Part shown: positions 1 to 50,168 of the stretch, piece by piece | How positions within the stretch are numbered: position 1 is the first letter of the stretch | How the letters are laid out: every line of letters begins with the position of its first letter | DNA from: Escherichia phage vB_EcoS-DELF2 | Length of the DNA: 50,168 bases | Reading direction: 5' to 3' (one strand) | Sequence record: NC_049832.1 | Made by a program: the position numbers and the translations under genes | The notes under the pieces: generated by a model | Seen by the model: only the letters and a program-made list of their open reading frames with translations | What the model was told of the DNA's origin: nothing | Databases searched by the model: none

Positions 1-231
1 TTTCATGCTTCCGGGATCTCGATGGACATATTCATCGGATTTTTTTCGTACACCAGTACGCCTTTAGTACCCGCACCGTCGATATCTTCAAGCTCTGCGA
101 TAGAGTCGATTTCGATACCAGCATTCTGAGACTTGAAATAGTCCAGGTAAGACATGGTAGTTTCAGGCATACGGATCGCCAGAACCTTACGCATGGACGG
201 CGGGATCAGAATGTTGGTTGCACGATGCTGA
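1..231. repeat. left copy of terminal direct repeat (about 227 bp, matches 49942..50168 with 3 substitutions)
   Basis: Positions about 5..231 realign to 49942..50168; ORF track confirms protein differences (MRKVLAIR vs MLMVLAIR) between copies. Confidence 0.85.
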
Positions 232-848
232 CCGCGAGTAATCGTCTCGATGGTTTCAATCGCCTGAGTCAATTCCGCTTCAGCCGTTTCCGGCTTCGGA
301 GTTGAGGCATTCATCCACTTACCGGAGGTAATTTTGGTGATGTTCGGATGGTTGAACACGGACACGATCTTGTGCGGCGCGGAACCTTTGAACACCAGAC
401 GGTTAACCAGTTGGTCATGCGCTAACTGACACGCGCTTGCCTTGCGGGTTGACAGCGGTCGACCAGTTGCCTGACCTGCTTTGATTTCGTCGATTGAAAT
501 CAGGTACGCGTTACCCAAGCGGAACACCTTACCGAACTCAGAAGTACCAAGCGCATCAACCAGAGGCAGGTCATCTGTATAGTCAGCGATAATCTGCGCA
601 GTACCAACCTTATCAAAGGTCATATACTCAAACGTCTTGTCGGTCGGAGATAGATCGGTAGTAACCGGGAATACTCGAAGTGCGGAGCCTGCCGGGTAGT
701 CTTCTTCATAGGACTGGCTTTTGATGCGGTGTAGTTCCTGAGCGGTCCAGATACCCATCGTTGCGGCTGCATCCTGTTTTACGCCAGCCTGGATCAGATA
801 CATTTCAACATTGCTCTTATCTGCTTCATCAAATTTTTTAGTAGTCAT
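3..848 (-). CDS. major capsid protein (281 aa as read here; C-terminus differs from the end-copy version)
   Basis: Position after scaffold/decoration genes in a head module; followed by strong hairpin+T-run; AAGGAG RBS before ATG at 848; stop TGA at 3..5 exists only in this copy. Confidence 0.7.
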   Translation of the reverse strand: MTTKKFDEADKSNVEMYLIQAGVKQDAAATMGIWTAQELHRIKSQSYEEDYPAGSALRVFPVTTDLSPTDKTFEYMTFDKVGTAQIIADYTDDLPLVDALGTSEFGKVFRLGNAYLISIDEIKAGQATGRPLSTRKASACQLAHDQLVNRLVFKGSAPHKIVSVFNHPNITKITSGKWMNASTPKPETAEAELTQAIETIETITRGQHRATNILIPPSMRKVLAIRMPETTMSYLDYFKSQNAGIEIDSIAELEDIDGAGTKGVLVYEKNPMNMSIEIPEA

Positions 849-865
849 GATTACTTCTCCTTAGT

Positions 866-896
866 TAATAAAAAAGCCGTGATTATGTTCACGGCT
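866..896 (-). terminator. hairpin (GCCGTG-N8-CACGGC) followed by T-run on minus transcript
   Basis: Plus strand reads ataaaaaa then inverted repeat; lies between decoration-like gene and capsid gene. Confidence 0.5.
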
Positions 897-939
897 TCAA
901 TAATAGCACTTTTTGTTAAAGCGTCAAAGTATTTTTGTG

Positions 940-1707
940 TTATGACTCTTCTTCTTCGGCTGGCGCAGCATCAAAAACATAAGTGATCGATTCTTTAGTT
1001 TTGCTGGCATCGTTAGCCGTCCAATTTACGATTACGCTACCTGCCGCATCTCCACCAATTGGAGTAAGAACGCCAGATTTTGGATCTATTGTCGCAATAT
1101 TTTCAGCATCAACAGACCACACGCCAGTTTTATCGGTGGCATTGTCAGGTTTTACAGCAACGTTAAATTGCACAGGTGCATTGTTTGGCTGAGGACTCTC
1201 CTTGTTAGTTGTAATCGTCGCAGACTCAACAAGAACCACGGGAGGTGGTGGAGGTGGAACAATAAAGGCATTTTGCTTAACCTGAACCTCAATAATGTAC
1301 CCGTCCTCGTGCTTAACAAATCCACCAGAAAAAGTCCAACCTACGGAACCAGAGCTACCAGTAACAACACCACCAGATCCAAATTGTAACTTTGAGAACA
1401 AGGCCGGAGCTTCATCAAGAGAAGTTAGCGTCCACACGCGACCATGAGAAACGACGTTGCAAACTTCACCGTCGAGGATTTTACCGCTCAGGTGTTCATA
1501 TTGGGAACGGAAAGCGATTCCGTAAGGTGTTTCACCATCAGTAAGCGTGGAAACAACCTTAACGCCGTCAACAATACCGATAACTTTAACAGCGGAGCCG
1601 AACTCAATATCGCCTTGAGCAACACAAGATCCATCAATATTGTAGGTTGAAGTATCCGAAAGATTACCAGGGCACGCCGGGCGTAACATTAAATTTTCGT
1701 AAGGCAT
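940..1707 (-). CDS. head decoration-like structural protein with poly-Pro linker and C-terminal Ig-like domain
   Basis: N-terminal domain paralogous to 1767..2243 (YNIDG.CV, PYG.A.RS, SGRVW.L motifs); PPPPPPP linker; beta-rich C-terminus. Confidence 0.45.
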   Translation of the reverse strand: MPYENLMLRPACPGNLSDTSTYNIDGSCVAQGDIEFGSAVKVIGIVDGVKVVSTLTDGETPYGIAFRSQYEHLSGKILDGEVCNVVSHGRVWTLTSLDEAPALFSKLQFGSGGVVTGSSGSVGWTFSGGFVKHEDGYIIEVQVKQNAFIVPPPPPPVVLVESATITTNKESPQPNNAPVQFNVAVKPDNATDKTGVWSVDAENIATIDPKSGVLTPIGGDAAGSVIVNWTANDASKTKESITYVFDAAPAEEEES

Positions 1708-1719
1708 AGTATTTTCTCC

Positions 1720-1750
1720 ATAAAAAAAGGACTACCCAAAAGGATAGTCC
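1720..1750 (-). terminator. hairpin (GGACTA...TAGTCC) plus T-run on minus transcript
   Basis: Plus strand aaaaaaa then inverted repeat between the two paralogous genes. Confidence 0.5.
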
Positions 1751-1766
1751 CCATATTAAACACTAA

Positions 1767-2243
1767 TTACAGTTGATGCAACTGAACTTCAACAAGCTGA
1801 ATGTCTTTATATTTGGTCCAGCCGCCAGCGTAGGTCCAAGTTGTTTCGATCGTACCATCAGATTTCTCTTGACCGTCAACGTCAAGTTTTACAGCTGTCC
1901 CGAAAGTTGGTGCTTCTTCTGATTTGGAAAGCATCCAGACTCGCCCGGAGGTCATGACGTTGATAGCACCGCCATCTTCGTAAATCATCTGATTATCTTT
2001 GTTCACAGTCTGCCAGTGAGATCGAATAGCTACGCCATACGGCACTTTAGACGATTCCATAGCCTTAACCAATTTATGGCCGTCAACGGCTTGGGCTTGA
2101 ACAACCTGTACGGCAGCGCCAACAAAAACATCACCTTCGTTAACGACGCAAGCGCCATCAATATTATACTTCGAAGTATCCGCAACCATACCCGGAAGCG
2201 CAATGGCCATGTCTCGCTGATAAGATGCATTAATCTGTGCCAT
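1767..2243 (-). CDS. head decoration-like structural protein (tandem paralog of 940..1707)
   Basis: Shared N-terminal motifs with 940..1707; head-module position. Confidence 0.45.
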   Translation of the reverse strand: MAQINASYQRDMAIALPGMVADTSKYNIDGACVVNEGDVFVGAAVQVVQAQAVDGHKLVKAMESSKVPYGVAIRSHWQTVNKDNQMIYEDGGAINVMTSGRVWMLSKSEEAPTFGTAVKLDVDGQEKSDGTIETTWTYAGGWTKYKDIQLVEVQLHQL

Positions 2244-2254
2244 GATATTTCCCC

Positions 2255-3367
2255 TTACATTACTTTGCTTAAACGTGAATTTGGCGTAACAGGTGCGGCG
2301 TCGTTTTTCTCTTCCGGCTTACCGCCTTCGATAGAATCGCCTTTTACCGCCTTACGCTGAATAGCCATAATATCAGAATCCTTAGCAACATCAAACATAG
2401 CGTCGATATATGCGTCTGATTTTTCGCTAACATCTTTATCAAGCATGGCTTTGACAACAGCTACCTTAACGTCTTTGATATCAAGACCATCATGCTTAAC
2501 GCCTGCGGTTTCCGCTACTGCGGTGACTTCAGCACGCGCTGCGGCGTCAGCTTTTTGCTTCTCTACTTCGGCCTTCACCAGTTCCGGCAGTGAGTCAACC
2601 TTAACCTTCAGCGCATCGCGCTCAGCTTCGAAGCCATCAGCTTTCCCCTGAATGGCGGCAATCTGCGCGGTTAATTTTTCGATATGGTTCGCAACATCTT
2701 CGGTCACTTCCACATCAACTGAGTCGATCTTAATTTTTTTCATTTTCTTGTCCTCGTTAGTTAATTGAACGTTATTATCATACGGGAACTCCTGCTCGGC
2801 ATCAAGGTTTAATTTAGCAATTCCAGCGCGACCCTTGAAAACAAGTGCAATGTGGTTTACCTTGATGTTTGTTTGAACAGCATCGAATTTAACCCAACCT
2901 TCAGGCGGCGCTTCGTCCTGTTTCATATCCTCTTCGAAGATATATTCTCCAGTCTCATTTGAACCCCATCCCGGCTTATCAATATCTACTGACGTGTAGC
3001 CAACAGATAATTCACCAGCTTCTTTTGCTTTAGCCTTGCTGATCGCGTAGTCGCTGTAAATGCTCAAAGGGACTTCAACTCCAACACCTGAAGCAATACC
3101 AGCGCCAGCGCACGATCCTACAACAACGTCCTTAGCATTTTGGGGAGTCACCGTTACGTGACCGACCGTGATCGGCTTGCCTGCAAAACTTTGCAAGGAA
3201 TCTTGCTTGAAAACTTCGGACGCCGGACGGAACTCAACGCGATCGCCGTGTGGAGTCTTGTAAACCTGAGCACCGATTCGCGCCACGATGGGACGGTCAA
3301 CCAAAAAACCATTATCATCAAAGTGCGCCTTGATTTTTACGGAATCGAATCTTTGTTTTGCCTTCAT
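2255..3367 (-). CDS. prohead protease/scaffolding protein (coiled-coil C-terminus)
   Basis: Position between head morphogenesis and decoration/capsid genes; Ala/Lys/Glu-rich coiled-coil tail; AGGAG RBS before internal ATG at 3367. Confidence 0.5.
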   Translation of the reverse strand: MKAKQRFDSVKIKAHFDDNGFLVDRPIVARIGAQVYKTPHGDRVEFRPASEVFKQDSLQSFAGKPITVGHVTVTPQNAKDVVVGSCAGAGIASGVGVEVPLSIYSDYAISKAKAKEAGELSVGYTSVDIDKPGWGSNETGEYIFEEDMKQDEAPPEGWVKFDAVQTNIKVNHIALVFKGRAGIAKLNLDAEQEFPYDNNVQLTNEDKKMKKIKIDSVDVEVTEDVANHIEKLTAQIAAIQGKADGFEAERDALKVKVDSLPELVKAEVEKQKADAAARAEVTAVAETAGVKHDGLDIKDVKVAVVKAMLDKDVSEKSDAYIDAMFDVAKDSDIMAIQRKAVKGDSIEGGKPEEKNDAAPVTPNSRLSKVM

Positions 3368-3369
3368 TT

Positions 3370-4131
3370 TTAATCTCCTGTAGAAAAGTCTGGAACAGCC
3401 CAACAGCGGCAATTGTATTCTTCACCCGGGAATACGTGATCGGAATCTACCGCTATACGCTTACCTTCCCATCTTACATGCTTTTCACGTTCACGTAAAT
3501 CCATCACCCCGCGCCAGAAATAGTAAGAGACTCCAGCGTCTTTTATGCGCTGCCGCATCAGTCTACTGTTCCATGTTCCGACAATCCCCGACGCTCTGTT
3601 TTTGGACCAATTCCGGTAAATACCAAATCGCTCCTTAGCAAGTTCAACAACAAAATCCTTGCTTTTACCCTGACCGGATGCCGCACGAAGTTTATCAGTG
3701 AAATCAGTAACCATGTTGGCGGCAAATTTCCTGATAGAAGTAGTCACCTGCGATCGCCACAGATTATATTGTCCTGAGTACCAGTTTTCGGCAGCGGTAG
3801 GACCAATCAGGGCAAGTAGCATTACGGCTTGATTCTTCTTACCTCCAGCATTTCGAGCTATTCGCAACCACTGCTTAGAGTTGAATTTATAGATAGTTAG
3901 CGCGACGGATGATAGAGATCCGATAATCGGCGCGATTAGAGATTCGACGTAATCAAGCAATGACCTTTCCGCTTGGTCTATCTCTTCGTCGGTAGCGTCA
4001 AATTTCATCGGCTTTAATTCGTCACGCATTCTTTCTGTTAGTCTGGCTGCAACATCCTGTAAGGAGCGCGACATTGCGCGCTCGCTCATTTCAGGATAGC
4101 GCCACTGTGTTGCAACGCCATTAATTTTCAT
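3370..4131 (-). CDS. head morphogenesis / minor head protein
   Basis: Immediately downstream of portal, overlapping start/stop; typical position of SPP1 gp7/Mu F-like protein. Confidence 0.45.
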   Translation of the reverse strand: MKINGVATQWRYPEMSERAMSRSLQDVAARLTERMRDELKPMKFDATDEEIDQAERSLLDYVESLIAPIIGSLSSVALTIYKFNSKQWLRIARNAGGKKNQAVMLLALIGPTAAENWYSGQYNLWRSQVTTSIRKFAANMVTDFTDKLRAASGQGKSKDFVVELAKERFGIYRNWSKNRASGIVGTWNSRLMRQRIKDAGVSYYFWRGVMDLREREKHVRWEGKRIAVDSDHVFPGEEYNCRCWAVPDFSTGD

Positions 4132-5404
4132 CTTCTAACTTCTCCCCTAATCCCGGTTCCGGCTCTGTTGTTTCTTCCGGTTCGCGAATGTTGATGTTAT
4201 TACCATCCTTGAGTTTGAACTCAGGCGCAATGGATCGCAACGTGTCGCGAGCTTCTTCCAGATCGATGATTTGCTCGGTGATAGCTTTCGTTACCGACTC
4301 AATGTTGTTCTTCGTGATCTCGGATTCTTCTTTCTTGCTCGGGACCGACAGCGGATCAAACTCGATGGACCACTCTTCTTCGTCAACAATGAACGGCAAC
4401 AAGAACTCAAGAAGCGGTCTGTAATCCTCTTCACGCTTGCGATCGACTAACTTATAGAAAGTCTCAAGCGCCGTGTTTTGGCTCGCTGATACGCCGCCTA
4501 CGTTCTTATTCTTAATGATAATCTCATGAATCCCGGATAGGGAGACAATGCGGTCCATCTTGCTTGATAAGAACTCAGGAACTCCGCTGATATCAGAGTT
4601 TAGAACGTCGTATTCTTCCGTCTCGGCATCGATACCGATCGCACGGCCAACACCTGAATTATCGTCAACCTGAGCCAGTCTCAAGCGCGCTGCATACCGA
4701 GCATTATCATCATCACACATTTCAACAAGACCTTTGACTTTCCATACCGCCTGCTGCTTACGCCTCAGGATCTGAGTCGCTAGAGATTCGCAATAGTCGT
4801 AGTCGCAGATCGCATCAATTAGTGACTTATTCAAAACTGAAGCACCCCACCCTTGATTCTGTTTTCTAGTCTGAGGTGTTACTCGTTCACCATCAGCAAT
4901 AAAAATTCTTGTGTGGTGGATTAAGTAAGGTTGAATATTGTCACCAGGAGACACCTTATAGATCTCAGGTTCACCATAGCGAGGCGATCGAGCATTAGTT
5001 ACTCTTTTTTCGATTGTAATTGCGAATCTATCATAAACACGCACACCTTCAAGTTTAGCTCCAGGTTTAACTGGACTGGTTAGCATTCTGTTGTCGTTAA
5101 TGATCGCTACAATAGCCGCTCCACCGTATAGGCGCGCCCAGCAAAGAACATCAACCAAGCTAGGATCAATTTTGTAACTATCCCACAGAGATTTGAACTC
5201 CTTTTCATCCTTGACTCCTGATATTTTAAAACCAGCCGTAACCATCTCTTCAGGGATCACGTCGACAATTCTTTTCGCTGTCGCGTTGTCGTTATAGAAT
5301 GAGCCGACGTTATATGACGCATCAACCATAAAAAATGGTTTAGGTGAGCCGTCCGCGCCGCCGTTAAAGATATCGTTATAACCATCATGCTTAACAATTT
5401 TCAT
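4121..5404 (-). CDS. portal protein
   Basis: 427 aa ORF directly downstream of large terminase; acidic C-terminus; conserved module order. Confidence 0.7.
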   Translation of the reverse strand: MKIVKHDGYNDIFNGGADGSPKPFFMVDASYNVGSFYNDNATAKRIVDVIPEEMVTAGFKISGVKDEKEFKSLWDSYKIDPSLVDVLCWARLYGGAAIVAIINDNRMLTSPVKPGAKLEGVRVYDRFAITIEKRVTNARSPRYGEPEIYKVSPGDNIQPYLIHHTRIFIADGERVTPQTRKQNQGWGASVLNKSLIDAICDYDYCESLATQILRRKQQAVWKVKGLVEMCDDDNARYAARLRLAQVDDNSGVGRAIGIDAETEEYDVLNSDISGVPEFLSSKMDRIVSLSGIHEIIIKNKNVGGVSASQNTALETFYKLVDRKREEDYRPLLEFLLPFIVDEEEWSIEFDPLSVPSKKEESEITKNNIESVTKAITEQIIDLEEARDTLRSIAPEFKLKDGNNINIREPEETTEPEPGLGEKLEDEN

Positions 5405-5414
5405 ACTTTCCCTC

Positions 5415-5444
5415 CAATAAAAAAGGCCGTCAATTGACAGCCTT
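5415..5444 (-). terminator. weak hairpin containing perfect palindrome GTCAATTGAC, plus T-run (possible attenuator or binding site)
   Basis: aaaaaaGGCCGTCAATTGACAGCC between terminase large subunit and portal. Confidence 0.3.
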
Positions 5445-5460
5445 GATTATATCTCATTTA

Positions 5461-7044
5461 TTACCTCTTAACCATCCCAGCGAGTCGCTTCATTCTCTCG
5501 ATAGGATCATCAATGGTCAGCAATTCGATGTTCGCCGCATCCATGAAGTTATCGACGATATCATCATGCGGATGGGTGTCATCGTAAGTGAAGGCGCTAT
5601 GTTCTGCGATGATTTCCGCAAGCATAGGGTGCTCTTCTGGAAGAACCACGCGACCAGCCTTAATGACTGGCTGAGCATCCATAGCTCGGGTAACTTTGTC
5701 TTTGTTACGCTGCAATGGAGTGATGGATATCGGAGTCTTTTTCCTTAGATTCTGGATTAAGCCCGTACCGCTCGCCTTATCTTCCACATAGATTTTACGA
5801 AGCACCCCCATTGATTTATTGTGCCTCCACGCCTGGTTGACGAAAGCGGTAAATTGCTTCTCCATATCCGGCGCTTCCCACTTTCCGCGAATGCCGTCGA
5901 TAAAGTAAACCTTATCATTCTTCTTGCCCCACAAACAAAATACCGTGTAGTCGTTTAGCTCGCCTGTCTTCTGAGCGGTATCGGCAGTGATGAATCGGTA
6001 ATCATATTTACCCGGATCTGGCTCGTCAGCGTCAAGGCTGCTGCCGTAATAAGTCCACCACTCTGAGTTAAACACGGAGCCACCCAGCGCGATCGGCTTC
6101 TGCTGATACTGAGAATCAAAGGTATACTGATCTGCTTCTCGTAAAGCTAGCAGGTCGTGCACACTTTCCTTGCTGGGCCAAAAAGAGTAATGCTTAACGC
6201 CATCCAATTCTACATACTCAGACGATAAAACATCACGAGCAAAGTAAGGCTGTAACCAATCAGGAAGTGTCTTTCCGTATTCTTCCGTCACCAGCGCCGG
6301 GATTGAGATTTGGTCAAACTCAATACCCATCCCGCCATTCATCATGAACCAGGTTGAATCCTGAGCATGTAGTCGTTGCTGAATTGCAATAATAGGCGTC
6401 TCGTTATGCATACGACGGGATCGAATGGTGTTTTTCAATAGCATGTGCGTACGCTCACGCTTAACCTTTGAGAACATATCATCAGGCTTGTCGATATCGT
6501 CGAGCATTACCATCCCGGAGAATCCCGGCATCATGTAGCCACCACGAGAACCTGTAATACGACCTCCAGCCGCAGCTGATATCAACTCAAACCAAACCTT
6601 TCCGTCTTCGTTAAGAACCTGCATCTCCTCGTCTTTCGATGTACCGAACTTGCAAGGCCATAGCTCTTGAAATTCGTTGCTGCTGATAATCTCACGGACA
6701 CGCTTACTGTTACGCTTAACCAAGCTGTCGGCAAACGACACGTTAAGGTTTCGAACCTTCTTACACTTGAGCATTGCGTACACCGGAAGGTGAATTGAGA
6801 ACACTTCAGTTTTACCGGAGCCTGGCGTGACGTTAAAGATTGTATTACCTCGCCGCCCTGCAATAATTTCCTCCACTTCGTGACATAGGTAAAGGTGATG
6901 CCAGTTAGGCTGGAACTGCTGAGCCTGCATAAGCTGGAACCAGATCCGAATCATTTTTTCGAAATTGGCCTCGCTCATTTTCTTGATCGCTAACTTCTGC
7001 GTTGCGTTAAGGTCTTCCCATTGAATCATGATTAAGTCTCCCAT
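5461..7044 (-). CDS. terminase large subunit
   Basis: Walker A-like NVTPGSGKT, Walker B-like VMLDDID, C-terminal nuclease acidic motifs (ITADTA, DDTHPHDDIVD). Confidence 0.9.
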   Translation of the reverse strand: MGDLIMIQWEDLNATQKLAIKKMSEANFEKMIRIWFQLMQAQQFQPNWHHLYLCHEVEEIIAGRRGNTIFNVTPGSGKTEVFSIHLPVYAMLKCKKVRNLNVSFADSLVKRNSKRVREIISSNEFQELWPCKFGTSKDEEMQVLNEDGKVWFELISAAAGGRITGSRGGYMMPGFSGMVMLDDIDKPDDMFSKVKRERTHMLLKNTIRSRRMHNETPIIAIQQRLHAQDSTWFMMNGGMGIEFDQISIPALVTEEYGKTLPDWLQPYFARDVLSSEYVELDGVKHYSFWPSKESVHDLLALREADQYTFDSQYQQKPIALGGSVFNSEWWTYYGSSLDADEPDPGKYDYRFITADTAQKTGELNDYTVFCLWGKKNDKVYFIDGIRGKWEAPDMEKQFTAFVNQAWRHNKSMGVLRKIYVEDKASGTGLIQNLRKKTPISITPLQRNKDKVTRAMDAQPVIKAGRVVLPEEHPMLAEIIAEHSAFTYDDTHPHDDIVDNFMDAANIELLTIDDPIERMKRLAGMVKR

Positions 7045-7068
7045 GTGGGCGCTCGCGCGCCCCTAACG

Positions 7069-7593
7069 TTAAAGCATATCAAGAATGCTGTTTACTGCCT
7101 CTTTCATTGCATCCTCAGTAGTGGCGACTACTGTCGATGCGGAAGCTGACGAGTTTTCGATATTGATTGAGGCTGGCTTATCGATTCCGAGATCCTTACC
7201 GATAAAGGAGGCGTTAATAACACCGTTGGCGGCAAGCTGGAATTTTTGCTCGTTGATTACCGACTCCACAAACTCCATAACCTCACTGTATTCTTCCTCT
7301 CGCTTCCACTTAATGATTGCGGCCTCGCTTGCACCGATGAATAGTCGGTATCCGGTCCAGGTGAAGACGCGCGGCTTATGGACAAGCGACTCATAAACGC
7401 CACCCTGAAAGCTGGCTGATTCTGACGCCTTGATTGCGTTGTCCTCGGCCCATTCGAAATACTTCACTGACAGATCGAATAGTTGCTCTGGCGTCATCGC
7501 CCGGTTTTTCGCGAGTACAGTGCCAAACTTTTTCTTGTATAGCTCTTTGAAATTACCTCCCTGGACTACGGGAGCGTTCTTAGGTTCACTCAT
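7069..7593 (-). CDS. terminase small subunit (putative)
   Basis: Immediately upstream of large terminase; GAGGA RBS before ATG at 7593 (track start 7617 lacks RBS). Confidence 0.45.
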   Translation of the reverse strand: MSEPKNAPVVQGGNFKELYKKKFGTVLAKNRAMTPEQLFDLSVKYFEWAEDNAIKASESASFQGGVYESLVHKPRVFTWTGYRLFIGASEAAIIKWKREEEYSEVMEFVESVINEQKFQLAANGVINASFIGKDLGIDKPASINIENSSASASTVVATTEDAMKEAVNSILDML

Positions 7594-7644
7594 AAATACA
7601 TCCTCTTTGTTTAACATTTAGTGCTATTTTACCATATTGCAGGC

Positions 7645-7669
7645 ATAAAAAAACCCGCCGGAGCGGGTT
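7645..7669 (-). terminator. intrinsic terminator hairpin AACCCGCC-GGAG-CGGGTT plus T-run
   Basis: Between 7678..7905 and terminase small subunit; followed by TGgTAAAAT extended -10-like element. Confidence 0.6.
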
Positions 7670-7677
7670 AGTGTTTA

Positions 7678-7905
7678 TCACGACAATCGTCGTTTAATGC
7701 CTTTAGGGTGGGTCTGAGCTTTAGAGTAGCAGTGAGCAAGGTCGCCAGTCATTTCCCATTGATCCTTCTTAGGCGAGTAGGTCAGCCATACACCAGTTTT
7801 ATCCTTAGCGTCCATCGCAATTGCTGCCGCAACAAGTGCGAAGCAAGCAAACAAACCAGCACCAAAAATAACAACACCAGCGATAATCAATAAAAAAATT
7901 GTCAT
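7678..7905 (-). CDS. small membrane protein
   Basis: N-terminal hydrophobic helix (IFLLIIAGVVIFGAGLFACFALVAAAIA). Confidence 0.4.
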   Translation of the reverse strand: MTIFLLIIAGVVIFGAGLFACFALVAAAIAMDAKDKTGVWLTYSPKKDQWEMTGDLAHCYSKAQTHPKGIKRRLS

Positions 7906-7906
7906 G

Positions 7907-8092
7907 TTAAATCTCCTTGATTAATTCAATATTTATTTTGTGAGTGTCAAGGTTAGCGCCGGAAAGTTTTTTTGCTTTCGTGATGGCTTCTGCCTGACTG
8001 GTTGCTGATAATTCAGTTTCGAAAGATTGCTTGCAAGACTGGCAAAACATACCCATCTTTCGAATGATTAATTTAATTTTGAATCGCTTCAT
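7907..8092 (-). CDS. hypothetical protein
   Basis: 61 aa ORF; alternative 47-aa ORF in another frame at about 8095..8238 also possible. Confidence 0.25.
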   Translation of the reverse strand: MKRFKIKLIIRKMGMFCQSCKQSFETELSATSQAEAITKAKKLSGANLDTHKINIELIKEI

Positions 8093-8398
8093 CTTCCTGC
8101 GCCTTAATCATAACGCCAGCAATGCGACCAATAACAGCCTCGCCAGGATTTAATCGTTTTTTATAACGAGTGGTTTCACCGTTGCGAGTTACTTTAATTT
8201 CAATTTTTACTGTTTCATCTTTAGTGTTTTGCATTATGCAATCCTCTTGAATTTTTGCCGCTTACGGGTCTGCGGCGTTGCTTAACCACTATGCAACCGA
8301 GCTTGTTATCTGGAAGTGTGAGAATCGTCTCACGCGTTGCGCTTAGTTGCGCCTCGTCTGTCTACGGGATTAATACTATCACCGCTCAGGGATTTAGG

Positions 8399-8602
8399 TC
8401 AATCATTAATTTCGAATTGCCCCTTAGTCATATCCTGCGGGTAATCAATCTCGTGCAGGTTTCCATCATCGCCGTACACGAATACCAATCTCTTTGATTT
8501 ACTAACCTTTTCCACATCGCACGCGCACCCTGCTGAGAAAGCATCGCTATTGCGTGAAGTGACACATCGAACCTGCTCGCCTTTCTTCGGTAAGTTAGCC
8601 AT
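8399..8602 (-). CDS. hypothetical protein
   Basis: ORF in co-oriented early block. Confidence 0.4.
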   Translation of the reverse strand: MANLPKKGEQVRCVTSRNSDAFSAGCACDVEKVSKSKRLVFVYGDDGNLHEIDYPQDMTKGQFEIND

Positions 8603-8832
8603 TATTCGTAATCCCCTTCTTTGTTCCCTACGCGCCCAGCAATATACCCGGCAGTCCAGACAAATTTGTATCGGTCAATGAGTAGCTCGACCTTTTTGTG
8701 GTGAGTCGAGATTACATCAATCATGATCTTGTCGTTCTTCCGATCTTCTTTCTTCATTCCGCTGACGAATTTGTTTAATTCTTTCGCGGCACGCTTTACA
8801 ACATTCCACTCCGCTTCGCTTAAACCGAACAT
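8602..8832 (-). CDS. hypothetical protein
   Basis: ORF with overlapping stop/start to neighbours. Confidence 0.4.
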   Translation of the reverse strand: MFGLSEAEWNVVKRAAKELNKFVSGMKKEDRKNDKIMIDVISTHHKKVELLIDRYKFVWTAGYIAGRVGNKEGDYE

Positions 8833-9176
8833 TATTTATCACCTTTGAATGAAAAACTTACACCTAAAACCTGATTGCAAACCGACTCCATGTATCGCAA
8901 CTGGTATTGAGCAACCTTTGAAGGACTTAATTCATCGGTAAATAAATCCTCAACGTTGATTTCTTTTTTATGCTTGCGCTTCCATGCCTTGATGATATTT
9001 GGCAGGATTCGCTCGCTTTTCCAGGCTGCAAACTCAGCTTGGTTGGTTGATGCTGGGGTAAGCTGTCTTTCGATCTGGTTAAGAATCTCAGCGGTGGCGC
9101 CTTTTACGTGAAGTTGTTCGCCGATAGTGTCGAGGATTTCACGCGCTTGTTTATCTGACAGGTTAATCGTGATCAT
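8832..9176 (-). CDS. hypothetical protein
   Basis: ORF with overlapping stop/start to neighbours. Confidence 0.4.
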   Translation of the reverse strand: MITINLSDKQAREILDTIGEQLHVKGATAEILNQIERQLTPASTNQAEFAAWKSERILPNIIKAWKRKHKKEINVEDLFTDELSPSKVAQYQLRYMESVCNQVLGVSFSFKGDK

Positions 9177-9382
9177 GCTTCTTCTCCTTCATCTTCGATC
9201 GGGGTAAAAAACTGAGTGTTCACTGCCGGGTTATAATAAACCCCATCGTCATAGTCGCTTTCTTTCACTTCAATGAAAACGTCGCAACCGTCATGCATGA
9301 AGTCACCATTATCAGTATGAACCAGTTCGAATACTTCAGAAGTTTTAGTGCAAGTGAAAAACTTATCAGTTGATACCATCAT
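9173..9382 (-). CDS. hypothetical protein
   Basis: Preceded by palindrome motif 9440..9458 plus TGaTATAGT extended -10 and GAGAGA RBS. Confidence 0.45.
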   Translation of the reverse strand: MMVSTDKFFTCTKTSEVFELVHTDNGDFMHDGCDVFIEVKESDYDDGVYYNPAVNTQFFTPIEDEGEEA

Positions 9383-9439
9383 TTCGATTTTCTCTCTTCG
9401 TTGTCGATGAGGTAACTATATCAAATCACCCCACCGACG

Positions 9440-9458
9440 TTTTAGCAATTCGTGCTAT
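9440..9458 (-). promoter_or_regulatory. palindrome motif copy (plus-strand text TTTTAGCAATTCGTGCTAT) with extended -10 TGaTATAGT 19 nt downstream
   Basis: Read directly; upstream gene stop codon TAG embedded in motif. Confidence 0.55.
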
Positions 9459-10027
9459 TTGTTGATGAACGTGGCGGCTATGTGCTGAGCGGTAATTTCT
9501 GGATTACCTTCGACAGAAAAGAAGTCACATTCCTGATAACCGTTGACCCCGATCATATCGTCAAGATAGATATAGTCGCGGCTGTCGTTGTCAAAGTTGC
9601 AACCGTTGCGATGGATTCGACATAGCTTTACCTGGATATCACCTTCAATCATCTGCAAGATCTCGTCTTTGAATCCACCGTCAGTAAATACCGAAAGGGA
9701 GTGAGACTCTTTCACCTTGCTTTCCGCTCGCATACCGAAGAAGCGATTTCCGAACTGCGGTTTGATGACCTCCTCGCTAATCCAGATCATAAACTGGCGC
9801 GGGCTTTTACCGTTCAGGATTGATGCTGGCTCTTCTTTATAGCGACGGTCCTCATACAAGAACATGAAATATTCGAAATTAGCCTCACCCAGGATTGCTC
9901 GAGCAATCTCAAACATTGGAGCTTTGAAGCTGCGTAGCGCTACATGATCGTAAGTGTCAGCCAGGATGCATCCGATAGTGTCTTTTCCTGCGCCCGGCGC
10001 GCCGTTTAAAATGATAGCTGTTTTCAT
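9455..10027 (-). CDS. P-loop nucleotide kinase (adenylate-kinase-like GAPGAGKDT)
   Basis: N-terminal P-loop NGAPGAGKDT. Confidence 0.55.
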   Translation of the reverse strand: MKTAIILNGAPGAGKDTIGCILADTYDHVALRSFKAPMFEIARAILGEANFEYFMFLYEDRRYKEEPASILNGKSPRQFMIWISEEVIKPQFGNRFFGMRAESKVKESHSLSVFTDGGFKDEILQMIEGDIQVKLCRIHRNGCNFDNDSRDYIYLDDMIGVNGYQECDFFSVEGNPEITAQHIAATFINK

Positions 10028-10135
10028 GTCAGTATCTCCCTAAAAATAATTTTGCCACATTGATGATGGTGTGATTGATGATTAACAGGATGATAACCGT
10101 TAACACCGGATGTGCTGCAATAAATTCGTACAGGT

Positions 10136-10669
10136 TCATTCATCTACCCCGTGAGATTTTAAATGATCGTGGACTTTATCGCCATAGTCAACTACAGCGT
10201 AAGTGGTTATTCCAAGCGACCGGAATAATGGAATAATTTGCGGTGAGTCATCCCAGGCCGCCAGGATATTCTCAATACCGATCGCGCGCACCGCCTCTTC
10301 TTTCATCACCGTGTCTTTGCGGTTGTCGGTATGCGGTCGCATAATCAGGTAATCATATCGAGCACCGTGATGCTTAAGCCATAACTCATATGCGTAACGA
10401 ACCTCATCGCTTCGCCCGGTTAAAATGATCACATGATGACCAGCGGCAAACATAGAGTTCATCACTTCAATCGTACTCTTGATTGGGTTATCAAATATTG
10501 CCGCTCGGTTAAACTCAGACCAGCTTTCAGTTAAGTGCAAATCCTTTGTCGGTAGCAGGTGAAGTAGACCAGATCCATCGCTAAGTGTTCCGTCAAAGTC
10601 AAAGATTGCTACGCGGCGAGTGCCGAGAAACAGGCTGATTGTCTTGCCCCAAATGGTAATTTTATCCAT
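10136..10669 (-). CDS. HAD-superfamily phosphatase
   Basis: HAD motif I FDFDGTL near N-terminus; adjacent to the kinase. Confidence 0.55.
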   Translation of the reverse strand: MDKITIWGKTISLFLGTRRVAIFDFDGTLSDGSGLLHLLPTKDLHLTESWSEFNRAAIFDNPIKSTIEVMNSMFAAGHHVIILTGRSDEVRYAYELWLKHHGARYDYLIMRPHTDNRKDTVMKEEAVRAIGIENILAAWDDSPQIIPLFRSLGITTYAVVDYGDKVHDHLKSHGVDE

Positions 10670-10734
10670 GATTTATTCCTCTGATTGGTTGCTTAACTCA
10701 ACGAAGGGCATTCTATCAAATACCCTTGAGCAAG

Positions 10735-10753
10735 TTTTAGCAATTCGTGCTAT
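10735..10753 (-). promoter_or_regulatory. palindrome motif copy with TGaTAGAAT -10, then CAACCAATCAGAGGA leader
   Basis: Read directly; 19-nt spacing to -10. Confidence 0.55.
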
Positions 10754-11199
10754 TACCAGCAACTGATCTCATAGTTGGCCCAGTCATCAAAGCTACCCTG
10801 ACTGAAGTCGCCGCCGTAGTTTTCCATAAGTTCATCGATCAGGAAGTAGCAGGATTCGCCGTTACGATAGAAGTATGAATCTGCAACGCTGCGCGCCCAA
10901 TGTCCGGCATCTTTCTTGCTCATCTTCCAGTACTTCATTGCAATCTTCTTGAATGCACGCACGACGCGCTTGCGGATCTTAATATGCTTATACACCGCGT
11001 TGCATCCATAGGCCATATATTCGTTATTGCCAAGATTCTGCATAATGTAAGGATTTACTTCTTTTGACGTAATCATCAGATCGCCATTGACGCAACGCGA
11101 ATCATGAATACTTGCTGTCATGTAGTGACCTTTGAACATTCCAATGCCGTGCAGGGTGTATTCATCGTTAGGCGCTTCAATGCAGATTAAGTGTTTCAT
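10753..11199 (-). CDS. hypothetical protein
   Basis: GAGGA RBS before internal ATG at 11199; track start 11241 sits too close to the motif. Confidence 0.4.
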   Translation of the reverse strand: MKHLICIEAPNDEYTLHGIGMFKGHYMTASIHDSRCVNGDLMITSKEVNPYIMQNLGNNEYMAYGCNAVYKHIKIRKRVVRAFKKIAMKYWKMSKKDAGHWARSVADSYFYRNGESCYFLIDELMENYGGDFSQGSFDDWANYEISCW

Positions 11200-11254
11200 T
11201 ATCGTTTCCTCGTTTGTTGGTGTAGGTGAATCATAGCGCATTCCCCTTGATAGG

Positions 11255-11273
11255 TTTTAGCAATTCGTGCTAT
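11255..11273 (-). promoter_or_regulatory. palindrome motif copy with TATGAT -10
   Basis: Motif encodes C-terminus NSTNC-stop of ORF 11257..11475. Confidence 0.5.
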
Positions 11274-11475
11274 TCGTTTTAATAGTGATGCAAAAATAAT
11301 TTTTTAAGCACGTCACCACGCGCGCTGAATCGACTTGTGGGAGCCTTAAAATTTCGTGGACCAATTGCACTTCCGACACCTCAGATTTGTAGTAGTGTGC
11401 GATTCTGGAGGTATTTGGGCGCATTCCTTCCACTGCTTCACGTGCTGCATCTTCTGCTGTCATGATAGTAGCCAT
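11257..11475 (-). CDS. hypothetical protein
   Basis: 72 aa ORF ending inside motif. Confidence 0.35.
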   Translation of the reverse strand: MATIMTAEDAAREAVEGMRPNTSRIAHYYKSEVSEVQLVHEILRLPQVDSARVVTCLKNYFCITIKTNSTNC

Positions 11476-11632
11476 AAAACACCCTTAAGAGATAATGTCA
11501 GGACCAGGAGGCAGAATAGCAACTCCTGAAATGATGGAGGTTCGTTTTTCCAGTTCTTAAAGTCAGGCATAAAGCTATTCATATTCACCTCATAAAAATA
11601 GGGAACCGCTCAGGAACGATTCCCACTTTAAG

Positions 11633-12289
11633 TTAAACTACGAAAAACAGCACGATAAGAGAAATAAGAAGCACGGTAGCCATAGCCAGGTTTGCCAGAT
11701 TATCAATGTCCTTGTTGGTCAGCTTAGGCTTGACTTTACCATCAACTTCGATTGGCTTAACGCTGTGAATCTTACCCTGTTCGATGCGGAAAGCGCCCTT
11801 GATTCGACTGGTATTAAATTTCTGCTTCTTCTTGCCGAACGTTGCAAACTTAGTGCCGCCGCTATTCCATCGCAGACCTTCGCCATTATGCGTTACGGTA
11901 GCGATGCGGTGACGGCCCGTGTCGTCAGTAAGCGCTACAGTGTGCTTTGCGTGCTCAGTAGGAACGTCGTAGATTTTTCCAACAGTAAATTTTTTGGTGT
12001 TATCGCTGATACATTCAAATTTCATAAATTTTACCTCTTTATTATGCAGTTGATTGATTGCTTCGATTACGTCTCTAAATTTAACACCATCCACGATTCG
12101 ATGGAAGATATATTTTGAACTACCGCAATACGGCAGGAAAATTTCCTGGTACTCGTGACGACGGATGATGTTAACGTTGCTACCGTGCTCATCCACGACA
12201 ACGAAGCTGTCGTCATTGACGTGAGCGCCTTCGTAGATTTTTCCCCACTTAAAGCCCGATCCGTTACTTGATACGCATTCAAATTTCAC
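11633..12289 (-). CDS. repeat-domain protein with C-terminal transmembrane anchor
   Basis: Internal duplication (MKFECVSSNGSGFKWGKIYEG / MKFECISDNTKKFTVGKIYDV); hydrophobic C-terminus. Confidence 0.45.
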   Translation of the reverse strand: MKFECVSSNGSGFKWGKIYEGAHVNDDSFVVVDEHGSNVNIIRRHEYQEIFLPYCGSSKYIFHRIVDGVKFRDVIEAINQLHNKEVKFMKFECISDNTKKFTVGKIYDVPTEHAKHTVALTDDTGRHRIATVTHNGEGLRWNSGGTKFATFGKKKQKFNTSRIKGAFRIEQGKIHSVKPIEVDGKVKPKLTNKDIDNLANLAMATVLLISLIVLFFVV

Positions 12290-12573
12290 GGTCTAACCTT
12301 CCTATAAGGCTTGATTGATAACATCACGTATTGCGTGAAGTCGCATTCCTGATCGTCATACCCGCGATTGATGTATGGAGTCACGTCTGTAACATCGGAT
12401 ACCCTGGCGTGAACTTCCCACCCGGTAAACTCACCGCGATCGAACTCTCGTAGCTCCAAGATATCGCCAATCTGGAAGTTGCGGTCATTGATGCGGAACT
12501 CTGCCGTTTTGGTTCCGTTCATTACTCCAATGAAATGTACCGGGTTAATTTTTAACTTATGACTCTTGCTCAT
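12286..12573 (-). CDS. hypothetical protein
   Basis: ORF preceded by motif copy, TATAGT -10 and CAACCAATCAG leader. Confidence 0.45.
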   Translation of the reverse strand: MSKSHKLKINPVHFIGVMNGTKTAEFRINDRNFQIGDILELREFDRGEFTGWEVHARVSDVTDVTPYINRGYDDQECDFTQYVMLSIKPYRKVRP

Positions 12574-12636
12574 GATGCCTCACTGATTGGTTGCCATTCT
12601 TCAATAAGGCCACTATATCAAATGGACTTGCGGAAG

Positions 12637-12655
12637 GTTTAGCAATTCGTGCTAT
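12637..12655 (-). promoter_or_regulatory. palindrome motif copy with TGaTATAGT -10
   Basis: Read directly; approximate coordinates. Confidence 0.5.
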
Positions 12656-12800
12656 CGTTTAACGCACATAGTTTTTACTTCATATCCGAACGGCTTGTTT
12701 TCTGCAATCACCTCCCGAGCTTTTTCGCATGATTGCTGACTTTCCATGTATACGTGATCCGACCCGGTGCTCATCAAGATAATCAAGACCCATGCAGCCA

Positions 12801-13307
12801 TTATTTCACCTCATAGCGGACGAGCGTTCCGCGCTTAATGCTGATTTCACCTGATACCGTCTTGTTCTTGAAGCCGCCGTGATGCAATAGAATCGTGATG
12901 ATATCGTCGTGCACCTCAATAGTTTTTGGTGTCGCGGTAATCTCAATCCAAGAATCGCTGCTAATCTGGACACCTTTTAGCGTTGCGCTAAGTGGCACAT
13001 TCTCGATCTGAGTGCACTGTAGCGATGGCTTGATTTCTGGCTTTGCAGCTTTGAATATTGAGCCTTCAATCTTCCAGCTATCATACAAGCTGTAAGTATT
13101 CTGATTGTCGCTCATAATGTAGTAGTAGTCCTTATCTGGTGAATTTTCTTTATTCACTCCGTTATGTCTGGCAATAAACCACTCCAGCTTAAGCTGCGAT
13201 ACCTCATCAGTGGCCCACTTTCCTTTATCTTCACTGGTGAATGTAATTTCACCGCAACCCAGGCTGATAAATTTAATCGGGAATTTTACGTCTTCTAATT
13301 TTAACAT
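12801..13307 (-). CDS. hypothetical protein
   Basis: 168 aa ORF in early block. Confidence 0.45.
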   Translation of the reverse strand: MLKLEDVKFPIKFISLGCGEITFTSEDKGKWATDEVSQLKLEWFIARHNGVNKENSPDKDYYYIMSDNQNTYSLYDSWKIEGSIFKAAKPEIKPSLQCTQIENVPLSATLKGVQISSDSWIEITATPKTIEVHDDIITILLHHGGFKNKTVSGEISIKRGTLVRYEVK

Positions 13308-13362
13308 GATGCTTTCCTCTTAGTGGTTTATGTGGGGATTATACCAGTCAGGCCAAATCCCC

Positions 13363-13381
13363 TTTTAACAATTCGTGCTTA
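13363..13381 (-). promoter_or_regulatory. palindrome motif copy with perfect extended -10 TGgTATAAT
   Basis: Read directly; 19-nt spacing. Confidence 0.6.
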
Positions 13382-13867
13382 GTAAACCAACTCGCACTCA
13401 ATATCGAACGGCTCGGCTTTACAATGGAAGAAGCATATCGCCTCTTGATTCATACCTCCCACAAATCCAACAGCATGAAGCTGTTCACCGTTGATATAAG
13501 CTAAGTGCGCGGTGATTTCTTCAAAGTCAACAATAACCGGGAACGTGCGATTCTCATAACCAGGGCGCATAGGATACCCGCCATTATTGAGAAGACGAAC
13601 CTTGCGCGGCTTGATGTTAGCCTGTACTTCCCAATCAAAAAAGAACATCGTTCCATCCTTCTCGTTGAAGTCTGCCGGACCAACTACCGGGCTAACCGAA
13701 AGTCCATAATCCAGATCGTACACGCCAGCTTTTACCAGGTCGTCAACCTTAACACGGTAGCCGCCCAGGCTATCATCGCACTTCACCGCATCAACCACGA
13801 TAGGGTCTGCTTCCAGATCTCGGGTAAAGCCCTTGTAACCGCCAGTGCAAAGTAATTTGATTTTCAT
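13379..13867 (-). CDS. hypothetical protein
   Basis: GAGGA RBS before ATG at 13867. Confidence 0.45.
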   Translation of the reverse strand: MKIKLLCTGGYKGFTRDLEADPIVVDAVKCDDSLGGYRVKVDDLVKAGVYDLDYGLSVSPVVGPADFNEKDGTMFFFDWEVQANIKPRKVRLLNNGGYPMRPGYENRTFPVIVDFEEITAHLAYINGEQLHAVGFVGGMNQEAICFFHCKAEPFDIECELVY

Positions 13868-13923
13868 GCTATCGTCCTCGTTCGTTGTCGATGGGGTTAC
13901 TATATCGCAACCCATGAGCTGAG

Positions 13924-13942
13924 TTTTAACAAAAAGTGCTAT
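13924..13942 (-). promoter_or_regulatory. palindrome motif copy with TATAGT -10 and conserved leader TAACCCCATCGACAACGAA
   Basis: Read directly. Confidence 0.55.
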
Positions 13943-14130
13943 TCTTTAATTTCGAAGCAATCGGTGTCTTCGTCGAATATCCAGGGGTCGCCGTTATCAT
14001 CAAGTAATGAGATATTCCCGAAGCTGGTTAGCGATGCACTATAAGGCTTGTCAACGGTAAAGCACTCTTTCACCTCCTGGTCATCACTACCTTTGAATAC
14101 TGCAATCATTTGGTGCATAAAATCAGCCAT
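13939..14130 (-). CDS. hypothetical protein
   Basis: 63 aa ORF. Confidence 0.4.
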   Translation of the reverse strand: MADFMHQMIAVFKGSDDQEVKECFTVDKPYSASLTSFGNISLLDDNGDPWIFDEDTDCFEIKE

Positions 14131-14139
14131 TTTAACATC

Positions 14140-14397
14140 CTATTCGCAAGTGATTTCATTTGATGTGATTGGTAGCAATACGTTGCCAACCATCACGAAA
14201 GTAGTAACTTGGCTCCCGGTTTCATGGCATCGCTCTTTGACCTCGCCGAAGCCGGACACTACCAGGATAGTCAGGGCGACAGCAGCCATCATGCAAATCA
14301 ATATACGCATCATTCGAACGCCCCCGCACACAGGAGAAGCATTACCACGATGCCGACCATGACGTGACCCATGCAGAAGAACCAGACGGCAGACCAT
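14140..14397 (-). CDS. small exported or membrane protein (putative)
   Basis: Internal hydrophobic segment MMRILICMMAAVALTILVVSG. Confidence 0.3.
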   Translation of the reverse strand: MVCRLVLLHGSRHGRHRGNASPVCGGVRMMRILICMMAAVALTILVVSGFGEVKERCHETGSQVTTFVMVGNVLLPITSNEITCE

Positions 14398-14649
14398 AGA
14401 GCTACTGTATTAAAGTTCATTTTAGTACCTCGATCTTGTTGTCACAGATTGAGTTTTCTACGACAGATTGCGGGTCATCACCCGGAACTCGCATGTAGAA
14501 ATTACTCACAGCCGTGAAGTTCCACTGACCGCGCCACTTGAAATATAATCCGTGCTTTGCACCCATAGCGTAGTGAGTGGATTTTGCCGGGATCATGTGC
14601 CCGTTGACGCGGGTTAGTTGAGTTAGGTTGCTGTAACGTGGCGTGATTA

Positions 14650-14880
14650 TTACTCCTCAATTAAAGTGCTGATATCATCAAATCCCTGGAGTTCTGCATT
14701 CCAGACCAGGAAGTTTGAGAGGTTGTCACACCTAACCCATTTTCCGTTATCTTCCATGTATGTATTGTATCCACCCGGTACTACCTTGACCGCAAAACGC
14801 TTGTTGTCGCGAGTGATGAAAATAGCAAAGCGGTTGTGGCTGGTTGAGTCGATGGCTTGTTGGTTCTTGACGATTGACAT
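14650..14880 (-). CDS. hypothetical protein
   Basis: Preceded by motif copy, TGcTATAGT and ACCAATCAGAGGA leader. Confidence 0.45.
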   Translation of the reverse strand: MSIVKNQQAIDSTSHNRFAIFITRDNKRFAVKVVPGGYNTYMEDNGKWVRCDNLSNFLVWNAELQGFDDISTLIEE

Positions 14881-14943
14881 GGTGAATCCTCTGATTGGTA
14901 TCTCATTTCGATGGGGTAACTATAGCAAGATACCCCGATCCGG

Positions 14944-14962
14944 TTTTAACAATTCGTGCTAT
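14944..14962 (-). promoter_or_regulatory. palindrome motif copy with TGcTATAGT -10
   Basis: Read directly. Confidence 0.55.
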
Positions 14963-15429
14963 TTGGTGAGATATTTCACGCAGCTTCCGGCAGTTTCATT
15001 CCAGCCATCCTCAAAGAATACGCTATAGCATGTTGCCGAACGCTGGCGAATCTTAGATACAGTGCGCCACACCTTACGGCCCGAGTAACCAGTCAGCACG
15101 CGCATCCCTGGCAATAACTCACCCGACTTTCTCACCTTGATAGTCACATCAGCATCAAGCCCGAACGACTCAAGGCGAACAGGATTGACCATCTCAAACA
15201 TTCGCATAACTTCGTGATCTTCTTTCCACTCGCAGCCGCCGCTAGCCTTAACCGCTTCAACAAAATAACTCAGCTTATCAGTGAGTGAATCACCTTCGAA
15301 CGCCTCGATTGAGATAACCGTGTAGTGAGTGTACGCATGCCAGTGCGATCCGGTCTTGTGCTCAAACGCGAAGAATGACATTTCGCCATCAAGCTCATCT
15401 TTAGCCAGGAATACGGTAATGGTCGCCAT
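14959..15429 (-). CDS. hypothetical protein
   Basis: 156 aa ORF. Confidence 0.45.
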   Translation of the reverse strand: MATITVFLAKDELDGEMSFFAFEHKTGSHWHAYTHYTVISIEAFEGDSLTDKLSYFVEAVKASGGCEWKEDHEVMRMFEMVNPVRLESFGLDADVTIKVRKSGELLPGMRVLTGYSGRKVWRTVSKIRQRSATCYSVFFEDGWNETAGSCVKYLTK

Positions 15430-15431
15430 GA

Positions 15432-15626
15432 TTAAACCTCCGCAAAGTAAGTGTTAAAGCCTTTGAGTTTGTAGTCGCTGCCTACGCGCACCACGTTCCA
15501 GGTAAGGCCCGAGTGATATGCAAACATATCCTCAAGGTCGATCGTGATTTCCGTTCCTTTCTTGAACAGACCCTTTTCATGAGTTGAGTCTCGATGAACA
15601 ACCACTACGTCAATTTGCGTTTCCAT
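15432..15626 (-). CDS. hypothetical protein
   Basis: 64 aa ORF preceded by motif copy, TGgTATAGT and GAGGAAG RBS. Confidence 0.45.
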   Translation of the reverse strand: METQIDVVVVHRDSTHEKGLFKKGTEITIDLEDMFAYHSGLTWNVVRVGSDYKLKGFNTYFAEV

Positions 15627-15682
15627 CTTCGCTTCCTCATTCGTTGTCGATGGGATAACTATACCAGGTTATCCCGATCCGG

Positions 15683-15701
15683 TTTTAACAAAAAGTGCTA
15701 T
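15683..15701 (-). promoter_or_regulatory. palindrome motif copy with TGgTATAGT -10
   Basis: Read directly. Confidence 0.55.
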
Positions 15702-15958
15702 TTCATCAAAGTGAAGCAGCGAATTTTATTTGGCTTGAATAGGAATAGCTGGATGCCTTGCACCTTACCAAGACTGATCATCTCTACGCCAAACTGTTTA
15801 CGCACATACCGGACCAGCTCATCGGCTGGCGAACTCATCTGTAGTCCGAGGCGATAGAAACCGACAAACCCGTATGTTTCGGGGTTAAGCTGGAATGCCT
15901 CACCTGGATTGAGTTGCATCAATACACCTTTCAGGGCGTCATGCTTAATTTTGCTCAT
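15698..15958 (-). CDS. hypothetical protein
   Basis: 86 aa ORF. Confidence 0.4.
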   Translation of the reverse strand: MSKIKHDALKGVLMQLNPGEAFQLNPETYGFVGFYRLGLQMSSPADELVRYVRKQFGVEMISLGKVQGIQLFLFKPNKIRCFTLMK

Positions 15959-15960
15959 GA

Positions 15961-16536
15961 TTACTTCTCCTCATCCAGTAAATGTGAGCGGAATTGCTCG
16001 ACCAGCTTATTGAGATCGGATACCGAGATATTGCTACCTTCAAAATCCCTCAAATCGATTCTGAACGCCTCAACCTTCGCATTGAACACGTCGGCTATGC
16101 TCTTTCGCTTCCTACCTCTCTTGCCATGTTTAGCTTCGCCTATGGCCTTCTCTGCTTCCTCGCCTTCGAGTTCGGTTATGAATATCGTCACCCCGTCAAC
16201 CTGATCGCGGTTGATTCGCACAGATACGGCCTTATTATGCACCTTGAGCATGTGGCGCTTGATGATATTGGACACATACGACGCGGTGAGTCGTTCGAGC
16301 AACCAGGCTGATCGAGATGTGTACTCGTTAACGACTGCCTCATCAATCTGGTCATCGTTAAGTTCCACGCCATGAGTAGCCTTTACAATCTCGGCCTGCT
16401 CATTGACGTACACTTCAACCATTTGCTTTCCGGTGATTGAGAACTCATTCCCTGATTGGTGGATTTCAATCGCCTTTCGAATATAGTCCGGCAGGTTGAG
16501 TTCAAATTCTGTCACTTCTTTAAGCTGAGTTTTCAC
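15961..16536 (-). CDS. hypothetical protein (first gene of leftward early block)
   Basis: 191 aa ORF adjacent to divergent intergenic region. Confidence 0.45.
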   Translation of the reverse strand: MKTQLKEVTEFELNLPDYIRKAIEIHQSGNEFSITGKQMVEVYVNEQAEIVKATHGVELNDDQIDEAVVNEYTSRSAWLLERLTASYVSNIIKRHMLKVHNKAVSVRINRDQVDGVTIFITELEGEEAEKAIGEAKHGKRGRKRKSIADVFNAKVEAFRIDLRDFEGSNISVSDLNKLVEQFRSHLLDEEK

Positions 16537-17230
16537 TTGTCTATACCTCGTTGTCTATGGGTGTAACTTTCAACTTCGAAAAACATGTTACAGCTACAAA
16601 GTCAGGAGCGTCAATGTCTATAGCTGCATTTTTTATTTTTGTAACCAGTGCAACCGATGCAACCGACTTTTTCTATAAAAGTAAGCACATCTATTTATGC
16701 GCGCGGAATGGTATGTTTTTTATACTATGCATCACGAAATATATGCCACCCTCAAAAAATGCGGTTGCACCTATTACGCCGATTACATACCAATATATAA
16801 TATAATAAATAAATAAATATATATTATCTATCTTATTATTATATATAGATATTTTATTATCTATAGGCCTATCGATTCTCGGGCCACTTTGTAACACCCC
16901 TGATGGTATACAACTATTACGACAATTACAACTACCGCATAGACGAATAGCACGTTTTGCTAAAAATGGAGATTACCACCAGGCGAACTGGGTAACACTA
17001 AATCCTCCCTCTCACAATCATTGCAATCTAAGCAACAAATCAACCGACTGTTGCACACCATGCAATAATCACGTTTCATCATTCGCAATCAATCACAATC
17101 AAAATTATTCCAACTATTCCAGCATTGATGTAATAATGAGCAATTATTGGAATAGCATTTTTTGCTAACGACTGGACCAGGTTGGCAGGGTATAGTTCTG
17201 GCCATCAACCAATCAGAAGAGGAAGCAGCA
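16537..17230. repeat. AT-rich divergent intergenic region with iteron-like repeats and two motif copies lacking or displaced from -10
   Basis: TTGTCTAT x2, TGTAAC/GTTACA, ATATTATCTATC, inverted TATCTAT/ATAGATA; motif copies at about 16947 and 17152. Confidence 0.5.
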
Positions 17231-17416
17231 ATGAAATTAATTTGGTCACTATTCGACGGTTCAGGACTTGCTGGTCATGAACTGGCAAGGCAAGGTCACA
17301 AGGTGATGTGCTTCAACTTTGACGGAGCAGATCACGGAGATTACGCAAAGTACAACGCCAGGGTTGAGCATCCTAACATTGAGTATGTGAACGTCTTTAT
17401 TGATGAGAAGTTCTAA
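17231..17416 (+). CDS. C5-cytosine DNA methyltransferase-like, N-terminal fragment (motif I FDGSG) ending at in-frame TAA
   Basis: ATG at 17231 preceded by CAACCAATCAGAAGAGGAAG leader; TAA at 17414..17416 in same frame as downstream ORF. Confidence 0.35.
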   Translation: MKLIWSLFDGSGLAGHELARQGHKVMCFNFDGADHGDYAKYNARVEHPNIEYVNVFIDEKF

Positions 17417-17434
17417 CTTGATGCTATCGCGGGT

Positions 17435-17935
17435 GTGTATGGCAAGCCTGATTTCATTATGGCATTTCCTCCATGCACTGACCTGGCTGTTAGTGGCGCT
17501 GCTCACTTAGCAAGAAAGCGTGAGCGAGATCCGTTATTCCAGGAGAAGGCTGTTGCCACCGCCAGGATTGCCGCGAATATTGGCGACGCCCTGGGAGTGA
17601 CTTACATCATTGAGAATCCTGTGAGCGTCCTGTCATCTGCCTGGCGAAAACCGAATCACTCATTCAACCCCTGGGAGTATGGCGGCTATCTTCCTGAGAA
17701 TGACGCACACACCTGGTTCCCTATGTATATTGCGCCGCGCGATGCTTATCAGAAGAAAACTTGTCTTTGGACCTCGGACGACTTTGTCATGCCGGAGAGA
17801 AAACCTGTAAACCTGCCTGACGGGTACTCTGCGCAACACAGCAAGCTTGGCGGCAAGTCGGCAAAGACGAAGCTGATACGATCCCTGTCGCCGCGTGGAT
17901 TTTTCAAAGCGATCGCAAATAGCACTTTTTGTTAA
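17435..17935 (+). CDS. C5-cytosine DNA methyltransferase-like, C-terminal part (FPPC motif IV, ENP motif VI)
   Basis: Same frame as 17231..17416; catalytic Cys motif PPCTD; no target-recognition domain obvious. Confidence 0.45.
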   Translation: MYGKPDFIMAFPPCTDLAVSGAAHLARKRERDPLFQEKAVATARIAANIGDALGVTYIIENPVSVLSSAWRKPNHSFNPWEYGGYLPENDAHTWFPMYIAPRDAYQKKTCLWTSDDFVMPERKPVNLPDGYSAQHSKLGGKSAKTKLIRSLSPRGFFKAIANSTFC

Positions 17936-17937
17936 AA
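17919..17937 (+). promoter_or_regulatory. palindrome motif copy (ATAGCACTTTTTGTTAAAA) with TGgCATAAT -10 19 nt downstream
   Basis: Motif encodes the last residues NSTFC-stop of the methyltransferase ORF. Confidence 0.55.
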
Positions 17938-17995
17938 CTAGCTCGGTGCGATTTGGCATAATTACCTCATCGAAACGAGATTGAGGAAAAACAAA

Positions 17996-18181
17996 ATGGC
18001 ACGTCGCATCACTAAAGACCTTAAAGTTCTGAACAAAGAAAACGTAGTTAAAATCCTGGTTATTTGGGGATACAGCGAAGAATCAGCAAAGCAGAAGGTA
18101 GAGGCGGGTTACGACCTGGCTGTCAAGGCGATGCCTAACGACGATGCAAAAGGCATTGCAAACTATGTAGCATTCTTTTAA
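17996..18181 (+). CDS. hypothetical small protein
   Basis: GAGGAAAAA RBS before ATG 17996. Confidence 0.45.
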   Translation: MARRITKDLKVLNKENVVKILVIWGYSEESAKQKVEAGYDLAVKAMPNDDAKGIANYVAFF

Positions 18182-18196
18182 TTAACAGGCTAACAA

Positions 18197-18382
18197 ATGA
18201 AAACGAAATTAGTGCATAAATCAGAAATCAAGATCGGTGATACTGTGATTCACAACGGAGAACTTAAAACTGTTGGTAAGGAGTCGATAACCAAAGATGA
18301 ATTTATGGGTCTGTTGTTGTTCGGCGACTCATATCGCCTGGGTTATAAAATGGTTGAGCTTGTTGAAGATGTAAAATTCTAA
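18197..18382 (+). CDS. hypothetical small protein
   Basis: 61 aa ORF. Confidence 0.4.
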   Translation: MKTKLVHKSEIKIGDTVIHNGELKTVGKESITKDEFMGLLLFGDSYRLGYKMVELVEDVKF

Positions 18383-18401
18383 ATAGCACTTTTTGTTAAA
18401 C
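18383..18401 (+). promoter_or_regulatory. palindrome motif copy with TATAGT -10 and hairpin CCCCGA-N6-TCGGGG in spacer
   Basis: Read directly. Confidence 0.5.
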
Positions 18402-18457
18402 GCCCCGAAGTGAATCGGGGTATAGTGAACACATCAACCAATCAGGAGAATCACCAG

Positions 18458-18688
18458 GTGGCAATTAAACACACCGGATTAAAGAAAGCAATCCAGCGCG
18501 CCAATGATGAGGGATTCATCGTCTACCGCACACATTACGGTCACATGGGCGGGATTAAAGATCATCACACTAAGGTCGAGCTTGTCGACCTTTTGGATGA
18601 TTACGATACATTCCAGTATATCGCTACGTCTGACATAGAGGCGCAAGTGAAATACATCAACGACACAATTGATAGTTTCAGAGGGTAA
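18458..18688 (+). CDS. hypothetical protein (paralog of 18691..19071)
   Basis: AGGAG RBS then GTG; shares KKAIQRANDEGF-like N-terminus with next gene. Confidence 0.4.
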   Translation: MAIKHTGLKKAIQRANDEGFIVYRTHYGHMGGIKDHHTKVELVDLLDDYDTFQYIATSDIEAQVKYINDTIDSFRG

Positions 18689-18690
18689 TT

Positions 18691-19071
18691 ATGACAGATT
18701 CAAAACTTCAGGCAGCAATTGACCGCGCAAATGAGAAAGGTTTCACTGTTGAAATTTGCAATCGCTTGGTGGGCGGGATAATCCACCCCAGCAACCGAGT
18801 TGTTATCACTCAGCGCGATACAGGGATCAGTATCACGGATATATTCACCATTAAAGAACATCAGAGCATGATTTCTTACATCAATCGACATGTCGGATCG
18901 GTTGAGTTCGGGAGGCTGGATGGTGACGAGAAGGAGGCTATCATTGACAACCTTCTCGAAGAGGTCAGTCTCGCATTTGAAGAACGACCGGATAACGGAA
19001 CGACACGTTGGGATTGCGATAAGCTGGACGCAATAAACCGCATCCGTGAAATCCTGGAGGAAAAATTATGA
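18691..19071 (+). CDS. hypothetical protein (paralog of 18458..18688)
   Basis: QAAIDRANEKGF N-terminal motif. Confidence 0.45.
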   Translation: MTDSKLQAAIDRANEKGFTVEICNRLVGGIIHPSNRVVITQRDTGISITDIFTIKEHQSMISYINRHVGSVEFGRLDGDEKEAIIDNLLEEVSLAFEERPDNGTTRWDCDKLDAINRIREILEEKL

Positions 19072-19099
19072 TCGTATATATCTATACTGGAGGCATTGC

Positions 19100-19300
19100 A
19101 TGAGTGATAATATTTACCGCGTGGTGGCGATCTCACGAAAAACACAGAAGCGCGTAATCGCTTACATGGGTAGTAGCGCCATTGAAGCTACGGACGCCTT
19201 CGAGTTATTGAAGAATAACGAGGGATTTATGAACACGTTCCGCGTTCGACTTGAGCGTCTCGAACCTGTTATCATTGATGAAGCGCGGAAGCTATCCTGA
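19100..19300 (+). CDS. hypothetical small protein
   Basis: GGAGG RBS before ATG 19100. Confidence 0.4.
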   Translation: MSDNIYRVVAISRKTQKRVIAYMGSSAIEATDAFELLKNNEGFMNTFRVRLERLEPVIIDEARKLS

Positions 19301-19316
19301 CTGGTTAGGGGGGGTA

Positions 19317-19637
19317 ATGAACCACACTTACAAAATCACAACGAAGTCACCGAAGATTAACGGAAGCACGGTTGCGGCACTAAATAACGCGGCGGCAATC
19401 CACGAAAAAAACATCATGGAGCGCGTTAAGGCGGCAGTAGGCCGATTCTACGGAATCAACGCAGACATTGCCGACAGCAAGCGTCTATTTAAATACGTGC
19501 CAGGTCATCCATACGGCCGGATGATTGACATTAAGCACAACAAGGAGCTTGTTCGAATTGGATCGCTTAGCGTTGACGAGTTCGATCATAGCATTAACCT
19601 GGTTACGGCATATCAAACATGGGACGGTAAAAAATGA
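19317..19637 (+). CDS. hypothetical protein
   Basis: GGGGGG RBS before ATG 19317. Confidence 0.4.
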   Translation: MNHTYKITTKSPKINGSTVAALNNAAAIHEKNIMERVKAAVGRFYGINADIADSKRLFKYVPGHPYGRMIDIKHNKELVRIGSLSVDEFDHSINLVTAYQTWDGKK

Positions 19638-19777
19638 TTTATGTTCACACCTTTTATACAGGCAAGTTTAATAGCGTAAAAAATGTTCGCGTTTACGATA
19701 GTCGCCAAAAAGCAATTATGCAGAAAGCAGTGCTAGGAGGCACAATCAAAGAGTGCAAAGTAATTTCTGAGTACTGA
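19634..19777 (+). CDS. hypothetical 47-aa protein (below ORF-track threshold)
   Basis: ATGA start/stop overlap with upstream gene; stop TGA merges into motif copy. Confidence 0.3.
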   Translation: MIYVHTFYTGKFNSVKNVRVYDSRQKAIMQKAVLGGTIKECKVISEY

Positions 19778-19795
19778 TAGCACAAACTGCTAAAG
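19777..19795 (+). promoter_or_regulatory. palindrome motif variant (ATAGCACAAACTGCTAAAG) with TATATT -10
   Basis: Read directly. Confidence 0.45.
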
Positions 19796-19854
19796 ACACA
19801 CACCAGGGAGTGAGGTATATTACTCCCATACCAAACGAAACAAAGGAATTAAAA

Positions 19855-20079
19855 ATGAGCATTAAAGTTGAGAATATCATCAAGCACTTGAACGCAAAAG
19901 GCCGCGTCGTTATCAAGATGGATAAGTCTTCAGGCTTTATTTCAATGACGGTAACTAAGACACGTAACGGAAATAGTGTTATCGGAAGCGTGCCAGGCTC
20001 TCGACTGATAAATGCAACAGATGCGGATGTTCGTGCAACGCTTGAGGCTAACTCGATTTACATTAATTCGTGGAGCTAA
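19855..20079 (+). CDS. hypothetical small protein
   Basis: AAGGAA RBS before ATG 19855. Confidence 0.4.
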   Translation: MSIKVENIIKHLNAKGRVVIKMDKSSGFISMTVTKTRNGNSVIGSVPGSRLINATDADVRATLEANSIYINSWS

Positions 20080-20293
20080 TTAATGGAACAAGATAATTTC
20101 TGGACTCGTTATTTTGCAGCGCTTGATGACGGGCTTAGTGCCGAGTGGTGCATCAAATGTCGCATATAAAGAAATAACACTTGATGAGGCTCTTGGTGAT
20201 ATGGATATGGATACTGAAAGCGAATACGATCATAACTTTGAGATGCCCGGCGATGATATTGATGATAATGACGACGATTGCATTCCCTGGTAA

Positions 20294-20311
20294 ATAGCAC
20301 GATTTGTTAAT
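20294..20311 (+). promoter_or_regulatory. palindrome motif copy with TGaTAAAGT -10 and ACCAATCAGGAG leader
   Basis: Read directly. Confidence 0.5.
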
Positions 20312-20373
20312 ATTGCCGTAAGGTCATTTGATAAAGTGGCCTTATTCAAGATAACCAATCAGGAGCTAACGCC

Positions 20374-20790
20374 ATGAAATCCATCAAACTGAAATGCACT
20401 TCCGCAGAAAAAATCACAGGATTCGAAGTTAATAATCTGTACAAAGGTCGAGAGCACGATGATGGCACTCGCGAAGTAAAGTTGAAATGCGGTAAGTATT
20501 TAAAACTTGAAAAGCATGATGAATTACAGATTCGCGGATCTGATGAAATCTTCTTCGCGAAGTTCACCGAGTTGAAAACAAAGACGCTCAAGTGCACCGG
20601 GCTTAACCATCGCAACCCAATGAAAAAATCATTCAAGGTTGGCAAGCGTTACCAGGTTGAAAGCGGTCGCGCTCTCGGTGGTGTAGCTGGTTACATATTT
20701 GATGAGGACGGTTGCCGCTGGACATTATTCCGCGAAGAGGTGGGTTTTAGTATCGCGGACGGCACAACCTTTGAGGCCAAATACTTATAA
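20374..20790 (+). CDS. repeat-domain protein (same domain family as 11633..12289)
   Basis: Two copies of K-L-K-C-T...F.VG.Y-like repeat. Confidence 0.45.
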   Translation: MKSIKLKCTSAEKITGFEVNNLYKGREHDDGTREVKLKCGKYLKLEKHDELQIRGSDEIFFAKFTELKTKTLKCTGLNHRNPMKKSFKVGKRYQVESGRALGGVAGYIFDEDGCRWTLFREEVGFSIADGTTFEAKYL

Positions 20791-20793
20791 CCA

Positions 20794-20811
20794 ATAGCAC
20801 TTTTTGCAAAA
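20794..20811 (+). promoter_or_regulatory. palindrome motif variant (ATAGCACTTTTTGCAAAA)
   Basis: Immediately after stop of 20374..20790; weak -10 TATCAT. Confidence 0.4.
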
Positions 20812-20866
20812 CGCGTGTACCATTGGCGGTGTATCATTCACACCGTCAACAAAGGAGTTTATTGTG

Positions 20867-22435
20867 ATGTTTAATATTAAGCCAAAGCTGAATTATCAAC
20901 AGATTATTGAGATCGCAAATAGCACTGGAGTTAATCCGGTGGCGATCGCAATTCGTGAAAACAGCTACGGGGATTCAGTTTCGTTTTGGCAAGATCCGAT
21001 CGACATCAACAGCGGAAACGATAAGTTCCCGCTGATTTCGTTAGGTGGCGATAACCTGGTATTCGAATATGCAAAGGCAAAGGCTGAGTCTGTACAGTTC
21101 CCTGTTTCGTCTGCGTACGCTCATTTCATTGGGTGCATCTCAGCCGCGATGCTCGGGAAGTTTTGGGTGCAATATCACGGAGAAGAGCAACCGACCGCTC
21201 TTTATATGGTGATTAGCCAGCCACCTTCAACAGGTAAATCAGCGATTAACTCAGCGGCGATTACACCTATGCGTGCGGAGATTCAGCGGCTGAATGAAGA
21301 GCGAAAAAAGGAACGTATCCGTTTAACCAGTCAGCTACGTCAGGTCGAGAAGGAAATTAAAAACGACCCTAAGGGTAACACAACGGCGGCACTGTACGAG
21401 GACAAAGAAAAACTGGAAGAGAAGATCAAGAAGATGGCTGATATTGTTTTTGCTGTATCAGATCCTACACCGGAAGGTCTTGCGAAAGTAGCTGCTGTTC
21501 AGGGGCACTTTTCCGTAATCTCTGATGAGGCAACGGCAATAAATACATTGCTCGGGCTTACGTATGGCGGTTCAGATAAGAAATCTAACAGTGAGCTTAT
21601 TCTTAAGGCGTGGGATAAAAACCACATGGAGGTCGCGCGCTCCAATCAGGACAACAACTTGTCTCTTTGCCCGGTTGGCTCGATCTGCGTAATTGCGCAG
21701 GATGAAACAATCAAAGGTATCATGGACGCAGGCCAGCGCGGCATCGGTGTATCTGAGCGTTTCCTATTGGTTCGCGAGGAGCCGCTTTTAGGTACTCGTA
21801 TTCTTTGTGATGAAAATGGTGATGCTCTGTATAAGGAAGTCGATCGCGGATTAGTGAGTAAATACTATCGACTCGTTCACAACATTATGAAGGAGGACAA
21901 CGTCGTTCTCTCTGTAAGCCGTAATGCTATGCGTGAATTAAACCTTGCGCGTCAGGCGATGGAACCGGATTTCGCCGCCGGGGGAAAATACTCTCACTCA
22001 ATGCTACGCGGTCATCTCGGTAAGTTCGATAAGCACGCTTTGCGCATTGCTTCAGTTCTTCACACGATCAAGAATTGGGATGGTGAATCACCGAACCGTT
22101 CCAATCGTGAGATTGACCTTGAAACAATGCAGGAAGCGATCATGATCTTCAATGAGCTTTCCAGGACTTACCTGTCATCTGCCAGCGCTGCCGGGTATGC
22201 AGGTGATGAGGCTGAATCTCGTAAGCTGATTGATGTTATCACTGAGATCGCGAAGAAGAACAAAGGCCGCGCACCTATTCATAGCATCGTTGCAAAGTGC
22301 CGGAACGTTACGCCGTTCAACGGTCAACAGAAAGTATCTGAGCGAATCGACAGCCTGCTGATCACGCTCGAAGAGATGAACTACACTTGCCGGATTGATG
22401 ATATTGTTTTCATCAACCCTCGACTGATTGGTTAA
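20867..22435 (+). CDS. P-loop NTPase (putative replication-associated ATPase)
   Basis: Walker A QPPSTGKS, Walker B-like VISDEA; AAGGAG RBS before ATG 20867. Confidence 0.4.
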   Translation: MFNIKPKLNYQQIIEIANSTGVNPVAIAIRENSYGDSVSFWQDPIDINSGNDKFPLISLGGDNLVFEYAKAKAESVQFPVSSAYAHFIGCISAAMLGKFWVQYHGEEQPTALYMVISQPPSTGKSAINSAAITPMRAEIQRLNEERKKERIRLTSQLRQVEKEIKNDPKGNTTAALYEDKEKLEEKIKKMADIVFAVSDPTPEGLAKVAAVQGHFSVISDEATAINTLLGLTYGGSDKKSNSELILKAWDKNHMEVARSNQDNNLSLCPVGSICVIAQDETIKGIMDAGQRGIGVSERFLLVREEPLLGTRILCDENGDALYKEVDRGLVSKYYRLVHNIMKEDNVVLSVSRNAMRELNLARQAMEPDFAAGGKYSHSMLRGHLGKFDKHALRIASVLHTIKNWDGESPNRSNREIDLETMQEAIMIFNELSRTYLSSASAAGYAGDEAESRKLIDVITEIAKKNKGRAPIHSIVAKCRNVTPFNGQQKVSERIDSLLITLEEMNYTCRIDDIVFINPRLIG

Positions 22436-22439
22436 TAAT

Positions 22440-22847
22440 ATGCTTCTTCTTTTAGATCTGTTCAGGTTCTGCGAAGGTTACGACAAATACACTCGACAGC
22501 ACATAGCGAAATTTATATACGCCCACAAGGAAAGTGAGCGATTTGCTAAGGCCGCCGGAATGACTCGCCGTGAATTTACAAGCGCGCTATCTAAGGAGTT
22601 TTGCTCACGCTGTGTAGCTGAGGGTTATCTTGATTGCAGGGATGGGTTTTACTGGTGCAAGGGAAAGATTAAGCGCCCGGTAATGATGAAGCTGATGTGT
22701 ATTGATGGCTACAACAATCGGTATACGTGGGAAATGATGCACATTGGAGAGATGAGTGATGAGGATTTGTTTGGCGAACGTAGAAACATTGATAGATCGG
22801 AACGTAGAATTGTGCGCAAGGCTCCAGCTTACGAAAGAAGAATTTGA
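22440..22847 (+). CDS. hypothetical protein
   Basis: Cys-rich; follows the ATPase gene. Confidence 0.35.
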   Translation: MLLLLDLFRFCEGYDKYTRQHIAKFIYAHKESERFAKAAGMTRREFTSALSKEFCSRCVAEGYLDCRDGFYWCKGKIKRPVMMKLMCIDGYNNRYTWEMMHIGEMSDEDLFGERRNIDRSERRIVRKAPAYERRI

Positions 22848-22959
22848 GCAAGGGTTGTTGAGTCTGTTGCTCACTTCAATGAGGGCCAGTAACGAAAGCG
22901 AGCATAATCTTTGCGACCATGAGGGGGAGTTACTACTTAACGTAAAAAGGTACAAATAA
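22756..22959 (+). CDS. hypothetical small protein (overlaps 3' end of previous ORF)
   Basis: ORF ending just before terminator hairpin. Confidence 0.25.
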   Translation: MMRICLANVETLIDRNVELCARLQLTKEEFEQGLLSLLLTSMRASNESEHNLCDHEGELLLNVKRYK

Positions 22960-22960
22960 C

Positions 22961-22987
22961 AAAGGAGGCTAAGCCTCCTTTTTTTCG
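22961..22987. terminator. bidirectional terminator AAAGGAGGCT-A-AGCCTCCTTT plus T-run
   Basis: Between convergent plus block and spanin gene; spanin C-terminus overlaps hairpin. Confidence 0.65.
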
Positions 22988-23373
22988 TCCTTACGAAGTG
23001 AAAAATAAACCAGCAATAGACCGATAAAAACGAGAATCCAGCCAACGATAGCATCGTACCAGTTTTCCGGTTTTGTTACTGTGATGCTTTCAGCGTTAAC
23101 CGTGTTAGCCTTAATGGTTGACACTTCAATTGACTTCTTCAAGGAAGAGTCAATCTTTCCTACATTGGACTTCTCAACTTTAACATCTCGCTTATCTTCG
23201 GATTTTGCGGTTACTCCTGCTAATTGCTTTGTGTTCTCCTCTCCGATTTGTGCTGTAACTTCCGGTTTAGATCCGATTAAACCGCTCAGGGCAGATGCCG
23301 TCGAACAACCGGATAGGGAAATAACGCCAACAGCCACTGCAATCGCAATGCACGTTTTCTTCAGTTTCATCAT
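22969..23373 (-). CDS. unimolecular spanin (lipoprotein with C-terminal transmembrane helix)
   Basis: Signal peptide with lipobox LSGC; C-terminal [16 protein letters not shown]; downstream of endolysin. Confidence 0.65.
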
Positions 23374-23858
23374 AATTCCTTAACGCAATACGCGTATTCT
23401 TCAGCGCGTCGGTTCTTTAGTCCTCTAGACACTTCGCGCTTTTTGGTTTTTGGGTTGTAGTAGTATACCCATCGCCATAACTGATTGCACGCTTCCTTGT
23501 GCTTACTCTGATTTATTAGCTTAAGCATTGTAGAAGATCCGAACGCGCCAGTACCGACGTTGAAAGTGAAGCTGTACAGTGACGCGCGCATCGTTACCGG
23601 AATATCAACATTCACCTTTTTGTCAACGTATCGCTGAGCGACGCCGATATGTTTTATCAGCAATGCATCGCATTCTCGCTTAGTGTATTTCTTACCAGGT
23701 ATGACGTCCGGCCCGGTTATTCCGCTGCATACGGTAGGGACTCCGGCGATATCGTAATACACCTCGTATTCTATCCCTTCGATTCGTTCCAGCAGGGTAG
23801 GCGTCAACGTCAAAGCAGCCCCGATCGATGCGCCTATAACGTTATTTTTTAAGCTCAT
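23370..23858 (-). CDS. SAR endolysin (glycoside hydrolase family 24 lysozyme)
   Basis: N-terminal weakly hydrophobic Gly/Ala-rich signal-anchor-release segment, then lysozyme-like domain. Confidence 0.8.
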
Positions 23859-24073
23859 TATCTCCCCCTGATCTTAAGTGCCTTATTTAGATCGCCATCG
23901 TTTAACGCTTCCTGAATCGCCTTGCTATCACGATACTTCCAGTATGCGCCCCAAGCACCAAAAAGCAGAAAGCAAATGAATGTAGCGCCAGCAATATAAA
24001 TCTGCCCGGTCGCCGCCCCCACTAATGAAGCCCCGCCCGTGCTAGACGTAGCTGCGGTTAAAAATTCTTTCAT
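23858..24073 (-). CDS. holin (pinholin-like, two TMDs)
   Basis: Two hydrophobic segments, charged C-terminus; directly upstream of endolysin; ATG at 24073 (track start 24136 is a TTG). Confidence 0.6.
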
Positions 24074-24193
24074 AATCTCACCATATATTTTTTGAACAAG
24101 TGAGTTGATTTTAACCTTCAAATTTATTTTACACAACGCAAAAAGGCCAGCATGTAAATCATGCCAGCCTGTAAGGTGATGAATGCTATTGTT

Positions 24194-24370
24194 AATCTAT
24201 CTCAATAAATTCCAGGTAGTGACCGTTCAGAGGAACATGGATTGCTGAACCTCGCCCGTCGTAAATCTCAAATAATCCCCCACAGAAATCATAACCAACA
24301 CTATAGATCTGATTTACACGGAATGGAAGTGTCTTGGAGTCATTTCGGATGCACTTAACTAGCTTCATGA
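24194..24370 (-). CDS. hypothetical 59-aa protein (below track threshold)
   Basis: Preceded by diverged motif copy 24421..24440, CATAGT -10 and AAGAGG RBS. Confidence 0.3.
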
Positions 24371-24420
24371 TATAGCCTCTTTGTTTCGATGTGGTTACTA
24401 TGCCCGAATCCCTTCGGACG

Positions 24421-24440
24421 TTTTTATCAATTAGTGCGAT
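24421..24440 (-). promoter_or_regulatory. diverged palindrome motif (plus text TTTTTATCAATTAGTGCGAT) with CATAGT -10
   Basis: Same 19-nt spacing and AACCACATCGAAAC leader. Confidence 0.4.
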
Positions 24441-25582
24441 CCTGTCATTTCTGGACGATAGATGAAGCGACCTATTTCCCCAAACTGCTTATCGTAAACA
24501 ATTACAGCCGCCTGGCGATATGAGCGCCACCCTCCGCGTGCTGCGTATGCATCTTTCGCGCCTAACTGACCGTGCACTTCATCAATACCAAGCGAGTGCT
24601 CAGTGATTGTCTGGTGATGCCAGTGACCACTATGAGTATACACATACTTGCTCTCGCCGAAGTCTGATCGGAAATCTGCCGCCATTGCTGCAAGTCGCGT
24701 GTCTGCCTTTTTCATAGTGTGCCCGTGAGTGTATCCCAACAAGGTATTTCCCCAACGAGTCTTATGCAGAATCATAGGACTAACGTCAACGAATACTCGC
24801 GGCTCGTCTTCATAATATGCCGACATTGCAGCGCGTAGCCAAATCATCCCTGCCTGGTCGTGGTTCCCTTCGATAACCTGGACTTCGACTTCCTTGTGTT
24901 TCAGTAGCATTTTGTCGATAGCGCGACGAACAGATCTAATAGCTACATGCACCAATTTTGCATATCGTGAATCCTGATCCAGAACGTGACCACTTGCCGG
25001 GGTAACAGCATCAAGACCGTCCGAGTGAAGGAAGTCACCGCCGATTAAAAGAACGGCCTTCTCTGCGTTCGGAGCAATATCGATCGCGTAATTAAAGAAG
25101 TCGCTAAGCACTTTTTCCGCTACGTCGGTAGAGTAGTTCTCTCCACATTCATGCTTATGAGCAAGCGCGCCAATGTGAAGATCGAACACCGGGTATAGTG
25201 CCAGCTTGCCAATAGCGGTTGTAAGACCTTGCGATGTGAGTAGCTCAGTTGGCTTTGCTCGCGGCAAGTCTTCACAAAATGCAATGCGTGCAGCTTCCAT
25301 CATAGCTGCAATCTTCTCACGGTCCTGATCGGTCTTAACCCATCGCACGACCTCAGTCCCATCACCGCGAATCATTGTTGATGTGCCTTTTACCATGAAG
25401 CCTTCAGGAACGTTTTTAGCAACATGCTCATTGCCGTGAAAGTGGCCTTCTTTTGCCAATTTTGCGTGTCGAGCCTCAACAGTTCGAATATGCATACCGT
25501 ACTTTTCCGCGATCTCGCGAAGTGTAAGGCCGTTCATGCGCTCTTCGACAAGTTGCTCGGTAGTGATTTTAGCTTGTGACAT
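24431..25582 (-). CDS. metallophosphoesterase with N-terminal helix-turn-helix
   Basis: Calcineurin-like motifs GDFLHSD, GNHD, GHTHG, GHWHH; N-terminal HTH LTLREIAEKYGMHIRTVEARH. Confidence 0.7.
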   Translation of the reverse strand: MSQAKITTEQLVEERMNGLTLREIAEKYGMHIRTVEARHAKLAKEGHFHGNEHVAKNVPEGFMVKGTSTMIRGDGTEVVRWVKTDQDREKIAAMMEAARIAFCEDLPRAKPTELLTSQGLTTAIGKLALYPVFDLHIGALAHKHECGENYSTDVAEKVLSDFFNYAIDIAPNAEKAVLLIGGDFLHSDGLDAVTPASGHVLDQDSRYAKLVHVAIRSVRRAIDKMLLKHKEVEVQVIEGNHDQAGMIWLRAAMSAYYEDEPRVFVDVSPMILHKTRWGNTLLGYTHGHTMKKADTRLAAMAADFRSDFGESKYVYTHSGHWHHQTITEHSLGIDEVHGQLGAKDAYAARGGWRSYRQAAVIVYDKQFGEIGRFIYRPEMTGSH

Positions 25583-25660
25583 ATTTTAATCCTTACATGA
25601 TAATGAAATACATTACTGAAAATGAAATTAGCGGTGTTAATACTACAGCAAAATAAAGTT

Positions 25661-26062
25661 TCATGCCACAGCCTTCAACCAGAATCCTAGATCTGAAGAT
25701 TTAAACTCAACGAGTTTTCCTTCAACCTCAAGCATCATACTGTTTCGGCCAGGTGAGTAGTAACCTATATGCAACTCCTGCTCAATACCGATAGTGCAAA
25801 GCACGTTAACAAAGTCAGGTGGCAACCAGTCAGAGAAAGGAATTTGCTTAACCTGCTTTTTACCGATCCATATTTCCTGGTATTCGTCCGCATTAATATT
25901 TAAGCCGGGAAGACTTGCCGTTTTTTGTGGATTTTCTTTCTCGCTCAATTCTCTTTCCCTCTTCGCGGTAAAACTCAAGTGATGGAGTTGCTGGAACTCT
26001 ATGCATTTTTCTCGGCATATCTTCCATAAATGAAATCTTGCCGTTTGAGATAATGCTAACAT
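25661..26062 (-). CDS. hypothetical protein (true start probably internal TTG)
   Basis: C-terminal two-thirds protein-like; overlaps 25893..26165. Confidence 0.35.
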   Translation of the reverse strand: MLALSQTARFHLWKICREKCIEFQQLHHLSFTAKRERELSEKENPQKTASLPGLNINADEYQEIWIGKKQVKQIPFSDWLPPDFVNVLCTIGIEQELHIGYYSPGRNSMMLEVEGKLVEFKSSDLGFWLKAVA

Positions 26063-26165
26063 CCTTTATATCGAAATATTTTGCTATTAGTGCTATATCG
26101 TCTGAGATTCCGCACTCCTTCGCGTGCTCCCAAACCTCTCGTTTACCTTGTTTTTTTATCAGCAT
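25893..26165 (-). CDS. hypothetical protein
   Basis: 90 aa ORF with Lys/Arg/Glu-rich tail. Confidence 0.3.
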   Translation of the reverse strand: MLIKKQGKREVWEHAKECGISDDIALIAKYFDIKDVSIISNGKISFMEDMPRKMHRVPATPSLEFYREEGKRIERERKSTKNGKSSRLKY

Positions 26166-26352
26166 TGGTTAGTTTCTCCACGCTTTCAATAAAACACTCA
26201 ACATCTTTGACTGAGCAGAGGTAATAAGCCATTTTAAGGAAGTTCATAGCAATATCCCAATCAAAGTTGCCGCCTTTCTTGTCAGTGATATGAACAGCCA
26301 TTTTTGCGGACTGTTGAGCGATATTGAAAAAGTTTGCATTAATGCGTGCCAT
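26143..26352 (-). CDS. hypothetical protein
   Basis: GAGGAA RBS before ATG 26352. Confidence 0.4.
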   Translation of the reverse strand: MARINANFFNIAQQSAKMAVHITDKKGGNFDWDIAMNFLKMAYYLCSVKDVECFIESVEKLTNADKKTR

Positions 26353-26409
26353 CTTCTGATTCCTCATTTCGTTTCTATGAAATAACTATACCCGACTTTC
26401 GCCGGGTAT

Positions 26410-26428
26410 TTTTAGCAATTAGTGCTGT
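26410..26428 (-). promoter_or_regulatory. palindrome motif variant with TATAGT -10 and hairpin in spacer
   Basis: Read directly. Confidence 0.5.
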
Positions 26429-26670
26429 ACGATTGTATCAGCTTTAAGTTCTTCCACGTCTTTCTGTATGATTGAAGGCCAATTCTCTATGTATTCATTT
26501 TTTATCTCATCGAAAGACATATCAAGAGAACTAGTGAACTCCCACAGATCGCAACCAATAACATCCTGAGTCAATCCGTTTCGCTCCATAATTTCGCAGC
26601 AGGTAGCTCGATAAAGCAGCCATAAACCTTGATCAGTTAACTTAACCGGAATCATTTTCTCGTTCATCAT
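26419..26670 (-). CDS. hypothetical protein
   Basis: Start overlaps Dam stop. Confidence 0.4.
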   Translation of the reverse strand: MMNEKMIPVKLTDQGLWLLYRATCCEIMERNGLTQDVIGCDLWEFTSSLDMSFDEIKNEYIENWPSIIQKDVEELKADTIVQH

Positions 26671-27380
26671 ACTTTCCTCACTTTTGCGCGCTTGTTTTTC
26701 ACCGAAGGGCAAATGCTTGTTATTGGGATATAGTGAGTTTGCTGCGTCTCACCCTCTTTAAGTTTGCGCATAATGAAAATTACCGAACCTTTGTTATTGC
26801 CGTCAACCGCCTTTCCAGTTTCACCGGATATGAAAGCCAGGCGACCAGATCGGGCGTACTCGTTACCGTCGATATCTTCAGTCAAGTCAGCTTCAATCCA
26901 GATAATCTCAGCCGCGTTCTGTCTCGCCTCAGTAAACCACGCTGTGGAATTATCGGCAGGCAACAGAATATCAATCTGATTGTTGTGCTCCATTTGCTCG
27001 ATCGCCTTCTTGACGAATATATCAGGTCGACTATAAGGAGGATTTAACCAAACGTGCTTATTCTTTCCCCACCAACGTTTTAAGCAGTTTGTTTCCTGAG
27101 AGTAAAACTTCTCGCAAACTTTATTTTCTTCGCTTGCCGCAGCGTCGAGATCATATTTCCCATAACGACCCTCAAGGTATGCAATAACCTCGCGCGGAGT
27201 TGACCATAAATCACGAACAGCGTCAGGGGTATTTGTCCCCTTGTATCGACGCCCTGAAATCTCTTTGCAGGTTGGCGTTTTCAATGCCTGATAATAACCG
27301 CCTGATGCTATTGCTTCGCGAGTGAATGAGCAACCAGTTTCTGCAAAGTCGATAGTTTCGATATCATTAAAGTCTTTCAT
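26667..27380 (-). CDS. dam: DNA N6-adenine methyltransferase (Dam-like)
   Basis: NPPY catalytic motif (WLNPPYSRPD). Confidence 0.75.
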   Translation of the reverse strand: MKDFNDIETIDFAETGCSFTREAIASGGYYQALKTPTCKEISGRRYKGTNTPDAVRDLWSTPREVIAYLEGRYGKYDLDAAASEENKVCEKFYSQETNCLKRWWGKNKHVWLNPPYSRPDIFVKKAIEQMEHNNQIDILLPADNSTAWFTEARQNAAEIIWIEADLTEDIDGNEYARSGRLAFISGETGKAVDGNNKGSVIFIMRKLKEGETQQTHYIPITSICPSVKNKRAKVRKV

Positions 27381-27432
27381 TTTTATTCCTCTCGTTTTGG
27401 TGAGATAATAATGCCAGATTCCATCCCGGCAG

Positions 27433-27451
27433 TTTTAACAAAAAGTGCTAT
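27433..27451 (-). promoter_or_regulatory. palindrome motif copy with TGgCATTAT -10
   Basis: Read directly upstream of Dam gene. Confidence 0.55.
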
Positions 27452-27864
27452 TTCATTAATTCGTAAATTGCGACCTTGAATTGCTCAAATCCGTATGCGA
27501 CGGCAGGGAAGCCTCCACGCTCACGGACCTTTCGGAGAAATTCCCTTTGCTTGTCGCTGACTGGTGACGCCTTTCCTTTGCCTGATTTATTAACCCGCTT
27601 GAGTTCTATTGCTGCAAACGGGTATCGTGAGTTAACACCAATCAGGATAACGAAGTCTGACACGCCTTTAAGTAATCCGGCCTGCTCATCCCTGAGCGCC
27701 GATGTGATTGTTTTTTCACCTTCATTGACAGTGTGCCAAAATAGAAGGTGAGGAAAATTGTATTTCAGCCAGGATACACAATCCACCTGATGAGCGTCCT
27801 CCTTTCGAGTGTCGCTTGGATCTCTCTCGTAAAATTCTAAATAATCACCTTTGTCTGTAATCAT
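27448..27864 (-). CDS. VRR-NUC domain nuclease
   Basis: PD-(D/E)xK signature VSDFVIL...AAIELK...SDKQ. Confidence 0.55.
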   Translation of the reverse strand: MITDKGDYLEFYERDPSDTRKEDAHQVDCVSWLKYNFPHLLFWHTVNEGEKTITSALRDEQAGLLKGVSDFVILIGVNSRYPFAAIELKRVNKSGKGKASPVSDKQREFLRKVRERGGFPAVAYGFEQFKVAIYELMK

Positions 27865-29879
27865 TCCGGGATATCCTCCATACCAAAGTCTTTTCGTGAG
27901 ATAATATCTTCTTTCTTCTGGTTGCGACGATGAGTTACGCGCACCGGGTGAGCAATATGATGTGAGTATTGCAAAATCTTGATGGCGTTCTTCATTCCGA
28001 TAAAGTAGCGGCGCATTTTAGGATCTGATACGTGTGGCAATACACCTTTCGTTTTCCATAGCGTACCGCAAATCTTAGAGTCAGACTCGGGGAAGAATTT
28101 TTCATACGCCTTGAACTCATCACCATCGTCGTTAATCAGCGTGTATTTGTATATTATGCCTTTCTGGTTTTTGGTTAGCGTAACCTCAAAATTCTTTACT
28201 TCATACCAGTCATTCTTAGTGTACGCCTTACAGGATAGCTTCAGGTTAGGATCGACAAGCGAAACATCACAACAACGACAGACTCGGGCCACAACGTCAT
28301 TCTCTGCGCCGCACCCTTTAACAAGGATTTTTCCGGTTCGCTCGTCAACCTGGTCCTCACAAATCCGAGAAGTCCAGAAATGATCGCAACGTTCACCATC
28401 AATGACATTAACGCATCGTCGAGCATAGAAGCTATTTACGCAACCGCATTTCGGGCATGTTTTCGGATCTTTGCCGTTTTCAAAACGCTTCTGGAATTGC
28501 GCCTGCTCAAGTATCGGATCGAAATAAAGCTGACCCAGCTCATCCATCGTACCTGCGAAATCCCATACCAGATGGTCCTGCTTAACCATACCCTCAGCAA
28601 CCTGCCATGATTTAAGCAGTCGCATACCCCTGCCCAAAAGTTGAATCAACAGAGTGAGCGATCCTATCTTGCGGAGTATGACACTGAAATCCCAATTTGG
28701 AACGTTAACGCCAGTAGTGAGCGCCATTACCTGAAAGGTGTATTTAATTTTTCCGGCCCTTACGTCGTCCAGAATCTTCTTGCGCGCTTTGTTGTCTGTG
28801 TCGCCAGTAATAATTGCATAGGTGCTTCCCGGAGGAAGTGCTGCCGCTGCCTCTTTGCAGTGGCGCACACCAGCGCATGTAATCAGAACCGCGTTACGCT
28901 CTTCGGCCTTTTTGGCGACCATTTGCATAATTCGCTGAGTCAGGGATTCATCATGAAGGATCTCATCCTCCATCGCTTTCATGTCTTTCTCTGTAAAGTC
29001 CTGCACCCCGTCCTCGCTCGACGCCTTAAACTTATCCAGATCGTAGTGAACTCCGTCCGTTGATCCGAATATAGTCGGAACGACAGATCCGAACTCAATC
29101 AGATAGTTTGTGTCGATATCAGTTACTCGCTCACGCCAGAATCCCAATGCTTTCGGATTCTCTACCAGAATAGGAACTACGCCACGAAATTCAGATCCAG
29201 TCATGCCAAATATTCTGAGATCGTGACCGTGAACCTTTTTACAGCGCCGCATCATTTCCATGATTACGATCGTGTATTGACTGCGCTTAGTTCCAAGCAA
29301 AGGTTTTCCATCATTACCAATCAGTGGAATATCTCCGTCCATGATGATTTTCCCTTTCTCGCCCCTCATCTGTTCCATCGTTTCCTTGCCTTCGATGGCT
29401 TGCGCAAGGTCTTCCCAATCTACCTGATGACATTCATCAATACCGATTACGTGCGGGACGAAATCAGCAAGCTCATTGTCGAGGCCATTTGCAACCGTAC
29501 CCTCAGAACCAACCACGATCGGGAAGTAGCAGGACTTAATTCCAAGCGATGCTGAGAAGATGGAGTTCGTTACCCCGAAGTTGTCGATCTCTTCGCTATC
29601 CTGATCGACAATCTCACCCTGGCGAGCCAGGACAAGCATTTTTAAGCCCATTTTCTGACACTGCTTTGCAACCATAGCAAAAATGATGGTCTTGCCAGCA
29701 GACACTGACGCTTTAACGAAGAATGGGTGCTCATAATTTGACAAGCGCTTCGCGATCTCGGCGTAAGCAACAACCTGATACGGATAAGGAACTACTTCAC
29801 CTACAGTGAATCGCTCCTGAGTTCGCTTTATGTAGTCCTCGCCAAGTAATGCAATCTGTTTTTTAATGTTCATTGTCAC
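27861..29879 (-). CDS. SF2 DNA helicase (DEAH box) with C-terminal Cys-rich zinc ribbon
   Basis: Walker A SVSAGKT, DEAH-like GIDECHQV, CPKCGC...C..C cluster. Confidence 0.8.
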   Translation of the reverse strand: MTMNIKKQIALLGEDYIKRTQERFTVGEVVPYPYQVVAYAEIAKRLSNYEHPFFVKASVSAGKTIIFAMVAKQCQKMGLKMLVLARQGEIVDQDSEEIDNFGVTNSIFSASLGIKSCYFPIVVGSEGTVANGLDNELADFVPHVIGIDECHQVDWEDLAQAIEGKETMEQMRGEKGKIIMDGDIPLIGNDGKPLLGTKRSQYTIVIMEMMRRCKKVHGHDLRIFGMTGSEFRGVVPILVENPKALGFWRERVTDIDTNYLIEFGSVVPTIFGSTDGVHYDLDKFKASSEDGVQDFTEKDMKAMEDEILHDESLTQRIMQMVAKKAEERNAVLITCAGVRHCKEAAAALPPGSTYAIITGDTDNKARKKILDDVRAGKIKYTFQVMALTTGVNVPNWDFSVILRKIGSLTLLIQLLGRGMRLLKSWQVAEGMVKQDHLVWDFAGTMDELGQLYFDPILEQAQFQKRFENGKDPKTCPKCGCVNSFYARRCVNVIDGERCDHFWTSRICEDQVDERTGKILVKGCGAENDVVARVCRCCDVSLVDPNLKLSCKAYTKNDWYEVKNFEVTLTKNQKGIIYKYTLINDDGDEFKAYEKFFPESDSKICGTLWKTKGVLPHVSDPKMRRYFIGMKNAIKILQYSHHIAHPVRVTHRRNQKKEDIISRKDFGMEDIPE

Positions 29880-29940
29880 GGCTATTAATCCTTTTAATCG
29901 TTGTAACGTTTACGCTATAATACACGGCATAAAGTAAACT

Positions 29941-29960
29941 TTTTTAGCAAAAAGTGCTAT
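29941..29960 (-). promoter_or_regulatory. palindrome motif copy upstream of helicase; overlaps RBS region of divergent plus gene
   Basis: TATTAT -10 about 18 nt downstream on minus strand. Confidence 0.45.
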
Positions 29961-29972
29961 AGGAGAATCAAG

Positions 29973-30425
29973 ATGAGTATTCAACGTATCGCAGAATCAA
30001 CTGGTGAAATCGATAAACGTCACATCAATGGTAACAACGGAACACGGCGCGGTAAAGATAAAAAGCCTCGACAGCGTTGCGGGTTCTATATTCATAAAGA
30101 AGAAACACGCGCCGGACTGCGAGCGCGACTTGATGCTCTTATCGAATATTACGGCGGCCCTGCGGCCTGCGCAAAGGCTCTAAAAGTTAGCAATCAGACG
30201 GTGCAAGGCTGGAAAGATCGAAATATGATTTCATGGCAAGGCGCTGAAGCTGCGCATCGCGCTTACCGCCGACAGGGGTGTAAAGGATTTCGTGCCGCAT
30301 GGTTGCGATTCGACCTGAAGTTTGACGGTAACGGCAAGTGCCTTGAGAAGCGATGCAAGAACAAGAAATTTATGCGCGTCGTGAAGAAGGAAGATATCGG
30401 AACTACCAATAGCATTTTTAGTTAA
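29973..30425 (+). CDS. putative DNA-binding protein (Cro/YdaS-like HTH)
   Basis: HTH-like segment GGPAACAKALKVSNQTVQGWKD; basic; last residues encoded by a motif copy. Confidence 0.4.
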   Translation: MSIQRIAESTGEIDKRHINGNNGTRRGKDKKPRQRCGFYIHKEETRAGLRARLDALIEYYGGPAACAKALKVSNQTVQGWKDRNMISWQGAEAAHRAYRRQGCKGFRAAWLRFDLKFDGNGKCLEKRCKNKKFMRVVKKEDIGTTNSIFS

Positions 30426-30427
30426 AA
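30409..30427 (+). promoter_or_regulatory. palindrome motif copy followed by terminator instead of -10
   Basis: Read directly. Confidence 0.4.
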
Positions 30428-30433
30428 CAAACG

Positions 30434-30474
30434 ACGCGTAGCGGGTTAACATCCTTCTACGCGTTTTTTATTTT
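30434..30474 (+). terminator. intrinsic terminator ACGCGTAG...CTACGCGT plus TTTTTTATTTT
   Basis: 8-bp perfect stem, long U-tract. Confidence 0.7.
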
Positions 30475-30486
30475 GGAGATCTGGAA

Positions 30487-31422
30487 GTGAACGAAGAATT
30501 TATGATGTTTCAGAAAGAGGACGTTTTGCCGTACATGAAGGGGTTATGGCGCGAGGCTTTCCAATCAATCTGCGGATTGCCGAATGATGTTTTTAATAAG
30601 AAGCACCAACCTTGCCCTAACTGCGGAGGTAAAGACCGCTTTCGCTGGACTGATAACCTGAACACTCCGGGCGACGGAGGTGCGATCTGCAACTCATGCG
30701 GTAACGACTCCGGGATCGGGTGGCTAATGAAATTAACTGGTATGCCGTATAGCGAATGCATAAATATCCTGGGAAGATTTCTCGGAAAAGTTCCGCAGGA
30801 ATACATCGTCAAGGCAAACAAGAAAGCGCGCCGAACTCCGGTATCTGGTGTCAATGTCATGATGGCAGATCATGAATCGGTGATGAAAGTCATGGAGCGT
30901 ACAGAGAAGCGCGTAAACACACCTCTAAGCATGTTTGAATCTCTACCTACTGAATCATTCGACGTTGGCGTAAAACGTCGCGAGGATGGCGGCGAGAGCG
31001 TATTTCACACCATACCATGTCAACTTGTACACGAGGACGGTCTTGATGATGAGTTTTGTAATATTTTGATTATTGATGATGAGGGTAGGGAGTCATTTTA
31101 CGCTAAGAAATACACAAGTTGCTCGGTTGCCGTGACTGGTAAAACAGAAAAAGCGATCTACTTATGCCTTAATTGGATTGATGCTCAGCATATTGCATTT
31201 CACACAAAGCAAGAGGTATGGGCCTGCTTCACTCCTGAGAATCTGGAAATGGTTGCATACAGATATAAAGGGGATCGAGAAGTAAGGGTTGCGTGCGAAC
31301 CTTCAGACAAGGAGACTTTATACATGGCAGACGACCGACAATTAAAAATAATCATCCCAAATCCTGGAGGATACCGCTCAGGAATGCAAGCCAAGTTATT
31401 CTCAGCAAGTGACCTACTCTAA
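30487..31422 (+). CDS. putative DNA primase (zinc-binding)
   Basis: CPNCGG...CNSCGN zinc-finger pair near N-terminus; GGAG RBS before GTG 30487. Confidence 0.45.
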   Translation: MNEEFMMFQKEDVLPYMKGLWREAFQSICGLPNDVFNKKHQPCPNCGGKDRFRWTDNLNTPGDGGAICNSCGNDSGIGWLMKLTGMPYSECINILGRFLGKVPQEYIVKANKKARRTPVSGVNVMMADHESVMKVMERTEKRVNTPLSMFESLPTESFDVGVKRREDGGESVFHTIPCQLVHEDGLDDEFCNILIIDDEGRESFYAKKYTSCSVAVTGKTEKAIYLCLNWIDAQHIAFHTKQEVWACFTPENLEMVAYRYKGDREVRVACEPSDKETLYMADDRQLKIIIPNPGGYRSGMQAKLFSASDLL

Positions 31423-31444
31423 CCGCCTTCGGGCGGTTTTTTAT
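31421..31444 (+). terminator. intrinsic terminator ACCGCC-TTCG-GGCGGT plus T-run
   Basis: Immediately after primase stop. Confidence 0.7.
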
Positions 31445-31461
31445 TGTCCATTGCAAGTCTG

Positions 31462-31503
31462 ATAGCACAATGATAAAATCAGTGTTTAGCAATTCGTGCT
31501 ATT
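31462..31503. promoter_or_regulatory. inverted pair of palindrome motif copies upstream of tail fiber gene
   Basis: ATAGCACAATGATAAAAT and TTTAGCAATTCGTGCTAT face each other. Confidence 0.4.
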
Positions 31504-31522
31504 TACTTAAGGAGTTTATACT

Positions 31523-33370
31523 ATGGCTTTATATAGACGCGGCACTGCATCAATGGATGCAGACGGCACGGTTCACGGAACCGATACGAAATGGAAAGAT
31601 CAGCTTGCTCTGATTCGAGTCGGTGCAACTATCGTATTCCTGGAGCAACCAATTAAGCTGGCGGTAATCAGCGATATTGTGAGCGACACAGAGCTAAAGG
31701 CTATCTCTACGGATGGTCAGACTGCCGCTGACGGAAAGTATGTGATCCTGCTTAACGATTCACTGACTGTAAACGGATTAGCTCAAAACGTTGCTGAGAC
31801 ATTGCGTTACTACCAGAGCAAAGAAACTGAGATCGCTGCGGCTCTTGATATCATCAATCAGCTTGATATGGATAAACTTGAGCAAATACTTGCTGAGGTG
31901 AATAAGGCGAAATCTGATTCTCAAGCTGCGCAAAATCAGGCTGAATTAGCGCGTGACGCAGCCAACGCTGCACGCGATGAAACTAACTCAATCAAGAACC
32001 AGACTCAACAAATTGTTGACGGTGCTGTAGGTAGTATTAATGCAGCAAAGGATCAGGCTATTACTGATATCGGATCTAAGGAATCATCTGTCATCACTCA
32101 CATTGACACTGAAGAGGCGGCGGCCATTCAGGCAATCAATGATGCTAAAGGCGATCTATTCGGGTATGTTAATGATGCTCAGACTGCGGCGCAAACTGCA
32201 ACATCAGCAAAAAACGATGCCCAAGCAGCACGCGATGCAGCGGTTAGCGCCAAAGATGCGGCAGCGGTAAGTGCTCAGGAAGCTCAGGACGCAGCAAATA
32301 GCGTTAATGCTGACAATCTTTTAACTAAGGACGGTAATTTAGCTGGTCTTGAGGATAAATTAGAATCATGGAAAAACTTGAGGCCAGACGCCCCATTAGA
32401 GTTACTTAAAGATCCTGAAGGCAACATGGACGCAACTACTAAGGGTTGGGTTGAGAAAGGCCTAAAAGTAAACGAATGGTCTATTTATAAAAATCTAGAC
32501 TCTGAGCCGCCAAGCGGTTCCGATTCTTCAGGCGGCAGGATTGATTCAAAATTCAAGGTTGGTGAAGTTGATAAGTACAGATCCTCTTTCGAATTGCAGG
32601 GAGGTAATGAAATAGATATATGGACAAGGATAACAACAATCAATGACAGATATAAGCAGGGCGCGGCAACATGGGATTTCAAACTGGACGGAAAGTTGAT
32701 TTTTAACAAGGGTCTAACACCAAATGGAACTGGATACTCGCCAGGTAATACCTATTTGACATTAGCTAATACATGGATGAGTTCTCAGCACAGCGGTTAT
32801 ATTGGTCTAGTTGGTGGCGGCGTTGGTGTATCTAACGGAGGCTGGAGGAACTTTGTTTCTTTGGGAGCGCTTATTTTTCCAGATAGTACTCACCCGCAAG
32901 CGGTAATATCTCAGGTGTACGATTATGATATAGCTTCAGGTAATCAGCCAAACGGTGACATTATAAGGAATACATCGTTTAACGCTGAGAGCTACGACAT
33001 AACGTTTGGGAATAACTCAGGTACTGTCAACTATATATTTTCCAAGTCTCCAGTGTCAGATGAGAGACTTAAAAGCGACATAAGGGATATTGAAACAAGA
33101 TTGGCGCTTGACAATTTGATGAAAATGAAATACCGATCATTCACATACAATTATGACAAGGAGAAAACTGTAAGGAGAGGGTTCATAGCTCAACAGCTTA
33201 TGAGCATAGATAGTCAGTACGTTAGAAAGTACGGAAATATGAATGGGGAAGATTACACGTTATCACTTGATGAGAACGTTCTTTTGCTTGACGCTATAGC
33301 TGCGATACAGGAGCTTTCAAAGCAAGTATCTTCTCTAAAAGAAGAAATAAAATCACTTAAACAATCATAA
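31523..33370 (+). CDS. lateral tail fiber with C-terminal intramolecular chaperone (peptidase S74-like) domain
   Basis: Coiled-coil Ala/Gln-rich shaft; C-terminal SDERLKSDIRDIE...YRSFTYNYDKEK chaperone signature. Confidence 0.75.
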   Translation: MALYRRGTASMDADGTVHGTDTKWKDQLALIRVGATIVFLEQPIKLAVISDIVSDTELKAISTDGQTAADGKYVILLNDSLTVNGLAQNVAETLRYYQSKETEIAAALDIINQLDMDKLEQILAEVNKAKSDSQAAQNQAELARDAANAARDETNSIKNQTQQIVDGAVGSINAAKDQAITDIGSKESSVITHIDTEEAAAIQAINDAKGDLFGYVNDAQTAAQTATSAKNDAQAARDAAVSAKDAAAVSAQEAQDAANSVNADNLLTKDGNLAGLEDKLESWKNLRPDAPLELLKDPEGNMDATTKGWVEKGLKVNEWSIYKNLDSEPPSGSDSSGGRIDSKFKVGEVDKYRSSFELQGGNEIDIWTRITTINDRYKQGAATWDFKLDGKLIFNKGLTPNGTGYSPGNTYLTLANTWMSSQHSGYIGLVGGGVGVSNGGWRNFVSLGALIFPDSTHPQAVISQVYDYDIASGNQPNGDIIRNTSFNAESYDITFGNNSGTVNYIFSKSPVSDERLKSDIRDIETRLALDNLMKMKYRSFTYNYDKEKTVRRGFIAQQLMSIDSQYVRKYGNMNGEDYTLSLDENVLLLDAIAAIQELSKQVSSLKEEIKSLKQS

Positions 33371-33375
33371 AGAAA

Positions 33376-33394
33376 AGCCCCGCAATGCGGGGCT
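33376..33394. terminator. bidirectional terminator AGCCCCGC-AAT-GCGGGGCT
   Basis: Between convergent tail fiber and SSB genes. Confidence 0.7.
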
Positions 33395-33400
33395 TTCTTA

Positions 33401-33859
33401 TCAGAATGGGATATCATCGTCAAATGTTGACTGAGGGTTCGGTTGTGGTTGTTGTTGAGTTCGCTGTTGTTGCTGAGGGTTCGGTTGTGGTTGTTGTTGA
33501 GTTCGCTGTTGTTGCTGAGGCGATCGCTGTTGTTGATTGCTTTGTCCTCGTTGACTGAATACCAGCTTAGGAAAATCAGCGGCCTGCAATGAATTGTAAA
33601 CCTTTCCGTTGTGCTCACGGGATGAGATCTTCAACGTTTCGCATGATACAGATATAACTCGACCAACCTGGAACGCTTCACGATACCAGTCAGCAAGGCC
33701 AGGCTTTCCACCATCACTAAAAAAGAATGTGTAGTTGGTGTATTCTCGATCGCCATCACGAGGTTTATAGCTCTCTGCCAGTTCGATGATATAAGTATTG
33801 CCGCCGTTACGCTCCAGAATCTTAGGTTCTTTTCGGATCTCGCCAGTGATAATATGCAT
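33401..33859 (-). CDS. ssb: single-stranded DNA-binding protein
   Basis: C-terminal acidic tail DDDIPF; Gln/Pro-rich linker with tandem repeat. Confidence 0.85.
   Translation of the reverse strand: MHIITGEIRKEPKILERNGGNTYIIELAESYKPRDGDREYTNYTFFFSDGGKPGLADWYREAFQVGRVISVSCETLKISSREHNGKVYNSLQAADFPKLVFSQRGQSNQQQRSPQQQQRTQQQPQPNPQQQQRTQQQPQPNPQSTFDDDIPF
33431..33540. repeat. 42-bp tandem repeat (about 2.5 copies) inside SSB linker
   Basis: ctgagggttcggttgtggttgttgttgagttcgctgttgttg repeated; encodes QQQRTQQQPQPNPQ twice. Confidence 0.85.
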
Positions 33860-33905
33860 GTTTTTCTCTCCTAAAATTTATGTGCGACCGAAGCCGCCCT
33901 GATGA

Positions 33906-34553
33906 TTATTCGAAGTTGGTGATTGATTGAGATTGTACAGGCTTCGCGCTCGTTGCTTCAACCTGTTTTTTCTGTTCCGGTTGTGCCGGGCGAATACCGC
34001 GAGCTTTACCGATCTCAAACTTAGCCTTAAGTGCGTTGTAGTGATCCTGAATGATTGACTTGCTTGCTGTGTCCGTCTGTCGGTAAGCGTTAGCCCATAC
34101 CTCTTTCAGTGATTCGATATCTTCACACGCATCAAGTTCTTTCTTCCAGTCCTTGACAGATTTTACTGCAAGCTGAGCATCGTCATCACTCTGGCTAATC
34201 CCCAGCGCTGCGGCTAATGAGTAACGTCGAGCATAAGTCATTGCGGAACCTACACCTTGCGGATCGCGCTTTGCAATCGGCATCATCATGAAGAATTTGG
34301 CCCACTGACCGGATTTGTGAATCAGCATAGTTTCAAGGTGGAAGGTCGTTTCCGTGCTTGTATCCAGCATTGATTGCAGGATCATGATATCGTTATCGGT
34401 TAGCGCCGGGCTTACTGCCGCCATCATTGCATCAAGAGTTGCGTATGAGTTTTTCAGGTGATTGTTTTTAGCGTCCTTCTTTGCTTTAGCGAATTTGTTG
34501 CGAGCATTGAACAGCGCGGGAAGGATTTCGTTGGTTTCTGGTGATAATTGCAT
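33906..34553 (-). CDS. erf: Erf-family single-strand annealing recombinase
   Basis: ERF-like core (GSAMTYARRYSLAAALGI); CACCAATCAGGAG leader before ATG 34553. Confidence 0.75.
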   Translation of the reverse strand: MQLSPETNEILPALFNARNKFAKAKKDAKNNHLKNSYATLDAMMAAVSPALTDNDIMILQSMLDTSTETTFHLETMLIHKSGQWAKFFMMMPIAKRDPQGVGSAMTYARRYSLAAALGISQSDDDAQLAVKSVKDWKKELDACEDIESLKEVWANAYRQTDTASKSIIQDHYNALKAKFEIGKARGIRPAQPEQKKQVEATSAKPVQSQSITNFE

Positions 34554-34627
34554 TTTAACTTCTCCTGATTGGTGTATGAGGTGCATTATAACACCTCATT
34601 AATTATTTGTTTAGCTATTTGTGCCGT

Positions 34628-35692
34628 TTACTTATTTTGGTAACGCACCCATGATGGCGTTTCAAGTTCGATCTCGCTTGCGTCTCCAGCGTACCCAGGC
34701 CAAACATCCATTTCAGAGCAAGCCTTGTAAGTGTGGACTACGCTAATGTACTGGTTACGACCGATCCTGATTTGCTCCATAGTCATACGGTAAGCCAGTG
34801 CGATATAAGGCTCTTTTTTCTCCTGCGCAAGCAATCTAACTACGATCGGGATATCTTCAGGGAAGTTGCCTTCAAAAGCGCCAGCCTGGATTGCGCGTCG
34901 TAGCAGATCATGCTGCAAGGCCATTTTCAGATAATACCCGTGATTGTATGCCAGTCTCGGGAACTCTAACGGGTTGGCGCTCATTGTTGTTTTGAAATCT
35001 GTGATAATCAGTGCTTCCGGGAAAATTACGTCTTCAAATACCGGATCACCATTCTCATCATAACCAGTCAGTACACGACCTGGTACATTCTCTTTGTAGT
35101 CCAGATGGTCAAGTCTAACCTTAACCTTGACGCCGGATATCTCACCGAAGATTGAAATCTCACGCTGCGCCGTTTCGCTGTTGATGCACGCTTCGTGATC
35201 CGGGTTTTGCTCAAGGATGGCCCTCATCTTCATGCAGGCGTCGTATTTGTCAGCGTCAACGAGTATCTTTCCTTCAGCGCGCGCCTCAGCCTCTGCGATC
35301 AGTTCAATCAGGTATTGAACGTTAAGGTCTTCGCCACAATCAACCATCATTTTGATGAGGTCCGGGTACTGCTTACCGGATGTACCTTTCAGGCCAAAAG
35401 ATTTTAATTTTGCCGCTAGTGCAGCTTGCGAAGTAATGAGATCTTTAAACTCTGACGGGGCCGGACAACGGGCATACGATGCAGTAAACAGATCTCGGCT
35501 CTCAAAGTTGGTATGCGACTGAGTACCGAACTCCAGCGCTTTAGTAGTCTCGTTCTTCTTGAATCGCCAGTTAGCCGGGCAAGTCTGATAAATTTCTGCA
35601 AGGCTAGAACCGCTTACATACTCTGCCGCCCAACCTTCGTTGCTATGATACTCGTCATTAGAAAGCTGACTTGATGTGAATACCTGGAACAT
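34628..35692 (-). CDS. putative exonuclease (PD-(D/E)xK, RecE-like partner of Erf)
   Basis: Position upstream of Erf; ITDFK motif. Confidence 0.5.
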   Translation of the reverse strand: MFQVFTSSQLSNDEYHSNEGWAAEYVSGSSLAEIYQTCPANWRFKKNETTKALEFGTQSHTNFESRDLFTASYARCPAPSEFKDLITSQAALAAKLKSFGLKGTSGKQYPDLIKMMVDCGEDLNVQYLIELIAEAEARAEGKILVDADKYDACMKMRAILEQNPDHEACINSETAQREISIFGEISGVKVKVRLDHLDYKENVPGRVLTGYDENGDPVFEDVIFPEALIITDFKTTMSANPLEFPRLAYNHGYYLKMALQHDLLRRAIQAGAFEGNFPEDIPIVVRLLAQEKKEPYIALAYRMTMEQIRIGRNQYISVVHTYKACSEMDVWPGYAGDASEIELETPSWVRYQNK

Positions 35693-36218
35693 TTCGTTTA
35701 TCTCCCTCGTTTACGATGAATCCATTATAGCCATTAACAGCGTTTAGTCAATCGAATACATGTAATTGGTGTGTAATTGCGTGTCTATATCACTCAAGTT
35801 ACAACCAGCGCCAACGGAATCAATTACTTAATCCTGTTTTTATGTGGTGTCTATTGCGTAATACTTGTAACCGCTTTTTCTTAGAAATACAAAGATATCC
35901 ATGAATAGAATCAAGATTGATTATATTTTGAACAAATATGATAGAAATTTGACGAATCAATCAAATCACCAGTTACACGATAGACAACTGTTACACAACA
36001 ATAATTATATATATAAAGCTAAAATTAAATATTATCTATCTATATATATTATATAGAGTTTTTATCACATCACCATGCGGTCGGATGGGGTGGATTTTGT
36101 AACACCTGTTCCGGTTACAAAAATAGACACCTGTTACACGAAAAAATTGTAATCGCGCTATTGCAATAAAAGTAAATGCGACATACAATGCAATCACACT
36201 AACGACGAGGACATACAA
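35693..36218. repeat. AT-rich divergent intergenic region with iteron-like repeats
   Basis: ATAGACA(A/C)CTGTTACAC x2, GTGTCTAT x2 in opposite orientation, TGTAACACCTGTT, ATATTATCTATCT. Confidence 0.5.
36160..36189 (+). promoter_or_regulatory. canonical sigma70-type promoter (TTGCAA-17-TACAAT) for lipoprotein gene
   Basis: Read directly; approximate coordinates. Confidence 0.5.
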
Positions 36219-36449
36219 ATGAAAAAGTTAATCGCCATTATTGCTGCTGCATTTATCCTGACTGGTTGCGCTCAGAATCTTAAAAATGGAGACTGCGTTA
36301 CTTACGCTTACGGATCTTGCATGATGCGATTCGTTGACGGTAAGAAGGTTCCGGCTGGCGAAATCGATATGCGATTCAAAGGTCTGTCATCCGACGACGA
36401 TCAGGGTAACTTCAGCGGAAAGGTGTCAATAAAAACTAAAGAGTGGTAA
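36219..36449 (+). CDS. small lipoprotein, putative superinfection-exclusion factor (Cor/Llp-like)
   Basis: Signal peptide with lipobox LTGC; 76 aa; next to tail fiber/receptor-binding locus. Confidence 0.6.
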   Translation: MKKLIAIIAAAFILTGCAQNLKNGDCVTYAYGSCMMRFVDGKKVPAGEIDMRFKGLSSDDDQGNFSGKVSIKTKEW

Positions 36450-36451
36450 TT

Positions 36452-37408
36452 ATGGGACAAGGAATATACATAAATCTAAATGACGGTCGTCCGGCAATGG
36501 AGATAACCTCTGGACTTCGCGCCCCGTCATGGTGCGGACCAATACAAGCGGACGGGGTTGATTCATCTGGATCGGTTTTTGATTTTGGTCTGCAAATGAG
36601 TCCAGGGTCTACTGCTTTTTGCCTTCCATCTCAGGCTATCTACATAGACGATATGGATTACATCCCGGAGGTGTATTATTTGACCAGTTTTCAGAAGGTC
36701 AATGATTCAACCGGACGAATAACGGTAGGTAATTTTAACGGGCACGGTGGAAGGAGGATGAGATTTTATGGCAACTGTTACGAAATCCTCCCCGCTCAGG
36801 CTGGAAATCAGGGGATACTTGTTAACGATTCAACGAACTTCGCAGCGATACCGAATAACGCCAGATTGATGAGCGCTGCATTTGTTGGGGGGATTCAGGT
36901 TAACGGTCAGGCTCAGTTGCCAGTACAGGGCGTTCCTTTCGGTATGTGGGATAATCCAAACGTAACACTTGAATCTGACGGCAATACAATATGGTGCAGG
37001 GATGCAAACTATAACGGGATTGATGACGTTGGCGCGAGCGTATACGTTCAACTCGTAATATTTAATAACACCCCACCACCTCCTGGGCCTGGAATAACTA
37101 TGAGTAACCCTGCTGGCCAGATCGTTTTCTCAAGCGTTAGACGCCCCTTCGTTCTTGGCGGGACTATGGCGATAAATGATGGTTGGCAGTGGTGCGGTGG
37201 ATTTTTCCCAATACTGAGAACAGGTACGATATGCAGAGTTACAGGTGGATATAATAACATTCGATACAAGGGCGTTTGCATGAGCGGCGGTAACGTGAGA
37301 AGCGCACCAGGAACAAGGGTAGGTAACTATTCTACTCAGAGCGGCGCTCAATTTCCCTTCAATATAAACATTTCAATGCCAATTCCTTTCACTCCAAACA
37401 TGTATTAA
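36452..37408 (+). CDS. putative receptor-binding protein
   Basis: Gly/Asn-rich beta-type protein encoded between the lipoprotein and the J-like gene. Confidence 0.4.
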   Translation: MGQGIYINLNDGRPAMEITSGLRAPSWCGPIQADGVDSSGSVFDFGLQMSPGSTAFCLPSQAIYIDDMDYIPEVYYLTSFQKVNDSTGRITVGNFNGHGGRRMRFYGNCYEILPAQAGNQGILVNDSTNFAAIPNNARLMSAAFVGGIQVNGQAQLPVQGVPFGMWDNPNVTLESDGNTIWCRDANYNGIDDVGASVYVQLVIFNNTPPPPGPGITMSNPAGQIVFSSVRRPFVLGGTMAINDGWQWCGGFFPILRTGTICRVTGGYNNIRYKGVCMSGGNVRSAPGTRVGNYSTQSGAQFPFNINISMPIPFTPNMY

Positions 37409-37412
37409 AAAA

Positions 37413-37428
37413 GGGGCCGATCGGCCCC
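37413..37428. terminator. bidirectional terminator GGGGCC-GATC-GGCCCC
   Basis: Between convergent receptor-binding and J-like genes. Confidence 0.7.
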
Positions 37429-37434
37429 TTTCTG

Positions 37435-40400
37435 TTACCAGACACCAACAACCACTCGGCCCCCGTTAGGTAGGTTAACCGTGATCCCGTTATTGTTTAT
37501 CTGAACCGTATTGTTTGTCCCGTTGAATGCAAACGATCCGTTATCTGCATACAAAGCACCCCTTACGGTTGCGTTCATGAAGTAAGCTGCACCATTCTTG
37601 TTAATATGCCACCCTTGATTTCCATCCCAATTGTTAGACTGAATCGCGTTACCAATCATGGCGTTAGTAATAAATCCATCCTTGATGATCGCGCTACTTA
37701 GAATAACCTGGCCATTCTCAACAACGAATGGGTACTGAGTCTGACCATTCATTCCAGTCATGATGGCAAATCGTGATGCCTCAAACAAAATCTGCGCCTT
37801 AACCGCAGCTCCGGAACCAATCAGAGACATAGCCATGCCTGCACTGTATTCTTGGCCGTTATACTTCAGACCGAGCTTGACTCCGTACATTGCACCAGTC
37901 GAATCCGCATTGCTCCACGAATCAAGTTTTTGAGAAAGTGCCGCCTCATTATTCCCAAGCCTCGCGCTTAACGACAAGTCAGCTTGCGTTCTAGCCTCAG
38001 TCTCGTTTGCTATAGCCTCTCTGATATCAGTCAAACTTGCCTGGATATCATCATCAATCTCTGCCCTTAGTTGGTCAATTTCACGCGATAGCGCTCCAGT
38101 CTCAGTTGCGATAACTTCACGCAATTCGCTGTTGCTAGCGCTAATCTGATCGCCAAAACTCGCCTTCAATTGCTCGATCGCCGTCACTCGTGCCTGCGTC
38201 TCATCAGCAATAAGTTTCAGTGATTTCGTGTACTCAGCTTTTCGTTTTCCGTTCTCCTTCTTCATGTAGATCGCGTCTTTGTCATTGGCGAGAGCGTTTT
38301 CTATTGCTGCCTCTGCGTTAGCTGCGTTCTGCGCCGCGTTGTCGGTTGCGTTATCAACAAGCCACTCGTAGCCCGGAGAGTTTTCGATATCAACAGAAAT
38401 CTCTCCGATGATATCGTCTACGTTGGTCGATGCCATGCCCCTGACGAAATCAGTCCACTGAGAAACGTTACCGATCCTGTCAACCGTCCTTACCCGATAC
38501 CACACAATATTCCCACCCGGCATCGGTGAGTGATAATACTCATGCTGCGGGTACGGAATCAAAGAAAGCAAACTTGCGTTATCCACTGTTCCATCCGGTG
38601 ACTGTTGCAACTCTGTATAGGCCGTATCTCCAGAACCATCAGAGAACCCCCATTTTGTACGGATACCAAAAACAACATCATCCGTAGCTGTGAGGTTAAT
38701 CGGTCGACCCGGCTCACCTTGTTTGCCCGTCAGCGTCGCAGCTACGATATTTGACCATCCTGAAGTCGTACCGGAACCAGCTACGGAGCGAACGCGAACC
38801 TGATAGTTGCCAGCGTAAATACCCTCAACGTAAACCTCTTTGTTTGCTGTCTGCGGAACGTTTTGCCAGTTGCCGTTATCCTTTCTCCACTGTACGTCAT
38901 AGAAAACTGCGTACGGCACTTTATCCCAGCTAACAATCATCGTTTCTACGCTCATCCCCTGGACGATTCTCGACTCTGAGGACACTTGCACGTTTTCCGG
39001 TCTAGGGATCTGATCTGGTTCAACGATGCTCGTCGGTCGGTCGTCGATGTTAACTCCGTAATCAATCTCGTCGTACTTGTTAGGATCGTACTCCACCGCC
39101 GTGATTTTGTAGGTAAATTCCTCGTCATCATCGCCCTTATCGATTTTTGTCACGACGTACTGTTGTAGCGCAATGTCGGTGCGGTCGATAGCGAATACCG
39201 TGTTAGGCTTCACAGGAAAGCCAAAGCCAATGTTAACCTCTATAGTCTTACCATCCGCGCTAACACTTGAGATTGTGCGCTTCACGGGCTTGCCATCGGG
39301 CTTATTTACTATAATAAAGTCACCTGCGCGCGCATCCACACGGAACGGCAAGAAAATCTGGCTTCCAGACACTTCAAGCAAGCGCCCTGATAGGTTCATA
39401 GTCAAGTTGCTTGACCAGAAGTTGTCGGCTATTGCCACAACATCACCTATTGTCGGGATCATGCCCTCAAGCCCGGTCGCGAAGTTTACCGTAGTGCTGC
39501 GAAGGTTGGTCTTCAGAATCCATCGCCCTCGTCGGTTAGCCTCGCTTCGACGCGTGCAACCTATCGCTGTAATGCTGGTTACGTTATTACCAAACCGCAG
39601 AGTCGCCTCACGATCGAATACTGGCTCAACGTCCTGTTGATACATGTTTTGTTCGTCGTCAAACATCACGTTACACGTCGTGTACATACTCTTTTCGCTT
39701 GCGAACGTATAGGAGAAGTCACCATTAACAACGTTGTCGTTAGTGAAGATGTACGCAGGCTCACGCGGTCTGTCGATGATTACCGAGATGCTTTCACCAT
39801 TCCAGAAGCTCATACCACGGAATATTGAGCAAATATCTCGAATAACCTTGTACGCATCAGTCTGTGACTGAATTATCACGTCGCAAAGGTATCGAGGCTC
39901 CGTACCGCCTTTCCCGTCAGGAACCATCTGGTCGCAATATTGCGCCGCCTCATATAGCGCCCATTTATCGACAGATATTCCAAGCTCTTTCTGATCCAGC
40001 CCATAACGCTGATTAATCATCAGGTCGTAAAGCACCCAAGCCGGGTTATTCGTCCACGCCTTCTTAAAAGTGCCATCCCAATTTCCGTTATAAGTTCGTG
40101 ACTCCGGATCGTAGTTTGATGGAACGTTTACAATCTTCCATCGCTTACGAATTGAGATCGTAGGTAACTGGTTTGGGAACATCTTCGAATCAAACTCGAC
40201 AAAAAGAAGACCAGTCAGCGGGTAACGGAATTTGGCATCAATCACCTCGGCATAGCTCTTTACCTGAATCGCGTCAACAACGTTCGAGTCGTTAGAGTCT
40301 GGAGTTTTCCTAACCACTCTGAATATCACCTGATTGTTGAAGTTAGGTAGGTTTATACGTCTGCTTCGATCGTAACCTGACATTGTTTTACCTTCGATTA

Positions 40401-40884
40401 CATCGGTGAGCACCGTCTCAAACGAGCCGCCATCAACAGCCTGTTGCACCTCATACTCAACTCTTACGCCGTTTTTATCTCCGTTGCTTTCAATGCGTAC
40501 GCCGCGAGGCATGAACATTTTAATACGGATTGCCGACAGCGTCTTGTTGGTTACTGAGATCGTGTATGGATTATCGGTAGTAACCTCACGGTTTACAGTT
40601 ACCTCGCTGGAGCTATCCTCCATGCCCTTAATGTATTCCTGAGTCTGCGTACCCGGCCTGAACTCTGCTGTTACGCCCTCAAAGTTAAAAGAGCCATCCT
40701 CGTTTTGCACCGGGACTGAGTTAAACATCAGTTGCTTAAGGTTGAATGTTTCGTCAACCTCGCCATCAGATACTGCCAGAAGAATCTTGATTTTGTTGAT
40801 TGAGATTAGATTATCTTCCATCTCAACTGGCTTATGCGGCTTTTGTGTTCCACCTTTAGATCCACTTATCACTTTTTGAATCAT
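37435..40884 (-). CDS. central tail fiber / host specificity protein (lambda J-like)
   Basis: 1149 aa; last gene of lambda-like tail module after I/K/L/M homologues. Confidence 0.85.
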   Translation of the reverse strand: MIQKVISGSKGGTQKPHKPVEMEDNLISINKIKILLAVSDGEVDETFNLKQLMFNSVPVQNEDGSFNFEGVTAEFRPGTQTQEYIKGMEDSSSEVTVNREVTTDNPYTISVTNKTLSAIRIKMFMPRGVRIESNGDKNGVRVEYEVQQAVDGGSFETVLTDVIEGKTMSGYDRSRRINLPNFNNQVIFRVVRKTPDSNDSNVVDAIQVKSYAEVIDAKFRYPLTGLLFVEFDSKMFPNQLPTISIRKRWKIVNVPSNYDPESRTYNGNWDGTFKKAWTNNPAWVLYDLMINQRYGLDQKELGISVDKWALYEAAQYCDQMVPDGKGGTEPRYLCDVIIQSQTDAYKVIRDICSIFRGMSFWNGESISVIIDRPREPAYIFTNDNVVNGDFSYTFASEKSMYTTCNVMFDDEQNMYQQDVEPVFDREATLRFGNNVTSITAIGCTRRSEANRRGRWILKTNLRSTTVNFATGLEGMIPTIGDVVAIADNFWSSNLTMNLSGRLLEVSGSQIFLPFRVDARAGDFIIVNKPDGKPVKRTISSVSADGKTIEVNIGFGFPVKPNTVFAIDRTDIALQQYVVTKIDKGDDDEEFTYKITAVEYDPNKYDEIDYGVNIDDRPTSIVEPDQIPRPENVQVSSESRIVQGMSVETMIVSWDKVPYAVFYDVQWRKDNGNWQNVPQTANKEVYVEGIYAGNYQVRVRSVAGSGTTSGWSNIVAATLTGKQGEPGRPINLTATDDVVFGIRTKWGFSDGSGDTAYTELQQSPDGTVDNASLLSLIPYPQHEYYHSPMPGGNIVWYRVRTVDRIGNVSQWTDFVRGMASTNVDDIIGEISVDIENSPGYEWLVDNATDNAAQNAANAEAAIENALANDKDAIYMKKENGKRKAEYTKSLKLIADETQARVTAIEQLKASFGDQISASNSELREVIATETGALSREIDQLRAEIDDDIQASLTDIREAIANETEARTQADLSLSARLGNNEAALSQKLDSWSNADSTGAMYGVKLGLKYNGQEYSAGMAMSLIGSGAAVKAQILFEASRFAIMTGMNGQTQYPFVVENGQVILSSAIIKDGFITNAMIGNAIQSNNWDGNQGWHINKNGAAYFMNATVRGALYADNGSFAFNGTNNTVQINNNGITVNLPNGGRVVVGVW

Positions 40885-40932
40885 GATGTTTACCTTTTTG
40901 TGCTATTTATCGGTGGACTCATTATACAGGCG

Positions 40933-40957
40933 AAAAAAAACCCGCGCAAGGCGGGTT
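40933..40957 (-). terminator. hairpin AACCCGC-GCAAG-GCGGGTT plus T-run
   Basis: Between I-like and J-like genes; near-identical to element at 43113. Confidence 0.5.
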
Positions 40958-40961
40958 GATT

Positions 40962-41561
40962 TTAACTCATATCCTCGGCATAAGAACCCGCCGAGAAAGT
41001 TGCGCCACCTCCGGCGCGATATCCATATGGGACCGGGAGAGGGTATCCCGCCGCCGTAGTATTGACAGCACCACCGAACGCGTACGAAGGTTTATTCTTG
41101 CTTGACTGAACCTCAAAATTTGCGCCACCTGGCTGAGGTGAAATCATCTGCATCACGCCGCCAAGCACCATAGCGCCGCCCATCATAAACAGAGACGAGG
41201 ACATTGTTCCCATTAATGCCAGAGATGCGCCGCCAGTATAGAACGCCGCAACCATTATTGCCGCACCCAATACAACCTGGAATAGACCGCCTGACTTAGA
41301 ACCAGTCGGGATCGGGACAATCCTTATCTCTTTGGCACACTTGAATTTTTCCTCTTCATGGTGTCCAACGTTAACGCCATCCACAAATATTGCAAACTTG
41401 CTACGTGATCCGACCTCACTTTGCATATATTCTTTGAATCCATCCACCTGACTGGATAGCGCACGGATAGCTTCCGGGTAAGAGTCAACGGCGAATCTGT
41501 GAAAGACGCCGAAGCGCCTTCCAAGTGAACCGGATAATTTGATTACTTTTACATCATTCAT
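40962..41561 (-). CDS. tail assembly protein (lambda I-like)
   Basis: Gly-rich hydrophobic C-terminal half; position after K-like gene. Confidence 0.7.
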   Translation of the reverse strand: MNDVKVIKLSGSLGRRFGVFHRFAVDSYPEAIRALSSQVDGFKEYMQSEVGSRSKFAIFVDGVNVGHHEEEKFKCAKEIRIVPIPTGSKSGGLFQVVLGAAIMVAAFYTGGASLALMGTMSSSLFMMGGAMVLGGVMQMISPQPGGANFEVQSSKNKPSYAFGGAVNTTAAGYPLPVPYGYRAGGGATFSAGSYAEDMS

Positions 41562-42292
41562 AATTTAAGATCCTTATGGCGAACAATTAAAACAGTATGA
41601 TCCTGATACCAGCCGGAATAGATATCACGTCGCGAAAGTTTGCCAAAGGCGTGATGCAAGATCTGATTATCACCCAGGTAAATCCCTGCGTGGTTCCATA
41701 CCGGAACATTTTGCCCTATCTGCATGATTACCATATCCCCGAATGATGGGTTATTCTGATCTGGAATCTCAACGAATCCATCTTGCTTGTAATAATCCTG
41801 ATAGAGATTAATTCCGTACTCCGGTTTCCACCATTCAAAATTCAATCGGCGATCGCGTAACTCTACGCCGTGCTCTTTGTGCCACGCCATAACAAGACCG
41901 TAACAGTCGAATGATCCTAATGACCACGGACGACCAATCAGAGGTAATTTCTCTGGCTTCACAAATCGCATATCTCCTTCCGGTACGCTAACAATAATCC
42001 AGGTCACTTCCATCTCATTACACATGCACGTATCGTGAGCGCTGGGAAGAGTTGTAGCTCCGTCCCCGGTGTGGCTGTGGACAATTGCGATCGTGGTTGA
42101 GTCAGCGTCGTCCTCAATACATGCGTATTGCACTGCGTCCATCATGAAGTGATTATCAGGATCGCGATGTACATTATCAACGCGATGGTATTTTTGCACT
42201 CGGCCCTTTTGGGTGACTACCCCGCAGCATTCGCGTGGGTATTCTTCCTGAGCGTGAGTCATAATTTCAAGTTTAATTTTTGCACTAATCAT
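41558..42292 (-). CDS. tail assembly protein (lambda K-like; JAB/MPN metalloprotease plus NlpC/P60 domains)
   Basis: JAMM motif HSHTGDGATTLPSAHD; NlpC/P60 Cys-His (DCYGLV...H); ATGA overlap with upstream gene. Confidence 0.85.
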   Translation of the reverse strand: MISAKIKLEIMTHAQEEYPRECCGVVTQKGRVQKYHRVDNVHRDPDNHFMMDAVQYACIEDDADSTTIAIVHSHTGDGATTLPSAHDTCMCNEMEVTWIIVSVPEGDMRFVKPEKLPLIGRPWSLGSFDCYGLVMAWHKEHGVELRDRRLNFEWWKPEYGINLYQDYYKQDGFVEIPDQNNPSFGDMVIMQIGQNVPVWNHAGIYLGDNQILHHAFGKLSRRDIYSGWYQDHTVLIVRHKDLKL

Positions 42293-43071
42293 TGATTTTT
42301 CCTCTGTAGTGAAGCGACAGCGCAACCGCCAAAATCCAGTTCATTGTTTGCGCCGAATCTCAGGCGGCAGGCCGTTACCGTACCTGGGCAGAAATCCAAA
42401 GCAGGATCGTCTACCGGATTATTGTCTTTGTCAAAATAACCGTTTTGCCCGTTGTATCCGCAGCCTTTCCCGGTTTTATACCATCCCCGCTGCGCCCAAT
42501 AGCAAACGCTTTGCGTTAGTCGAGACGGGATCATGATGCCATCCATATCATACGGCGACGTGAGATCGAATCGGGCGACGCTCTTATCGACATAGCTCGG
42601 GCGTTCGATATAGTATACCAGTTTGCGGTAAGCGCCGTCAGCTATTGAGCCGTCAGGTTGAATTAAGTCCTTTTGAGTGATCCAGATTGTCACCTTCGCC
42701 TGCATCAATCCGTTATATGCGCGAATCATTGCCGACACTCTGCTATCAATGTTCGCCACCGTCAACTGTGGTTTTGTTGCCTTGCCGGAACTATCAAACG
42801 AGATCCCGGATATGCCGAACGGGCGCGCTCCATATTGCTCCCCACGGAATGTAATTTCTTTCGGCGGCAGCGTTCCAGTTTGCTGGGCCTGCATGATTTC
42901 CTCTGGAGTGTACTGGATGTTCTCTCCGTGGAATCGATACACCTGAGCGCCGAACTTGCTACCATCAACTTCAATAAGGGTGATTATCTCCCCTGGATAC
43001 AGTGACTGAAGGCAGTTATGAAACAGGCTCCTTCCGCTTTCTTCATCATAAAGTTTTTTGTTTTCGCTCAT
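42289..43071 (-). CDS. minor tail protein (lambda L-like)
   Basis: C-terminal Cys cluster; AAGAGGAA RBS before ATG 43071. Confidence 0.7.
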   Translation of the reverse strand: MSENKKLYDEESGRSLFHNCLQSLYPGEIITLIEVDGSKFGAQVYRFHGENIQYTPEEIMQAQQTGTLPPKEITFRGEQYGARPFGISGISFDSSGKATKPQLTVANIDSRVSAMIRAYNGLMQAKVTIWITQKDLIQPDGSIADGAYRKLVYYIERPSYVDKSVARFDLTSPYDMDGIMIPSRLTQSVCYWAQRGWYKTGKGCGYNGQNGYFDKDNNPVDDPALDFCPGTVTACRLRFGANNELDFGGCAVASLQRKNQ

Positions 43072-43112
43072 TTTCTTTTCCTCTTGTTTAGTTGCAACCA
43101 TTCTACAGCTAC

Positions 43113-43133
43113 AAAAAAACCCGCGCAAGGCGG
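43113..43133 (-). terminator. hairpin CCCGC-GCAAG-GCGGG with A/T runs both sides
   Basis: Between M-like and L-like genes. Confidence 0.5.
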
Positions 43134-43150
43134 GCTTTTGTCATGAGGTG

Positions 43151-43504
43151 CTATTCCATAGATGTAAACTGCTCCATAAACGTGACATTAATTTCCATCA
43201 CGTCGCGTGATACTGGTTTCGCGCCCAAGCTGTTAGGCTTAACAACCCACACTCCGATCTTCCCGTCCGGCGGCGTCCATGCGAACGGTTTAATTCGGTG
43301 AGAATCGCAGAAGTTGTAAACAGCCATGAAATCCCCCCCAGCGTAGACAACCGAATACTCGCGTCGAGTGGTGTTAAATCCAGATGATGCAAGCTGCATG
43401 TAGCCGTTTCCAAACTGTATGGATCTGTCATTGTTGGTAGTGGTAAGGGAGCCACCGCCCCCTTGAACCTGCGTACACCAACTGAAAGTATCAAGTGCCG
43501 CCAT
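43151..43504 (-). CDS. minor tail protein (lambda M-like)
   Basis: FGNGYMQ and FAWTPP motifs resembling lambda gpM; directly after tape measure. Confidence 0.75.
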   Translation of the reverse strand: MAALDTFSWCTQVQGGGGSLTTTNNDRSIQFGNGYMQLASSGFNTTRREYSVVYAGGDFMAVYNFCDSHRIKPFAWTPPDGKIGVWVVKPNSLGAKPVSRDVMEINVTFMEQFTSME

Positions 43505-43506
43505 TA

Positions 43507-46380
43507 TTAGCCTCCCGTTTTTTCCTGAATGTAATTGTAAACCTCACCGCCCTGCGAACAAGACTCTCGAATCATTTTTTTGAACATCATTTCTACGCCC
43601 TGAGAAATTCCTCTCGGATCTGAACCGTTGTCAACTTTAACCTCCATACCCCTAACATCAACGACCGTCCCGCCTGCTGACTGGTTCGCTGCCTTCGGTG
43701 CGGATTTAGATGCGTTAAATCCAGAGGTTGCAACACTACCCGCAGCGGCAGCAAGCGAGGTAACGGCAACGCCTGAAGATAAAGACCTAAAACCAGAGAC
43801 GGCAGGTGTAGGAGTTGCCTGTGATGCCGCAGAAGCGCTAGAGGTCAATCCACTTGCAAAACTCCATGTCTTACCTCCCGTCATGCCTGAGATCGTATTG
43901 AAGATTACCATCTGAGCAATCATCTTGATAATCATGCTAATGATATTTTTCGCAAAGTCCTCAAAATTTGCCTTACCTGTAGTAAGGAATTGAGTCATCA
44001 TATCACTCATTCCGTTAAGTGAACTTGACGCGATATCATACACGTTGCCGTACATATCCATTGCAGAATCGCCGTAATCTGCAAATGCGCTTTCAGCACC
44101 AGCCAACCAGTCAGCGCGCTTGGCATCTTCCGCAGCATAGTAATCATTTTGTGCCTTGATCATGTTCTGGAGTTTTTCATCTCCTTCGCTGCCACCTGCA
44201 TTAATATAGTCAGTGGTGATCTTAGCCAGTTCCGCTTGTCGTTCCATTTCTCGGGTGCTCATCCCGCGAGACGCGTTTAGCTGCTCTGTAGCTGCCGTCA
44301 AATCATTGACAAATTTCAGTGATTTATCGGTAAGTGCGTTCAACTGCTGCTGCTTAACAATCTGATCGCCAATCTCAGCCTTTTGTTTCGCAAGCTCTAA
44401 AACCTTCTCTTGGTTTGCAAGTAGTGCTTTTTCTTCCGCAGATAGCTGACGCTTAGAACTAGCTTCTCGAAGAACAGCAATTGTAGCCTCAGTCGTAAAA
44501 AGCGCCTTTCTCTGTGCTGATATTTTTTGCCCGATCTCCTTGTGCTCCTGCAAAACCTTAAGCTGCGCTTTGAGTGAAATTAACTCCTTATCGAATTGCT
44601 CTGTAGGTGAGCGTAAAATTTTCGACTGCTTATTTCGTTCACGGTTTCGCTTTTCGATCTCTTTAGCTTCTTCCTTGATAGCGTCCTTAGTTTCCTGGCT
44701 ATACTGCTTTTCAAGAGTACGGCGCTGCTTCATTGCTTCAATGTATCCCATCTCACCTTTTTCAACACGGGCGTTAATGGCATCAAGCTCTGAAGCTAAC
44801 TGATCGTAGTTGTCACGAGAGCTTTTTACAATATTCTCCTGTTCCTTTAGTACATCAGCACCAAAATCACTCATGCCAGGCAGAGACTGTGTAGCCTTAA
44901 TTGCAGATGCGATAAAGTTTGAGATGTACTCATCACCCTTAGCAAGAATCATTTTCACCTGAATTACCGTACCTTGAACTACGTCAATAATCAGGTTTAA
45001 CGCTCCGAGCGTATGATCCCCAACCCATCCCCACGCATCAGAAGCCCATTGCTTAATATCTTTCCACATTTTTTCCAGAGGGGTAGCATTATCAGCGATC
45101 GACTTCATTCGTTTTTCCATTACATCAGCGAATAATTTCGTGGCTTCAGACACTGCCTCTGTTTCACCCTTAGTACGGCTTAGCGTATCGATATATGTCA
45201 GTTGCCCTTTTTCTAAAAAGTTGTATTGCTCGTTAAGTTTAGCCAGACCCTTTACAGGATCGCTTGCGATTTTATCGAACTCAGCGATGATTTTACTTGC
45301 TGATTTACCGGTTGCTGTCGACCACTCAGCGGTAGCCTTTGTGATGTTCTGAATCTGCTCTCGCGTATACTTCCCCGTACTGGCAAGTTCAGTAACAATC
45401 TCACGAATGCTTGAAATTGTTGAATTGCTCGTCTGAGCCACCTTTTTAGCAACAGAATCAAGTTCTTCAGCCGTGACTCCTGCATAACCTCCAGTCTCAA
45501 CAAGAGCCTTCTGCATATCAGTTATTGACTTGTAAGAGTCATAACCAGCTTTCGCAAGAAGACCTAAAGAGCCGACAAGAACACCAACACCAACTGTGAC
45601 CGGATTAATATAGCTGAGCAATACCTTAAATGTATTGCCGATCCCGCCGAACGAGTCCTTGATTTGACCGCCTTGCTGGATGGCAACCATCCAAACTGGC
45701 ATACCGGACGCAAGAGATGTAACGACGTCGGTAATCTGCGCGGGAAGCATTCGCATTGCCTGCCTATATTGCCCCGCGCTAATACCTGCGGCATTCATAG
45801 CTCGACCCTGCTCTTTAAGTTTTGCGATCAGTGGCGCTGCTTCATTTGATAGTCCAAGCTGAGCCGCTTTCAGTTCCATTAACTCTGCGTGAGTTTTGCC
45901 AATAGCGTTAACCTGACTGTTCAGGGAATCCATGAACGCTTTGTTTTTCGCTGCTGCCTGCTCTTTTGCTTTCGCTTCCTGCAATGCTGCCTGCCCCTCT
46001 TCAGTAAGCATGGCTCGGCTGCGAGCAAGTTTTGCATTTTGCATGTCCAGCATTTCACCCAAACGGAAAAATGTTTCATCTGGAACAACGCCCTTTTGCC
46101 AGAGTTTATCAAGCTGCTGAGATGCAATCTTCAGCTTTTCCATTTTTGATACTGTAGGATCGATTGCCTTTTCTACAGCCTCGTACTCTTTGCGCTGGCG
46201 CTTAAGTTGCTCAGCGTGTTCTTTAGCCTTCTGTTTTGCAACCTCGGCCTCATTGATTAAAGACCCCATAGAGTCAGCGGCCTGATCGTTGGCCTTTGAA
46301 AACTCTTTCAGTGACTTGACTGCGCGCTGCACTGTTGACACATCAACGTCAAGCGACAGACCTGCTACCTTATCAACCAT
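43507..46380 (-). CDS. tail tape measure protein
   Basis: 957 aa, long coiled-coil, Gly/Ala/Ser-rich C-terminal region; follows G/GT chaperone. Confidence 0.9.
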
Positions 46381-46397
46381 ATAACCCCCTATATACG

Positions 46398-46420
46398 AAA
46401 AAACCGCCAGACGGCGGCTT
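46398..46420 (-). terminator. hairpin CCGCC-GTCT-GGCGG plus T-run
   Basis: Between T-frame ORF and tape measure start. Confidence 0.5.
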
Positions 46421-46688
46421 AGTTATTCTGCTTAGCAATCATTTCAAGCGCTTTCGCTTCCATGATCCTAACGTCCTGCAATGCCAGTTCTTCATCTTCT
46501 ATTTTATAGATTTTAAACAACATAGGCAAAACATTATAGTCAAGACCATAAGCGCCAGCGCCTGAACTTCTCCACTGAGTGAGCATTGATGTAAAAACAT
46601 TCCAAGCCTTCACCATTTCAGCGTCGCCAATTATCGTTTCAGGTTCCTCGTCTTCATAGTCTGAAAGACTTAAACCAACCGATCGCAA
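46419..46688 (-). CDS. tail assembly chaperone -1 frame extension (T-like part of GT)
   Basis: In -1 frame relative to 46736..47053; open from slippery site. Confidence 0.55.
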
Positions 46689-46735
46689 TTGTTCCTCTGT
46701 TGGCGGCTTCTGATATAACAGATAGACCGCCTTTT

Positions 46736-47053
46736 TTAGTTTTTTGCGCGGTGTCCGGCAAGAGCCTTGATGTAAGTCGCTGTCAGGTTGTACGCTGCTG
46801 AAGGATAATACTGAACCAGTTTTCGCGCATTTTCTTCGTTAAATTCTTCTTCAAGGTTCCATCCTGACGCGATCTTGGTAATGAACTCGCTGTCGTTCAT
46901 TTCTCCCTGGTTGGCATACATATCCTGAACTTCTTTACTGGAAAGGTGGCGTACAGTGAAAATGATCGTTGCATCTTCACCGTTAGGCATGGTGAAGGTA
47001 ACTGGAAGTTTGAAGTCTGGAAGTTGACCAAGAATAAAATTAAATTTAGCCAT
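46736..47053 (-). CDS. tail assembly chaperone (lambda G-like)
   Basis: Between major tail and tape measure; ends with AAAAAAC slippery heptamer; AACCAATCAGGAG leader. Confidence 0.65.
   Translation of the reverse strand: MAKFNFILGQLPDFKLPVTFTMPNGEDATIIFTVRHLSSKEVQDMYANQGEMNDSEFITKIASGWNLEEEFNEENARKLVQYYPSAAYNLTATYIKALAGHRAKN
46739..46745 (-). other. -1 programmed ribosomal frameshift slippery heptamer A_AAA_AAC
   Basis: Last codons GCA AAA AAC TAA; -1 frame continues into 46419..46688. Confidence 0.6.
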
Positions 47054-47127
47054 GATATTTCTCCTGATTGGTTAATGGCACTTTTTGTTAAAAGAGAATA
47101 GTGCAAACTTGATACGATGATTTTACA

Positions 47128-47156
47128 GAAATGAATAAGGGGGCGCAAGCCCCCTT
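47128..47156 (-). terminator. hairpin GGGGGC-GCAA-GCCCCC after major tail gene
   Basis: Read directly. Confidence 0.6.
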
Positions 47157-47167
47157 GTGGATATGAT

Positions 47168-47836
47168 TTAGGCACCAGGTGATGCCAGAGCGGATGAAAC
47201 GAAAGTGAAATCACCCTTCAGGGATACGGCGAGTTGTACCGTTTCCATTTCGTTTACTTGCGTAGATGGAATGTCGTTAAAAGACAAGATACCAGCCCAC
47301 ATGCGCATCTCGTTCGCTTTTGGAACATACATCCGAACCGCAGTTACCTGACCAGAAGAATCCAGCTTACGCAGAATAGGGTAGATCGGGTTATCAAATT
47401 CGTGCGCGAATGTGTAAGTTAGCGAGATCGCAGATTTAAACGTTGGGATCTGCTGTTCTTTATCGTCGGACAAGCACTGATAAGTGTAATACTGCTGCTC
47501 GCCGCCGTCCTGACCAATCTCCTGTACGCAAGGAATCTCAGTCCAGCCAGTAATTTTTGCAAAGCTCATCGTACCGCCAGCCGGGAAAACAAGAGTATCA
47601 GAGGTGTCAATCCCAGCGAGAGTGATGCTTGTTTCCTGAGCGTCAGTAACAATTAGCACTCGACTGACCATATTGGCCCAGGTTGACTGAGTTACAATAA
47701 CGTAATCGCCTTTTACTAAGTCACCCTTAGATGCAACTGTAGCAACAGGATTTTCTGCGTTAGTAATAGCGGTTGCCTCAATCTCTTCTCCGCGAGAGGT
47801 TTCCACGAAAATTTGCGCGCCATTTGGTAAGTGCAT
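47168..47836 (-). CDS. major tail protein
   Basis: Upstream of chaperone and tape measure; AAGGAG RBS before ATG 47836; terminator after gene. Confidence 0.7.
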   Translation of the reverse strand: MHLPNGAQIFVETSRGEEIEATAITNAENPVATVASKGDLVKGDYVIVTQSTWANMVSRVLIVTDAQETSITLAGIDTSDTLVFPAGGTMSFAKITGWTEIPCVQEIGQDGGEQQYYTYQCLSDDKEQQIPTFKSAISLTYTFAHEFDNPIYPILRKLDSSGQVTAVRMYVPKANEMRMWAGILSFNDIPSTQVNEMETVQLAVSLKGDFTFVSSALASPGA

Positions 47837-47838
47837 AA

Positions 47839-48237
47839 TTAAGTCTCCTTTGTGTCTACTCGTACTGTAAAGCGAACCGGAATCATCCACCCGCTTTCAT
47901 GTTTAACAATTTGATGCACGATTGCACCCTCGAAAATATAACCAACGTTAAGCATTTTACCATCTTTGAAAAAATCAGCAATCTCTTTTGCTTTCAATCT
48001 TGCTTCGTCAACGCCGGATCCTGGAGGGAACACTACTCCGATCTGAACGATTGCGATGTAAGATTTACACTTCCTGTCAATGGATAGATAAAGCGTATCC
48101 CCTTCAATGTAGTTGAACCTCAGCCACATCCCGCCATCCTTCGGCGGTATGAAATTTCTGTTTTCCATGTAGTGAGGAAAGTCTCTGTACTTTGATAGAA
48201 AAGCGGCTCGCGCCGCCGCTGATAACTCATAGTGCAT
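47839..48237 (-). CDS. tail terminator-like protein (putative)
   Basis: Position immediately upstream of major tail gene. Confidence 0.4.
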   Translation of the reverse strand: MHYELSAAARAAFLSKYRDFPHYMENRNFIPPKDGGMWLRFNYIEGDTLYLSIDRKCKSYIAIVQIGVVFPPGSGVDEARLKAKEIADFFKDGKMLNVGYIFEGAIVHQIVKHESGWMIPVRFTVRVDTKET

Positions 48238-48766
48238 TTTGCTGTCTCCTTGCCTGCTTGATTGCGTCAGCCATATATGATCTCAGCCTTAATGCCACAA
48301 GGCCGACAACGCCGCTCGGTGCTTGCTGTGAATGACCGTACTCAAGAGCGTTTGCATAAATCAACATGTTTGAAAAGTGAACGGATGTTATCGCGCCGCC
48401 ACGGCTGAACATGCCATAAGTTTTTGCCTGTTCCTCACCCCTGACGACACCGCCAGTTTTATCGTATCGGTTTAATGCGTGGTTAGGGATTTCGTTAAAA
48501 GTTATCTGCCAGTTACCCTTGAATCGACCTGTATCAACAGGGGATCGGCTAACAAGAGCGTCGTGAACATCCCTTACGAATATTTCAATGGCATGTTCTA
48601 ACGTGCTTTCAGCGGCCTTAATCCACGCATCAATCTCGCCTTGAAATCTACGAATCTGATAATTAGCCACCGACTGATACCCTCCGTAATACTGGACGAT
48701 AGGCGACTGGTTCCAGTGACGCCTGAACCGGGCGAGCATCAACGACAACATGACGAATGCCATCAA
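48227..48766 (-). CDS. tail completion/neck protein (HK97 gp10-like); true start probably GTG near 48670
   Basis: VDTGRFKGNW motif; GGAGGG RBS before internal GTG. Confidence 0.5.
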   Translation of the reverse strand: MMAFVMLSLMLARFRRHWNQSPIVQYYGGYQSVANYQIRRFQGEIDAWIKAAESTLEHAIEIFVRDVHDALVSRSPVDTGRFKGNWQITFNEIPNHALNRYDKTGGVVRGEEQAKTYGMFSRGGAITSVHFSNMLIYANALEYGHSQQAPSGVVGLVALRLRSYMADAIKQARRQQNAL

Positions 48767-49043
48767 TCTCTATATAGTCACCTTCTTTTATTTCATGATC
48801 ATTATTGAAGATCCCCAAAAGGTCTGAGGCGCGGATAGTTTCCCCGTCAATCTCACGCGCGTTCGGTCTTCTCGTCGCGCCGGATATTGGAATAACCTGT
48901 TCCATTGGTGGGATCTCGAATCCGTTTTCATCATATCCGTATTCAACTTGTTTTATCAGGCTCATAGGTCTTGAAGGATCGGTGAAGAAAGCCACGCCTT
49001 TGCGAGCCATTCTTTCAATCTGTGAGTAGTTCATTAGTGGCAT
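48663..49043 (-). CDS. head closure / head-tail joining protein (putative)
   Basis: Position in neck module. Confidence 0.4.
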   Translation of the reverse strand: MPLMNYSQIERMARKGVAFFTDPSRPMSLIKQVEYGYDENGFEIPPMEQVIPISGATRRPNAREIDGETIRASDLLGIFNNDHEIKEGDYIEIDGIRHVVVDARPVQASLEPVAYRPVLRRVSVGG

Positions 49044-49444
49044 CCTCCACGGAGTCCTGTCATTAATGCGAATCTACCACGGCGTCGCGCTTTAAGCTGT
49101 TCGAACATCTTACCCCACGGCGTCGAAAGCATCATGTTTCCTGACTGGTTCTTCGTAACCTCTCCGAAAGTCTGGCTAAATTCACCACTCAGGGAGAATG
49201 ACGTAACGCGTCGTGAGTACGATTCAAGATCCTCATCTTCACCTTTTAGCGCCCCATCAAGGAAAGCAAGGTGCAATGCATAAAGAGCAAGCGCCTTGAC
49301 GTATGCATCTTTAAATGTCTTCTGGCATACAAATAGCTCAGCCATTTCTACCCATGCATAAAGCGTTTCGTCTGGAACATTGCGAAGTGCCGGAACCAGC
49401 TTTCTCATTTGCTCGACCACTTTGTTTAATGTTTCTTGATCCAT
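49034..49444 (-). CDS. head-tail connector/adaptor protein (putative)
   Basis: Position after capsid gene; GGTGG RBS before ATG 49444. Confidence 0.4.
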   Translation of the reverse strand: MDQETLNKVVEQMRKLVPALRNVPDETLYAWVEMAELFVCQKTFKDAYVKALALYALHLAFLDGALKGEDEDLESYSRRVTSFSLSGEFSQTFGEVTKNQSGNMMLSTPWGKMFEQLKARRRGRFALMTGLRGGCH

Positions 49445-49454
49445 AATTTCCACC

Positions 49455-49480
49455 TATAAAAAAGGCGCATTAAGCGCCTT
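49455..49480 (-). terminator. hairpin AAGGCGC-ATTAA-GCGCCTT plus T-run
   Basis: Read directly. Confidence 0.55.
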
Positions 49481-49485
49481 GTTGA

Positions 49486-49776
49486 TTAATAGTATTCGCC
49501 GCCGTCTTCAAGCTCTTTTACGCTCATCTTATCCCACGGATCAGGTTTTTTAAGTTTAGCCATCTCTGCGCGGATTTCCCGGTTGGTGGCACTGTCGTCT
49601 TTTACTTCGATTTCTTCGCGAGCAATCAAGCAACGCAGCCCGGGCAATTCAAGTGCGGATGCTGGGAGTGTCACCTCTTCATCCGGGAGAACCTTTGCGA
49701 ATGAGCCATCTTCAAGACGGAACATCTGAAGCGCTACACCAACGTTTACGATAACAACAGTTTTTTCTTTAGCCAT
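49486..49776 (-). CDS. hypothetical head-associated protein
   Basis: 96 aa ORF between capsid gene and connector. Confidence 0.4.
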   Translation of the reverse strand: MAKEKTVVIVNVGVALQMFRLEDGSFAKVLPDEEVTLPASALELPGLRCLIAREEIEVKDDSATNREIRAEMAKLKKPDPWDKMSVKELEDGGEYY

Positions 49777-49789
49777 TTTGATTTCTCCA

Positions 49790-49818
49790 ATAAAAAAGGG
49801 ACCAACTAAGTTAGTCCC
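49790..49818 (-). terminator. strong terminator GGGACTAACT-T-AGTTGGTCCC plus TTTTTTATTGG after capsid gene
   Basis: 10-bp stem with one mismatch. Confidence 0.7.
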
Positions 49819-49825
49819 TATAATA

Positions 49826-50168
49826 TTACACGCCAGTGATTAAGACAATAGTCATCGGACGATAAATTGTAAGGCCAGTACACTTGGAGGTGCAAGGCAC
49901 TTTAAAGTGAAGGTCTTTCGGCTGCGCTGGCAGCATGTTAAATGCTTCCGGGATCTCGATGGACATATTCATCGGATTTTTTTCGTACACCAGTACGCCT
50001 TTAGTACCCGCACCGTCGATATCTTCAAGCTCTGCGATAGAGTCGATTTCGATACCAGCATTCTGAGACTTGAAATAGTCCAGGTAAGACATGGTAGTTT
50101 CAGGCATACGGATCGCCAGAACCATAAGCATGGACGGCGGGATCAGAATGTTTGTTGCACGATGCTGA
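49826..50168 (-). CDS. major capsid protein 3' portion in end copy (continues at window start; 38-aa longer C-terminus than left copy)
   Basis: Identical to residues of 3..848 except RK to LM; reads through where left copy has TGA. Confidence 0.5.
   Translation of the reverse strand, partial: QHRATNILIPPSMLMVLAIRMPETTMSYLDYFKSQNAGIEIDSIAELEDIDGAGTKGVLVYEKNPMNMSIEIPEAFNMLPAQPKDLHFKVPCTSKCTGLTIYRPMTIVLITGV
49938..50168. repeat. right copy of terminal direct repeat
   Basis: Matches about 1..231 with 3 substitutions plus divergent first 4 nt. Confidence 0.85.

Follow-up and report, generated by a model that had tools for sequence, protein, structure and literature searches.

The terminal repeat and split capsid gene of Escherichia phage vB_EcoS-DELF2 very probably stem from an untrimmed assembly overrun

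The record of Escherichia phage vB_EcoS-DELF2 (NC_049832.1), whose whole stretch of 50,168 nt was analysed and is referred to here as the window, begins and ends with nearly the same sequence, and this repeat falls within the major capsid gene, which lies on the minus strand. This raises the question whether the phage carries a genuine terminal repeat and variant forms of its capsid protein, or whether a circular assembly was printed linearly with its overlap left in place. A search of a literature collection found no relevant paper on vB_EcoS-DELF2. The best end-to-start offset of the window is 49,937, at which positions 1-231 match 49938-50168 in direct orientation with 226 of 231 bases identical; since the second-best offset reaches only 8/14, this match is far beyond chance. 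A repeat search recovered this pair at 99%, with the bounds 5-231 / 49942-50168, and confirmed the preliminary description, in which about 5..231 recurs at 49942..50168 with three substitutions. Taken over the full overlap, the copies differ at five positions, namely 3 (T/A), 4 (C/A), 187 T / 50124 A, 190 C / 50127 A and 216 G / 50153 T. In the left copy (1..231) the TC at 3-4 is deviant and the remainder, including 187, 190 and 216, carries the bases of the relatives; in the right copy (49938..50168) the deviant bases are 50124 (A), 50127 (A) and 50153 (T), and AA at 49940-49941 agrees with the relatives. The first four nucleotides had been described as different between the copies; only 3 and 4 differ and the TT at 1-2 is common to both, but the TGA reported at 3-5 is present. 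Two of the other substitutions are non-synonymous, as had been noted, and change ...PPSMRKVLAI (left) to ...PPSMLMVLAI (right), and the third is synonymous. An internal repeat able to force an assembly break was not detected (no shared k-mer of at least 14 nt elsewhere in the genome), and composition, tRNA and Rfam scans revealed nothing special at the window ends.

The capsid gene is present in the window as two pieces. An apparent ORF of 281 aa (3..848, minus strand) is ended by a presumably artefactual TGA (TCA at 3-5 on the plus strand) and was deposited as 'major head protein' (BBU41772.1 / YP_009902313.1). The true 3' part of the gene lies at 49826..50168 (minus strand) with the authentic stop at 49826-49828, and within it an ORF of 101 aa (MLMVLAI..., 49826..50131, minus strand) was deposited under the same name (BBU41850.1 / YP_009902391.1). 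The left copy therefore stops 38 residues before the end copy, in agreement with the preliminary description. Seven nucleotides past the authentic stop, a terminator-like hairpin followed by a T-run is found (49797..49819, minus strand), and the T1 record annotates a rho-independent terminator at the same position after its capsid gene. Joining the two copies restores a single 960-nt ORF of 319 aa with the C-terminus ...RPMTIVLITGV, which substantiates the earlier proposal that the capsid gene spans the junction. The same length of 960 nt is annotated for the capsid genes of both ISF002 and T1, and the joined capsid differs from that of ISF002 in two residues. PDB chains 9kmg_A and 9kzj_A (319 aa; T1-like capsid structures) align to it over residues 1-319, and Pfam PF09950 is matched over 1-251 of its 251 positions, reaching capsid residue 319. 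Residues 282-319 include the peptides DLHFK, VPCTSK and CTGLTIYRPMTIVLITGV, and the short version of the capsid would end ...SIEIPEA.

When one copy of the repeat is removed, a seamless circle collinear with independent relatives results. The clean unit genome (5..49941; 49,937 nt) contains only alleles common to relatives and, once circularised, yields the 960-nt capsid gene. The corrected junction is crossed unbroken by 59 phage records (query coverage at least 80%), by ISF002 at 99.8%. T1 is likewise continuous over it, T1 5960-15983 corresponding to window 10029-5 and T1 15757-16200 to window 50168-49726, and the window is collinear with T1 over T1 1-16,200. In general, Tunavirus records show 89-99.8% nucleotide identity to the window. 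Among 69 reference records, none except Escherichia phage EF3-1 starts at the break point of the window, and a reference-guided break at a record start was rejected for this reason. The offset match, the seamless circle and the 59 junction-crossing records together bear out the earlier suggestion of a circularly permuted genome with an untrimmed assembly overlap.

T1-like phages use pac/headful packaging and have no fixed ends (PMC5238451, PMC11447400, PMC13164509). The window encodes a predicted terminase large subunit (5461..7044, minus strand) with a Terminase_6C domain, at a position that matches the T1 terminase large subunit, and a predicted small subunit (7069..7617, minus strand) of the P22 gp3-like DNA-packaging family (GP3_package match), that is, of a pac/headful system. 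Judged from its identity and synteny with T1 and ISF002 and from these TerS and TerL genes, the phage is a pac/headful T1-like phage (Tunavirus, Drexlerviridae). The terminal redundancy produced by headful packaging in T1 and TLS, which encode TerS and TerL of the same family, is something other than the overlap described here: real redundancy is of kilobase scale, varies between virions and is absent from assemblies, whereas the overlap measures 231 nt. In T1 the terminal redundancy is about 2.8 kb. For TLS, about 1 kb per headful was reported (PMC11447400).

The deviant bases lie 3, 4, 16, 42 and 45 nt from their own contig end, and at each of the five mismatches the interior copy agrees with ISF002 and T1. 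A 74-mer taken from the interior copy is 100% identical to 8 phage records, and the corresponding end 74-mer finds no match above 95.9% among the 172 records that it hits. The right-end alleles (A, A and T at 50124/50127/50153) are carried by no phage record and are absent from all six readable loci (ISF002, T1 and four IMG/VR contigs), which have T/C/G throughout. All five mismatches are transversions; natural differences in the capsid gene comprise 58 transitions and 30 transversions relative to T1, and 2 and 0, respectively, relative to ISF002. Three differences in 45 nt, compared with 2 in 960 nt, correspond to a Poisson P of about 1e-4. From these patterns in the sequence we infer that the five deviant bases are probably read or assembly errors. 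Because the interior copy agrees with the relatives and circularisation leaves a single capsid gene, neither alternative C-termini nor a genuine terminal repeat nor population variants find support.

Thus, the window is very probably a circular T1-like assembly printed linearly with an untrimmed overrun of 231 nt, and the variants and the short capsid are probably errors at the contig tips. Headful cutting from concatemers would generate circularly permuted virion DNAs, and because of this packaging mode shotgun reads would close into a circle. The assembler may then have opened the circle at an arbitrary point in the major capsid gene and overrun its own start by 231 nt, and this overrun would have been left untrimmed. 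The outermost contig bases, where reads are few and read ends are of low quality, may have received five miscalls, two of them at 3-4 and the other three within 45 nt of the right end. The miscall pair at 3-4 introduces an in-frame TGA into the capsid gene, and gene calling would therefore have yielded two capsid fragments: at the record start a 'capsid' of 281 aa and, at the record end, the 101-aa fragment with a spurious RK>LM. An overlap of 231 nt with mismatches is unlike the exact k-mer overlap of a de Bruijn assembler, which counts against this explanation.

It was also proposed in the preliminary description that a heterogeneous population underlies the substitutions. In this case minority genomes with RK>LM, and possibly with a truncated capsid, would be present, and the two copies would have sampled different haplotypes. 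Phage lysates can be polymorphic, and there are indeed five differences between the copies, two of them changing amino acids. However, heterogeneity gives no reason why each derived allele should occur only in the copy located at most 45 nt from a contig end (P about 0.007, counting three independent clusters), with the interior copy agreeing with the relatives, or why all differences should be transversions. The LM variant substitutes R220 and K221. R occupies position 220 in 118 of 120 homologues; at position 221, 105 of them have K and 15 have R, and L or M occurs at neither position in any homologue. The last 38 capsid residues are present in 120/120 homologues (119 of them fill 35 or more of the 38 columns) and form the most conserved stretch of the capsid (mean top-residue frequency 0.93 versus 0.81). 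The deviant residues and the truncation, each found in 0/120 homologues, thus affect the best-conserved regions of the protein, and the truncation would delete the 38 residues that are most strongly conserved in the capsid fold. The absence of the right-end alleles from all phage records and from the four readable IMG/VR contigs argues in the same direction, and the metagenome and genome collections gave no match to either version of the right-end stretch. We consider a heterogeneous population very unlikely, and this part of the preliminary description is not upheld.

A second, co-isolated T1-like phage could have supplied the right-end reads and produced a chimeric end. Contamination with T1-like phages is common, and there are close relatives with 97-99% identity, but the end copy equals the interior copy save for three private bases, and the contrast between the two 74-mers given above is at odds with a foreign donor. 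The divergence of such a donor would be expected to consist of transitions and synonymous substitutions; what is seen instead is a pair of neighbouring, non-conservative replacements of invariant residues. A chimeric end has a very slim chance of being correct.

An observation that points to a non-arbitrary break comes from Escherichia phage EF3-1 (PQ571291.1), a T1-like phage in whose record the first 141 nt recur unchanged as the last 141 nt. The record is broken in the same region of the capsid gene, one boundary being 11 nt from that of the window, and its annotation contains no capsid CDS. Unlike in the window, the overlap of EF3-1 is exact and shorter (141 versus 231 nt), and its genome is only about 92% identical. 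If breaks are arbitrary, a boundary coincidence of this kind has a chance of about 0.03 over some 65 relatives, and it counts against an arbitrary opening of the circle. Both break points are located at a small stem-loop close to the 3' end of the capsid gene (AGCAT-GTTAA-ATGCT; window 49934-49948). It is tempting to speculate that T1-like DNA has a site-specific discontinuity here (a preferred break, a nick or a secondary packaging cut, for instance) that seeds contig ends, and that the 'errors' at the tips represent damage or minority molecules at this site, yet we regard this as very unlikely. Loop output of MEGAHIT, in which 141 is the default largest k, was considered as a common source of the overlaps in EF3-1 (141 nt) and the window (231 nt) and was rejected, since no ordering rule could be discerned in the contig starts and the window overlap is inexact.

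A genuine terminal repeat had been offered as an alternative. A direct repeat of some 230 bp that delimits fixed virion ends, as in T7-like or T5-like phages, merits next to no credence: the repeat is direct, stands at both record ends and has in EF3-1 a neighbour broken at nearly the same place, but it interrupts an essential gene midway through the morphogenesis operon, the 59 relatives are continuous over the site, headful packaging without fixed ends is documented for T1-like phages, the T1 record origin, reported as the location of the T1 pac site (PMC7718038), maps to window ~17,065, the copies differ at 5/231 positions, and lengths of 231 and 141 nt (EF3-1) fit an assembler overrun and not a conserved repeat.

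The terminal repeat and the capsid variants are very probably an ordinary artefact and not biology, and the value of the case lies in curation. As in other untrimmed overlaps of circular assemblies, the window shows a direct end repeat, gives a seamless circle after trimming and is broken within a gene, which results in two fragments; split ORFs at contig ends are a common problem according to the Phage Annotation Guide (PMC8785237). It departs from the usual case in that the overlap is inexact owing to the five tip miscalls, so that exact-match terminal-repeat detectors would miss it, and in that one miscall creates a stop, which makes the fragment resemble a complete ORF. Two predicted capsid products with different C-terminal ends also bear a superficial likeness to gene 10A/10B of T7. 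There, frameshifting at a slippery site provides programmed alternative capsid C-termini, both forms arising from one locus. In contrast, the 'forms' in the window are one locus printed twice, and the short form needs two miscalled bases at the contig start. Circularisation leaves one gene with one C-terminus and 319 aa, and none of the 120 homologues lacks the C-terminal 38 residues; the two alternative C-termini of the preliminary description are accordingly dismissed.

The public record of vB_EcoS-DELF2 exceeds the unit genome by 231 nt, giving 50,168 bp in place of 49,937 bp. GenBank, RefSeq and UniProt hold two capsid fragments, of 281 aa (UniProt A0A679F155) and of 101 aa with the spurious RK>LM (A0A679F2D7), and the single 319-aa protein is missing. 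Such fragments distort protein clustering, statistics on genome length and gene count, and completeness calls that are based on terminal repeats. One of the 90% clusters in the protein collection consulted is represented by the 101-aa fragment itself, and the sole full-length protein clustering with this fragment (P0145) has RK, not LM.

When the start of the window was slid along its end, a single outstanding match was obtained at an offset of 49,937, at which 226 of 231 positions were identical between the left copy (1-231) and the right copy (49938-50168), and the second-best offset reached 8/14. The same pair was recovered independently by a repeat search of the window (5-231 / 49942-50168). 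The five mismatches (left versus right copy) are found at positions 3 (T/A) and 4 (C/A), and at 187 T / 50124 A, 190 C / 50127 A and 216 G / 50153 T. The sequence of the end repeat, including the ORF and residue differences, had been described correctly in the preliminary description, except that the first four bases were said to differ between the copies, which holds only for bases 3 and 4. The end repeat is an overlap left untrimmed in the assembly of a circularly permuted phage genome and not a real biological feature; the window ends work like, and are, this familiar artefact. The clean unit genome is window 5..49941; it holds only alleles supported by relatives, and closing it into a circle restores the capsid gene. 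The length of the DELF2 unit genome is corrected to 49,937 bp. Base composition showed no discontinuity at the window ends.

Both the ends and the interior of the window match T1-like phages (Tunavirus, Drexlerviridae) with 89-99.8% identity. A query of 1,159 nt built across the corrected junction was spanned in one piece (at least 80% of the query) by 59 phage records, with ISF002 at 99.8%. T1 is continuous across the break, as T1 5960-15983 corresponds to window 10029-5 and T1 15757-16200 to window 50168-49726; therefore, ~227 nt of single-copy T1 sequence are matched twice by the window. The break interrupts the minus-strand morphogenesis operon midway; this operon runs from TerS (7069-7617), TerL (5461-7044) and portal (4121-5404) through a Mu-F-like protein, a protease-region protein and a decoration protein to the Ig-domain protein (940-1707; gp02 of the DELF2 record) and then the capsid, followed by DUF7444 and DUF4054. 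Whole-window scans found no tRNA genes or Rfam family matches. Compared with known Tunavirus records the genome is mosaic: identity to ISF002 is 99.8% in the capsid region, but over window 232-25000 the best-matching records have only 91-93% identity (82-96% coverage).

In a four-way alignment, ISF002 and T1 share the right-copy bases at sites 3-4 and the left-copy bases at 187/190/216; at all mismatches they thus side with the copy lying deep inside the contig. The deviant bases are 3, 4, 16, 42 and 45 nt away from their own contig end. With random placement in the overlap, a deviant allele falls within 45 nt of its own end with P = 0.195 per event, giving P ~0.007 for three independent clusters of mismatches. 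For the interior 74-mer (158-231), 8 phage records show 100% identity, whereas no phage record exceeds 95.9% identity to the end 74-mer (50095-50168). T/C/G was present at the three right-end sites in 6/6 readable loci (ISF002, T1 and four IMG/VR contigs), and the metagenome and genome contigs searched gave no match to either version of the right-end stretch. The five mismatches are transversions without exception; between this capsid gene and that of T1 there are 58 transitions and 30 transversions, and between it and that of ISF002 only 2 transitions. For three differences within 45 nt, set against 2 in 960 nt, the Poisson P is ~1e-4. Translated on the minus strand, the left copy reads SMRKVLAI and the right copy SMLMVLAI, the third change being synonymous. 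An R occupies capsid position 220 in 118 of 120 homologues, position 221 carries K (105 homologues) or R (15), and neither L nor M was found at 220/221; more distant solved capsids retain basic residues at the equivalent positions. From their position, type and absence elsewhere, we infer that the five deviant bases are probably sequencing or assembly errors. An overlap of 231 nt with mismatches is not what a plain de Bruijn k-mer overlap looks like.

The record of the relative EF3-1 (PQ571291.1), ~92% identical to the window genome-wide, also has untrimmed ends (first 141 nt = last 141 nt, 100%). It is broken in the same part of the capsid gene and therefore has no annotated capsid CDS; one boundary lies 11 nt from the left boundary of the window. 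Such a coincidence has a chance of ~4e-4 per pair, or ~0.03 over ~65 relatives. A small hairpin (AGCAT-GTTAA-ATGCT, 49934-49948) is located at the break site, and no repeat of the break-site sequence was found elsewhere in the window genome. The coincidence is most likely explained by a shared pipeline or by an assembler start that depends on sequence, and a real physical DNA discontinuity at this site is very improbable.

TerS of the window belongs to the P22 gp3 DNA-packaging family. According to the literature, T1 and its relatives package DNA by the headful from a pac site, and their genomes are circularly permuted and terminally redundant (PMC5238451); T1-like phages 'lack fixed physical genome ends' (PMC13164509). 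For TLS, ~1 kb of extra DNA per headful was reported (PMC11447400); the 231-nt overlap is not this kilobase-scale redundancy of T1-like virions. Reads of such circularly permuted, terminally redundant virion DNA join up as a circle on assembly, and a contig that writes the circle out linearly can run past its own start to give an end overlap. The overlap is not a terminal repeat of the T7/T5 type, since it splits an essential gene, its copies are inexact and the site is not an end in the 59 relatives. The T1 pac site was placed in the untranslated region with which the T1 record begins (PMC7718038); the counterpart of this region is at window ~17,065, ~17 kb away from either window end. Two 75-nt blocks of very high AT content (16783-16857 and 35991-36065) share 71% identity; the first, at a minus-to-plus ORF switch, adjoins this T1 record origin point and is near the region in which the T1 pac site was placed (PMC7718038).

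The apparent capsid ORF of 281 aa (3..848, minus strand) includes the left copy and ends at a TGA (TCA at 3-5). In the right copy, reading on the minus strand continues 38 residues further to a stop at 49826-49828, within a right-end ORF of 101 aa (MLMVLAI..., 49826..50131, minus strand). By exact look-up the 281-aa ORF is BBU41772.1 / YP_009902313.1, on a contig of 50,168 nt, and the 101-aa ORF is BBU41850.1 / YP_009902391.1, both named 'major head protein' of vB_EcoS-DELF2; because of this, the window is the whole public genome record with fragments of one gene at its start and end. Joining the two copies gave a 960-nt ORF, the length of the annotated capsid genes in ISF002 and T1, encoding 319 aa with 2 residues different from the ISF002 capsid. 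The joined protein aligns over residues 1-319 with 9kmg_A and 9kzj_A, solved T1-like capsid chains of 319 aa, and the Pfam Major_capside profile (PF09950) was matched over 1-251/251, reaching residue 319. A hairpin that resembles a terminator and has a T-run (49819-49797, minus strand) lies 7 nt past the authentic stop, where T1 has an annotated terminator. The last 38 residues were found in all 120 aligned homologues (at least 35 columns filled in 119, 31 in the remaining one) and are the most conserved capsid stretch, with a mean top-residue frequency of 0.93 versus 0.81 for residues 1-281. A capsid ending ...EIPEA had no counterpart among these homologues. The capsid is one 319-aa chain with one C-terminus from a single locus, which corrects the two fragments present in RefSeq and UniProt; the two ends are not a programmed pair of C-termini, because of the single locus and the absence of the short form in the 120 homologues.

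The 19-nt motif TTTTARCAANNNGTGCTAT (reverse complement ATAGCACnnnTTGyTAAAA) occurs in 23 copies in the window (up to 2 mismatches; 0.05 expected by chance), mostly intergenic and mostly oriented along transcription, for example at 9440-9458, 10735-10753, 11255-11273, 13924-13942, 15683-15701, 16947-16965, 17919-17937, 27433-27451 and 29942-29960. The motif matches aaATAGCACnnnTTGnTAAAA, a 21-nt repeat described in TLS, T1 and Rtp, and the TLS authors posed the function of that repeat as an open question (PMC11447400). Three copies face against local transcription (903-921, 31484-31502 and 47075-47093), and one counter-oriented copy is located upstream of the capsid start codon (848), at a distance of 55-73 nt. 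In T1, the interval separating the Ig-domain and capsid genes is annotated with a promoter and a terminator. A tandem repeat at 33425-33535 (period 42, 2.3 copies, 98% matches, 21-nt sub-period) is located inside an ORF of 152 aa (33401..33859, minus strand). Finally, NCBI bacterial assemblies assigned to Ralstonia pseudosolanacearum, Pseudomonas aeruginosa and Lactobacillus gallinarum, all unlikely hosts, hold proteins that cluster at 90% identity or above with the DELF2 capsid and its DUF7444 neighbour. A number of these proteins are on ~50-kb contigs, and their presence looks like contamination of sequencing projects by T1-like phages.

Follow-up and report, generated by a model that had tools for sequence, protein, structure and literature searches.

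Terminators in T1 and in the DELF2 late region

The late region of phage T1 has been described as a set of modules ('transcriptons') that are flanked by terminators and carry RpoD promoters (PMC11447400); for the terminators and the transcripton model, that paper cites Roberts, Martin and Kropinski 2004 (PMID 14972552). A 2024 re-annotation of phage TLS under strict criteria accepted three σ70 promoters and did not affirm transcriptons for TLS (PMC11447400). In φX174, the terminators T_J, T_F and T_G stop only 20–40% of transcription, and at pA-T_H the terminator stem follows immediately after the promoter (bioRxiv 10.1101/2020.03.05.979765).

The window analyzed here (50,168 nt) is the complete genome of the T1-like Escherichia phage vB_EcoS-DELF2 (Tunavirus, Drexlerviridae), with the structural genes on the minus strand. 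Because positions 1-231 duplicate 49938-50168, the window wraps, and the late region is a single contiguous block of ~20.9 kb. All ten minus-strand terminator-like elements that a first-pass annotation had listed between structural genes were recovered, each intergenic and co-directional with the genes (Table 1). Nine are textbook intrinsic terminators with a T-run directly after the stem; the exception, listed at 47128 and formed by hairpin 47156-47137, has a strong stem with a poor T-run (tail TTATTCATTT). The near-identity noted for the copies at 7645, 40933 and 43113 held up in a repeat-family comparison, with AACCCGC...GCGGGTT as the common core. Two further elements were absent from the earlier list: hairpin 37433-37408 after the J-like gene and an intragenic one at 48220-48202. 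The terminators are not new, as they are already annotated in Klebsiella phage Sin4 and, at all ten equivalent junctions, in the RefSeq and GenBank records of T1.

Table 1 Terminators, promoter elements and associated motifs of the late region
Feature	Position	Strand	Details	Energy (kcal/mol)	T1 annotation
Terminator 5' of small terminase gene (TerS)	7645..7669	-	hairpin 7669-7652 AACCCGCTCCGGCGGGTT + T7	-12.8	8322-8344
Extended -10 element TGGTAAAAT	7626..7634	-	~18 nt past T-run of TerS-junction terminator		
-10 box TATAAT	5446..5451	-	abutting; ends 1 nt ahead of TerL/portal hairpin		
TerL/portal terminator	5417..5444	-	hairpin 5444-5423 + TTTTAT	-15.3	10545-10573 (RefSeq)
Terminator 3' of capsid decoration gene	1720..1752	-	hairpin 1752-1727	-16.9	annotated
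Major capsid gene (MCP) promoter TTGACG-16-TGcTATTAT	900..927	-	10/12 matches + TG		promoter, 15062-15089 (GenBank)
Ig/MCP hairpin + T-run	866..898	-	hairpin 898-873; begins 1 nt past MCP promoter -10	-15.0 (z -5.6)	15095-15121 (GenBank)
Promoter-like TTGTCT-17-TATTAT	49820..49848	-	capsid gene end; -10 ends 0 nt ahead of hairpin		
Terminator 3' of major capsid gene	49790..49819	-	hairpin 49819-49797	-14.1	annotated
Terminator 3' of orf46	49455..49480	-	hairpin 49480-49462	-12.0	annotated
Hairpin 3' of major tail gene (MTP/G)	47120..47156	-	hairpin 47156-47137; poor T-run	-15.7	18770-18796 (RefSeq)
Putative embedded promoter, MTP/G, TTGCGC-17-TAAAAT	47148-47120	-	overlaps hairpin 47156-47137		
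Reversed DR motif copy	47075..47093	-	leader of G chaperone gene		
Slippery heptamer AAAAAAC, G/T -1 frameshift	46739..46745	-	just 5' of G stop 46738-46736		
Terminator 5' of tape measure gene (T/TMP)	46394..46420	-	hairpin 46420-46401	-12.3	
M-like/L-like tail tip gene terminator	43100..43139	-	hairpin 43139-43115		annotated
Putative embedded promoter, M/L, TTGCGC-17-TAGAAT	43128-43100	-	overlaps hairpin 43139-43115		
I-like/J-like terminator	40921..40957	-	hairpin 40957-40939		annotated
Putative embedded promoter, I/J, TTGCGC-17-TATAAT	40949-40921	-	overlaps hairpin 40957-40939		
DR motif copy ATAGCACAAAAAGGTAAAC	40888..40906	-	predicted 5' leader of J-like gene		
Bidirectional terminator after J-like gene	37402..37433	.	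hairpin 37433-37408; late-block end	-19.2	equivalent annotated

Folding, enrichment and conservation of the hairpins

The folding-energy check proposed in the first-pass annotation gave -11.9 to -16.9 kcal/mol for the ten sites (RNA folding); relative to dinucleotide shuffles, the z-scores ran from -2.4 to -5.6. We defined a strict terminator as a perfect stem of at least 6 bp with at least four G-C pairs, a loop of 3-8 nt and a T-run. The minus strand carries 18 such elements against 0.9 ± 1.0 expected, and the plus strand 7 against 1.7 ± 1.1 (40 dinucleotide shuffles). Their density in the late region is 0.58 per kb, compared with 0.25-0.39 per kb in three outgroup siphophages and 0.26 per kb across lambda nu1-J. 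A density earlier called unusual is therefore about twofold above the outgroups and lambda, but typical within Drexlerviridae, where values span 0.43-0.59 per kb across 13 genomes.

We compared these 13 Drexlerviridae genomes, which represent at least seven genera and have major tail proteins 51–71% identical to that of the window (96% for T1). A strict terminator was present in 111 of 117 junction cells, although the genomes are mutually related and the counts are not independent events. The T/TMP terminator occurs in all 13 genomes, the one upstream of TerS in 12 and the one between large terminase (TerL) and portal in 10; the capsid-to-connector span contains at least one strict terminator in 13/13. 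Stem sequences vary between junctions and lineages with pairing retained, and compensatory changes are seen even between the window and T1, including an A-U to G-C change in the TerL/portal stem. That position is kept across 13 genomes while stem sequences differ is a strong argument for function. As judged from sequence, the hairpin-T-run elements are real, conserved transcription terminators. Some of the terminator junctions harbour HNH endonuclease gene insertions in relatives.

The suggestion that terminators could control stoichiometry where they follow the genes for the major capsid and major tail proteins fits these data, with counterparts in the three outgroups, all of which have a terminator after the capsid gene, and weakly in lambda. 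Stop codons lie 1-19 nt from the stems. At this range, termination is known to be weakened by ribosomes: with a translated stop only a few bp away, tR2 is repressed almost completely, and it reaches maximal efficiency only beyond ~30 bp (PMC4824070). At T/TMP, this distance is 1 nt in 11/13 genomes, and the first two stem bases are shared with the TAA codon that ends frameshift product T; the AAAAAAC heptamer lies 318 nt upstream of the hairpin, and the joined G/T frameshift product is annotated in T1. The decoration/Ig and orf46/connector terminators adjoin the ribosome-binding sites of the Ig-domain gene and the first connector gene, respectively.

Promoter elements at the junctions

The structural genes had been viewed as one co-directional operon, in which some terminators could block essential downstream genes. 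This view is probably wrong: conserved σ70 promoter elements overlap the terminator at six of the ten junctions, and at the TerS junction an extended -10 element lies just downstream. Portal, capsid and the genes behind the J, L and G junctions can therefore receive fresh transcription, and the structural gene block is probably not one operon. Only T/TMP, orf46/connector and decoration/Ig had no visible promoter and would need read-through.

The overlaps take two forms. In the embedded type (MTP/G, M/L and I/J), the loop holds a -35-like TTGCGC, followed after 17 nt by a conserved TAnAAT -10, whereas in the abutting type (TerL/portal, Ig/MCP and MCP/orf46) the -10 box ends at the hairpin foot. 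Among 82 late terminators, 20 have the embedded arrangement (~2.4 expected) and 14 the abutting one (~1.4 expected), and in every lineage they concentrate at the same junctions. Of 37 anchored cases, TTG was found in 26, a -10 matching at least five of six positions in 30 and a 17-nt spacer in 33. The controls yielded overlaps at 0/6 terminators in lambda, 0/13 non-late terminators of the window and 2/19 in the outgroups. The embedded -35 hexamers are weak (three of six matches, TTG only), and an automated promoter scan did not pick up the embedded promoters. The T1 RefSeq and GenBank records annotate no promoters at MTP/G, M/L, I/J, MCP/orf46 or TerL/portal, and the searchable literature yielded no 5'/3' end mapping of a T1-like phage.

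Conservation was also followed junction by junction. The embedded geometry is present in 11/13 genomes at MTP/G and 10/13 at M/L; at I/J, all 13 keep the -10 TA.AAT unchanged at 17 nt from the loop hexamer, with adjacent bases varying. A strong promoter lies 5' of the capsid gene in all 13 phages; in the window, the spacer of this promoter consists of the family DR motif in reverse, and the predicted transcription start falls inside the 5' arm of hairpin 898-873. The MCP/orf46 position carries TTGnnn-17-TAnnAT in seven more phages (T1, Henu8, GS156, tonnikala, Pocis76, Samwise and phSE-2). No convincing -35 was found for the TerL/portal -10 box; a TAnAAT/TAAACT box ends 0-1 nt ahead of the hairpin in 10/10 relatives with that terminator. 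Downstream of the TerS-junction terminator (true TerS start, 7593), a -10 box, mostly TGnTAnAAT, is kept in 8/8 phages inspected. The DR motif, previously reported for TLS and T1 (PMC11447400), is kept ahead of the J-like gene in 7/8 phages inspected and, reversed, in the G leader in 4/8. It lies near four junctions and may have a part in late timing despite the constitutive-looking promoters.

Candidate explanations and known systems

The analysis directly shows the sequence features with their enrichment and conservation. From these we infer termination, promoter activity, leakiness and stoichiometric purpose, and consider it reasonably likely that the elements are functional but leaky Rho-independent terminators, combined with re-initiation and read-through by host σ70 RNA polymerase. 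The 20.9-kb late region would thus be cut into about eight short transcription units, with the terminators acting as partial, not absolute, stops. At embedded junctions, the TTGCGC -35 would span the loop and 3' arm, and the T-run would serve as the 17-nt spacer ahead of the TAnAAT -10. At abutting junctions, where the -10 ends 0-1 nt ahead of the stem, transcripts initiated there would begin within the 5' arm and, unable to fold the hairpin, would escape, and upstream-derived transcripts would be stopped. Genes behind the three promoter-less junctions would be expressed by read-through, since a ribosome terminating at the stop codon 1-17 nt before the stem is expected to disturb folding of the hairpin. 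Overall, transcript levels would be set step by step and largely without regulators, as in φX174, and no antiterminator would be required.

It is unlikely that the terminators serve temporal gating, in which they would be efficient early, against unmodified host RNA polymerase, until a factor encoded by T1 that homology does not reveal made polymerase resistant and let one or a few late transcripts pass through all of them. The strong stems and long T-runs would suit such a scheme, and eleven efficient-looking terminators in series would otherwise strongly cut distal expression. Precedents include lambda Q and N and Xp10 p7, lambda retaining capsid-gene hairpins that are read through by Q-modified polymerase, and one of ~36 small early ORFs without known function could encode an antiterminator or RNA polymerase modifier. 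However, a PHROGs scan of 60 non-structural ORFs detected one Cro/C2-like regulator and no antitermination family, and the curated T1 annotation contains none, in agreement with the first-pass annotation. We found no single upstream late promoter accompanied by a qut- or nut-like site, and antitermination predicts neither the conserved promoter elements at six junctions nor the short stop-to-stem distances.

A main role in RNA stability or processing is quite improbable. The hairpins would then shield the 3' or 5' ends of segments from exonucleases and set mRNA half-lives per gene block instead of stopping polymerase, yet the T-run right after the stem in the 111 junction cells is something a stabiliser alone would not need. 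At the MTP/G junction, where the window's T-run is degenerate, eight of the other Drexlerviridae genomes examined have a clean one; searches for Rfam families and for long duplexes of the RNase III type were negative. The window's own poor T-run there and the Sin4 TerL/portal hairpin, kept without a T-run, would accord with stabilisation, as would the protection of upstream mRNA by stable 3' stem-loops (e.g., PMC11696848), and the terminator and stabiliser roles are compatible. It is hardly credible that the elements are palindromes arising by chance in AT-rich stretches between genes, or sites acting at the level of DNA without a transcription role, such as recombination module boundaries, protein-binding palindromes or mobile repeats. 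The HNH insertions and the three copies with a common core could suggest such sites, but the embedded TTGCGC-17-TAnAAT constraint accounts for the common core. The excess over shuffles, the strict strand polarity, with every T-run lying downstream of its stem, and stems that differ with pairing retained all speak against this reading, which the shuffling and conservation results come close to refuting.

The leaky-terminator reading can be set against four known systems. T1 (NC_005833, AY216660) has the same genes, junctions and hairpins at 92-96% DNA or protein identity, with no essential difference in the terminators themselves. Lambda has a homologous head/tail gene order (the tail genes of T1 are similar to their N15 and lambda counterparts), and its hairpins flank the major capsid gene E and follow J. 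In contrast to the window, where no Q-like protein was found among the 60 non-structural ORFs, lambda uses one late promoter and the dedicated antiterminator Q, and has only 3 intergenic strict matches in 19 kb, none overlapping a promoter. In T7, the incomplete terminator T-phi lies past the most abundant structural gene, major capsid gene 10, and the downstream tail genes are expressed via read-through and internal promoters; T7 differs in having its own RNA polymerase, class III promoters and a single main late terminator, not a series. φX174, an ssDNA microvirus of 5.4 kb, has four terminators of measured activity, whereas the window has eleven predicted ones across 20.9 kb of a dsDNA siphovirus; the φX174 source reports only the abutting pA-T_H overlap, not the embedded geometry with the -35 in the loop. 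Nevertheless, φX174 relies on host polymerase only, with no phage regulator, constitutive promoters and leaky intrinsic terminators; T_J, T_F, T_G and T_H lie between structural genes and lower transcript levels in steps that match protein stoichiometry, and pA ends exactly at the start of the T_H stem, as at the abutting junctions of the window.

Late-gene terminators and their conservation

Because window bases 1-231 are repeated at 49938-50168, with five mismatches between the copies, the window is a wrapped complete genome of ~49,937 bp. The two terminal copies disagree at positions 3, 4, 187, 190 and 216; with the TGA that the left copy creates, the major capsid ORF is only 281 aa long, and the right copy encodes the full 319 aa. 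Joining position 1 to 49937 gave the capsid gene a stop codon, and the right-hand copy was used instead. An assembly or population artefact at the ends of the record seems to explain these mismatches. Megablast identities were 92-95% with phage T1 and with the Shigella phages Sfin-1 and phi2457T, and the phage is a T1-like Tunavirus of the Drexlerviridae. With gene names carried over by tblastn from the curated T1 record, the structural genes form one contiguous minus-strand block, running from the small terminase gene TerS (true start 7593) to position 1 and then from 50168 to the J-like gene (40884-37435).

We recovered all ten minus-strand terminator-like elements proposed between these genes in the first-pass annotation. 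All ten are intergenic, lie on the coding (minus) strand 1-19 nt 3' of the preceding stop codon, and have G+C-rich stems of 7-11 bp with 5-6 G-C pairs. Their folding energies ranged from -11.9 to -16.9 kcal/mol, with z-scores of -2.4 to -5.6. The near-identity of three copies was confirmed (repeat family D5), and of the U-tracts claimed for all ten sites, nine were found to follow the stem immediately. The exception is site 47128, after the major tail gene, where a strong stem (47156-47137) is followed by the tail TTATTCATTT; the same junction carries a clean T-run in eight other Drexlerviridae genomes.

A permissive RNAfold-based finder returned 44-61 sloppy matches per strand and was dropped for a strict definition, comprising a perfectly paired stem of 6 bp or more with at least 4 G-C pairs, a loop of 3-8 nt and a T-run. 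Under this definition, the minus strand holds 18 elements versus 0.9 +/- 1.0 expected from 40 dinucleotide shuffles, and the plus strand 7 versus 1.7 in shuffles. Two elements absent from the first-pass list were a terminator after the J-like gene and a hairpin inside the U-like tail terminator gene (Table). The latter is identical in T1, missing in more distant relatives and probably incidental. Scanned in full against Rfam, the window gave no match at gathering thresholds. The ten elements are very probably genuine Rho-independent terminators.

The density of these elements had been called unusual. The late block holds 12 strict matches in 20.9 kb (0.58 per kb), about twice the density of comparable phages (0.25-0.39 per kb in three outgroup siphophages; 0.26 per kb in lambda nu1-J, with only three intergenic strict matches), and is normal within the Drexlerviridae, where thirteen genomes gave 0.43-0.59 per kb.

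We compared 12 further Drexlerviridae late regions with the window (13 genomes in all), sampling Tunavirus, Hanrivervirus, Henuseptimavirus, Tlsvirus, Warwickvirus, an unclassified Tempevirinae member, Nouzillyvirus, Webervirus, Rogunavirus and Veterinaerplatzvirus. The major tail proteins of the 12 relatives share 51-96% identity with that of the window. Nine junctions were scored: before TerS, TerL/portal, decoration-to-capsid, capsid-to-connector, MTP/G (MTP, major tail gene), T/TMP (TMP, tape measure gene), M/L, I/J and after J, the single letters denoting lambda-like tail genes. A strict terminator was present in 111 of the 117 junction cells (one junction in one genome each), against a shuffle background of about one strict match per 50 kb per strand. 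Orthologous stems differ in sequence between phages: those after the capsid gene vary by lineage (AGGGACTAAC..., GGGGAATCC..., AAAAGCGCC..., AGCCCTC...), and even between the window and T1 there are substitutions that keep the pairing, for example A-U replaced by G-C in the TerL/portal stem. As positions recur while stem sequences turn over and the shuffle background is low, these data are strong evidence that the hairpin and T-run are selected. Positional recurrence against shuffles was used in place of covariation counting, which would be circular because the hairpins were chosen for perfect pairing.

The three similar AACCCGC hairpins could be read as a mobile or duplicated, REP-like element. 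We rejected this, as the core is common to those three copies only and the other stems are unrelated. The likeness of the three is attributed instead to a shared constraint, in which a TTGCGC loop on a G-C stem is combined with a T-run and a -10 box; distant phages show this solution again at the corresponding junctions. Separately, HNH homing endonuclease genes are inserted at or beside late junctions in relatives: BECP10 at TerS/TerL (late region L007, 3343-3837), P818 at TerL/portal (L011, 5699-6223) and Sin4 after the portal gene (L005, 6811-7305). The BECP10 insert has its own abutting promoter-terminator cassette ahead of it (TTGATA-16-TATAAT).

Putative promoter elements at the terminators and elsewhere

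Comparison of every junction across phages revealed two stereotyped geometries in which putative promoter elements overlap terminators (Table). In the embedded geometry (MTP/G, M/L and I/J), a TTGCGC, TTGTGC or TTCACA hexamer occupies the hairpin loop and 3' arm, and the remaining 3' arm plus the T-run form a 16-17-nt spacer before a TAnAAT -10 box. In the abutting geometry (Ig/MCP, the Ig-domain and capsid genes; MCP/orf46; TerL/portal), which is kept in relatives, the -10 box ends 0-1 nt ahead of the stem. Ahead of TerS, ~20 nt past the T-run, there is a conserved -10 that is extended in most cases.

Features of the late region, with predicted promoters, and their coordinates in the window
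Feature	Sequence	Position	Strand	Remark
Terminator after J-like gene		37433-37408		absent from first-pass list
Hairpin inside U-like tail terminator gene	AGCGGCGGCGCGAGCCGCT + T-run TTTCTATC	48220-48202	minus	absent from first-pass list
Embedded promoter, MTP/G	TTGCGC-17-TAAAAT	47148-47120	minus	
Embedded promoter, M/L	TTGCGC-17-TAGAAT	43128-43100	minus	
Embedded promoter, I/J	TTGCGC-17-TATAAT	40949-40921	minus	
Abutting promoter, Ig/MCP	TTGACG-16-TGcTATTAT	927-900	minus	-10/stem 900/898
Abutting promoter, MCP/orf46	TTGTCT-17-TATTAT	49848-49820	minus	-10/stem 49820/49819
Abutting -10, TerL/portal	TATAAT	5451-5446	minus	-10/stem 5446/5444
Slippery site, G/T -1 frameshift	AAAAAAC	46745-46739		

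Among 82 late terminators of eight phages, 20 carried an embedded promoter of defined quality versus ~2.4 expected from background density, and 14 an abutting promoter versus ~1.4 expected, counts that are not independent because the genomes are related. The 37 anchored cases in 13 genomes showed TTG in 26, a -10 match of at least 5/6 in 30 and a 17-nt spacer in 33. At I/J, the -10 TA.AAT is invariant in all 13 genomes and the flanking bases vary freely. Overlaps were found at 0/6 terminators in lambda, 0/13 of the window's non-late terminators and 2/19 in outgroups, both of the latter just upstream of a capsid gene. Loops also differ, being TTGCG or TTTGTG at embedded junctions versus UUCG- or UACG-type at promoter-less junctions such as T/TMP, which fits a -35 constraint. 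In a consensus promoter scan (threshold 4/6 matches in each hexamer), the Ig/MCP and MCP/orf46 promoters pass; the embedded ones, with a TTG-only -35, 5-6/6 -10 matches and 17-nt spacing, fall below the threshold, and their elements are ~8-fold enriched and conserved.

At abutting junctions, transcription would start ~7 nt after the -10, inside the 5' arm, and the promoter-derived RNA would lack a complete hairpin; RNA arriving from upstream would carry the whole hairpin. The concern that terminators between late genes would block essential genes largely dissolves, as most junctions have their own conserved promoter elements. We judge it about as likely as not that the Drexlerviridae late region operates as a regulator-free cascade of composite terminator-promoter cassettes. 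The embedded design was also seen outside the family, in the unrelated siphophage K70PH128C1 of Klebsiella, immediately before its major head gene (region L008, 7562-7578; hairpin GCCCGCCTTGCGCGGGC, TTGCGC-17-TATCAT), a case suggesting that the cassette may be more widespread.

Elsewhere in the window, a 19-nt motif, ATAGCACnnnTTGnTAAAA, with the partial dyad TAGCA-N5-TGCTA, occurs at 27 sites and matches the 21-nt direct repeat (DR) reported for TLS, T1, Rtp and Rogue1. It shares the orientation of the genes in both early arms (for example 9440-9458, 10735-10753, 13924-13942, 16947-16965, 17919-17937, 27433-27451 and 29942-29960) and also accompanies four of the late junctions (7609-7627, 903-921 reversed, 47075-47093 reversed and 40888-40906). 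Its placement is not constant: it sits at ~-41 relative to early promoters, inside the spacer of the capsid promoter, or in the J and G 5' leaders. Repeats of 70 nt before early genes (9397-9466, 12594-12663, 13881-13950, 14901-14970, 15640-15709 and 26367-26436) run from the DR motif through ~22 nt to an extended -10, TGnTATAGT, and the start codon, with this -10 lying within a GGGGTA...TACCCC hairpin. TTGnTA of the DR motif was rejected as the early-promoter -35, its spacing to TGnTATAGT being 22 nt, and the reversed copies at 903-921 and 47075-47093 were discarded as antisense promoters, having no acceptable -10 downstream. Two very AT-rich 75-nt segments, 71% alike, each lie in a region of coding-strand switch (16783-16857 and 35991-36065); they may serve as divergent promoters or as origins of replication. 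A 42-nt tandem repeat of 2.5 copies (33431-33535) in the single-strand DNA-binding protein gene encodes a Q/P-rich stretch. The adjacent ORFs 17162-17413 and 17435-17932 correspond to the N- and C-terminal parts of DNA methyltransferase phrog_757 and, judged by these matches, are a split or frameshifted gene.

Proposed read-through, possible antitermination and the tape measure junction

At T/TMP, orf46/connector and decoration/Ig, the ribosome-binding site of the next gene lies ~6-12 nt past the T-run, so that the tape measure and connector genes, which are essential, must be expressed by read-through. The three promoter-less junctions are placed where ribosomes should weaken termination. With a translated stop codon only a few bp ahead of it, the terminator tR2 shows near-complete repression, and a distance of more than ~30 bp is needed before it attains its top efficiency of ~0.9 (Li et al., PMC4824070). 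Given this result, the short stop-to-stem distances (1-19 nt) and the essential genes downstream, the late terminators would be expected to leak while the upstream gene is translated. It is from sequence and comparative evidence that we infer this mechanism of re-initiation combined with weakened termination.

Read-through might instead depend on antitermination by an unrecognised factor, which is possible given that ~36 of the 60 non-structural ORFs have no known function. Against it, no antitermination family turned up when all 60 ORFs were scanned with PHROGs and four candidate proteins with Pfam, and the T1 annotation shows none, which bears out the earlier remark that a Q-like antiterminator could not be recognised. 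The PHROGs scan did identify a Cro/C2-like regulator at 29973-30425. The sole RNA-related candidate among early genes, minus-strand ORF 12289-12573, encodes a 95-aa early protein labelled 'RNA-binding protein' in PHROGs; it has a DUF3850/ASCH-like (PUA-like) domain, matches PDB 3iuw and was set aside as an antiterminator, this protein type having no known link to antitermination. For TLS, no polymerase or sigma gene was reported (PMC11447400). It is also possible that the elements mainly serve RNA stability. Our literature search found no transcriptomic or 5'/3'-end data on T1-like phages.

Translational weakening of termination may take a particular form at T/TMP. In 11 of 13 genomes, the TAA stop codon of the frameshift product T overlaps the first two bases of the T/TMP stem; in the window, 318 nt separate the stem from the G stop codon upstream of it. 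A lead ribosome that slipped at AAAAAAC would reach the TAA at the hairpin foot and block the hairpin from folding, and ribosomes ending at the G stop codon would leave the terminator free to act. This arrangement suggests, speculatively, that only frameshifted ribosomes mask the terminator. We consider it unlikely that this promoter-less terminator is gated by the G/T -1 frameshift; if it were, the tape measure and distal tail genes would have their transcription coupled to how often the chaperone frameshift occurs.

Comparison with known systems

The terminators as such are not new, having been annotated in phage T1 since 2004, and are ordinary for the family. By tblastn mapping, T1 has the same junctions as the window's ten sites; its original RefSeq annotation (NC_005833) places rho-independent terminators at nine of the ten, and the updated GenBank record (AY216660) adds the tenth together with a promoter upstream of the capsid gene. 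Late terminators of Klebsiella phage Sin4 are annotated like those of T1. Genome papers on T1-like phages routinely list 17-21 terminators and few promoters (PMC4070988), and the 2024 TLS study gave three sigma-70 promoters only, its authors not affirming transcriptons, modules flanked by terminators (PMC11447400).

These findings address how a virulent siphovirus that encodes no recognised RNA polymerase, sigma factor or antiterminator transcribes 20 kb of structural genes past about eleven terminators, and the conserved overlap geometries predict the places of the missing promoters to the nucleotide. If confirmed, the cassettes would be natural insulators of ~45 nt combining terminator and promoter, of use in phage engineering and synthetic biology, and the Drexlerviridae would be a large-genome counterpart of the phiX174 model, with stoichiometry set by transcription.

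The closest experimentally characterised analogue of the T1-type late region is phiX174. Its promoters are constitutive and number three, and four intrinsic terminators lie between its structural genes; transcription is stopped by only 20-40% at T_J, T_F and T_G and by ~70% at T_H, and the transcript steps match protein stoichiometry (bioRxiv 10.1101/2020.03.05.979765). Our abutting junctions share with the phiX174 pA-T_H element the overlap of a promoter end with a stem, and the T1-type region adds the embedded geometry to this logic. By this analogy, the T1-type late region looks like phiX174 logic extended to 20 kb.

Follow-up and report, generated by a model that had tools for sequence, protein, structure and literature searches.

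The genome of Escherichia phage vB_EcoS-DELF2 (NC_049832.1), a T1-like Tunavirus analysed here as a window of 50,168 nucleotides, carries a recurrent motif that agrees with the asymmetric marbox consensus AYnGCACnnWnnRYYAAAY of its host in 18 of 19 positions. Since this marbox match is placed as in host class II promoters, host stress regulators are probably what the phage relies on to activate early and middle gene expression. On balance, the sequence favours the canonical copies being activator sites of class II MarA/SoxS/Rob-type promoters that are read by host regulators.

Re-derivation of the motif on the full window gave ATAGCAC-N3-TTG(C/T)TAAAA (19 bp) as the true repeat unit, with 10 copies free of mismatches, 18 with at most one, 24 with at most two and 27 with at most three. 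Second-order Markov simulations yielded 0.1 copies by chance at up to two mismatches and 2.2 at up to three, which bears out the original observation of more than 20 copies (24 against 0.1 expected). A copy was found at every coordinate given there, and additional ones lie beyond its range (903+, 7609-, 26078-, 34609-, 40888-, 43136- and 47075+). The formula proposed at the time, ATAGCAC-N5-TTGCTAAAA, has no match in the window even with three mismatches, and its "N5" is merely the gap separating the short inverted half-sites TAGCA and TGCTA. Nor does the supposed inverted repeat for a dimeric protein agree with the conservation, which is asymmetric and fits a marbox bound by a monomer with two helix-turn-helix (HTH) motifs instead. 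When 65 sites of five genera are pooled, base frequencies show GCAC, TG and AAA to be invariant and index 7, 8, 9 and 13, where the marbox is degenerate, to be variable; index 3 is always G, but the position mirroring it is C in 36 sites and T in 28, and C6 is invariant and T10 nearly so, yet the two are not complementary. "Palindrome" is a weak description of this motif.

The element had been regarded as an unexplained new code, but it was already published in 2024 for phage TLS as a 21-nt direct repeat, aaATAGCACnnnTTGnTAAAA, of open function, noted also in T1, Rtp and Rogue1 and discussed as a stoperator, enhancer site or UP element (PMC11447400). The TLS repeats are the same element, with the same subgroups (central TTT, GAA, AAA), the same orientation with transcription and the same median distance of 76 nt to the start codon in both phages. 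A fixed -10 distance and a marbox match are absent from that account (PMC11447400), and what is added here is the match to the asymmetric marbox in place of a symmetric operator.

The box, A-T-A-GCAC-(G/T)WW-T-TG-(C/T)T-AAA-A-c, is 20 bp long and asymmetric, and occupies about -50 to -31 in the forward direction (Table 1). A -10-like hexamer was defined by A at position 2, T at position 6 and at least four of six matches to TATAAT. As originally noted, such a hexamer begins exactly 19 nt past the motif in 18 of the 24 copies, and no other offset occurs in more than two, so the spacing constraint stands. Individually inspected, 22 copies have a hexamer at a box-to-hexamer gap of 17-19 bp (18 bp in 19, 19 bp in two, 17 bp in one), all of sigma70 type with A2 and T6 invariant; the "often" noted upstream TG amounts to a full TGn in 11/22 and G at -14 in 20/22. 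These copies read AAAACN at the -35 position and lack a -35 hexamer, confirming the earlier observation, and a generic -35/-10 scan of the window returned 23 sites, fewer than the 28.2 in shuffles. The 19-nt spacers have no sequence in common among copies, but all keep one length, and they do so in seven genomes of different genera; spacer length is under selection. Downstream of the hexamer a conserved leader (CATCGA.. or ..AACCAATCAGGAG) is followed by the ribosome site. Stop codons of upstream genes, reported before as frequently embedded, fall within the motif at 13 of 20 copies; at six more, the stop is no further than 6 nt away. The earlier suggestion of an upstream promoter element fits a positive element that replaces the -35 before sigma70 -10 hexamers and is conserved family-wide.

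Table 1. Copies of the box in the window and the -10-like hexamers behind them (gap, box to hexamer). In table order, all boxes from 9439..9458 to 34608..34627 except 30409..30428 show the class II layout.
Feature	Coordinates	Strand	Hexamer	Remarks
Box ATAGCACGAATTGCTAAAAC	9439..9458	-	TATAGT 9415-9420, gap 18 bp, TGn	1 mismatch to AYNGCACNNWNNRYYAAAYN; transcript predicted to begin near 9408; 76 nt between motif start and ATG
Box before polynucleotide kinase gene	10734..10753	-	TAGAAT 10710-10715, gap 18 bp, TGn	
Box	11254..11273	-	TATGAT 11230-11235, gap 18 bp	
Box	12636..12655	-	TATAGT 12612-12617, gap 18 bp, TGn	0 mismatches
Box variant TAAGCAC...	13362..13381	-	TATAAT 13338-13343, gap 18 bp	Upstream gene's TAA stop is the first three bases
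Box	13923..13942	-	TATAGT 13899-13904, gap 18 bp	
Box	14943..14962	-	TATAGT 14919-14924, gap 18 bp, TGn	
Box	15682..15701	-	TATAGT 15658-15663, gap 18 bp, TGn	
Diverged box	17152..17171	+	TATAGT 17191-17196, gap 19 bp	3 mismatches
Box	17919..17938	+	CATAAT 17957-17962, gap 18 bp, TGn	
Box	18383..18402	+	TATAGT 18421-18426	0 mismatches; hairpin within spacer
Box	19777..19796	+	TATATT 19816-19821, gap 19 bp	
Box	20294..20313	+	TAAAGT 20332-20337, TGn	
Box before 543-aa helicase gene	20794..20813	+	TATCAT 20832-20837	
Box variant ATCGCAC..TTGATAAAA	24421..24440	-	CATAGT 24397-24402	TAA stop of upstream gene in box centre
Diverged box within coding region	26077..26096	-	TAGCAT 26053-26058, TGn	T1 counterpart 40308+
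Box	26409..26428	-	TATAGT 26385-26390	Hairpin within spacer
Box before Dam methylase gene	27432..27451	-	CATTAT 27408-27413, TGn	
Box for 672-aa helicase gene	29941..29960	-	TATTAT 29917-29922	Double position: also inverted in leader DNA of Cro-like regulator gene
Diverged box, end of regulator gene, before primase gene	30409..30428	+	TAACAT 30447-30452, gap 18 bp	Hexamer nested in terminator hairpin GACGCGTAG..CTACGCGT, then TTTTTT
Box ACGGCACAAATAGCTAAACA before Erf gene	34608..34627	-	TATAAT 34585-34590, gap 17 bp	0 mismatches to classical consensus; 17-bp variant also in KP36
Box ATGGCAC..., antisense to tail genes	47075..47094	+	TACGAT 47113-47118, TGn	Faces late-strand TAAAAT promoter and sits in its leader DNA; T1 counterpart 18832-
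Orphan box ATAGCACGTTTTGCTAAAAA	16947..16966	+	None -10-like at gap 17-19	T1 copy 102-; 16/20 identical to E. coli mar promoter box
Inverted box before major capsid gene	903..922	+	No T6 hexamer at expected gap	Late strand: ends 15 nt before CATAAT, itself within terminator loop; conserved in T1, TLS (DR7), Vc1, Motto, Snitter
Box just before small-terminase ribosome site	7608..7627	-	No -10 after	0 mismatches; T1 8362+
Inverted box in leader DNA of tail-fibre gene (31523+)	31483..31502	-	No own -10	0 mismatches; directly follows TGATAAAAT on + strand; T1 34902+
Box-like copy between TATAAT promoter and ATG of 1149-aa tail gene	40887..40906	-		Order terminator, TATAAT, box, ATG; layout matched in T1, Snitter, JLA23
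Diverged copy before terminator and TG-TAGAAT promoter	43135..43154	-		3 mismatches

With the marbox consensus strings taken from PMC3709825 and PMC12052159, the AYNGCACNNWNNRYYAAAY consensus has 22 matches in the window at up to one mismatch against 1.05 expected, a number reached by none of 100 shuffles, and the ChIP-seq-derived gcannwwntgnnaaa has 21 exact matches against 0.86 expected. Class II promoters feature a forward box that overlaps the -35 and clusters near -41, no recognisable -35 and a canonical -10 (PMC12052159); the marbox-like box of the phage is likewise forward and overlaps the -35. Measured in MG1655, micF has the box ACAGCACTGAATGTCAAAAC, 18 bp, TAGAAT and then 7 nt to the annotated 5' end, and at sodA and nfo a forward box lies 18 bp ahead of a -10-like hexamer, the same gap as in 19 of the 22 phage copies. 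The phage promoters thus share the 20-bp asymmetric forward box, -35 overlap, 18-bp gap, missing -35 and canonical -10 with the enterobacterial class II MarA/SoxS/Rob(/RamA) promoters (micF, sodA, nfo, fumC, lpxC P2), and activator dependence of the same kind would be the best explanation. Unlike the host promoters, the phage boxes belong to a virulent phage, whose genome has about 20 of them in 50 kb, deviate from the consensus by 0-1 mismatch rather than the 1-3 of micF, sodA and nfo, and are densely packed, with upstream stop codons and RNA hairpins interleaved. The phage box is also tighter than the host consensus, index 2 A and index 10 T being nearly invariant, a constraint that could reflect top-affinity selection, the TAG stop contained in the box or another reader; the final consensus position (Y) is A in 44/65 phage sites. 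In the literature, no marbox link was found for these phage repeats.

A monomer of a host AraC/XylS-family regulator would bind the box, with one HTH inserted into GCAC and the other into the (Y)TAAA element. In the structure of Rob with RNA polymerase at micF, one HTH reads the GCAC site and the CAAA site overlaps the -35. By contacting the alpha C-terminal domain and sigma70 region 4, the regulator would make up for the absent -35, and transcription by host RNA polymerase would then start about 7 nt past the hexamer. Early and middle genes, among them small ORFs and the genes for kinases, methylases, helicases, primase and recombination, would be expressed from some 20 promoters of this kind. 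Rob, whose expression is constitutive and high-level (PMC9178005), is always present and would be the likeliest reader at the start of infection; MarA or SoxS could serve once induced, and RamA in Klebsiella. A tblastn search with MarA and Rob against eight Drexlerviridae genomes returned no homologue (best E = 0.34), and Pfam scans of 20 early/middle proteins found no AraC-type HTH, so host Rob, MarA or SoxS (RamA in Klebsiella) would be the best explanation.

Conservation among relatives bears on the reader in both directions. Core proteins are only 45-60% identical across Tunavirus, Webervirus, Rogunavirus, Jhansiroadvirus, Tempevirinae and an Erwinia phage, whereas the box hardly varies among them, which fits a reader outside phage control. 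Motto and Vc1 possess the same boxes, and their hosts are reported as Pseudomonas aeruginosa and Vibrio cholerae, which counts against MarA/SoxS/Rob; P. aeruginosa is not known to possess MarA or SoxS. In unstressed cells Rob is thought to be largely inactive and MarA/SoxS are low, and T1-like phages thrive in ordinary broth, which likewise speaks against host regulators; G at -14 may give basal activity. A Keio single-knockout screen with a T1-like phage found no transcription factor, as expected if the three paralogues Rob, MarA and SoxS are redundant, and equally compatible with no host factor being needed.

It is less probable, though to be taken seriously, that a phage-encoded protein reads the box as activator or repressor, the marbox likeness being convergent or coincidental. 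The candidates are the Cro-like regulator (29973-30425) and a 383-aa protein (24431-25582) with an N-terminal sigma-region-4-like HTH. The regulator, earlier taken for the obvious reader, is encoded by a core gene with 823 phage records and has a Cro/N15-Cro-like fold, and the half-sites TAGCA/TGCTA lie 10 bp apart, centre to centre, although box conservation is asymmetric, unlike a dimer site. Two boxes flank its gene, a layout that resembles autoregulation and recurs in all seven relatives examined; the box in its own leader lies 12 nt before the ATG, at about +14 to +32 of the regulator transcript, because an opposite-strand TATAAT overlaps the box. The regulator is nevertheless disfavoured because the Motto/Vc1 clade, with an identical box, has a strongly different recognition helix (QTVQGW vs VTVRNAY). 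The 383-aa protein is also core and its recognition helix (R33, V35, E36, R38) is invariant, but its gene is itself downstream of box promoters and the HTH match is below the Pfam threshold. It is, moreover, very unlikely that 12 positions of a host consensus would be matched by chance in the right orientation and at exactly the host spacing.

Direct reading by host RNA polymerase, through a UP-like element and a displaced TTGYTA "-35" without an activator, seems improbable. TTG(C/T)TA resembles TTGACA and has A-rich runs at its flanks, the element is invariant across hosts, and UP elements were among the TLS authors' proposals (PMC11447400). At 22 bp from the hexamer, however, TTGYTA is too distant for a sigma70 spacer, and there is no -10-like hexamer at 17 bp; nor is the invariant GCAC (-47 to -44) an A/T tract of the kind that alpha-CTD recognises. 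That the box belongs to Lrp, a global regulator of the host, is more doubtful still: the outer half-sites fit yAGhAwATTwTdCTr at 11-13 of 15 positions, but C6, which never varies, and G/T at index 7 conflict with the core of the Lrp consensus, where W and A are expected, the box exceeds 15 bp and is not symmetric, an lrp knockout was unflagged in the T1-like phage Keio screen, and the marbox fits much better.

Six more copies are without a -10, five of which coincide with, or are next to, likely late promoters. At 7608..7627 an upstream TGGTAAAAT extended -10 overlaps the start of the box, which therefore covers the predicted start site; the copy at 43135..43154 does not have class II spacing because its motif end is 30 nt from the hexamer. 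The copies at 16947 and 30409 had been suspected of lacking a -10 or of preceding a terminator: 16947 indeed has none and 30409 does lie in a real terminator, but TAACAT stands at the correct distance from the latter. Decay, as once suggested, does not describe such copies, since those at 903, 7609, 31484 and 40888 are kept in T1 on likely late promoters, the first and last of these four also in genomes less closely related. Could the box then be only an operator, a stoperator or repressor roadblock, or an RNA-level signal (a stem-loop or processing site in read-through transcripts)? Several copies are downstream of promoters or immediately before ribosome sites, the index 3 G pairs with the index 13 C or U if the half-sites fold, and stoperators were raised for TLS (PMC11447400). 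Such a signal, however, needs no fixed 18-bp distance to an A2/T6 and G-14 sigma70 hexamer, deviant copies show no compensatory changes, an Rfam search gave no family match, and genes behind terminators, such as primase at 30409, would be left promoterless without box promoters; a purely operator or RNA role is thus improbable too. Alongside activation by host regulators, a more tentative step is that the box-binding protein would hold back late promoters and the regulator gene promoter: given the five -10-less copies on late promoters and the inverted 29941-29960 box, the same protein may repress there. The late genes with the box on or just past a -35-less promoter are those for small terminase, capsid, tail fibre, a J-type tail protein and another tail protein, and boxes at these sites may occlude the promoters.

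An activator site before a good or extended -10 also replaces the -35 in T4 middle promoters (MotA box with AsiA), by which a phage times its gene expression, and in class II promoters of CRP, for example galP1. The MotA box, however, has its centre at -30 and a phage protein as its reader, and CRP sites are symmetric 22-mers, whereas the box described here matches the site of a host monomeric two-HTH activator. The promoter-early stem-loop (PeSL) cassettes of T4-type phages are repeated promoter-plus-hairpin modules among small early ORFs in a variable region and use ordinary sigma70 early promoters; here, in contrast, it is the activator box that is conserved, and no two hairpins have the same sequence.

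The repeated element of the vB_EcoS-DELF2 genome, here called the box, has the unit ATAGCAC-N3-TTG(C/T)TAAAA, counted from its first A as index 0. The original prediction was right in its overall observation, as a box copy occupies every position at which it had placed one, with the exception of its notation, since the formula with N5 has zero matches. At up to two mismatches, 24 copies occur in the window against 0.1 in Markov simulations. The fixed spacing it had described also holds: a downstream hexamer with the sigma70 signature (A at position 2 and T at position 6) begins exactly 19 nt past the motif in 18 of the 24 copies, and every other offset occurs at most twice. In the per-copy table, 22 copies have the hexamer, with G at -14 in 20 and a full TGn in 11, and the position of the -35, rightly said to be missing, reads AAAACN; a generic -35/-10 promoter scan of the region gave no enrichment. 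Pooling of 65 box sites from five genera left A2 and T6 of the hexamer invariant, G-14 present at 56 sites, and positions -2 and -1 of the box A-rich. Stop codons of upstream genes are embedded in the motif, as had been noticed, in 13 of 20 copies.

The repeat as such had been presented as an unexplained new code, which it is not, for it was already published for phage TLS. The 2024 re-annotation of TLS lists 21 occurrences of a 21-nt direct repeat, aaATAGCACnnnTTGnTAAAA, which runs in the direction of the genes and precedes start codons by ~76 nt; it notes similar repeats in T1, Rtp and Rogue1, leaves the function open between stoperator, enhancer-binding site and UP element, and reports only three sigma70-like promoters in the genome (PMC11447400). 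The window has the same consensus, co-orientation with genes and about 20 copies per genome, and its median distance from box to start codon is likewise 76 nt (range 70-84). No transcriptome or start-site map of Drexlerviridae was found in the literature.

The same element was found in T1, Klebsiella phage KP36, Rogunavirus phiJLA23, Erwinia phage Snitter, Vibrio phage Vc1 and Pseudomonas phage Motto, where the 19-nt offset is kept by 16/20, 13/14, 7/12 (plus three at 20 nt), 7/9, 9/15 and 14/18 copies, respectively. The spacers share no sequence, and therefore the fixed length has been selected and not inherited. Core proteins of the compared phages are only 45-60% identical, while the box barely changes. 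The identical box, of enterobacterial type and with unchanged spacing, is present in 15-18 copies in Motto and Vc1, whose reported hosts are Pseudomonas aeruginosa and Vibrio cholerae. A motif scan of viral contigs returned, among the matches listed, almost exclusively contigs whose length, 41-52 kb, suits T1-like phages, the remainder being a few shorter fragments and one of 55 kb; none of these listed matches provided an outgroup for co-variation analysis.

The proposal of an inverted-repeat site for a dimeric helix-turn-helix (HTH) protein failed on the pooled table, in which half-site conservation is not mirror-symmetric. Index 3 is always G, whereas its mirror, index 13, is C at 36 sites and T at 28, the invariant C6 and T10 are non-complementary, and the conserved flanks A0 and AAA have no mirrored counterparts. 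A palindrome centred near -42, with half-sites TAGCA-N5-TGCTA for a dimeric class II activator, was the first reading and was later dropped. Cruciform extrusion shortening the 22-bp spacer was also rejected, because the stems would take out 16-18 nt or the -10 itself. G, C, A and C at -47 to -44 and G at -38 are invariant, with no conservation upstream of -52 in the pooled table, and the A/T-rich tract from -59 to -38 devoid of G/C-specific positions that defines a UP element was not found. The sigma54 arrangement (TGGCAC-N5-TTGC, GG and GC 10 bp apart) does not apply either, as the AG-N8-GC of the box is 2 bp too short and lacks GG, and a sigma70-type -10 lies downstream. Look-alikes of sigma32 and sigma28 promoters were rejected on spacing from reading of the sequence.

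The asymmetric box corresponds to the marbox, the binding site of E. coli MarA, SoxS and Rob. Written as A-T-A-G-C-A-C-K-W-W-T-T-G-Y-T-A-A-A-a, it matches the mar/sox/rob consensus AYnGCACnnWnnRYYAAAY quoted in PMC3709825 position by position, and its variation falls where that consensus is degenerate. The 20-bp form AYnGCACnnWnnRYYAAAYn has 22 matches in the window at up to one mismatch (usually the last Y) against 1.05 expected, and the newer ChIP-seq-based definition gcannwwntgnnaaa (PMC12052159) has 21 exact matches against 0.86; all window matches to either consensus are copies of the motif. The phage boxes lie 0-1 mismatch from consensus, whereas the host's own boxes lie 1-3 away. The copy at 16947 is 16/20 identical to the box of the E. 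coli mar promoter itself, as read from MG1655.

The surroundings of the box also agree with class II promoters of the mar/sox/rob regulon, in which a forward box overlapping the -35 clusters near -41, with no recognisable -35 and a normal -10 (PMC12052159 among the sources); the structure of Rob with RNA polymerase at micF shows GCAC recognised by one HTH and the CAAA element overlapping the -35. All 22 hexamer-bearing phage copies are forward, with GCAC distal and AAA proximal, and the 20 copies examined have a ribosome site and start codon downstream on their own strand. The gap from box to hexamer is 18 bp in 19 of the 22, 19 bp in two and 17 bp in one, which places the box centre at about -40.5 for a predicted start 7 nt past the hexamer, and the -10 is canonical without a recognisable -35. 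In MG1655, the annotated 5' end of micF lies 7 nt past TAGAAT, which in turn is separated by 18 bp from the box ACAGCACTGAATGTCAAAAC; the GCAC-to-hexamer distance is 35 nt in micF and phage cassettes alike. The forward boxes of sodA and nfo stand 18 bp upstream of a -10-like hexamer; fumC has a perfect box and a less clear -10. The native fumC promoter, in the fumA-fumC intergenic region, has the layout of the phage cassette, a terminator hairpin with T-run of fumA followed directly by the perfect marbox. The repeat and the promoter class were each known; a link between them was not found in the literature covered, which excluded the T1 (2004) and Rtp (2006) genome papers: no source containing both 'marbox' and 'phage' concerned phage promoters, and the TLS, KanT1 and SU57 papers make no mention of MarA or Rob.

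From this agreement in sequence and geometry, we infer that the box promoters are probably bound and activated by host regulators of the MarA/SoxS/Rob type. A tblastn search of the window and seven related genomes yielded no MarA/Rob-like protein (best E = 0.34). In the host, Rob is made constitutively and abundantly (PMC9178005), and MarA and SoxS are inducible, with RamA in addition in Klebsiella (PMC12052159). In a screen of Keio single knockouts with a TLS-like phage, only envelope genes and two chaperones were found, an outcome predicted by redundancy among three paralogues. Rob, for its part, is considered mostly inactive without inducers. The same screen speaks against one non-essential factor acting alone, for example Lrp, which is considered an unlikely reader for its worse fit: half-sites of the Lrp consensus yAGhAwATTwTdCTr suit the box, but core positions 6-7 conflict (C and G/T against W and A). 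Further points weigh against host regulators, namely that the phage box tolerates less variation than the host consensus and that Motto and Vc1 were reported on Pseudomonas and Vibrio, where the boxes would be odd if P. aeruginosa and V. cholerae were without MarA/SoxS/Rob-type proteins.

An unrecognised reader encoded by the phage is considered unlikely, and the confidence left beyond these two explanations is spread over other rivals. Pfam scans of 20 early and middle proteins, which took in all products of 100 aa or more without known function from that region, revealed no AraC-type HTH. The product of 29973-30425, the only annotated regulator of this phage and a core gene found in 823 phage records, had been put forward as a possible binding protein. 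It carries a Cro-like HTH by sequence (Pfam/PHROG and homologue alignment), and its AlphaFold model (pLDDT 80) has a Cro-like fold with Xfaso-1 and N15 Cro as best Foldseek matches. This candidate was downgraded because the box stays constant where the recognition helix varies: boxes of the Motto/Vc1 clade are identical, yet the helix there is rewritten. The 383-aa core protein of 24431-25582 (-), annotated in records as a DNA repair exonuclease, combines a weak sigma-region-4/LuxR-like N-terminal HTH with a metallophosphoesterase domain. It was considered because the recognition helix of this HTH is invariant across genera, and is retained only as a form of the phage-encoded reader.

The HTH is not the most conserved part of the Cro-like regulator. 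That part is the basic, predicted-disordered N-terminal segment of residues 12-34 (IDKRxINGNNGTRRGKDKKPRKR), with 10 invariant residues, which suggests that it folds on a conserved partner.

Copies without a -10, which had been taken for decayed or differently used sites, are conserved, and most sit at likely late promoters. The design of the latter comprises an intrinsic terminator, a -35-less (C)TG-TA(A/T/G)AAT and mostly a marbox copy before the ribosome site; the exception is at 43135, with a diverged box upstream of the terminator. Since marboxes overlapping core promoters are known to repress (PMC12052159), one protein may activate the early and middle genes and hold back the late ones.

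Boxes, likely late promoters, hairpins and early-region features of the vB_EcoS-DELF2 genome
Feature	Position	Strand	Remarks
Box before terS	7608-7627		Extended -10 TGGTAAAAT overlaps box start, so the box covers the predicted start site
Box before J-type tail gene	40887-40906		Order terminator, TATAAT, box, ATG; same in T1, Snitter and JLA23
Inverted box before tail-fibre gene	31483-31502		Between TG-TAAAAT promoter and ribosome site
Inverted box before tape-measure chaperone gene	47075-47094		Between TG-TAAAAT promoter and ribosome site
Inverted box before capsid gene	903-922		Overlaps -35 region of CATAAT hexamer in terminator loop
Likely late promoter	7628-7660	-	
Likely late promoter	40907-40940	-	
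Likely late promoter	43095-43134	-	
Likely late promoter	47125-47165	-	
Likely late promoter	31430-31482	+	
Variable-sequence hairpin (example)	9400-9438	-	
Variable-sequence hairpin (example)	18403-18422	+	
Variable-sequence hairpin (example)	26390-26408	-	
Variable-sequence hairpin (example)	30434-30466	+	
Non-coding region between divergent early arms	16537-17150		600 bp; corresponds to T1 genome end and terminal repeat
Very AT-rich repetitive stretch	16790-16870		Inside the non-coding region
Canonical promoter TTGACG-18-TAACAT	16614-16585	-	Only good canonical one near the non-coding region; matches TLS P01
Orphan box	16947		Inside the non-coding region
First leftward early gene	15961-16536	-	191-aa product; behind the canonical promoter

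The Cro-like regulator has an opposite-strand box within its leader, 12 nt before the ATG, in all genomes compared; relative to its TATAAT promoter, this inverted box of the helicase lies at about +14 to +32. At 29917-29925, the helicase -10 TATTAT (minus) and the regulator -10 TATAAT (plus) overlap back to back in the same 7 bp, and the two promoters must therefore compete for polymerase. The overlap is kept in T1 and similar in KP36, Snitter and Motto. Another opposed pair was observed at 47075-47170 (+), where a box promoter with TACGAT and TGn runs against the tail-gene strand towards a bidirectional terminator, head-on to the late TAAAAT promoter ~40 nt away. It is kept in T1 (18832-) and could yield a short antisense RNA or transcriptional interference.

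It is tentatively proposed, as a scheme that is still rather doubtful in its entirety, that all Drexlerviridae wire their development to host MarA/SoxS/Rob. Some 20 early and middle promoters would be switched on through consensus class II boxes, and boxes over or just downstream of the -35-less late promoters and the promoter of the Cro-like regulator would keep those off, until replicated phage DNA, with ~25 high-affinity sites per copy, titrates the regulator as a switch. Acting as a decoy, the phage genome would then drain the host mar/sox/rob response, possibly with consequences for the regulation of efflux in the host, and bile, salicylate, oxidants or antibiotics would influence how efficiently infection proceeds.

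The promoters of T1-like phages have so far been undefined, and the TLS re-annotation left its repeats unexplained; reading these as marboxes offers a concrete and cheap test of transcription in the family and turns an open question into a direct experiment. If the reading is true, phage gene expression is tied to the antibiotic and oxidative-stress regulators of the host, with a bearing on phage-antibiotic combinations and on infection in the gut, which is rich in bile and in which Rob is active. Studies of activation by MarA/SoxS/Rob would then also gain a collection of ~20 near-consensus class II promoters that are natural and differ in their spacers.

T1-like phages are classic, ubiquitous coliphages, notorious as laboratory contaminants and candidates for therapy. 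The window is a T1-like siphophage of the genus Tunavirus, Drexlerviridae, collinear with IME18 and T1, and its early region is ~90% identical to Escherichia phages AV106 and IME18 and Shigella phage Sfin-1. Structural genes occupy roughly 1-7600 and 31500-50168, and between them lie two divergent arms of small early ORFs together with replication and recombination genes. The early arms are mosaic, with box cassettes flanking exchangeable small ORFs. For the product of the first leftward early gene, a role as immediate-early factor was weighed and dropped; even T1 and IME18 have no homologue. Rfam and tRNA scans gave no matches.

The 40 nt 3' of the box are far more prone to folding than shuffled sequence, with a mean z of -2.66 and 63% of sites below -2; random 40-mers drawn from the window give 0.03. 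Folding is stronger on the sense strand than on the antisense (z -2.66 vs -1.30; Wilcoxon p = 2e-8), and G-U accounts for 78 of 587 predicted pairs. Stem sequences differ from copy to copy, and between the window and T1 their changes preserve pairing via wobble intermediates, as at 20794. The hairpins lie between box and start site, some confined to the spacer and adjoining the U-rich -10 as small terminators would, others spanning the -10. Most simply, they are read as the 3'-terminal RNA hairpins of upstream transcripts, nested within the next promoter, where they would be squeezed into its only free positions; as the promoter fires inside the hairpin, its own transcript would be without the 5' arm. 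Nesting is clearest at 30409, where the loop of a true terminator contains TAACAT. Two leader types recur downstream of the hexamers, CATCGA(C)AACGA..GAGGA and ..CAACCAATCAGGAG, for instance at 9383-9414 (-) and 18427-18457 (+); both begin at the predicted start site and also precede some late genes (47054-47074).

Follow-up and report, generated by a model that had tools for sequence, protein, structure and literature searches.

T1 belongs to the original set of T phages and is notorious for contaminating laboratories, and to our knowledge its replication origin has never been located. The virulent pac-type siphovirus SPP1 of Bacillus has two similarly organised origins, oriL and oriR, many kb apart, in which initiator boxes stand beside an AT-rich region. 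At oriF and oriG of T4 and at the primary origin of T7, a promoter is followed by an AT-rich unwinding element. For T1-like phages no origin has been identified (PMC11447400; PMC7718038), and the 2024 re-annotation of TLS reports finding no origin-like repeats in its genome (PMC11447400).

The DNA analysed here, a 50,168-nt stretch of Escherichia phage vB_EcoS-DELF2 (NC_049832.1; the window), is that of a Tunavirus, a relative of T1. Its two large non-coding gaps, regions A and B (Table 1), lie between divergent gene blocks and together make up 2.4% of the window. A sequence-only reading of this DNA had described both as AT-rich and divergently flanked, which is borne out by GC contents of 0.36 (A) and 0.33 (B) versus 0.455 for the window. 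It had also noticed short repeats common to the two regions, and we found these concentrated there: 7/7 copies of TGTCTAT in the whole 50-kb window fall within A and B, as do 5/6 of TGTTACA, 4/5 of GTTACAC and 11/24 of GTTACA. When the sequences of A and B themselves were shuffled 1000 times with dinucleotides preserved, these words occurred on average 0.24, 0.34, 0.14 and 0.95 times, respectively, and the observed counts were reached in 0/1000. All the motifs that it named exist, with coordinates that were off by up to 12 nt: TTGTCTAT lies at 16537 and 16551 (not 16539 and 16553), GTGTCTAT at 35781 and 35847 (not 35793 and 35846), the duplicated 17-mer ATAGACA(A/C)CTGTTACAC at 35980 and 36123 (not 35976 and 36122), and the ATATTATCTATC tract, which occurs in the window only at these two places, at 16821 and 36029 (not 16822 and 36034). 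The copies in reverse orientation are ATAGACAA at 35980 and ATAGACAC at 36123.

Local alignment of A with B gave a score of 99 (z ~12), versus 34 ± 5 (maximum 58) for shuffled sequences and 53 for the opposite strand. Judged by their sequences, A and B are diverged, same-strand paralogues of one ~390-nt (roughly 400-base) module; the earlier reading had seen a mere sharing of short words and had missed this homology over ~390 nt. The module consists of GTTACA(C) and ATA(G/T)ACA boxes, direct and inverted, around an AT core, with outward-facing promoters beyond. The AT core of A is the least stable 60-mer of the window (start 16792, ΔG -50.8, z 6.5, 95% AT) and the AT core of B is the second least stable (start 36000, z 5.7); the next best has z 3.6. 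Two direct composite boxes of 25-26 nt stand on both sides of the core of B, and each GTGTCTAT box of B is followed 9-10 nt on by GTTACAA or TTGTAAC (35798, 35865). The 11-mer TTTGTAACACC lies 68 nt from ATATTATCTATC in both regions, and among relatives the spacer between them varies in sequence and is constant in length within 1 nt. A check for operator symmetry turned up a single clear dyad, in B, and in Rtp a palindrome; the boxes are mostly single or direct repeats.

Table 1. Positions of the features of regions A and B and of the candidate replication and regulatory genes in the window.
Feature	Position	Strand	Remarks
Region A	16537-17230		large non-coding gap
Region B	35693-36218		second large non-coding gap
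Region A module	16583..16973	+	colinear alignment with region B
Region B module	35794..36177	+	paralogous to the module of A
AT core of A, candidate DNA-unwinding element	16790..16866	.	contains ATATTATCTATC
AT core of B	35998..36056	.	contains ATATTATCTATC
Three TGTCTAT boxes and GTTACA boxes of A	16537, 16551, 16615; 16561 (-), 16587 (+)	+	span 16537..16621
Tandem repeat GTGCAACCGATGCAACCGAC	16648..16667	+	imperfect inverted repeat with 16755-16787
TTTGTAACACC box of A	16888..16898	+	same 11-mer in B at 36096-36106
Degenerate composite box GTATACAACTATTACGAC	16906..16923	+	region A
Two GTGTCTAT boxes of B	35781, 35847	+	span 35781..35872; upstream of the exonuclease promoter
Left composite box GTTACACGATAGACAACTGTTACAC	35972..35996	+	abuts the AT core of B
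Right composite box GTTACAAAAATAGACACCTGTTACAC	36114..36139	+	direct repeat of the left composite box, 142 nt apart
Dyad TTTTGTAAC-N10-GTTACAAAA	36095..36122	.	in B
Leftward promoter-like site of A	16585..16614	-	TTGACG, 18 nt, TAACAT
Promoter-like site of exonuclease VIII	35724..35751	-	TTGACT, 16 nt, TATAAT
Promoter-like site of cor-like lipoprotein gene	36161..36189	+	TTGCAA, 17 nt, TACAAT; rightward
21-nt repeat copy 1 (GAATAGCACGTTTTGCTAAAA)	16945..16965	+	0 mismatches; atypical 27-nt gap to weak TAACAC hexamer
Position of T1 RefSeq base 1	between 17066 and 17067 (17056..17072)	.	start of terminal repeat, hence pac end
AATCA array GCAATCAATCACAATCAAAA	17085..17104	+	similar array GAATCAATCAAATCACC in B at 35954-35970
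AU-rich hairpin, then six-T run	17111..17165	+	terminator-like; overlaps 21-nt repeat copy 2
21-nt repeat copy 2	17150-17170 (element 17150..17197)	+	3 mismatches; TATAGT hexamer at 17191-17196
DUF3987 helicase, 522 aa	20867..22435	+	MCM-like AAA+ fold, C-terminal winged-helix-like domain (AF2 pLDDT 89)
Cro-like helix-turn-helix protein, 150 aa, candidate binder	29973..30425	+	homologue of T1 ST23; directly upstream of the primase gene
Primase, T7 gp4 / P4 alpha type	30487..31422	+	Zn_Ribbon_Prim domain, E 5.6e-16

The repeats are conserved in related phages, with boxes kept and spacers varying. Region B, compared in 14 Tunavirus copies, has invariant boxes and variable spacers, and the same holds for the four available copies of the window's version of region A. 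The module of region B is 92-97% identical in at least 59 Tunavirus records. Its AT core is invariant in 14 Tunavirus and largely retained in L018, the GTTACACGATAGACAACTGTTACAC box is nearly invariant in Tunavirus (1-2 point variants within boxes), and the dyad largely keeps its arms around a variable 10-nt spacer (14 Tunavirus), taking the form TTTTGTAAC-N11-GTGACAAAA in L018. The left part of A is a mosaic with three versions in Tunavirus; the version of T1 is without the TTTGTAACAC box, and T1-type regions have three copies of GTTAATCGT in place of GTGCAACCGATGCAACCGAC. The boxes at 16537..16621 are kept in AV106, phiL and L070, and L068 and L073 carry GTAGACAACTGTTAACAC where the window has GTATACAACTATTACGAC.

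The pairing of A and B is also present in T1, TLS and Rtp, which stand for three subfamilies, and in these genomes too the AT cores rank as the two 60-mers of lowest stability. We found the least stable 60-mer of the locus upstream of exonuclease VIII in 45/45 Drexlerviridae loci, which span exonuclease identities of 43-99%; the distance from core to exonuclease VIII is 330-390 nt in 44 of them and 162 nt in one. The enriched boxes are GTGTAACA/TAGACA in Tunavirus, CGTGAACA/ATGGAACA in TLS, and TTCCGCGGAA together with GTTACA in Rtp, and are partly lineage-specific. Within genomes, the A-B alignment scores are 99 (window), 123 (T1), 145 (TLS) and 175 (Rtp), versus none above 119 between subfamilies, counterpart regions included. 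Since A is nearer to B than to its counterpart in other subfamilies in TLS and Rtp, these scores point to concerted evolution of the two modules.

Several other candidates were set aside. Small ORFs in A and B were not convincing, GC skew tracked the direction of transcription and carried no origin information, Rfam and tRNA scans of the whole window gave no match, and region B had no match in plasmids.

The earlier reading had offered "replication origin or regulatory hub", and both options still stand. The broader claim that A and B are functional, related cis-elements is strengthened by their paralogy, by AT cores that are the least stable DNA of the window, by conservation across the family and by the signs of concerted evolution. 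Our best explanation is that A and B are a pair of candidate replication origins, with iterons and an unwinding element, between divergent promoters; on the sequence features above, we put its chances a little short of even. A sequence-specific phage protein would bind the boxes, divergent transcription would contribute negative supercoiling, and the AT core would melt. The phage primase and the MCM-like DUF3987 helicase would then be loaded, with elongation by the host Pol III.

Among the proteins of the phage are a primase, an MCM-like helicase and an SSB. The primase is homologous to the primase domain of the P4 alpha protein (tblastn, alpha residues 27-253, E 7e-11), and alpha residues beyond ~260, the iteron-binding C-terminus, had no match in the window, T1 or TLS. 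The best Foldseek matches of the helicase model in the PDB are MCM2-7 and archaeal MCM chains (E 1.8e-5 to ~6e-3); its sequence had no match among PDB sequences, and its C-terminal domain searched alone gave a single match. Since the third helix of the winged-helix domain is acidic in the model, DNA recognition by this domain is doubtful. For the Cro-like protein, we found a sub-threshold match to P22_Cro (Pfam) and membership of phrog_2856 ("transcriptional regulator"). Its AF2 model (pLDDT 82) resembles the Xfaso 1 and N15 Cro structures (TM 0.70-0.73 over ~63 residues, E 0.02-0.1). Single-protein scans for wider homologues of the first leftward gene product and of the Cro-like protein returned close relatives only. 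As in the earlier reading, the sequence singles out no binding protein; our candidates are the Cro-like protein and the winged-helix domain of the helicase.

Several points speak against origins. Neither module adjoins the primase or helicase gene: A lies 3.6 kb away from the DUF3987 helicase gene, and from B it is 4.3 kb to the primase gene and 5.3 kb to the Cro-like gene. No initiator came to light, and the iteron-binding C-terminus of P4 alpha is without a detectable homologue. The acidic third helix of the winged-helix domain, a Cro-like recognition helix that does not follow the box sequence from clade to clade, the overlap of several boxes with promoter or leader elements, the mosaic left part of A with its missing TTTGTAACAC box in T1, and the want of a DnaA-box cluster and, in A, of an IHF site count on the same side. 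Recombination genes of the RecE/Erf kind are present in T1-like phages, so recombination intermediates could be the starting point for much of their replication. Two defined ~400-nt segments with boxes and AT cores make the origin question in T1 directly testable. A paired, concertedly evolving layout would also give a handle on how a P4-alpha-type primase and a DUF3987 helicase are recruited.

Several boxes fall on promoter or leader elements. Those at 16537..16621 overlap the 5' leader, the ribosome-binding site and the promoter of the first leftward gene, and the -10 hexamer of this promoter falls within a TGTAACA box. That some boxes coincide with promoter elements, such as this -10 region, had gone unnoticed in the sequence-only reading. 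In all three versions of region A, TTGAC(A/G) is followed after 16-18 nt by TAACAY or CACAAT. The exonuclease VIII site is the only 11/12 sigma-70 match in the window, is invariant in relatives, and carries a promoter annotation in Chapo and SA32RD. Promoter-like sites were no more numerous in A and B than in shuffles, and the notion that all boxes are sigma-70 -35/-10 hexamers was rejected because it fits the leftward promoter of A only. A TATAAT hexamer stands at the edge of the AT core, toward exonuclease VIII, in 32/45 loci; having no -35 partner, it could be a by-product of AT-rich composition.

Since several boxes lie on promoter or leader elements, they fit operators as well as iterons. 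The modules may be purely transcriptional, the boxes being operators of a phage regulator such as the Cro-like 150-aa protein, which would switch the divergent early promoters of both modules, and the AT core being only curved or easily opened promoter-context DNA. We regard this, the main rival to the origins, as unlikely, though it keeps appreciable weight. Both modules lie between divergently transcribed blocks, boxes overlap the -10, -35 and leader of the leftward promoter of A, and others occupy positions of about -60 to -135 relative to the exonuclease and cor promoters. B has a dyad with a variable spacer, Rtp has the perfect 10-bp palindrome TTCCGCGGAA, and the phage encodes a Cro-fold helix-turn-helix protein whose own promoter carries TTGTAACGTTTAC in its spacer. 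However, the AT cores are 100-250 nt from recognisable promoters, yet are the most conserved and least stable parts, and the distance from core to exonuclease VIII is nearly fixed in 44/45 loci. The promoter of the Cro-like gene has a box in T1 and in the window, but none of the A/B type in TLS or Rtp. Nor did the recognition helix of the Cro-like protein correlate cleanly with box type across 80 loci: GTTACA boxes persist with differing helices (SNQTVQG versus TPQAVEE), and AGAACA boxes occur alongside both K- and Q-type helices. A non-coding stretch of 500-700 nt is also more than one would expect of an operator region when the phage genome is compact. If the modules are regulatory instead of origins, they mark out where early control is exerted in this phage family.

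It is very unlikely that the boxes are sites for a host protein, be it a nucleoid protein or a response regulator such as OmpR or ArcA, or -35-like hexamers whose clusters titrate RNA polymerase. GTTACA is common to Tunavirinae and Rtp-like phages despite their divergent phage regulators, and TAGACA, GTGACA and GTTACA are 1-2 changes from TTGACA. GTTACA and TGTTA also resemble what we take to be half-sites of OmpR and ArcA. However, lineages on the same host differ in their boxes (GTGAACA/GGAACA in TLS; Rtp adds TTCCGCGGAA), and since sites for a host factor should be constant, such lineage-specific boxes count against one. Conservation extends to bases beside the hexamers, for example in CTGTTACAC and TTTTGTAAC. 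A search for DnaA boxes found no cluster, and the IHF consensus occurs once in B and not in A.

The part of region A outside the module has other functions: the pac end (~17066) and two 21-nt repeats are additions to the shared module. This T1-type genome terminus and the two family repeats had both been missed in the sequence-only reading. The T1 record (NC_005833), whose ends are colinear with the window, starts within region A (17066/67) and carries an annotated 2.8-kb terminal repeat (repeat_region 1-2800). The Chapo record and two IMG/VR records also begin at the base homologous to 17066/67. Restriction mapping of TLS places its pac in the gap equivalent to region A (PMC11447400). In T1-type phages the terminus is flanked by AATCA/TGATT arrays, as it is in TLS, where they are the complementary TGATT arrays, and a similar array is found in B. 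The repeats might on these grounds serve packaging or recombination, A being a pac bound by the small terminase subunit and B a secondary pac-like or recombination site, but we consider this hardly likely at all. The terminus and the AATCA array lie outside the shared 390 nt, the arrays are not colinear between A and B, and the TGTCTAT and GTTACA boxes are 100-500 nt from the terminus. The terminus match applies to region A, and neither to B nor to the shared module, and no record or paper puts a packaging start at B.

That the shared words are a functionless by-product of AT-rich composition is already refuted. A and B are indeed rich in A+T, pure A/T words make up many of the k-mers that they share, and in general they share only moderately more k-mers than shuffles do, but the box counts were reached in none of the 1000 shuffles, the colinear alignment has z ~12, boxes are conserved versus variable spacers, and the same architecture recurs in three subfamilies.

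The hairpin at 17111..17165 has a predicted energy of -11.7 kcal/mol in the window and -12.8 to -17.6 kcal/mol in relatives, with differing predicted folds. A small RNA in the right part of A is a speculative reading, as the RNAalifold consensus structure is unconvincing apart from this terminal hairpin and the spacing at repeat copy 1 is atypical.

The 21-nt repeat, aaATAGCACnnnTTGnTAAAA, is known from TLS and T1 (PMC11447400). The window has 27 copies at ≤3 mismatches, and both copies in region A are intergenic and oriented along transcription; copy 2 with its TATAGT hexamer is likely the promoter of the C5-methylase gene. The repeat is an element distinct from the A/B boxes, being genome-wide, and B holds only a degenerate aligned relic of it. 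We observed that it matches the E. coli MarA/SoxS/Rob marbox in the class II position. The class II marbox is gcannwwntgnnaaa, forward, with its centre between -36 and -55 (PMC12052159); we found 21 perfect matches versus 0.86 expected. In 16/17 well-formed copies, exactly 19 nt separate the repeat from a TATAGT-like hexamer, so that the centre falls at about -40. MarA, SoxS and the N-terminus of Rob had no tblastn homologue in the window (best E 0.59), so a host protein would be needed for activation at these marboxes. The marbox identity suggests an answer to the question that the TLS authors left open, and a marbox role would tie phage gene expression to the host stress regulon. A wider proposal combines this with the paired origins: A and B would be a coupled, ori/crr-like pair whose boxes co-evolve with the phage initiator and whose melting is aided by divergent transcription, and this transcription, along with most of that of the phage, would start at class II marbox-type promoters using the host MarA/SoxS/Rob. 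We judge this combination improbable.

How do the candidate paired origins compare with known ones? Unlike the origins of T4 and T7, the recognisable promoters here face away from the core. In SPP1, oriL lies inside the gene of the initiator, and this initiator, G38P, and its boxes are unrelated to the boxes of the window.

The modules resemble the origins of PICI/SaPI elements (PMC6092414), which have short repeats on both sides of an AT-rich, proposed melting segment, as well as primase and helicase-type replication proteins. Here too, clustered short non-coding repeats, direct and inverted, are present and flank an easily melted AT-rich segment, as the composite boxes at 35972-35996 and 36114-36139 do in B. 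However, a PICI origin lies immediately downstream of rep and occurs once per element, whereas here two copies lie several kb from the primase and helicase genes, between divergent promoters.

In P4, the same 8-mer, the type I iteron TGTTCACC to which the alpha protein binds, occurs in both orientations in ori and crr, 4.5 kb apart (NC_001609 annotation). The window has a similar pattern, analogous only, with boxes confined to A and B, 19 kb apart. It uses TGTTACAC / GTGTAACA rather than TGTTCACC; the TLS box CGTGAACA is identical at 7/8 positions to GGTGAACA, the reverse complement of the P4 iteron. In contrast to P4, the helicase here is DUF3987/MCM-like rather than D5-type, and the likeness to alpha covers the primase domain only, the C-terminal iteron-binding domain having no detectable homologue. 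P4 crr, for its part, is without a comparable AT core. By analogy with these systems, the pair could be two independent origins, as are oriL and oriR of SPP1, or an origin with a partner required in cis, as are ori and crr of P4.

We found that regions A and B, the two large non-coding regions between divergent gene blocks, share short repeated words (boxes), as the sequence-only reading had claimed; all the motifs it listed are present in the window, up to 12 nt from where it had placed them. All seven copies of TGTCTAT in 50 kb (both strands counted) lie in A or B, as do 5 of the 6 TGTTACA, 4 of the 5 GTTACAC and 11 of the 24 GTTACA copies, and these words take the top ranks of an unbiased k-mer enrichment alongside pure A/T words. 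In 1000 dinucleotide-preserving shuffles of the two regions, mean counts were 0.24, 0.34, 0.14 and 0.95, respectively, and none of the 1000 reached the observed counts. Hence, AT-richness does not explain the boxes.

Judged by their sequences, regions A and B are paralogues. We found that A 16583-16973 aligns colinearly with B 35794-36177 on the same strand with a score of 99, whereas shuffles score 34 ± 5 (at most 58) and the opposite strand scores 53, and that element order is identical (see table). In B, a 25-26-nt composite box (GTTACACGATAGACAACTGTTACAC, GTTACAAAAATAGACACCTGTTACAC) stands as a direct repeat on either side of the AT core, an AT-rich and easily melted segment, and a dyad, TTTTGTAAC-N10-GTTACAAAA, lies between this core and the right-hand box. 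Ranked by nearest-neighbour free energy, no 60-mers in the genome are less stable than the AT cores of A and B (instability z-scores of 6.5 and 5.7; 3.6 for the next segment), and the same ranking was found in T1, TLS and Rtp. In all of 45 loci, which span exonuclease identities of 43-99%, the 60-mer of lowest stability is found upstream of exonuclease VIII; the distance is 330-390 nt in 44 of them and 162 nt in the other.

Positions and layout of the non-coding regions, their elements and the related features discussed in the text
Feature	Position	Strand	Description
Region A	16537-17230		Flanked by leftward 191-aa gene and rightward C5-methylase gene
Region B	35693-36218		Flanked by leftward exonuclease VIII and rightward cor-like lipoprotein gene
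Element 1 (A and B)	Left side		TGTCTAT and GTTACA boxes
Element 2 (A and B)			AT core with ATATTATCTATC inside
Element 3 (A and B)			Spacer, variable, GC-richer
Element 4 (A and B)	Exactly 68 nt from ATATTATCTATC in both regions		TTTGTAACACC
Element 5 (A and B)			Composite ATA(G/T)ACA-N-(C)T(G/A)TTAC
Element 6 (A and B)			Rightward promoter region with ATTGCAAT inside
21-nt repeat ATAGCACnnnTTGnTAAAA	9440-9458, 15683-15701, 29942-29960	-	Examples among 27 sites in the window
21-nt repeat ATAGCACnnnTTGnTAAAA	16947-16965, 17919-17937	+	Examples among the same 27 sites
DUF3987 'helicase'	20867-22435	+	MCM-like AAA+ protein by AF2 model (pLDDT 89)
CGTGAACA in TLS	412-438 (region A); 28996-29011 (region B)		Tandem in A; single in B
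P4 type I iterons	P4 9310-9413		Compared with the TLS box

The window represents all, or nearly all, of a T1-like phage genome (Drexlerviridae, Tunavirus), and Escherichia and Shigella Tunavirus records match both A and B. The repeats are conserved in related phages: in 14 Tunavirus copies of B, boxes, AT core and promoters are invariant or nearly so, and substitutions are concentrated in spacers, including the 10-nt dyad spacer. In its left half, A is mosaic: Tunavirus phages carry three versions, each next to a first gene of its own. These versions have a common layout (TTGAC(A/G) -35 hexamer, 16-18 nt, TAACAY or CACAAT) and keep their own tandem repeats, AT core and boxes; in one, GTAGACAACTGTTAACAC nearly duplicates the 17-mer of B. 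The window's version was found in only four other phages, with the same box-against-spacer footprint.

Significant colinear A-B similarity was also found in T1 (123), TLS (145; Tempevirinae) and Rtp (175; Braunvirinae). Because the within-genome scores of TLS and Rtp exceed every between-subfamily comparison (none above 119) and the enriched boxes are partly lineage-specific (CGTGAACA/ATGGAACA/AAAAGAACAAA in TLS; the palindrome TTCCGCGGAA and GTTACA in Rtp), the sequences carry the signature of two cis-elements evolving in concert, which would be read by the same machinery. The perfect Rtp palindrome occurs three times (169-176, 379-386 and 28043-28050), always within the Rtp A and B regions, and provides the sole CCGCGG (SacII) sites of that genome. 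In T1, the ATAGACA boxes flanking the B core (window 35980 and 36123) have become ATATACA or ATATACG (T1 30084 and 29940-29946) by an identical G-to-T change, and ATATACA itself is enriched in regions A and B of T1, where 6 of its 7 copies in that genome lie.

Beside region A, the leftward 191-aa gene has the same length and position as T1 ST77 and is the first gene of a long block made up of small early genes and those for terminase and head. On the other side, the Dcm-like C5-cytosine methyltransferase gene (17231-17935, + strand) has an in-frame TAA at codon 62 (17414-17416), where AV106 has GAG, which leaves two ORFs of 61 and 166 aa. A pseudogene, a sequencing error or read-through may account for the stop, and the ADB-2 record marks the same gene 'potential frameshift'.

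A 21-nt direct repeat, distinct from the boxes, has been reported for TLS and T1 without an assigned function (PMC11447400). We found that it fits the E. coli MarA/SoxS/Rob marbox consensus, gcannwwntgnnaaa in forward orientation (PMC12052159), perfectly at 21 sites (0.86 expected). The repeat is in forward orientation, and 16 of the 17 well-formed copies are followed, after exactly 19 nt, by a TATAGT-like hexamer that often has TG in front of it; hence, the centre of the repeat lies at about -40, as in a class II marbox. Beyond the repeat and -10 hexamer comes a conserved leader, CATCGAnAACGA..GAGGA. The only near-consensus sigma-70 promoter in 50 kb (35724-35751, - strand; TTGACT, 16 nt, TATAAT; 11/12) is that upstream of exonuclease VIII, and nearly all other transcription units, even the earliest gene block, which uses these repeats, appear to depend on the repeat and -10 hexamer. 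As no MarA-family protein is encoded in the window, most phage transcription may depend on Rob, MarA or SoxS of the host. We found no earlier report of this marbox identity in the searchable literature.

Two copies of the repeat lie in region A (16945 and 17150), the second overlapped by an AU-rich hairpin and then a run of six T. Window position 17066/67 is the counterpart of base 1 in the T1 RefSeq, where a 2.8-kb terminal repeat is annotated to begin; Chapo and other records begin at the same base, and restriction analysis placed the TLS pac in the equivalent gap (PMC11447400). Hence, region A contains the pac (packaging-start) end, outside the stretch common to A and B. Downstream of the first repeat copy, 16996-17170 (+ strand) is highly conserved, C- and A-rich and without an ORF, with CAATCA motifs, the T1 terminus at its middle and the hairpin and six-T run at its end; possible roles are those of a leader, a small RNA or a pac recognition region.

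Since replication origins have yet to be located in T1-like phages (PMC11447400; PMC7718038), we tentatively favour paired replication origins for A and B, at which outward-firing promoters on both sides would add negative supercoiling at the AT core. The main rival, a purely regulatory operator cluster, is somewhat less likely; in its favour, promoter or leader elements are overlapped by several of the boxes, and the phage encodes a 150-aa protein, just upstream of the primase gene, predicted to have a Cro-type helix-turn-helix fold (AF2 pLDDT 82; TM 0.70-0.73 to the Xfaso 1 and N15 Cro structures). Across 80 loci, its recognition helix did not track box type. In a third divergent gap (29901-29960), the + strand TATAAT of the Cro-like gene (29916-29921) and the - strand TATTAT of a repeat-type promoter for a 672-aa DEAD/ResIII-type helicase overlap in back-to-back orientation; the promoter spacer contains TTGTAACGTTTAC, and the two promoters should be mutually exclusive. 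Packaging, host-factor and chance explanations of the boxes rank lower.

For the paired origins, the phage encodes a primase of the T7 gp4/P4 alpha type and the DUF3987 helicase, which best matches eukaryotic and archaeal MCM subunits in structure; its ORF as listed begins 21 codons too early (homologues have 522 aa). The model has a C-terminal winged-helix-like domain, which also stands alone as phrog_7327, and the acidic third helix argues against DNA recognition by this predicted domain. As in ori/crr of satellite phage P4, whose iterons we verified from the annotated record, boxes are common to two distant regions. At 7 of 8 positions, the TLS box is identical to the reverse complement of the P4 type I iteron, GGTGAACA, and both TLS and P4 have P4-alpha-type primases.

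Follow-up and report, generated by a model that had tools for sequence, protein, structure and literature searches.

The window considered here is the complete T1-like genome of Escherichia phage vB_EcoS-DELF2 (NC_049832.1, 50,168 nt; DELF2 below), a Tunavirus of the Drexlerviridae that came from a piglet (PMC12218588). On its plus strand, an ATG at 17231 opened an ORF of 61 codons, which was closed by a TAA at 17414-17416 (codon 62). Past this TAA the same frame stayed open until a second TAA at 17933-17935, giving 235 codons with both stops counted. The 61-codon piece reads MKLIWSLFDGSG...IDEKF, and the segments ...FIMAFPPCTDL...IIENPVS... were encountered later in the frame. Motif I of C5 cytosine methyltransferases (FDGSG) occupied codons 8-12 (17252-17266). 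Motif IV (FPPC, with the catalytic Pro-Cys) occupied codons 79-82 (17465-17476), 3' of the premature stop in DELF2, and motif VI (ENP) codons 128-130 (17612-17620). An earlier note made from the sequence had described two ORFs sharing one frame and parted by the TAA at 17414..17416, with FDGSG in the upstream piece and FPPC plus ENP in the downstream one; the reading frame and these codon positions confirmed both descriptions. The downstream piece was listed among the ORFs of the window with GTG 17435 as its start and a length of 166 aa. An exact-sequence look-up equated this ORF (17435-17935) with the annotated protein BBU41804.1 (166 aa), its upstream neighbour BBU41803.1 being 61 aa long; both pieces were already annotated as separate CDSs in the public DELF2 record. 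The features of the locus, together with the second methyltransferase gene of the genome, were the following.

17219..17223, plus strand: Shine-Dalgarno sequence GAGGA, 7 nt 5' of the dcm start, kept in relatives with a DELF2-type upstream leader.
17231..17416, plus strand: N-terminal remnant of dcm, 61 codons and the premature stop, carrying motif I (BBU41803.1/YP_009902344.1).
17414..17416, plus strand: premature ochre stop TAA at codon 62, where 16 out of 16 aligned relatives displayed GAA or GAG (Glu).
17417..17419, plus strand: codon 63, CTT (Leu), CGT (Arg) in relatives; it holds the second G>T unique to DELF2, at 17418, 4 nt from the first.
17417..17935, plus strand: remaining dcm frame, codons 63-234 and the stop, holding FPPC, ENP, K175/K176 (17753-17758) and the C-terminal RSLSPRG (17879-17899).
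26670..27380, minus strand: gene of a Dam-type N6-adenine methyltransferase, 237 aa, full-length, free of stops and 97.9 % identical to the Dam of phage IME167.

The uninterrupted coding sequence expected of a functional member was not found in the dcm gene of DELF2, owing to the TAA at codon 62, and its codons 63-234 are now untranslated, or at best weakly reinitiated. A promoter and terminator scan of 16500-18200 uncovered nothing above shuffle expectation, and no promoter is therefore claimed. In DELF2, dcm was the first gene after an intergenic region of ~700 nt. The locus 5' of dcm appeared as a mosaic hot spot: several relatives (Chapo, IME167, Sfin-3, pSf-2, Sfin-2 and phiD2-2) displayed one or two additional short ORFs of 144-213 nt directly 5' of dcm, overlapping its start by 4 nt.

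The Dam gene is the other methyltransferase gene of DELF2 and takes no part in the dcm defect. It had been placed at 26667..27380 and called intact; its integrity was borne out by a full-length match, and its position was adjusted to 26670-27380 on the minus strand. Elsewhere in the genome, the two ends (5-231 and 49942-50168) repeated each other with 224 out of 227 nt identical, which resembles the untrimmed overlap of a circular assembly. The gene of the major head protein was split across these ends, and the three end mismatches suggest a lower quality there. At 20083-20290 (plus strand), an orthologue of the 69-aa IME167 protein AWD90943.1 displayed a 1-nt insertion near 20154, which left an ORF of 28 aa and the rest in the +1 frame.

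By its sequence, the gene falls into a large phage family of C5 cytosine DNA methyltransferases, which are compact at ~234 aa. This family comprised more than 4,600 clusters at 90 % identity, almost all of 225-250 aa, and 937 clusters at the 50 % level; 1,520 phage records held a match to it. In an alignment of 34 family sequences, G10, S11 and G12, P80, C82, the triplet E128 N129 P130, K175 and the C-terminal RSL..RG were invariant. The protein repaired at codon 62 matched PHROG 757 ('DNA methyltransferase') at 3e-83. Neither the repaired protein nor either fragment matched any Pfam (PF00145 included) or NCBIfam profile at E<=1, and the family profile retrieved nothing from PDB sequences at E<=10; a precomputed PF00145 match was present in a few homologues. 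With the curated profile searches empty, the family assignment rests on PHROG 757, on the motifs and the predicted fold, and on homology with Dcm of phages K42 and KarlJaspers. The proposed HMM search against methyltransferase profiles was thus productive for PHROG 757 and empty for Pfam, NCBIfam and PDB. The predicted fold was that of a class I methyltransferase and best matched C5 cytosine methyltransferases, with DNMT3A/B on top.

The product had also been considered short for a C5 methyltransferase and to show no obvious target-recognition domain (TRD). Only ~60 residues (roughly 140-205) occupied the place of the TRD (motifs VIII-IX), where the model was confident. DNMT3A/B, the closest structural relatives, also have a small TRD. 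A length of ~234 aa is nevertheless the family norm and not a defect of this copy. Within the family, a segment at ~195-205, possibly involved in target recognition, displayed two alternative forms, GYSxQHxK and DNPGWAK. The Dcm of E. coli itself is about twice the size of the phage dcm product. A truncated protein with a role other than methylation, one of the four options left side by side in the earlier note, need not be invoked, since ~234 aa is normal for the family and one of its members has published 5mC activity (bioRxiv 10.1101/2023.08.16.553469); relatives displayed no conservation of such a truncated form.

This member is the 711-bp dcm of phage K42 (Drexlerviridae, KarlJaspers/Bas06 strain) studied by Wang et al., who assigned C82 as catalytic and E128, K175 and K176 as substrate-binding residues (bioRxiv 10.1101/2023.08.16.553469). 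K42 Dcm raised 5mC in the msDNA of retron Ec86, as measured by LC-MS, and triggered the retron; a CCTGG site in the stem-loop of this msDNA was needed for defence, and expression of Dcm was toxic only with Ec86 present (same reference). Mutations disrupting dcm were present in all four escaper phages: two were altered in the RBS, one had a deletion of 2.2 kb and one a 1-bp frameshift (same reference). The triggering of Ec86 by Dcm was restated as accepted in a later paper (PMC12916289). In BLASTP, the repaired DELF2 protein was 55 % identical to KarlJaspers/Bas06 Dcm (E 2e-87, residues 3-228), and C82, E128, K175 and K176 bore the same numbers in both. Given this full-length identity and the four shared residues, the DELF2 gene belongs to the characterised K42 Dcm family.

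The orthologous dcm locus was aligned for DELF2 and 16 Tunavirus relatives (17 genomes). Codons 62-63 were GAA/GAG-CGT (Glu-Arg) in all 16 relatives and TAA-CTT in DELF2 only, a difference accounted for by G>T transversions at two positions, 17414 and 17418. Ten of these relatives displayed an uninterrupted ORF of 705 bp (234 aa), and the other six were broken elsewhere, none of them at codon 62. Since no relative carried the codon-62 stop and ten possessed a single ORF, the two pieces represent one broken gene and not two. Whether the stop was conserved among related phages had been singled out as a point to check, and orthologues forming naturally two conserved genes as the finding that would contradict a broken gene; the stop turned out to be unique to DELF2 among the 17 aligned genomes, and no split at codon 62 was encountered in the 16 relatives. 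The nonsense-mutated pseudogene, which had been listed as one option without being chosen, was in this way supported by the Glu codon in every relative and the single ORF in ten. Nearest database records were 94-95 % identical to DELF2, and the copy of LeonhardEuler/Bas13 is labelled 'Dcm-like C5 cytosine methyltransferase'. The spectrum of substitutions was locally odd: at least five of the eight substitutions unique to DELF2 in dcm were G>T or C>A (17414, 17418, 17620, 17711 and 17751), a type accounting for 17.6 % genome-wide (binomial p ~0.006).

A scan for the same allele (GAGAAGTTCTAACNTGAYGC) yielded no match in IMG/VR and JGI metagenomes. The lone GTDB match to GAGAAGTTCTAACNTGAYGC, in a Bryobacter MAG, was a chance match devoid of homology and was discarded. 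Among Logan assemblies, near-identical T1-like contigs of ~47 kb displayed different dcm truncations, namely a 61-aa product ending at codon 62, a 181-aa product and C-terminal calls of 112 aa (P0136, P0125, P0145 and P0123). A further 158-aa 'fragment' (P0004) lay on a contig of 1.2 kb and was set aside as uninformative.

Disruption of dcm was not restricted to DELF2. The following clear nulls were encountered in Tunavirus genomes.

ADB-2: dcm with -1 nt near nt 358.
LHE71: dcm with +2 nt near nt 272.
IME18 (host BL21(DE3)): dcm with -1 nt near nt 580.
phiD2-2: dcm with +1 nt near nt 539.
SA30RD: dcm C27*.
vB_SsoS_008: dcm with several frameshifts.
FCWL1 (host BL21(DE3) pLysS): dcm truncated at codon 182.
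DELF2: dcm E62*.

At least eight of ~41 distinct Tunavirus genomes thus carried independent clear nulls. As the initial sample was skewed to oddly annotated records, the less biased count was drawn from a tblastn list of ~40 distinct Tunavirus records combined with sequence checks; eight is a lower bound, because unfetched records that appeared as one tblastn piece could hide nonsense codons. JMPW2 and SH2 displayed late truncations. Independent missense changes of the PPC motif were found in copies with an intact ORF, i.e. P80H in Eco_BIFF (FHPC), P81S in SA32RD (FPSC) and P81Q in ISF001 (FPQC), and these three may be catalytically dead behind their intact ORFs. No counterpart of 17231-19088 (dcm and four small genes) was present at this locus in phage T1, the search having covered T1 outside 6001-43999. 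DELF2 16947-17065 matched the T1 record at its left end and 17067-17209 at its right end, after which T1 passed straight into ST1; the termini of T1, physical or of the record, therefore map to ~17066. Intact Tunavirus copies of dcm were under strong purifying selection (dN/dS 0.05 over 45 pairs). Nulls were found in two of three phages on BL21 hosts and in six of 38 elsewhere, a difference that was not significant (p=0.09), and IME167 has an intact dcm even though its isolation host, BL21(DE3), possesses Ec86 natively.

Altogether, the locus most probably represents a single gene, the phage dcm, whose inactivation is due to a genuine nonsense change of Glu62 to ochre (GAA>TAA at 17414). As the sequence directly implies, ribosomes starting at ATG 17231 would release a peptide of 61 residues with only the SAM-binding motif I region. 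Cys82 (PPC), Glu128 (ENP) and the C-terminal DNA-binding part would not be made, and without these catalytic and DNA-binding parts the phage would lack Dcm activity. In related phages, the intact enzyme appears to be retained by purifying selection and presumably protects phage DNA from restriction. The same enzyme, if the Tunavirus type behaves like the one studied, would be the activating signal for retron Ec86/Eco1 through methylation of its msDNA. As Dcm triggers the retron, null alleles would be advantageous or tolerated on some hosts and might arise repeatedly, and the DELF2 allele could be a natural counterpart of the retron escapers selected in the laboratory. That retron escape caused the DELF2 stop is what we infer, and it is kept conditional because the enzyme studied is only 55 % identical, IME167 retained an intact dcm on BL21(DE3) and the BL21 association reached only p=0.09.

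Tentatively, the stop can be read as one case among several in which T1-like phages, wild and laboratory ones alike, repeatedly lost dcm under selection; the enzyme would be an anti-restriction device that is destroyed where hosts sense its activity, through retron Eco1/Ec86 or another methylation sensor. Recurrent loss despite purifying selection is expected of a gene that helps the phage on some hosts and harms it on others; for the harm, retron Ec86 is the published case. A neutral origin is likewise conceivable without being probable: the null would be real, with dcm dispensable during isolation and propagation and decaying by drift, and no retron or methylation-sensing role would be involved. 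The hosts of the disrupted phages were indeed mixed (K-12 derivatives, wild E. coli, BL21 and a Shigella sonnei isolate), and the retention of dcm by IME167 on BL21(DE3) points in the same direction. The BASEL study found methyltransferase content to be unlinked to restriction sensitivity in Drexlerviridae, a missing link that also favours neutrality. Against drift, the dN/dS of 0.05 among intact copies shows that dcm matters in nature, and at least eight nulls, three PPC substitutions and the absence in T1 are many for one gene of 705 bp. Just one other gene of ~66 was broken in DELF2, and a direct fitness cost has been published, namely Ec86 triggering and toxicity on expression (bioRxiv 10.1101/2023.08.16.553469).

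A sequencing or assembly error, with GAA as the true codon at 17414-17416 and a normal 234-aa Dcm made, seems improbable. The deposited sequence does retain an end overlap of 227 nt with three mismatches (nt 5-231 repeating 49942-50168), a second small gene (20083-20290) is frameshifted relative to IME167, and a single base change is all that the codon-62 stop needs. Consensus substitution errors are rare, however, and two unique G>T changes lay here 4 nt apart. Further DELF2-unique replacements affected conserved dcm residues (F93L, P161T and P174Q), P161 being invariant and F93 at least 90 % conserved across the family. Elsewhere in the genome, 55 further genes could be compared without gaps between DELF2 and IME167, SH6 and ISF002. 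Their DELF2-specific changes amounted to 349 synonymous versus 95 non-synonymous (21 % non-synonymous), the same proportion as in these three relatives, and dcm was the sole gene with an in-frame stop among ~66 shared genes. Independent null alleles are common in relatives, as listed above. Another public assembly (Logan) also displayed a 61-aa product with the same end codon in a slightly different sequence background (P0136, its codon-62 end being compared at the protein level), followed by a downstream 158-aa call (P0125). In dcm itself, three synonymous versus four to five non-synonymous changes were specific to DELF2 (Fisher p=0.044 relative to the remaining genes, on only ~8 substitutions), an excess of non-synonymous changes that fits decay after inactivation.

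A functional split enzyme, in which translation would restart at GTG 17435 or ATG 17459 and the 61-aa and ~160-aa fragments would reassemble, is very unlikely. GTG 17435 lies just 19 nt past the stop, where some termination-reinitiation is conceivable, and both pieces are annotated as CDSs in the public record. For some C5 methyltransferases such complementation between fragments is known, and M.AquI naturally consists of two subunits. Yet neither GTG 17435 nor ATG 17459 displayed a Shine-Dalgarno sequence at a usable distance, and the stretch after the stop did not differ from that of intact relatives, showing that no support for a restart has evolved there; reinitiation at GTG 17435, another of the four options, was abandoned on these grounds. 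Two conserved ORFs split at codon 62 were found in none of the 16 aligned relatives. In the predicted structure, the break falls within the Rossmann-like core, in a helix (59-66) that is flanked by strands 50-54 and 75-78, and not at a domain boundary, and the replacements at invariant residues downstream also argue against retained function. Readthrough or suppression of the stop (in an ochre suppressor host or programmed), by which the full-length enzyme would still be made, is scarcely credible: apart from a frame otherwise open to the normal stop nothing speaks for it. A stop unique to DELF2 among 17 aligned genomes cannot be a recoding site that relatives conserve, the sequence 3' of it is that of intact relatives and holds no dedicated readthrough signal, and the extra replacements at invariant residues suggest lost function. 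In E. coli, no stop codon terminates more efficiently than UAA, and bacteria seldom use programmed readthrough.

Taking dcm as a gene inactivated by nonsense mutation, the two 'DNA methyltransferase' CDSs of the public record ought to be annotated as a single pseudogene, and the phage is best regarded as Dcm-negative. No methylation encoded by the phage would then shield the 101 CCWGG sites of its genome. Provided that the Tunavirus enzyme acts as K42 Dcm does, DELF2 would also not set off retron Ec86, which bears on the prediction of host range and on the choice of phages for therapy. The data suggest that dcm status varies much among otherwise near-identical T1-like phages; scoring this one gene could be an easy way to predict from a genome whether the phage is sensitive to retron Eco1. 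Should the reading as selected loss be true, public genomes would hold a natural record of the trade-off between methyltransferase and retron, so far shown with laboratory escapers only. As a feature, this is an ordinary pseudogene, most likely genuine, whose value is modest: it adds one to the many knock-outs that a retron-triggering gene has independently suffered in nature, and extends published biology.

Compared with canonical C5 methyltransferases (M.HhaI, M.HaeIII and the catalytic domain of DNMT3A/3B; Pfam PF00145), the DELF2 protein is compact, being ~100 residues shorter than M.HhaI, with only ~60 residues where the TRD sits. M.AquI resembles DELF2 in that its methyltransferase motifs are spread over two consecutive ORFs. 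Its subunits, however, are conserved, separately translated and split in a variable region, whereas DELF2 displays a lineage-specific stop in the catalytic core, without a restart signal and without a counterpart in the aligned relatives. Intact Tunavirus orthologues (ISF002, SH6, Shfl1 and LeonhardEuler/Bas13) occupy the same genome position with 705 bp and a DNA identity of 88-95 %; they display Glu62-Arg63 in place of the stop-Leu of DELF2 and are free of its F93L, P161T and P174Q. K42/KarlJaspers Dcm (236 aa versus 234 aa in DELF2) is likewise a compact, one-domain protein encoded in a Drexlerviridae early-gene region, KarlJaspers belonging to Hanrivervirus and DELF2 to Tunavirus. At residues ~195-205, DELF2 displays GYSAQHSK and K42/KarlJaspers DNPGWAK (KarlJaspers gene L020, 15088-15798), a difference that might alter the target specificity of the Tunavirus form (CCWGG, retron triggering). 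The dcm knock-outs of the K42 laboratory escapers lead functionally to the same outcome as E62* in DELF2, whose allele is natural and not laboratory-selected.
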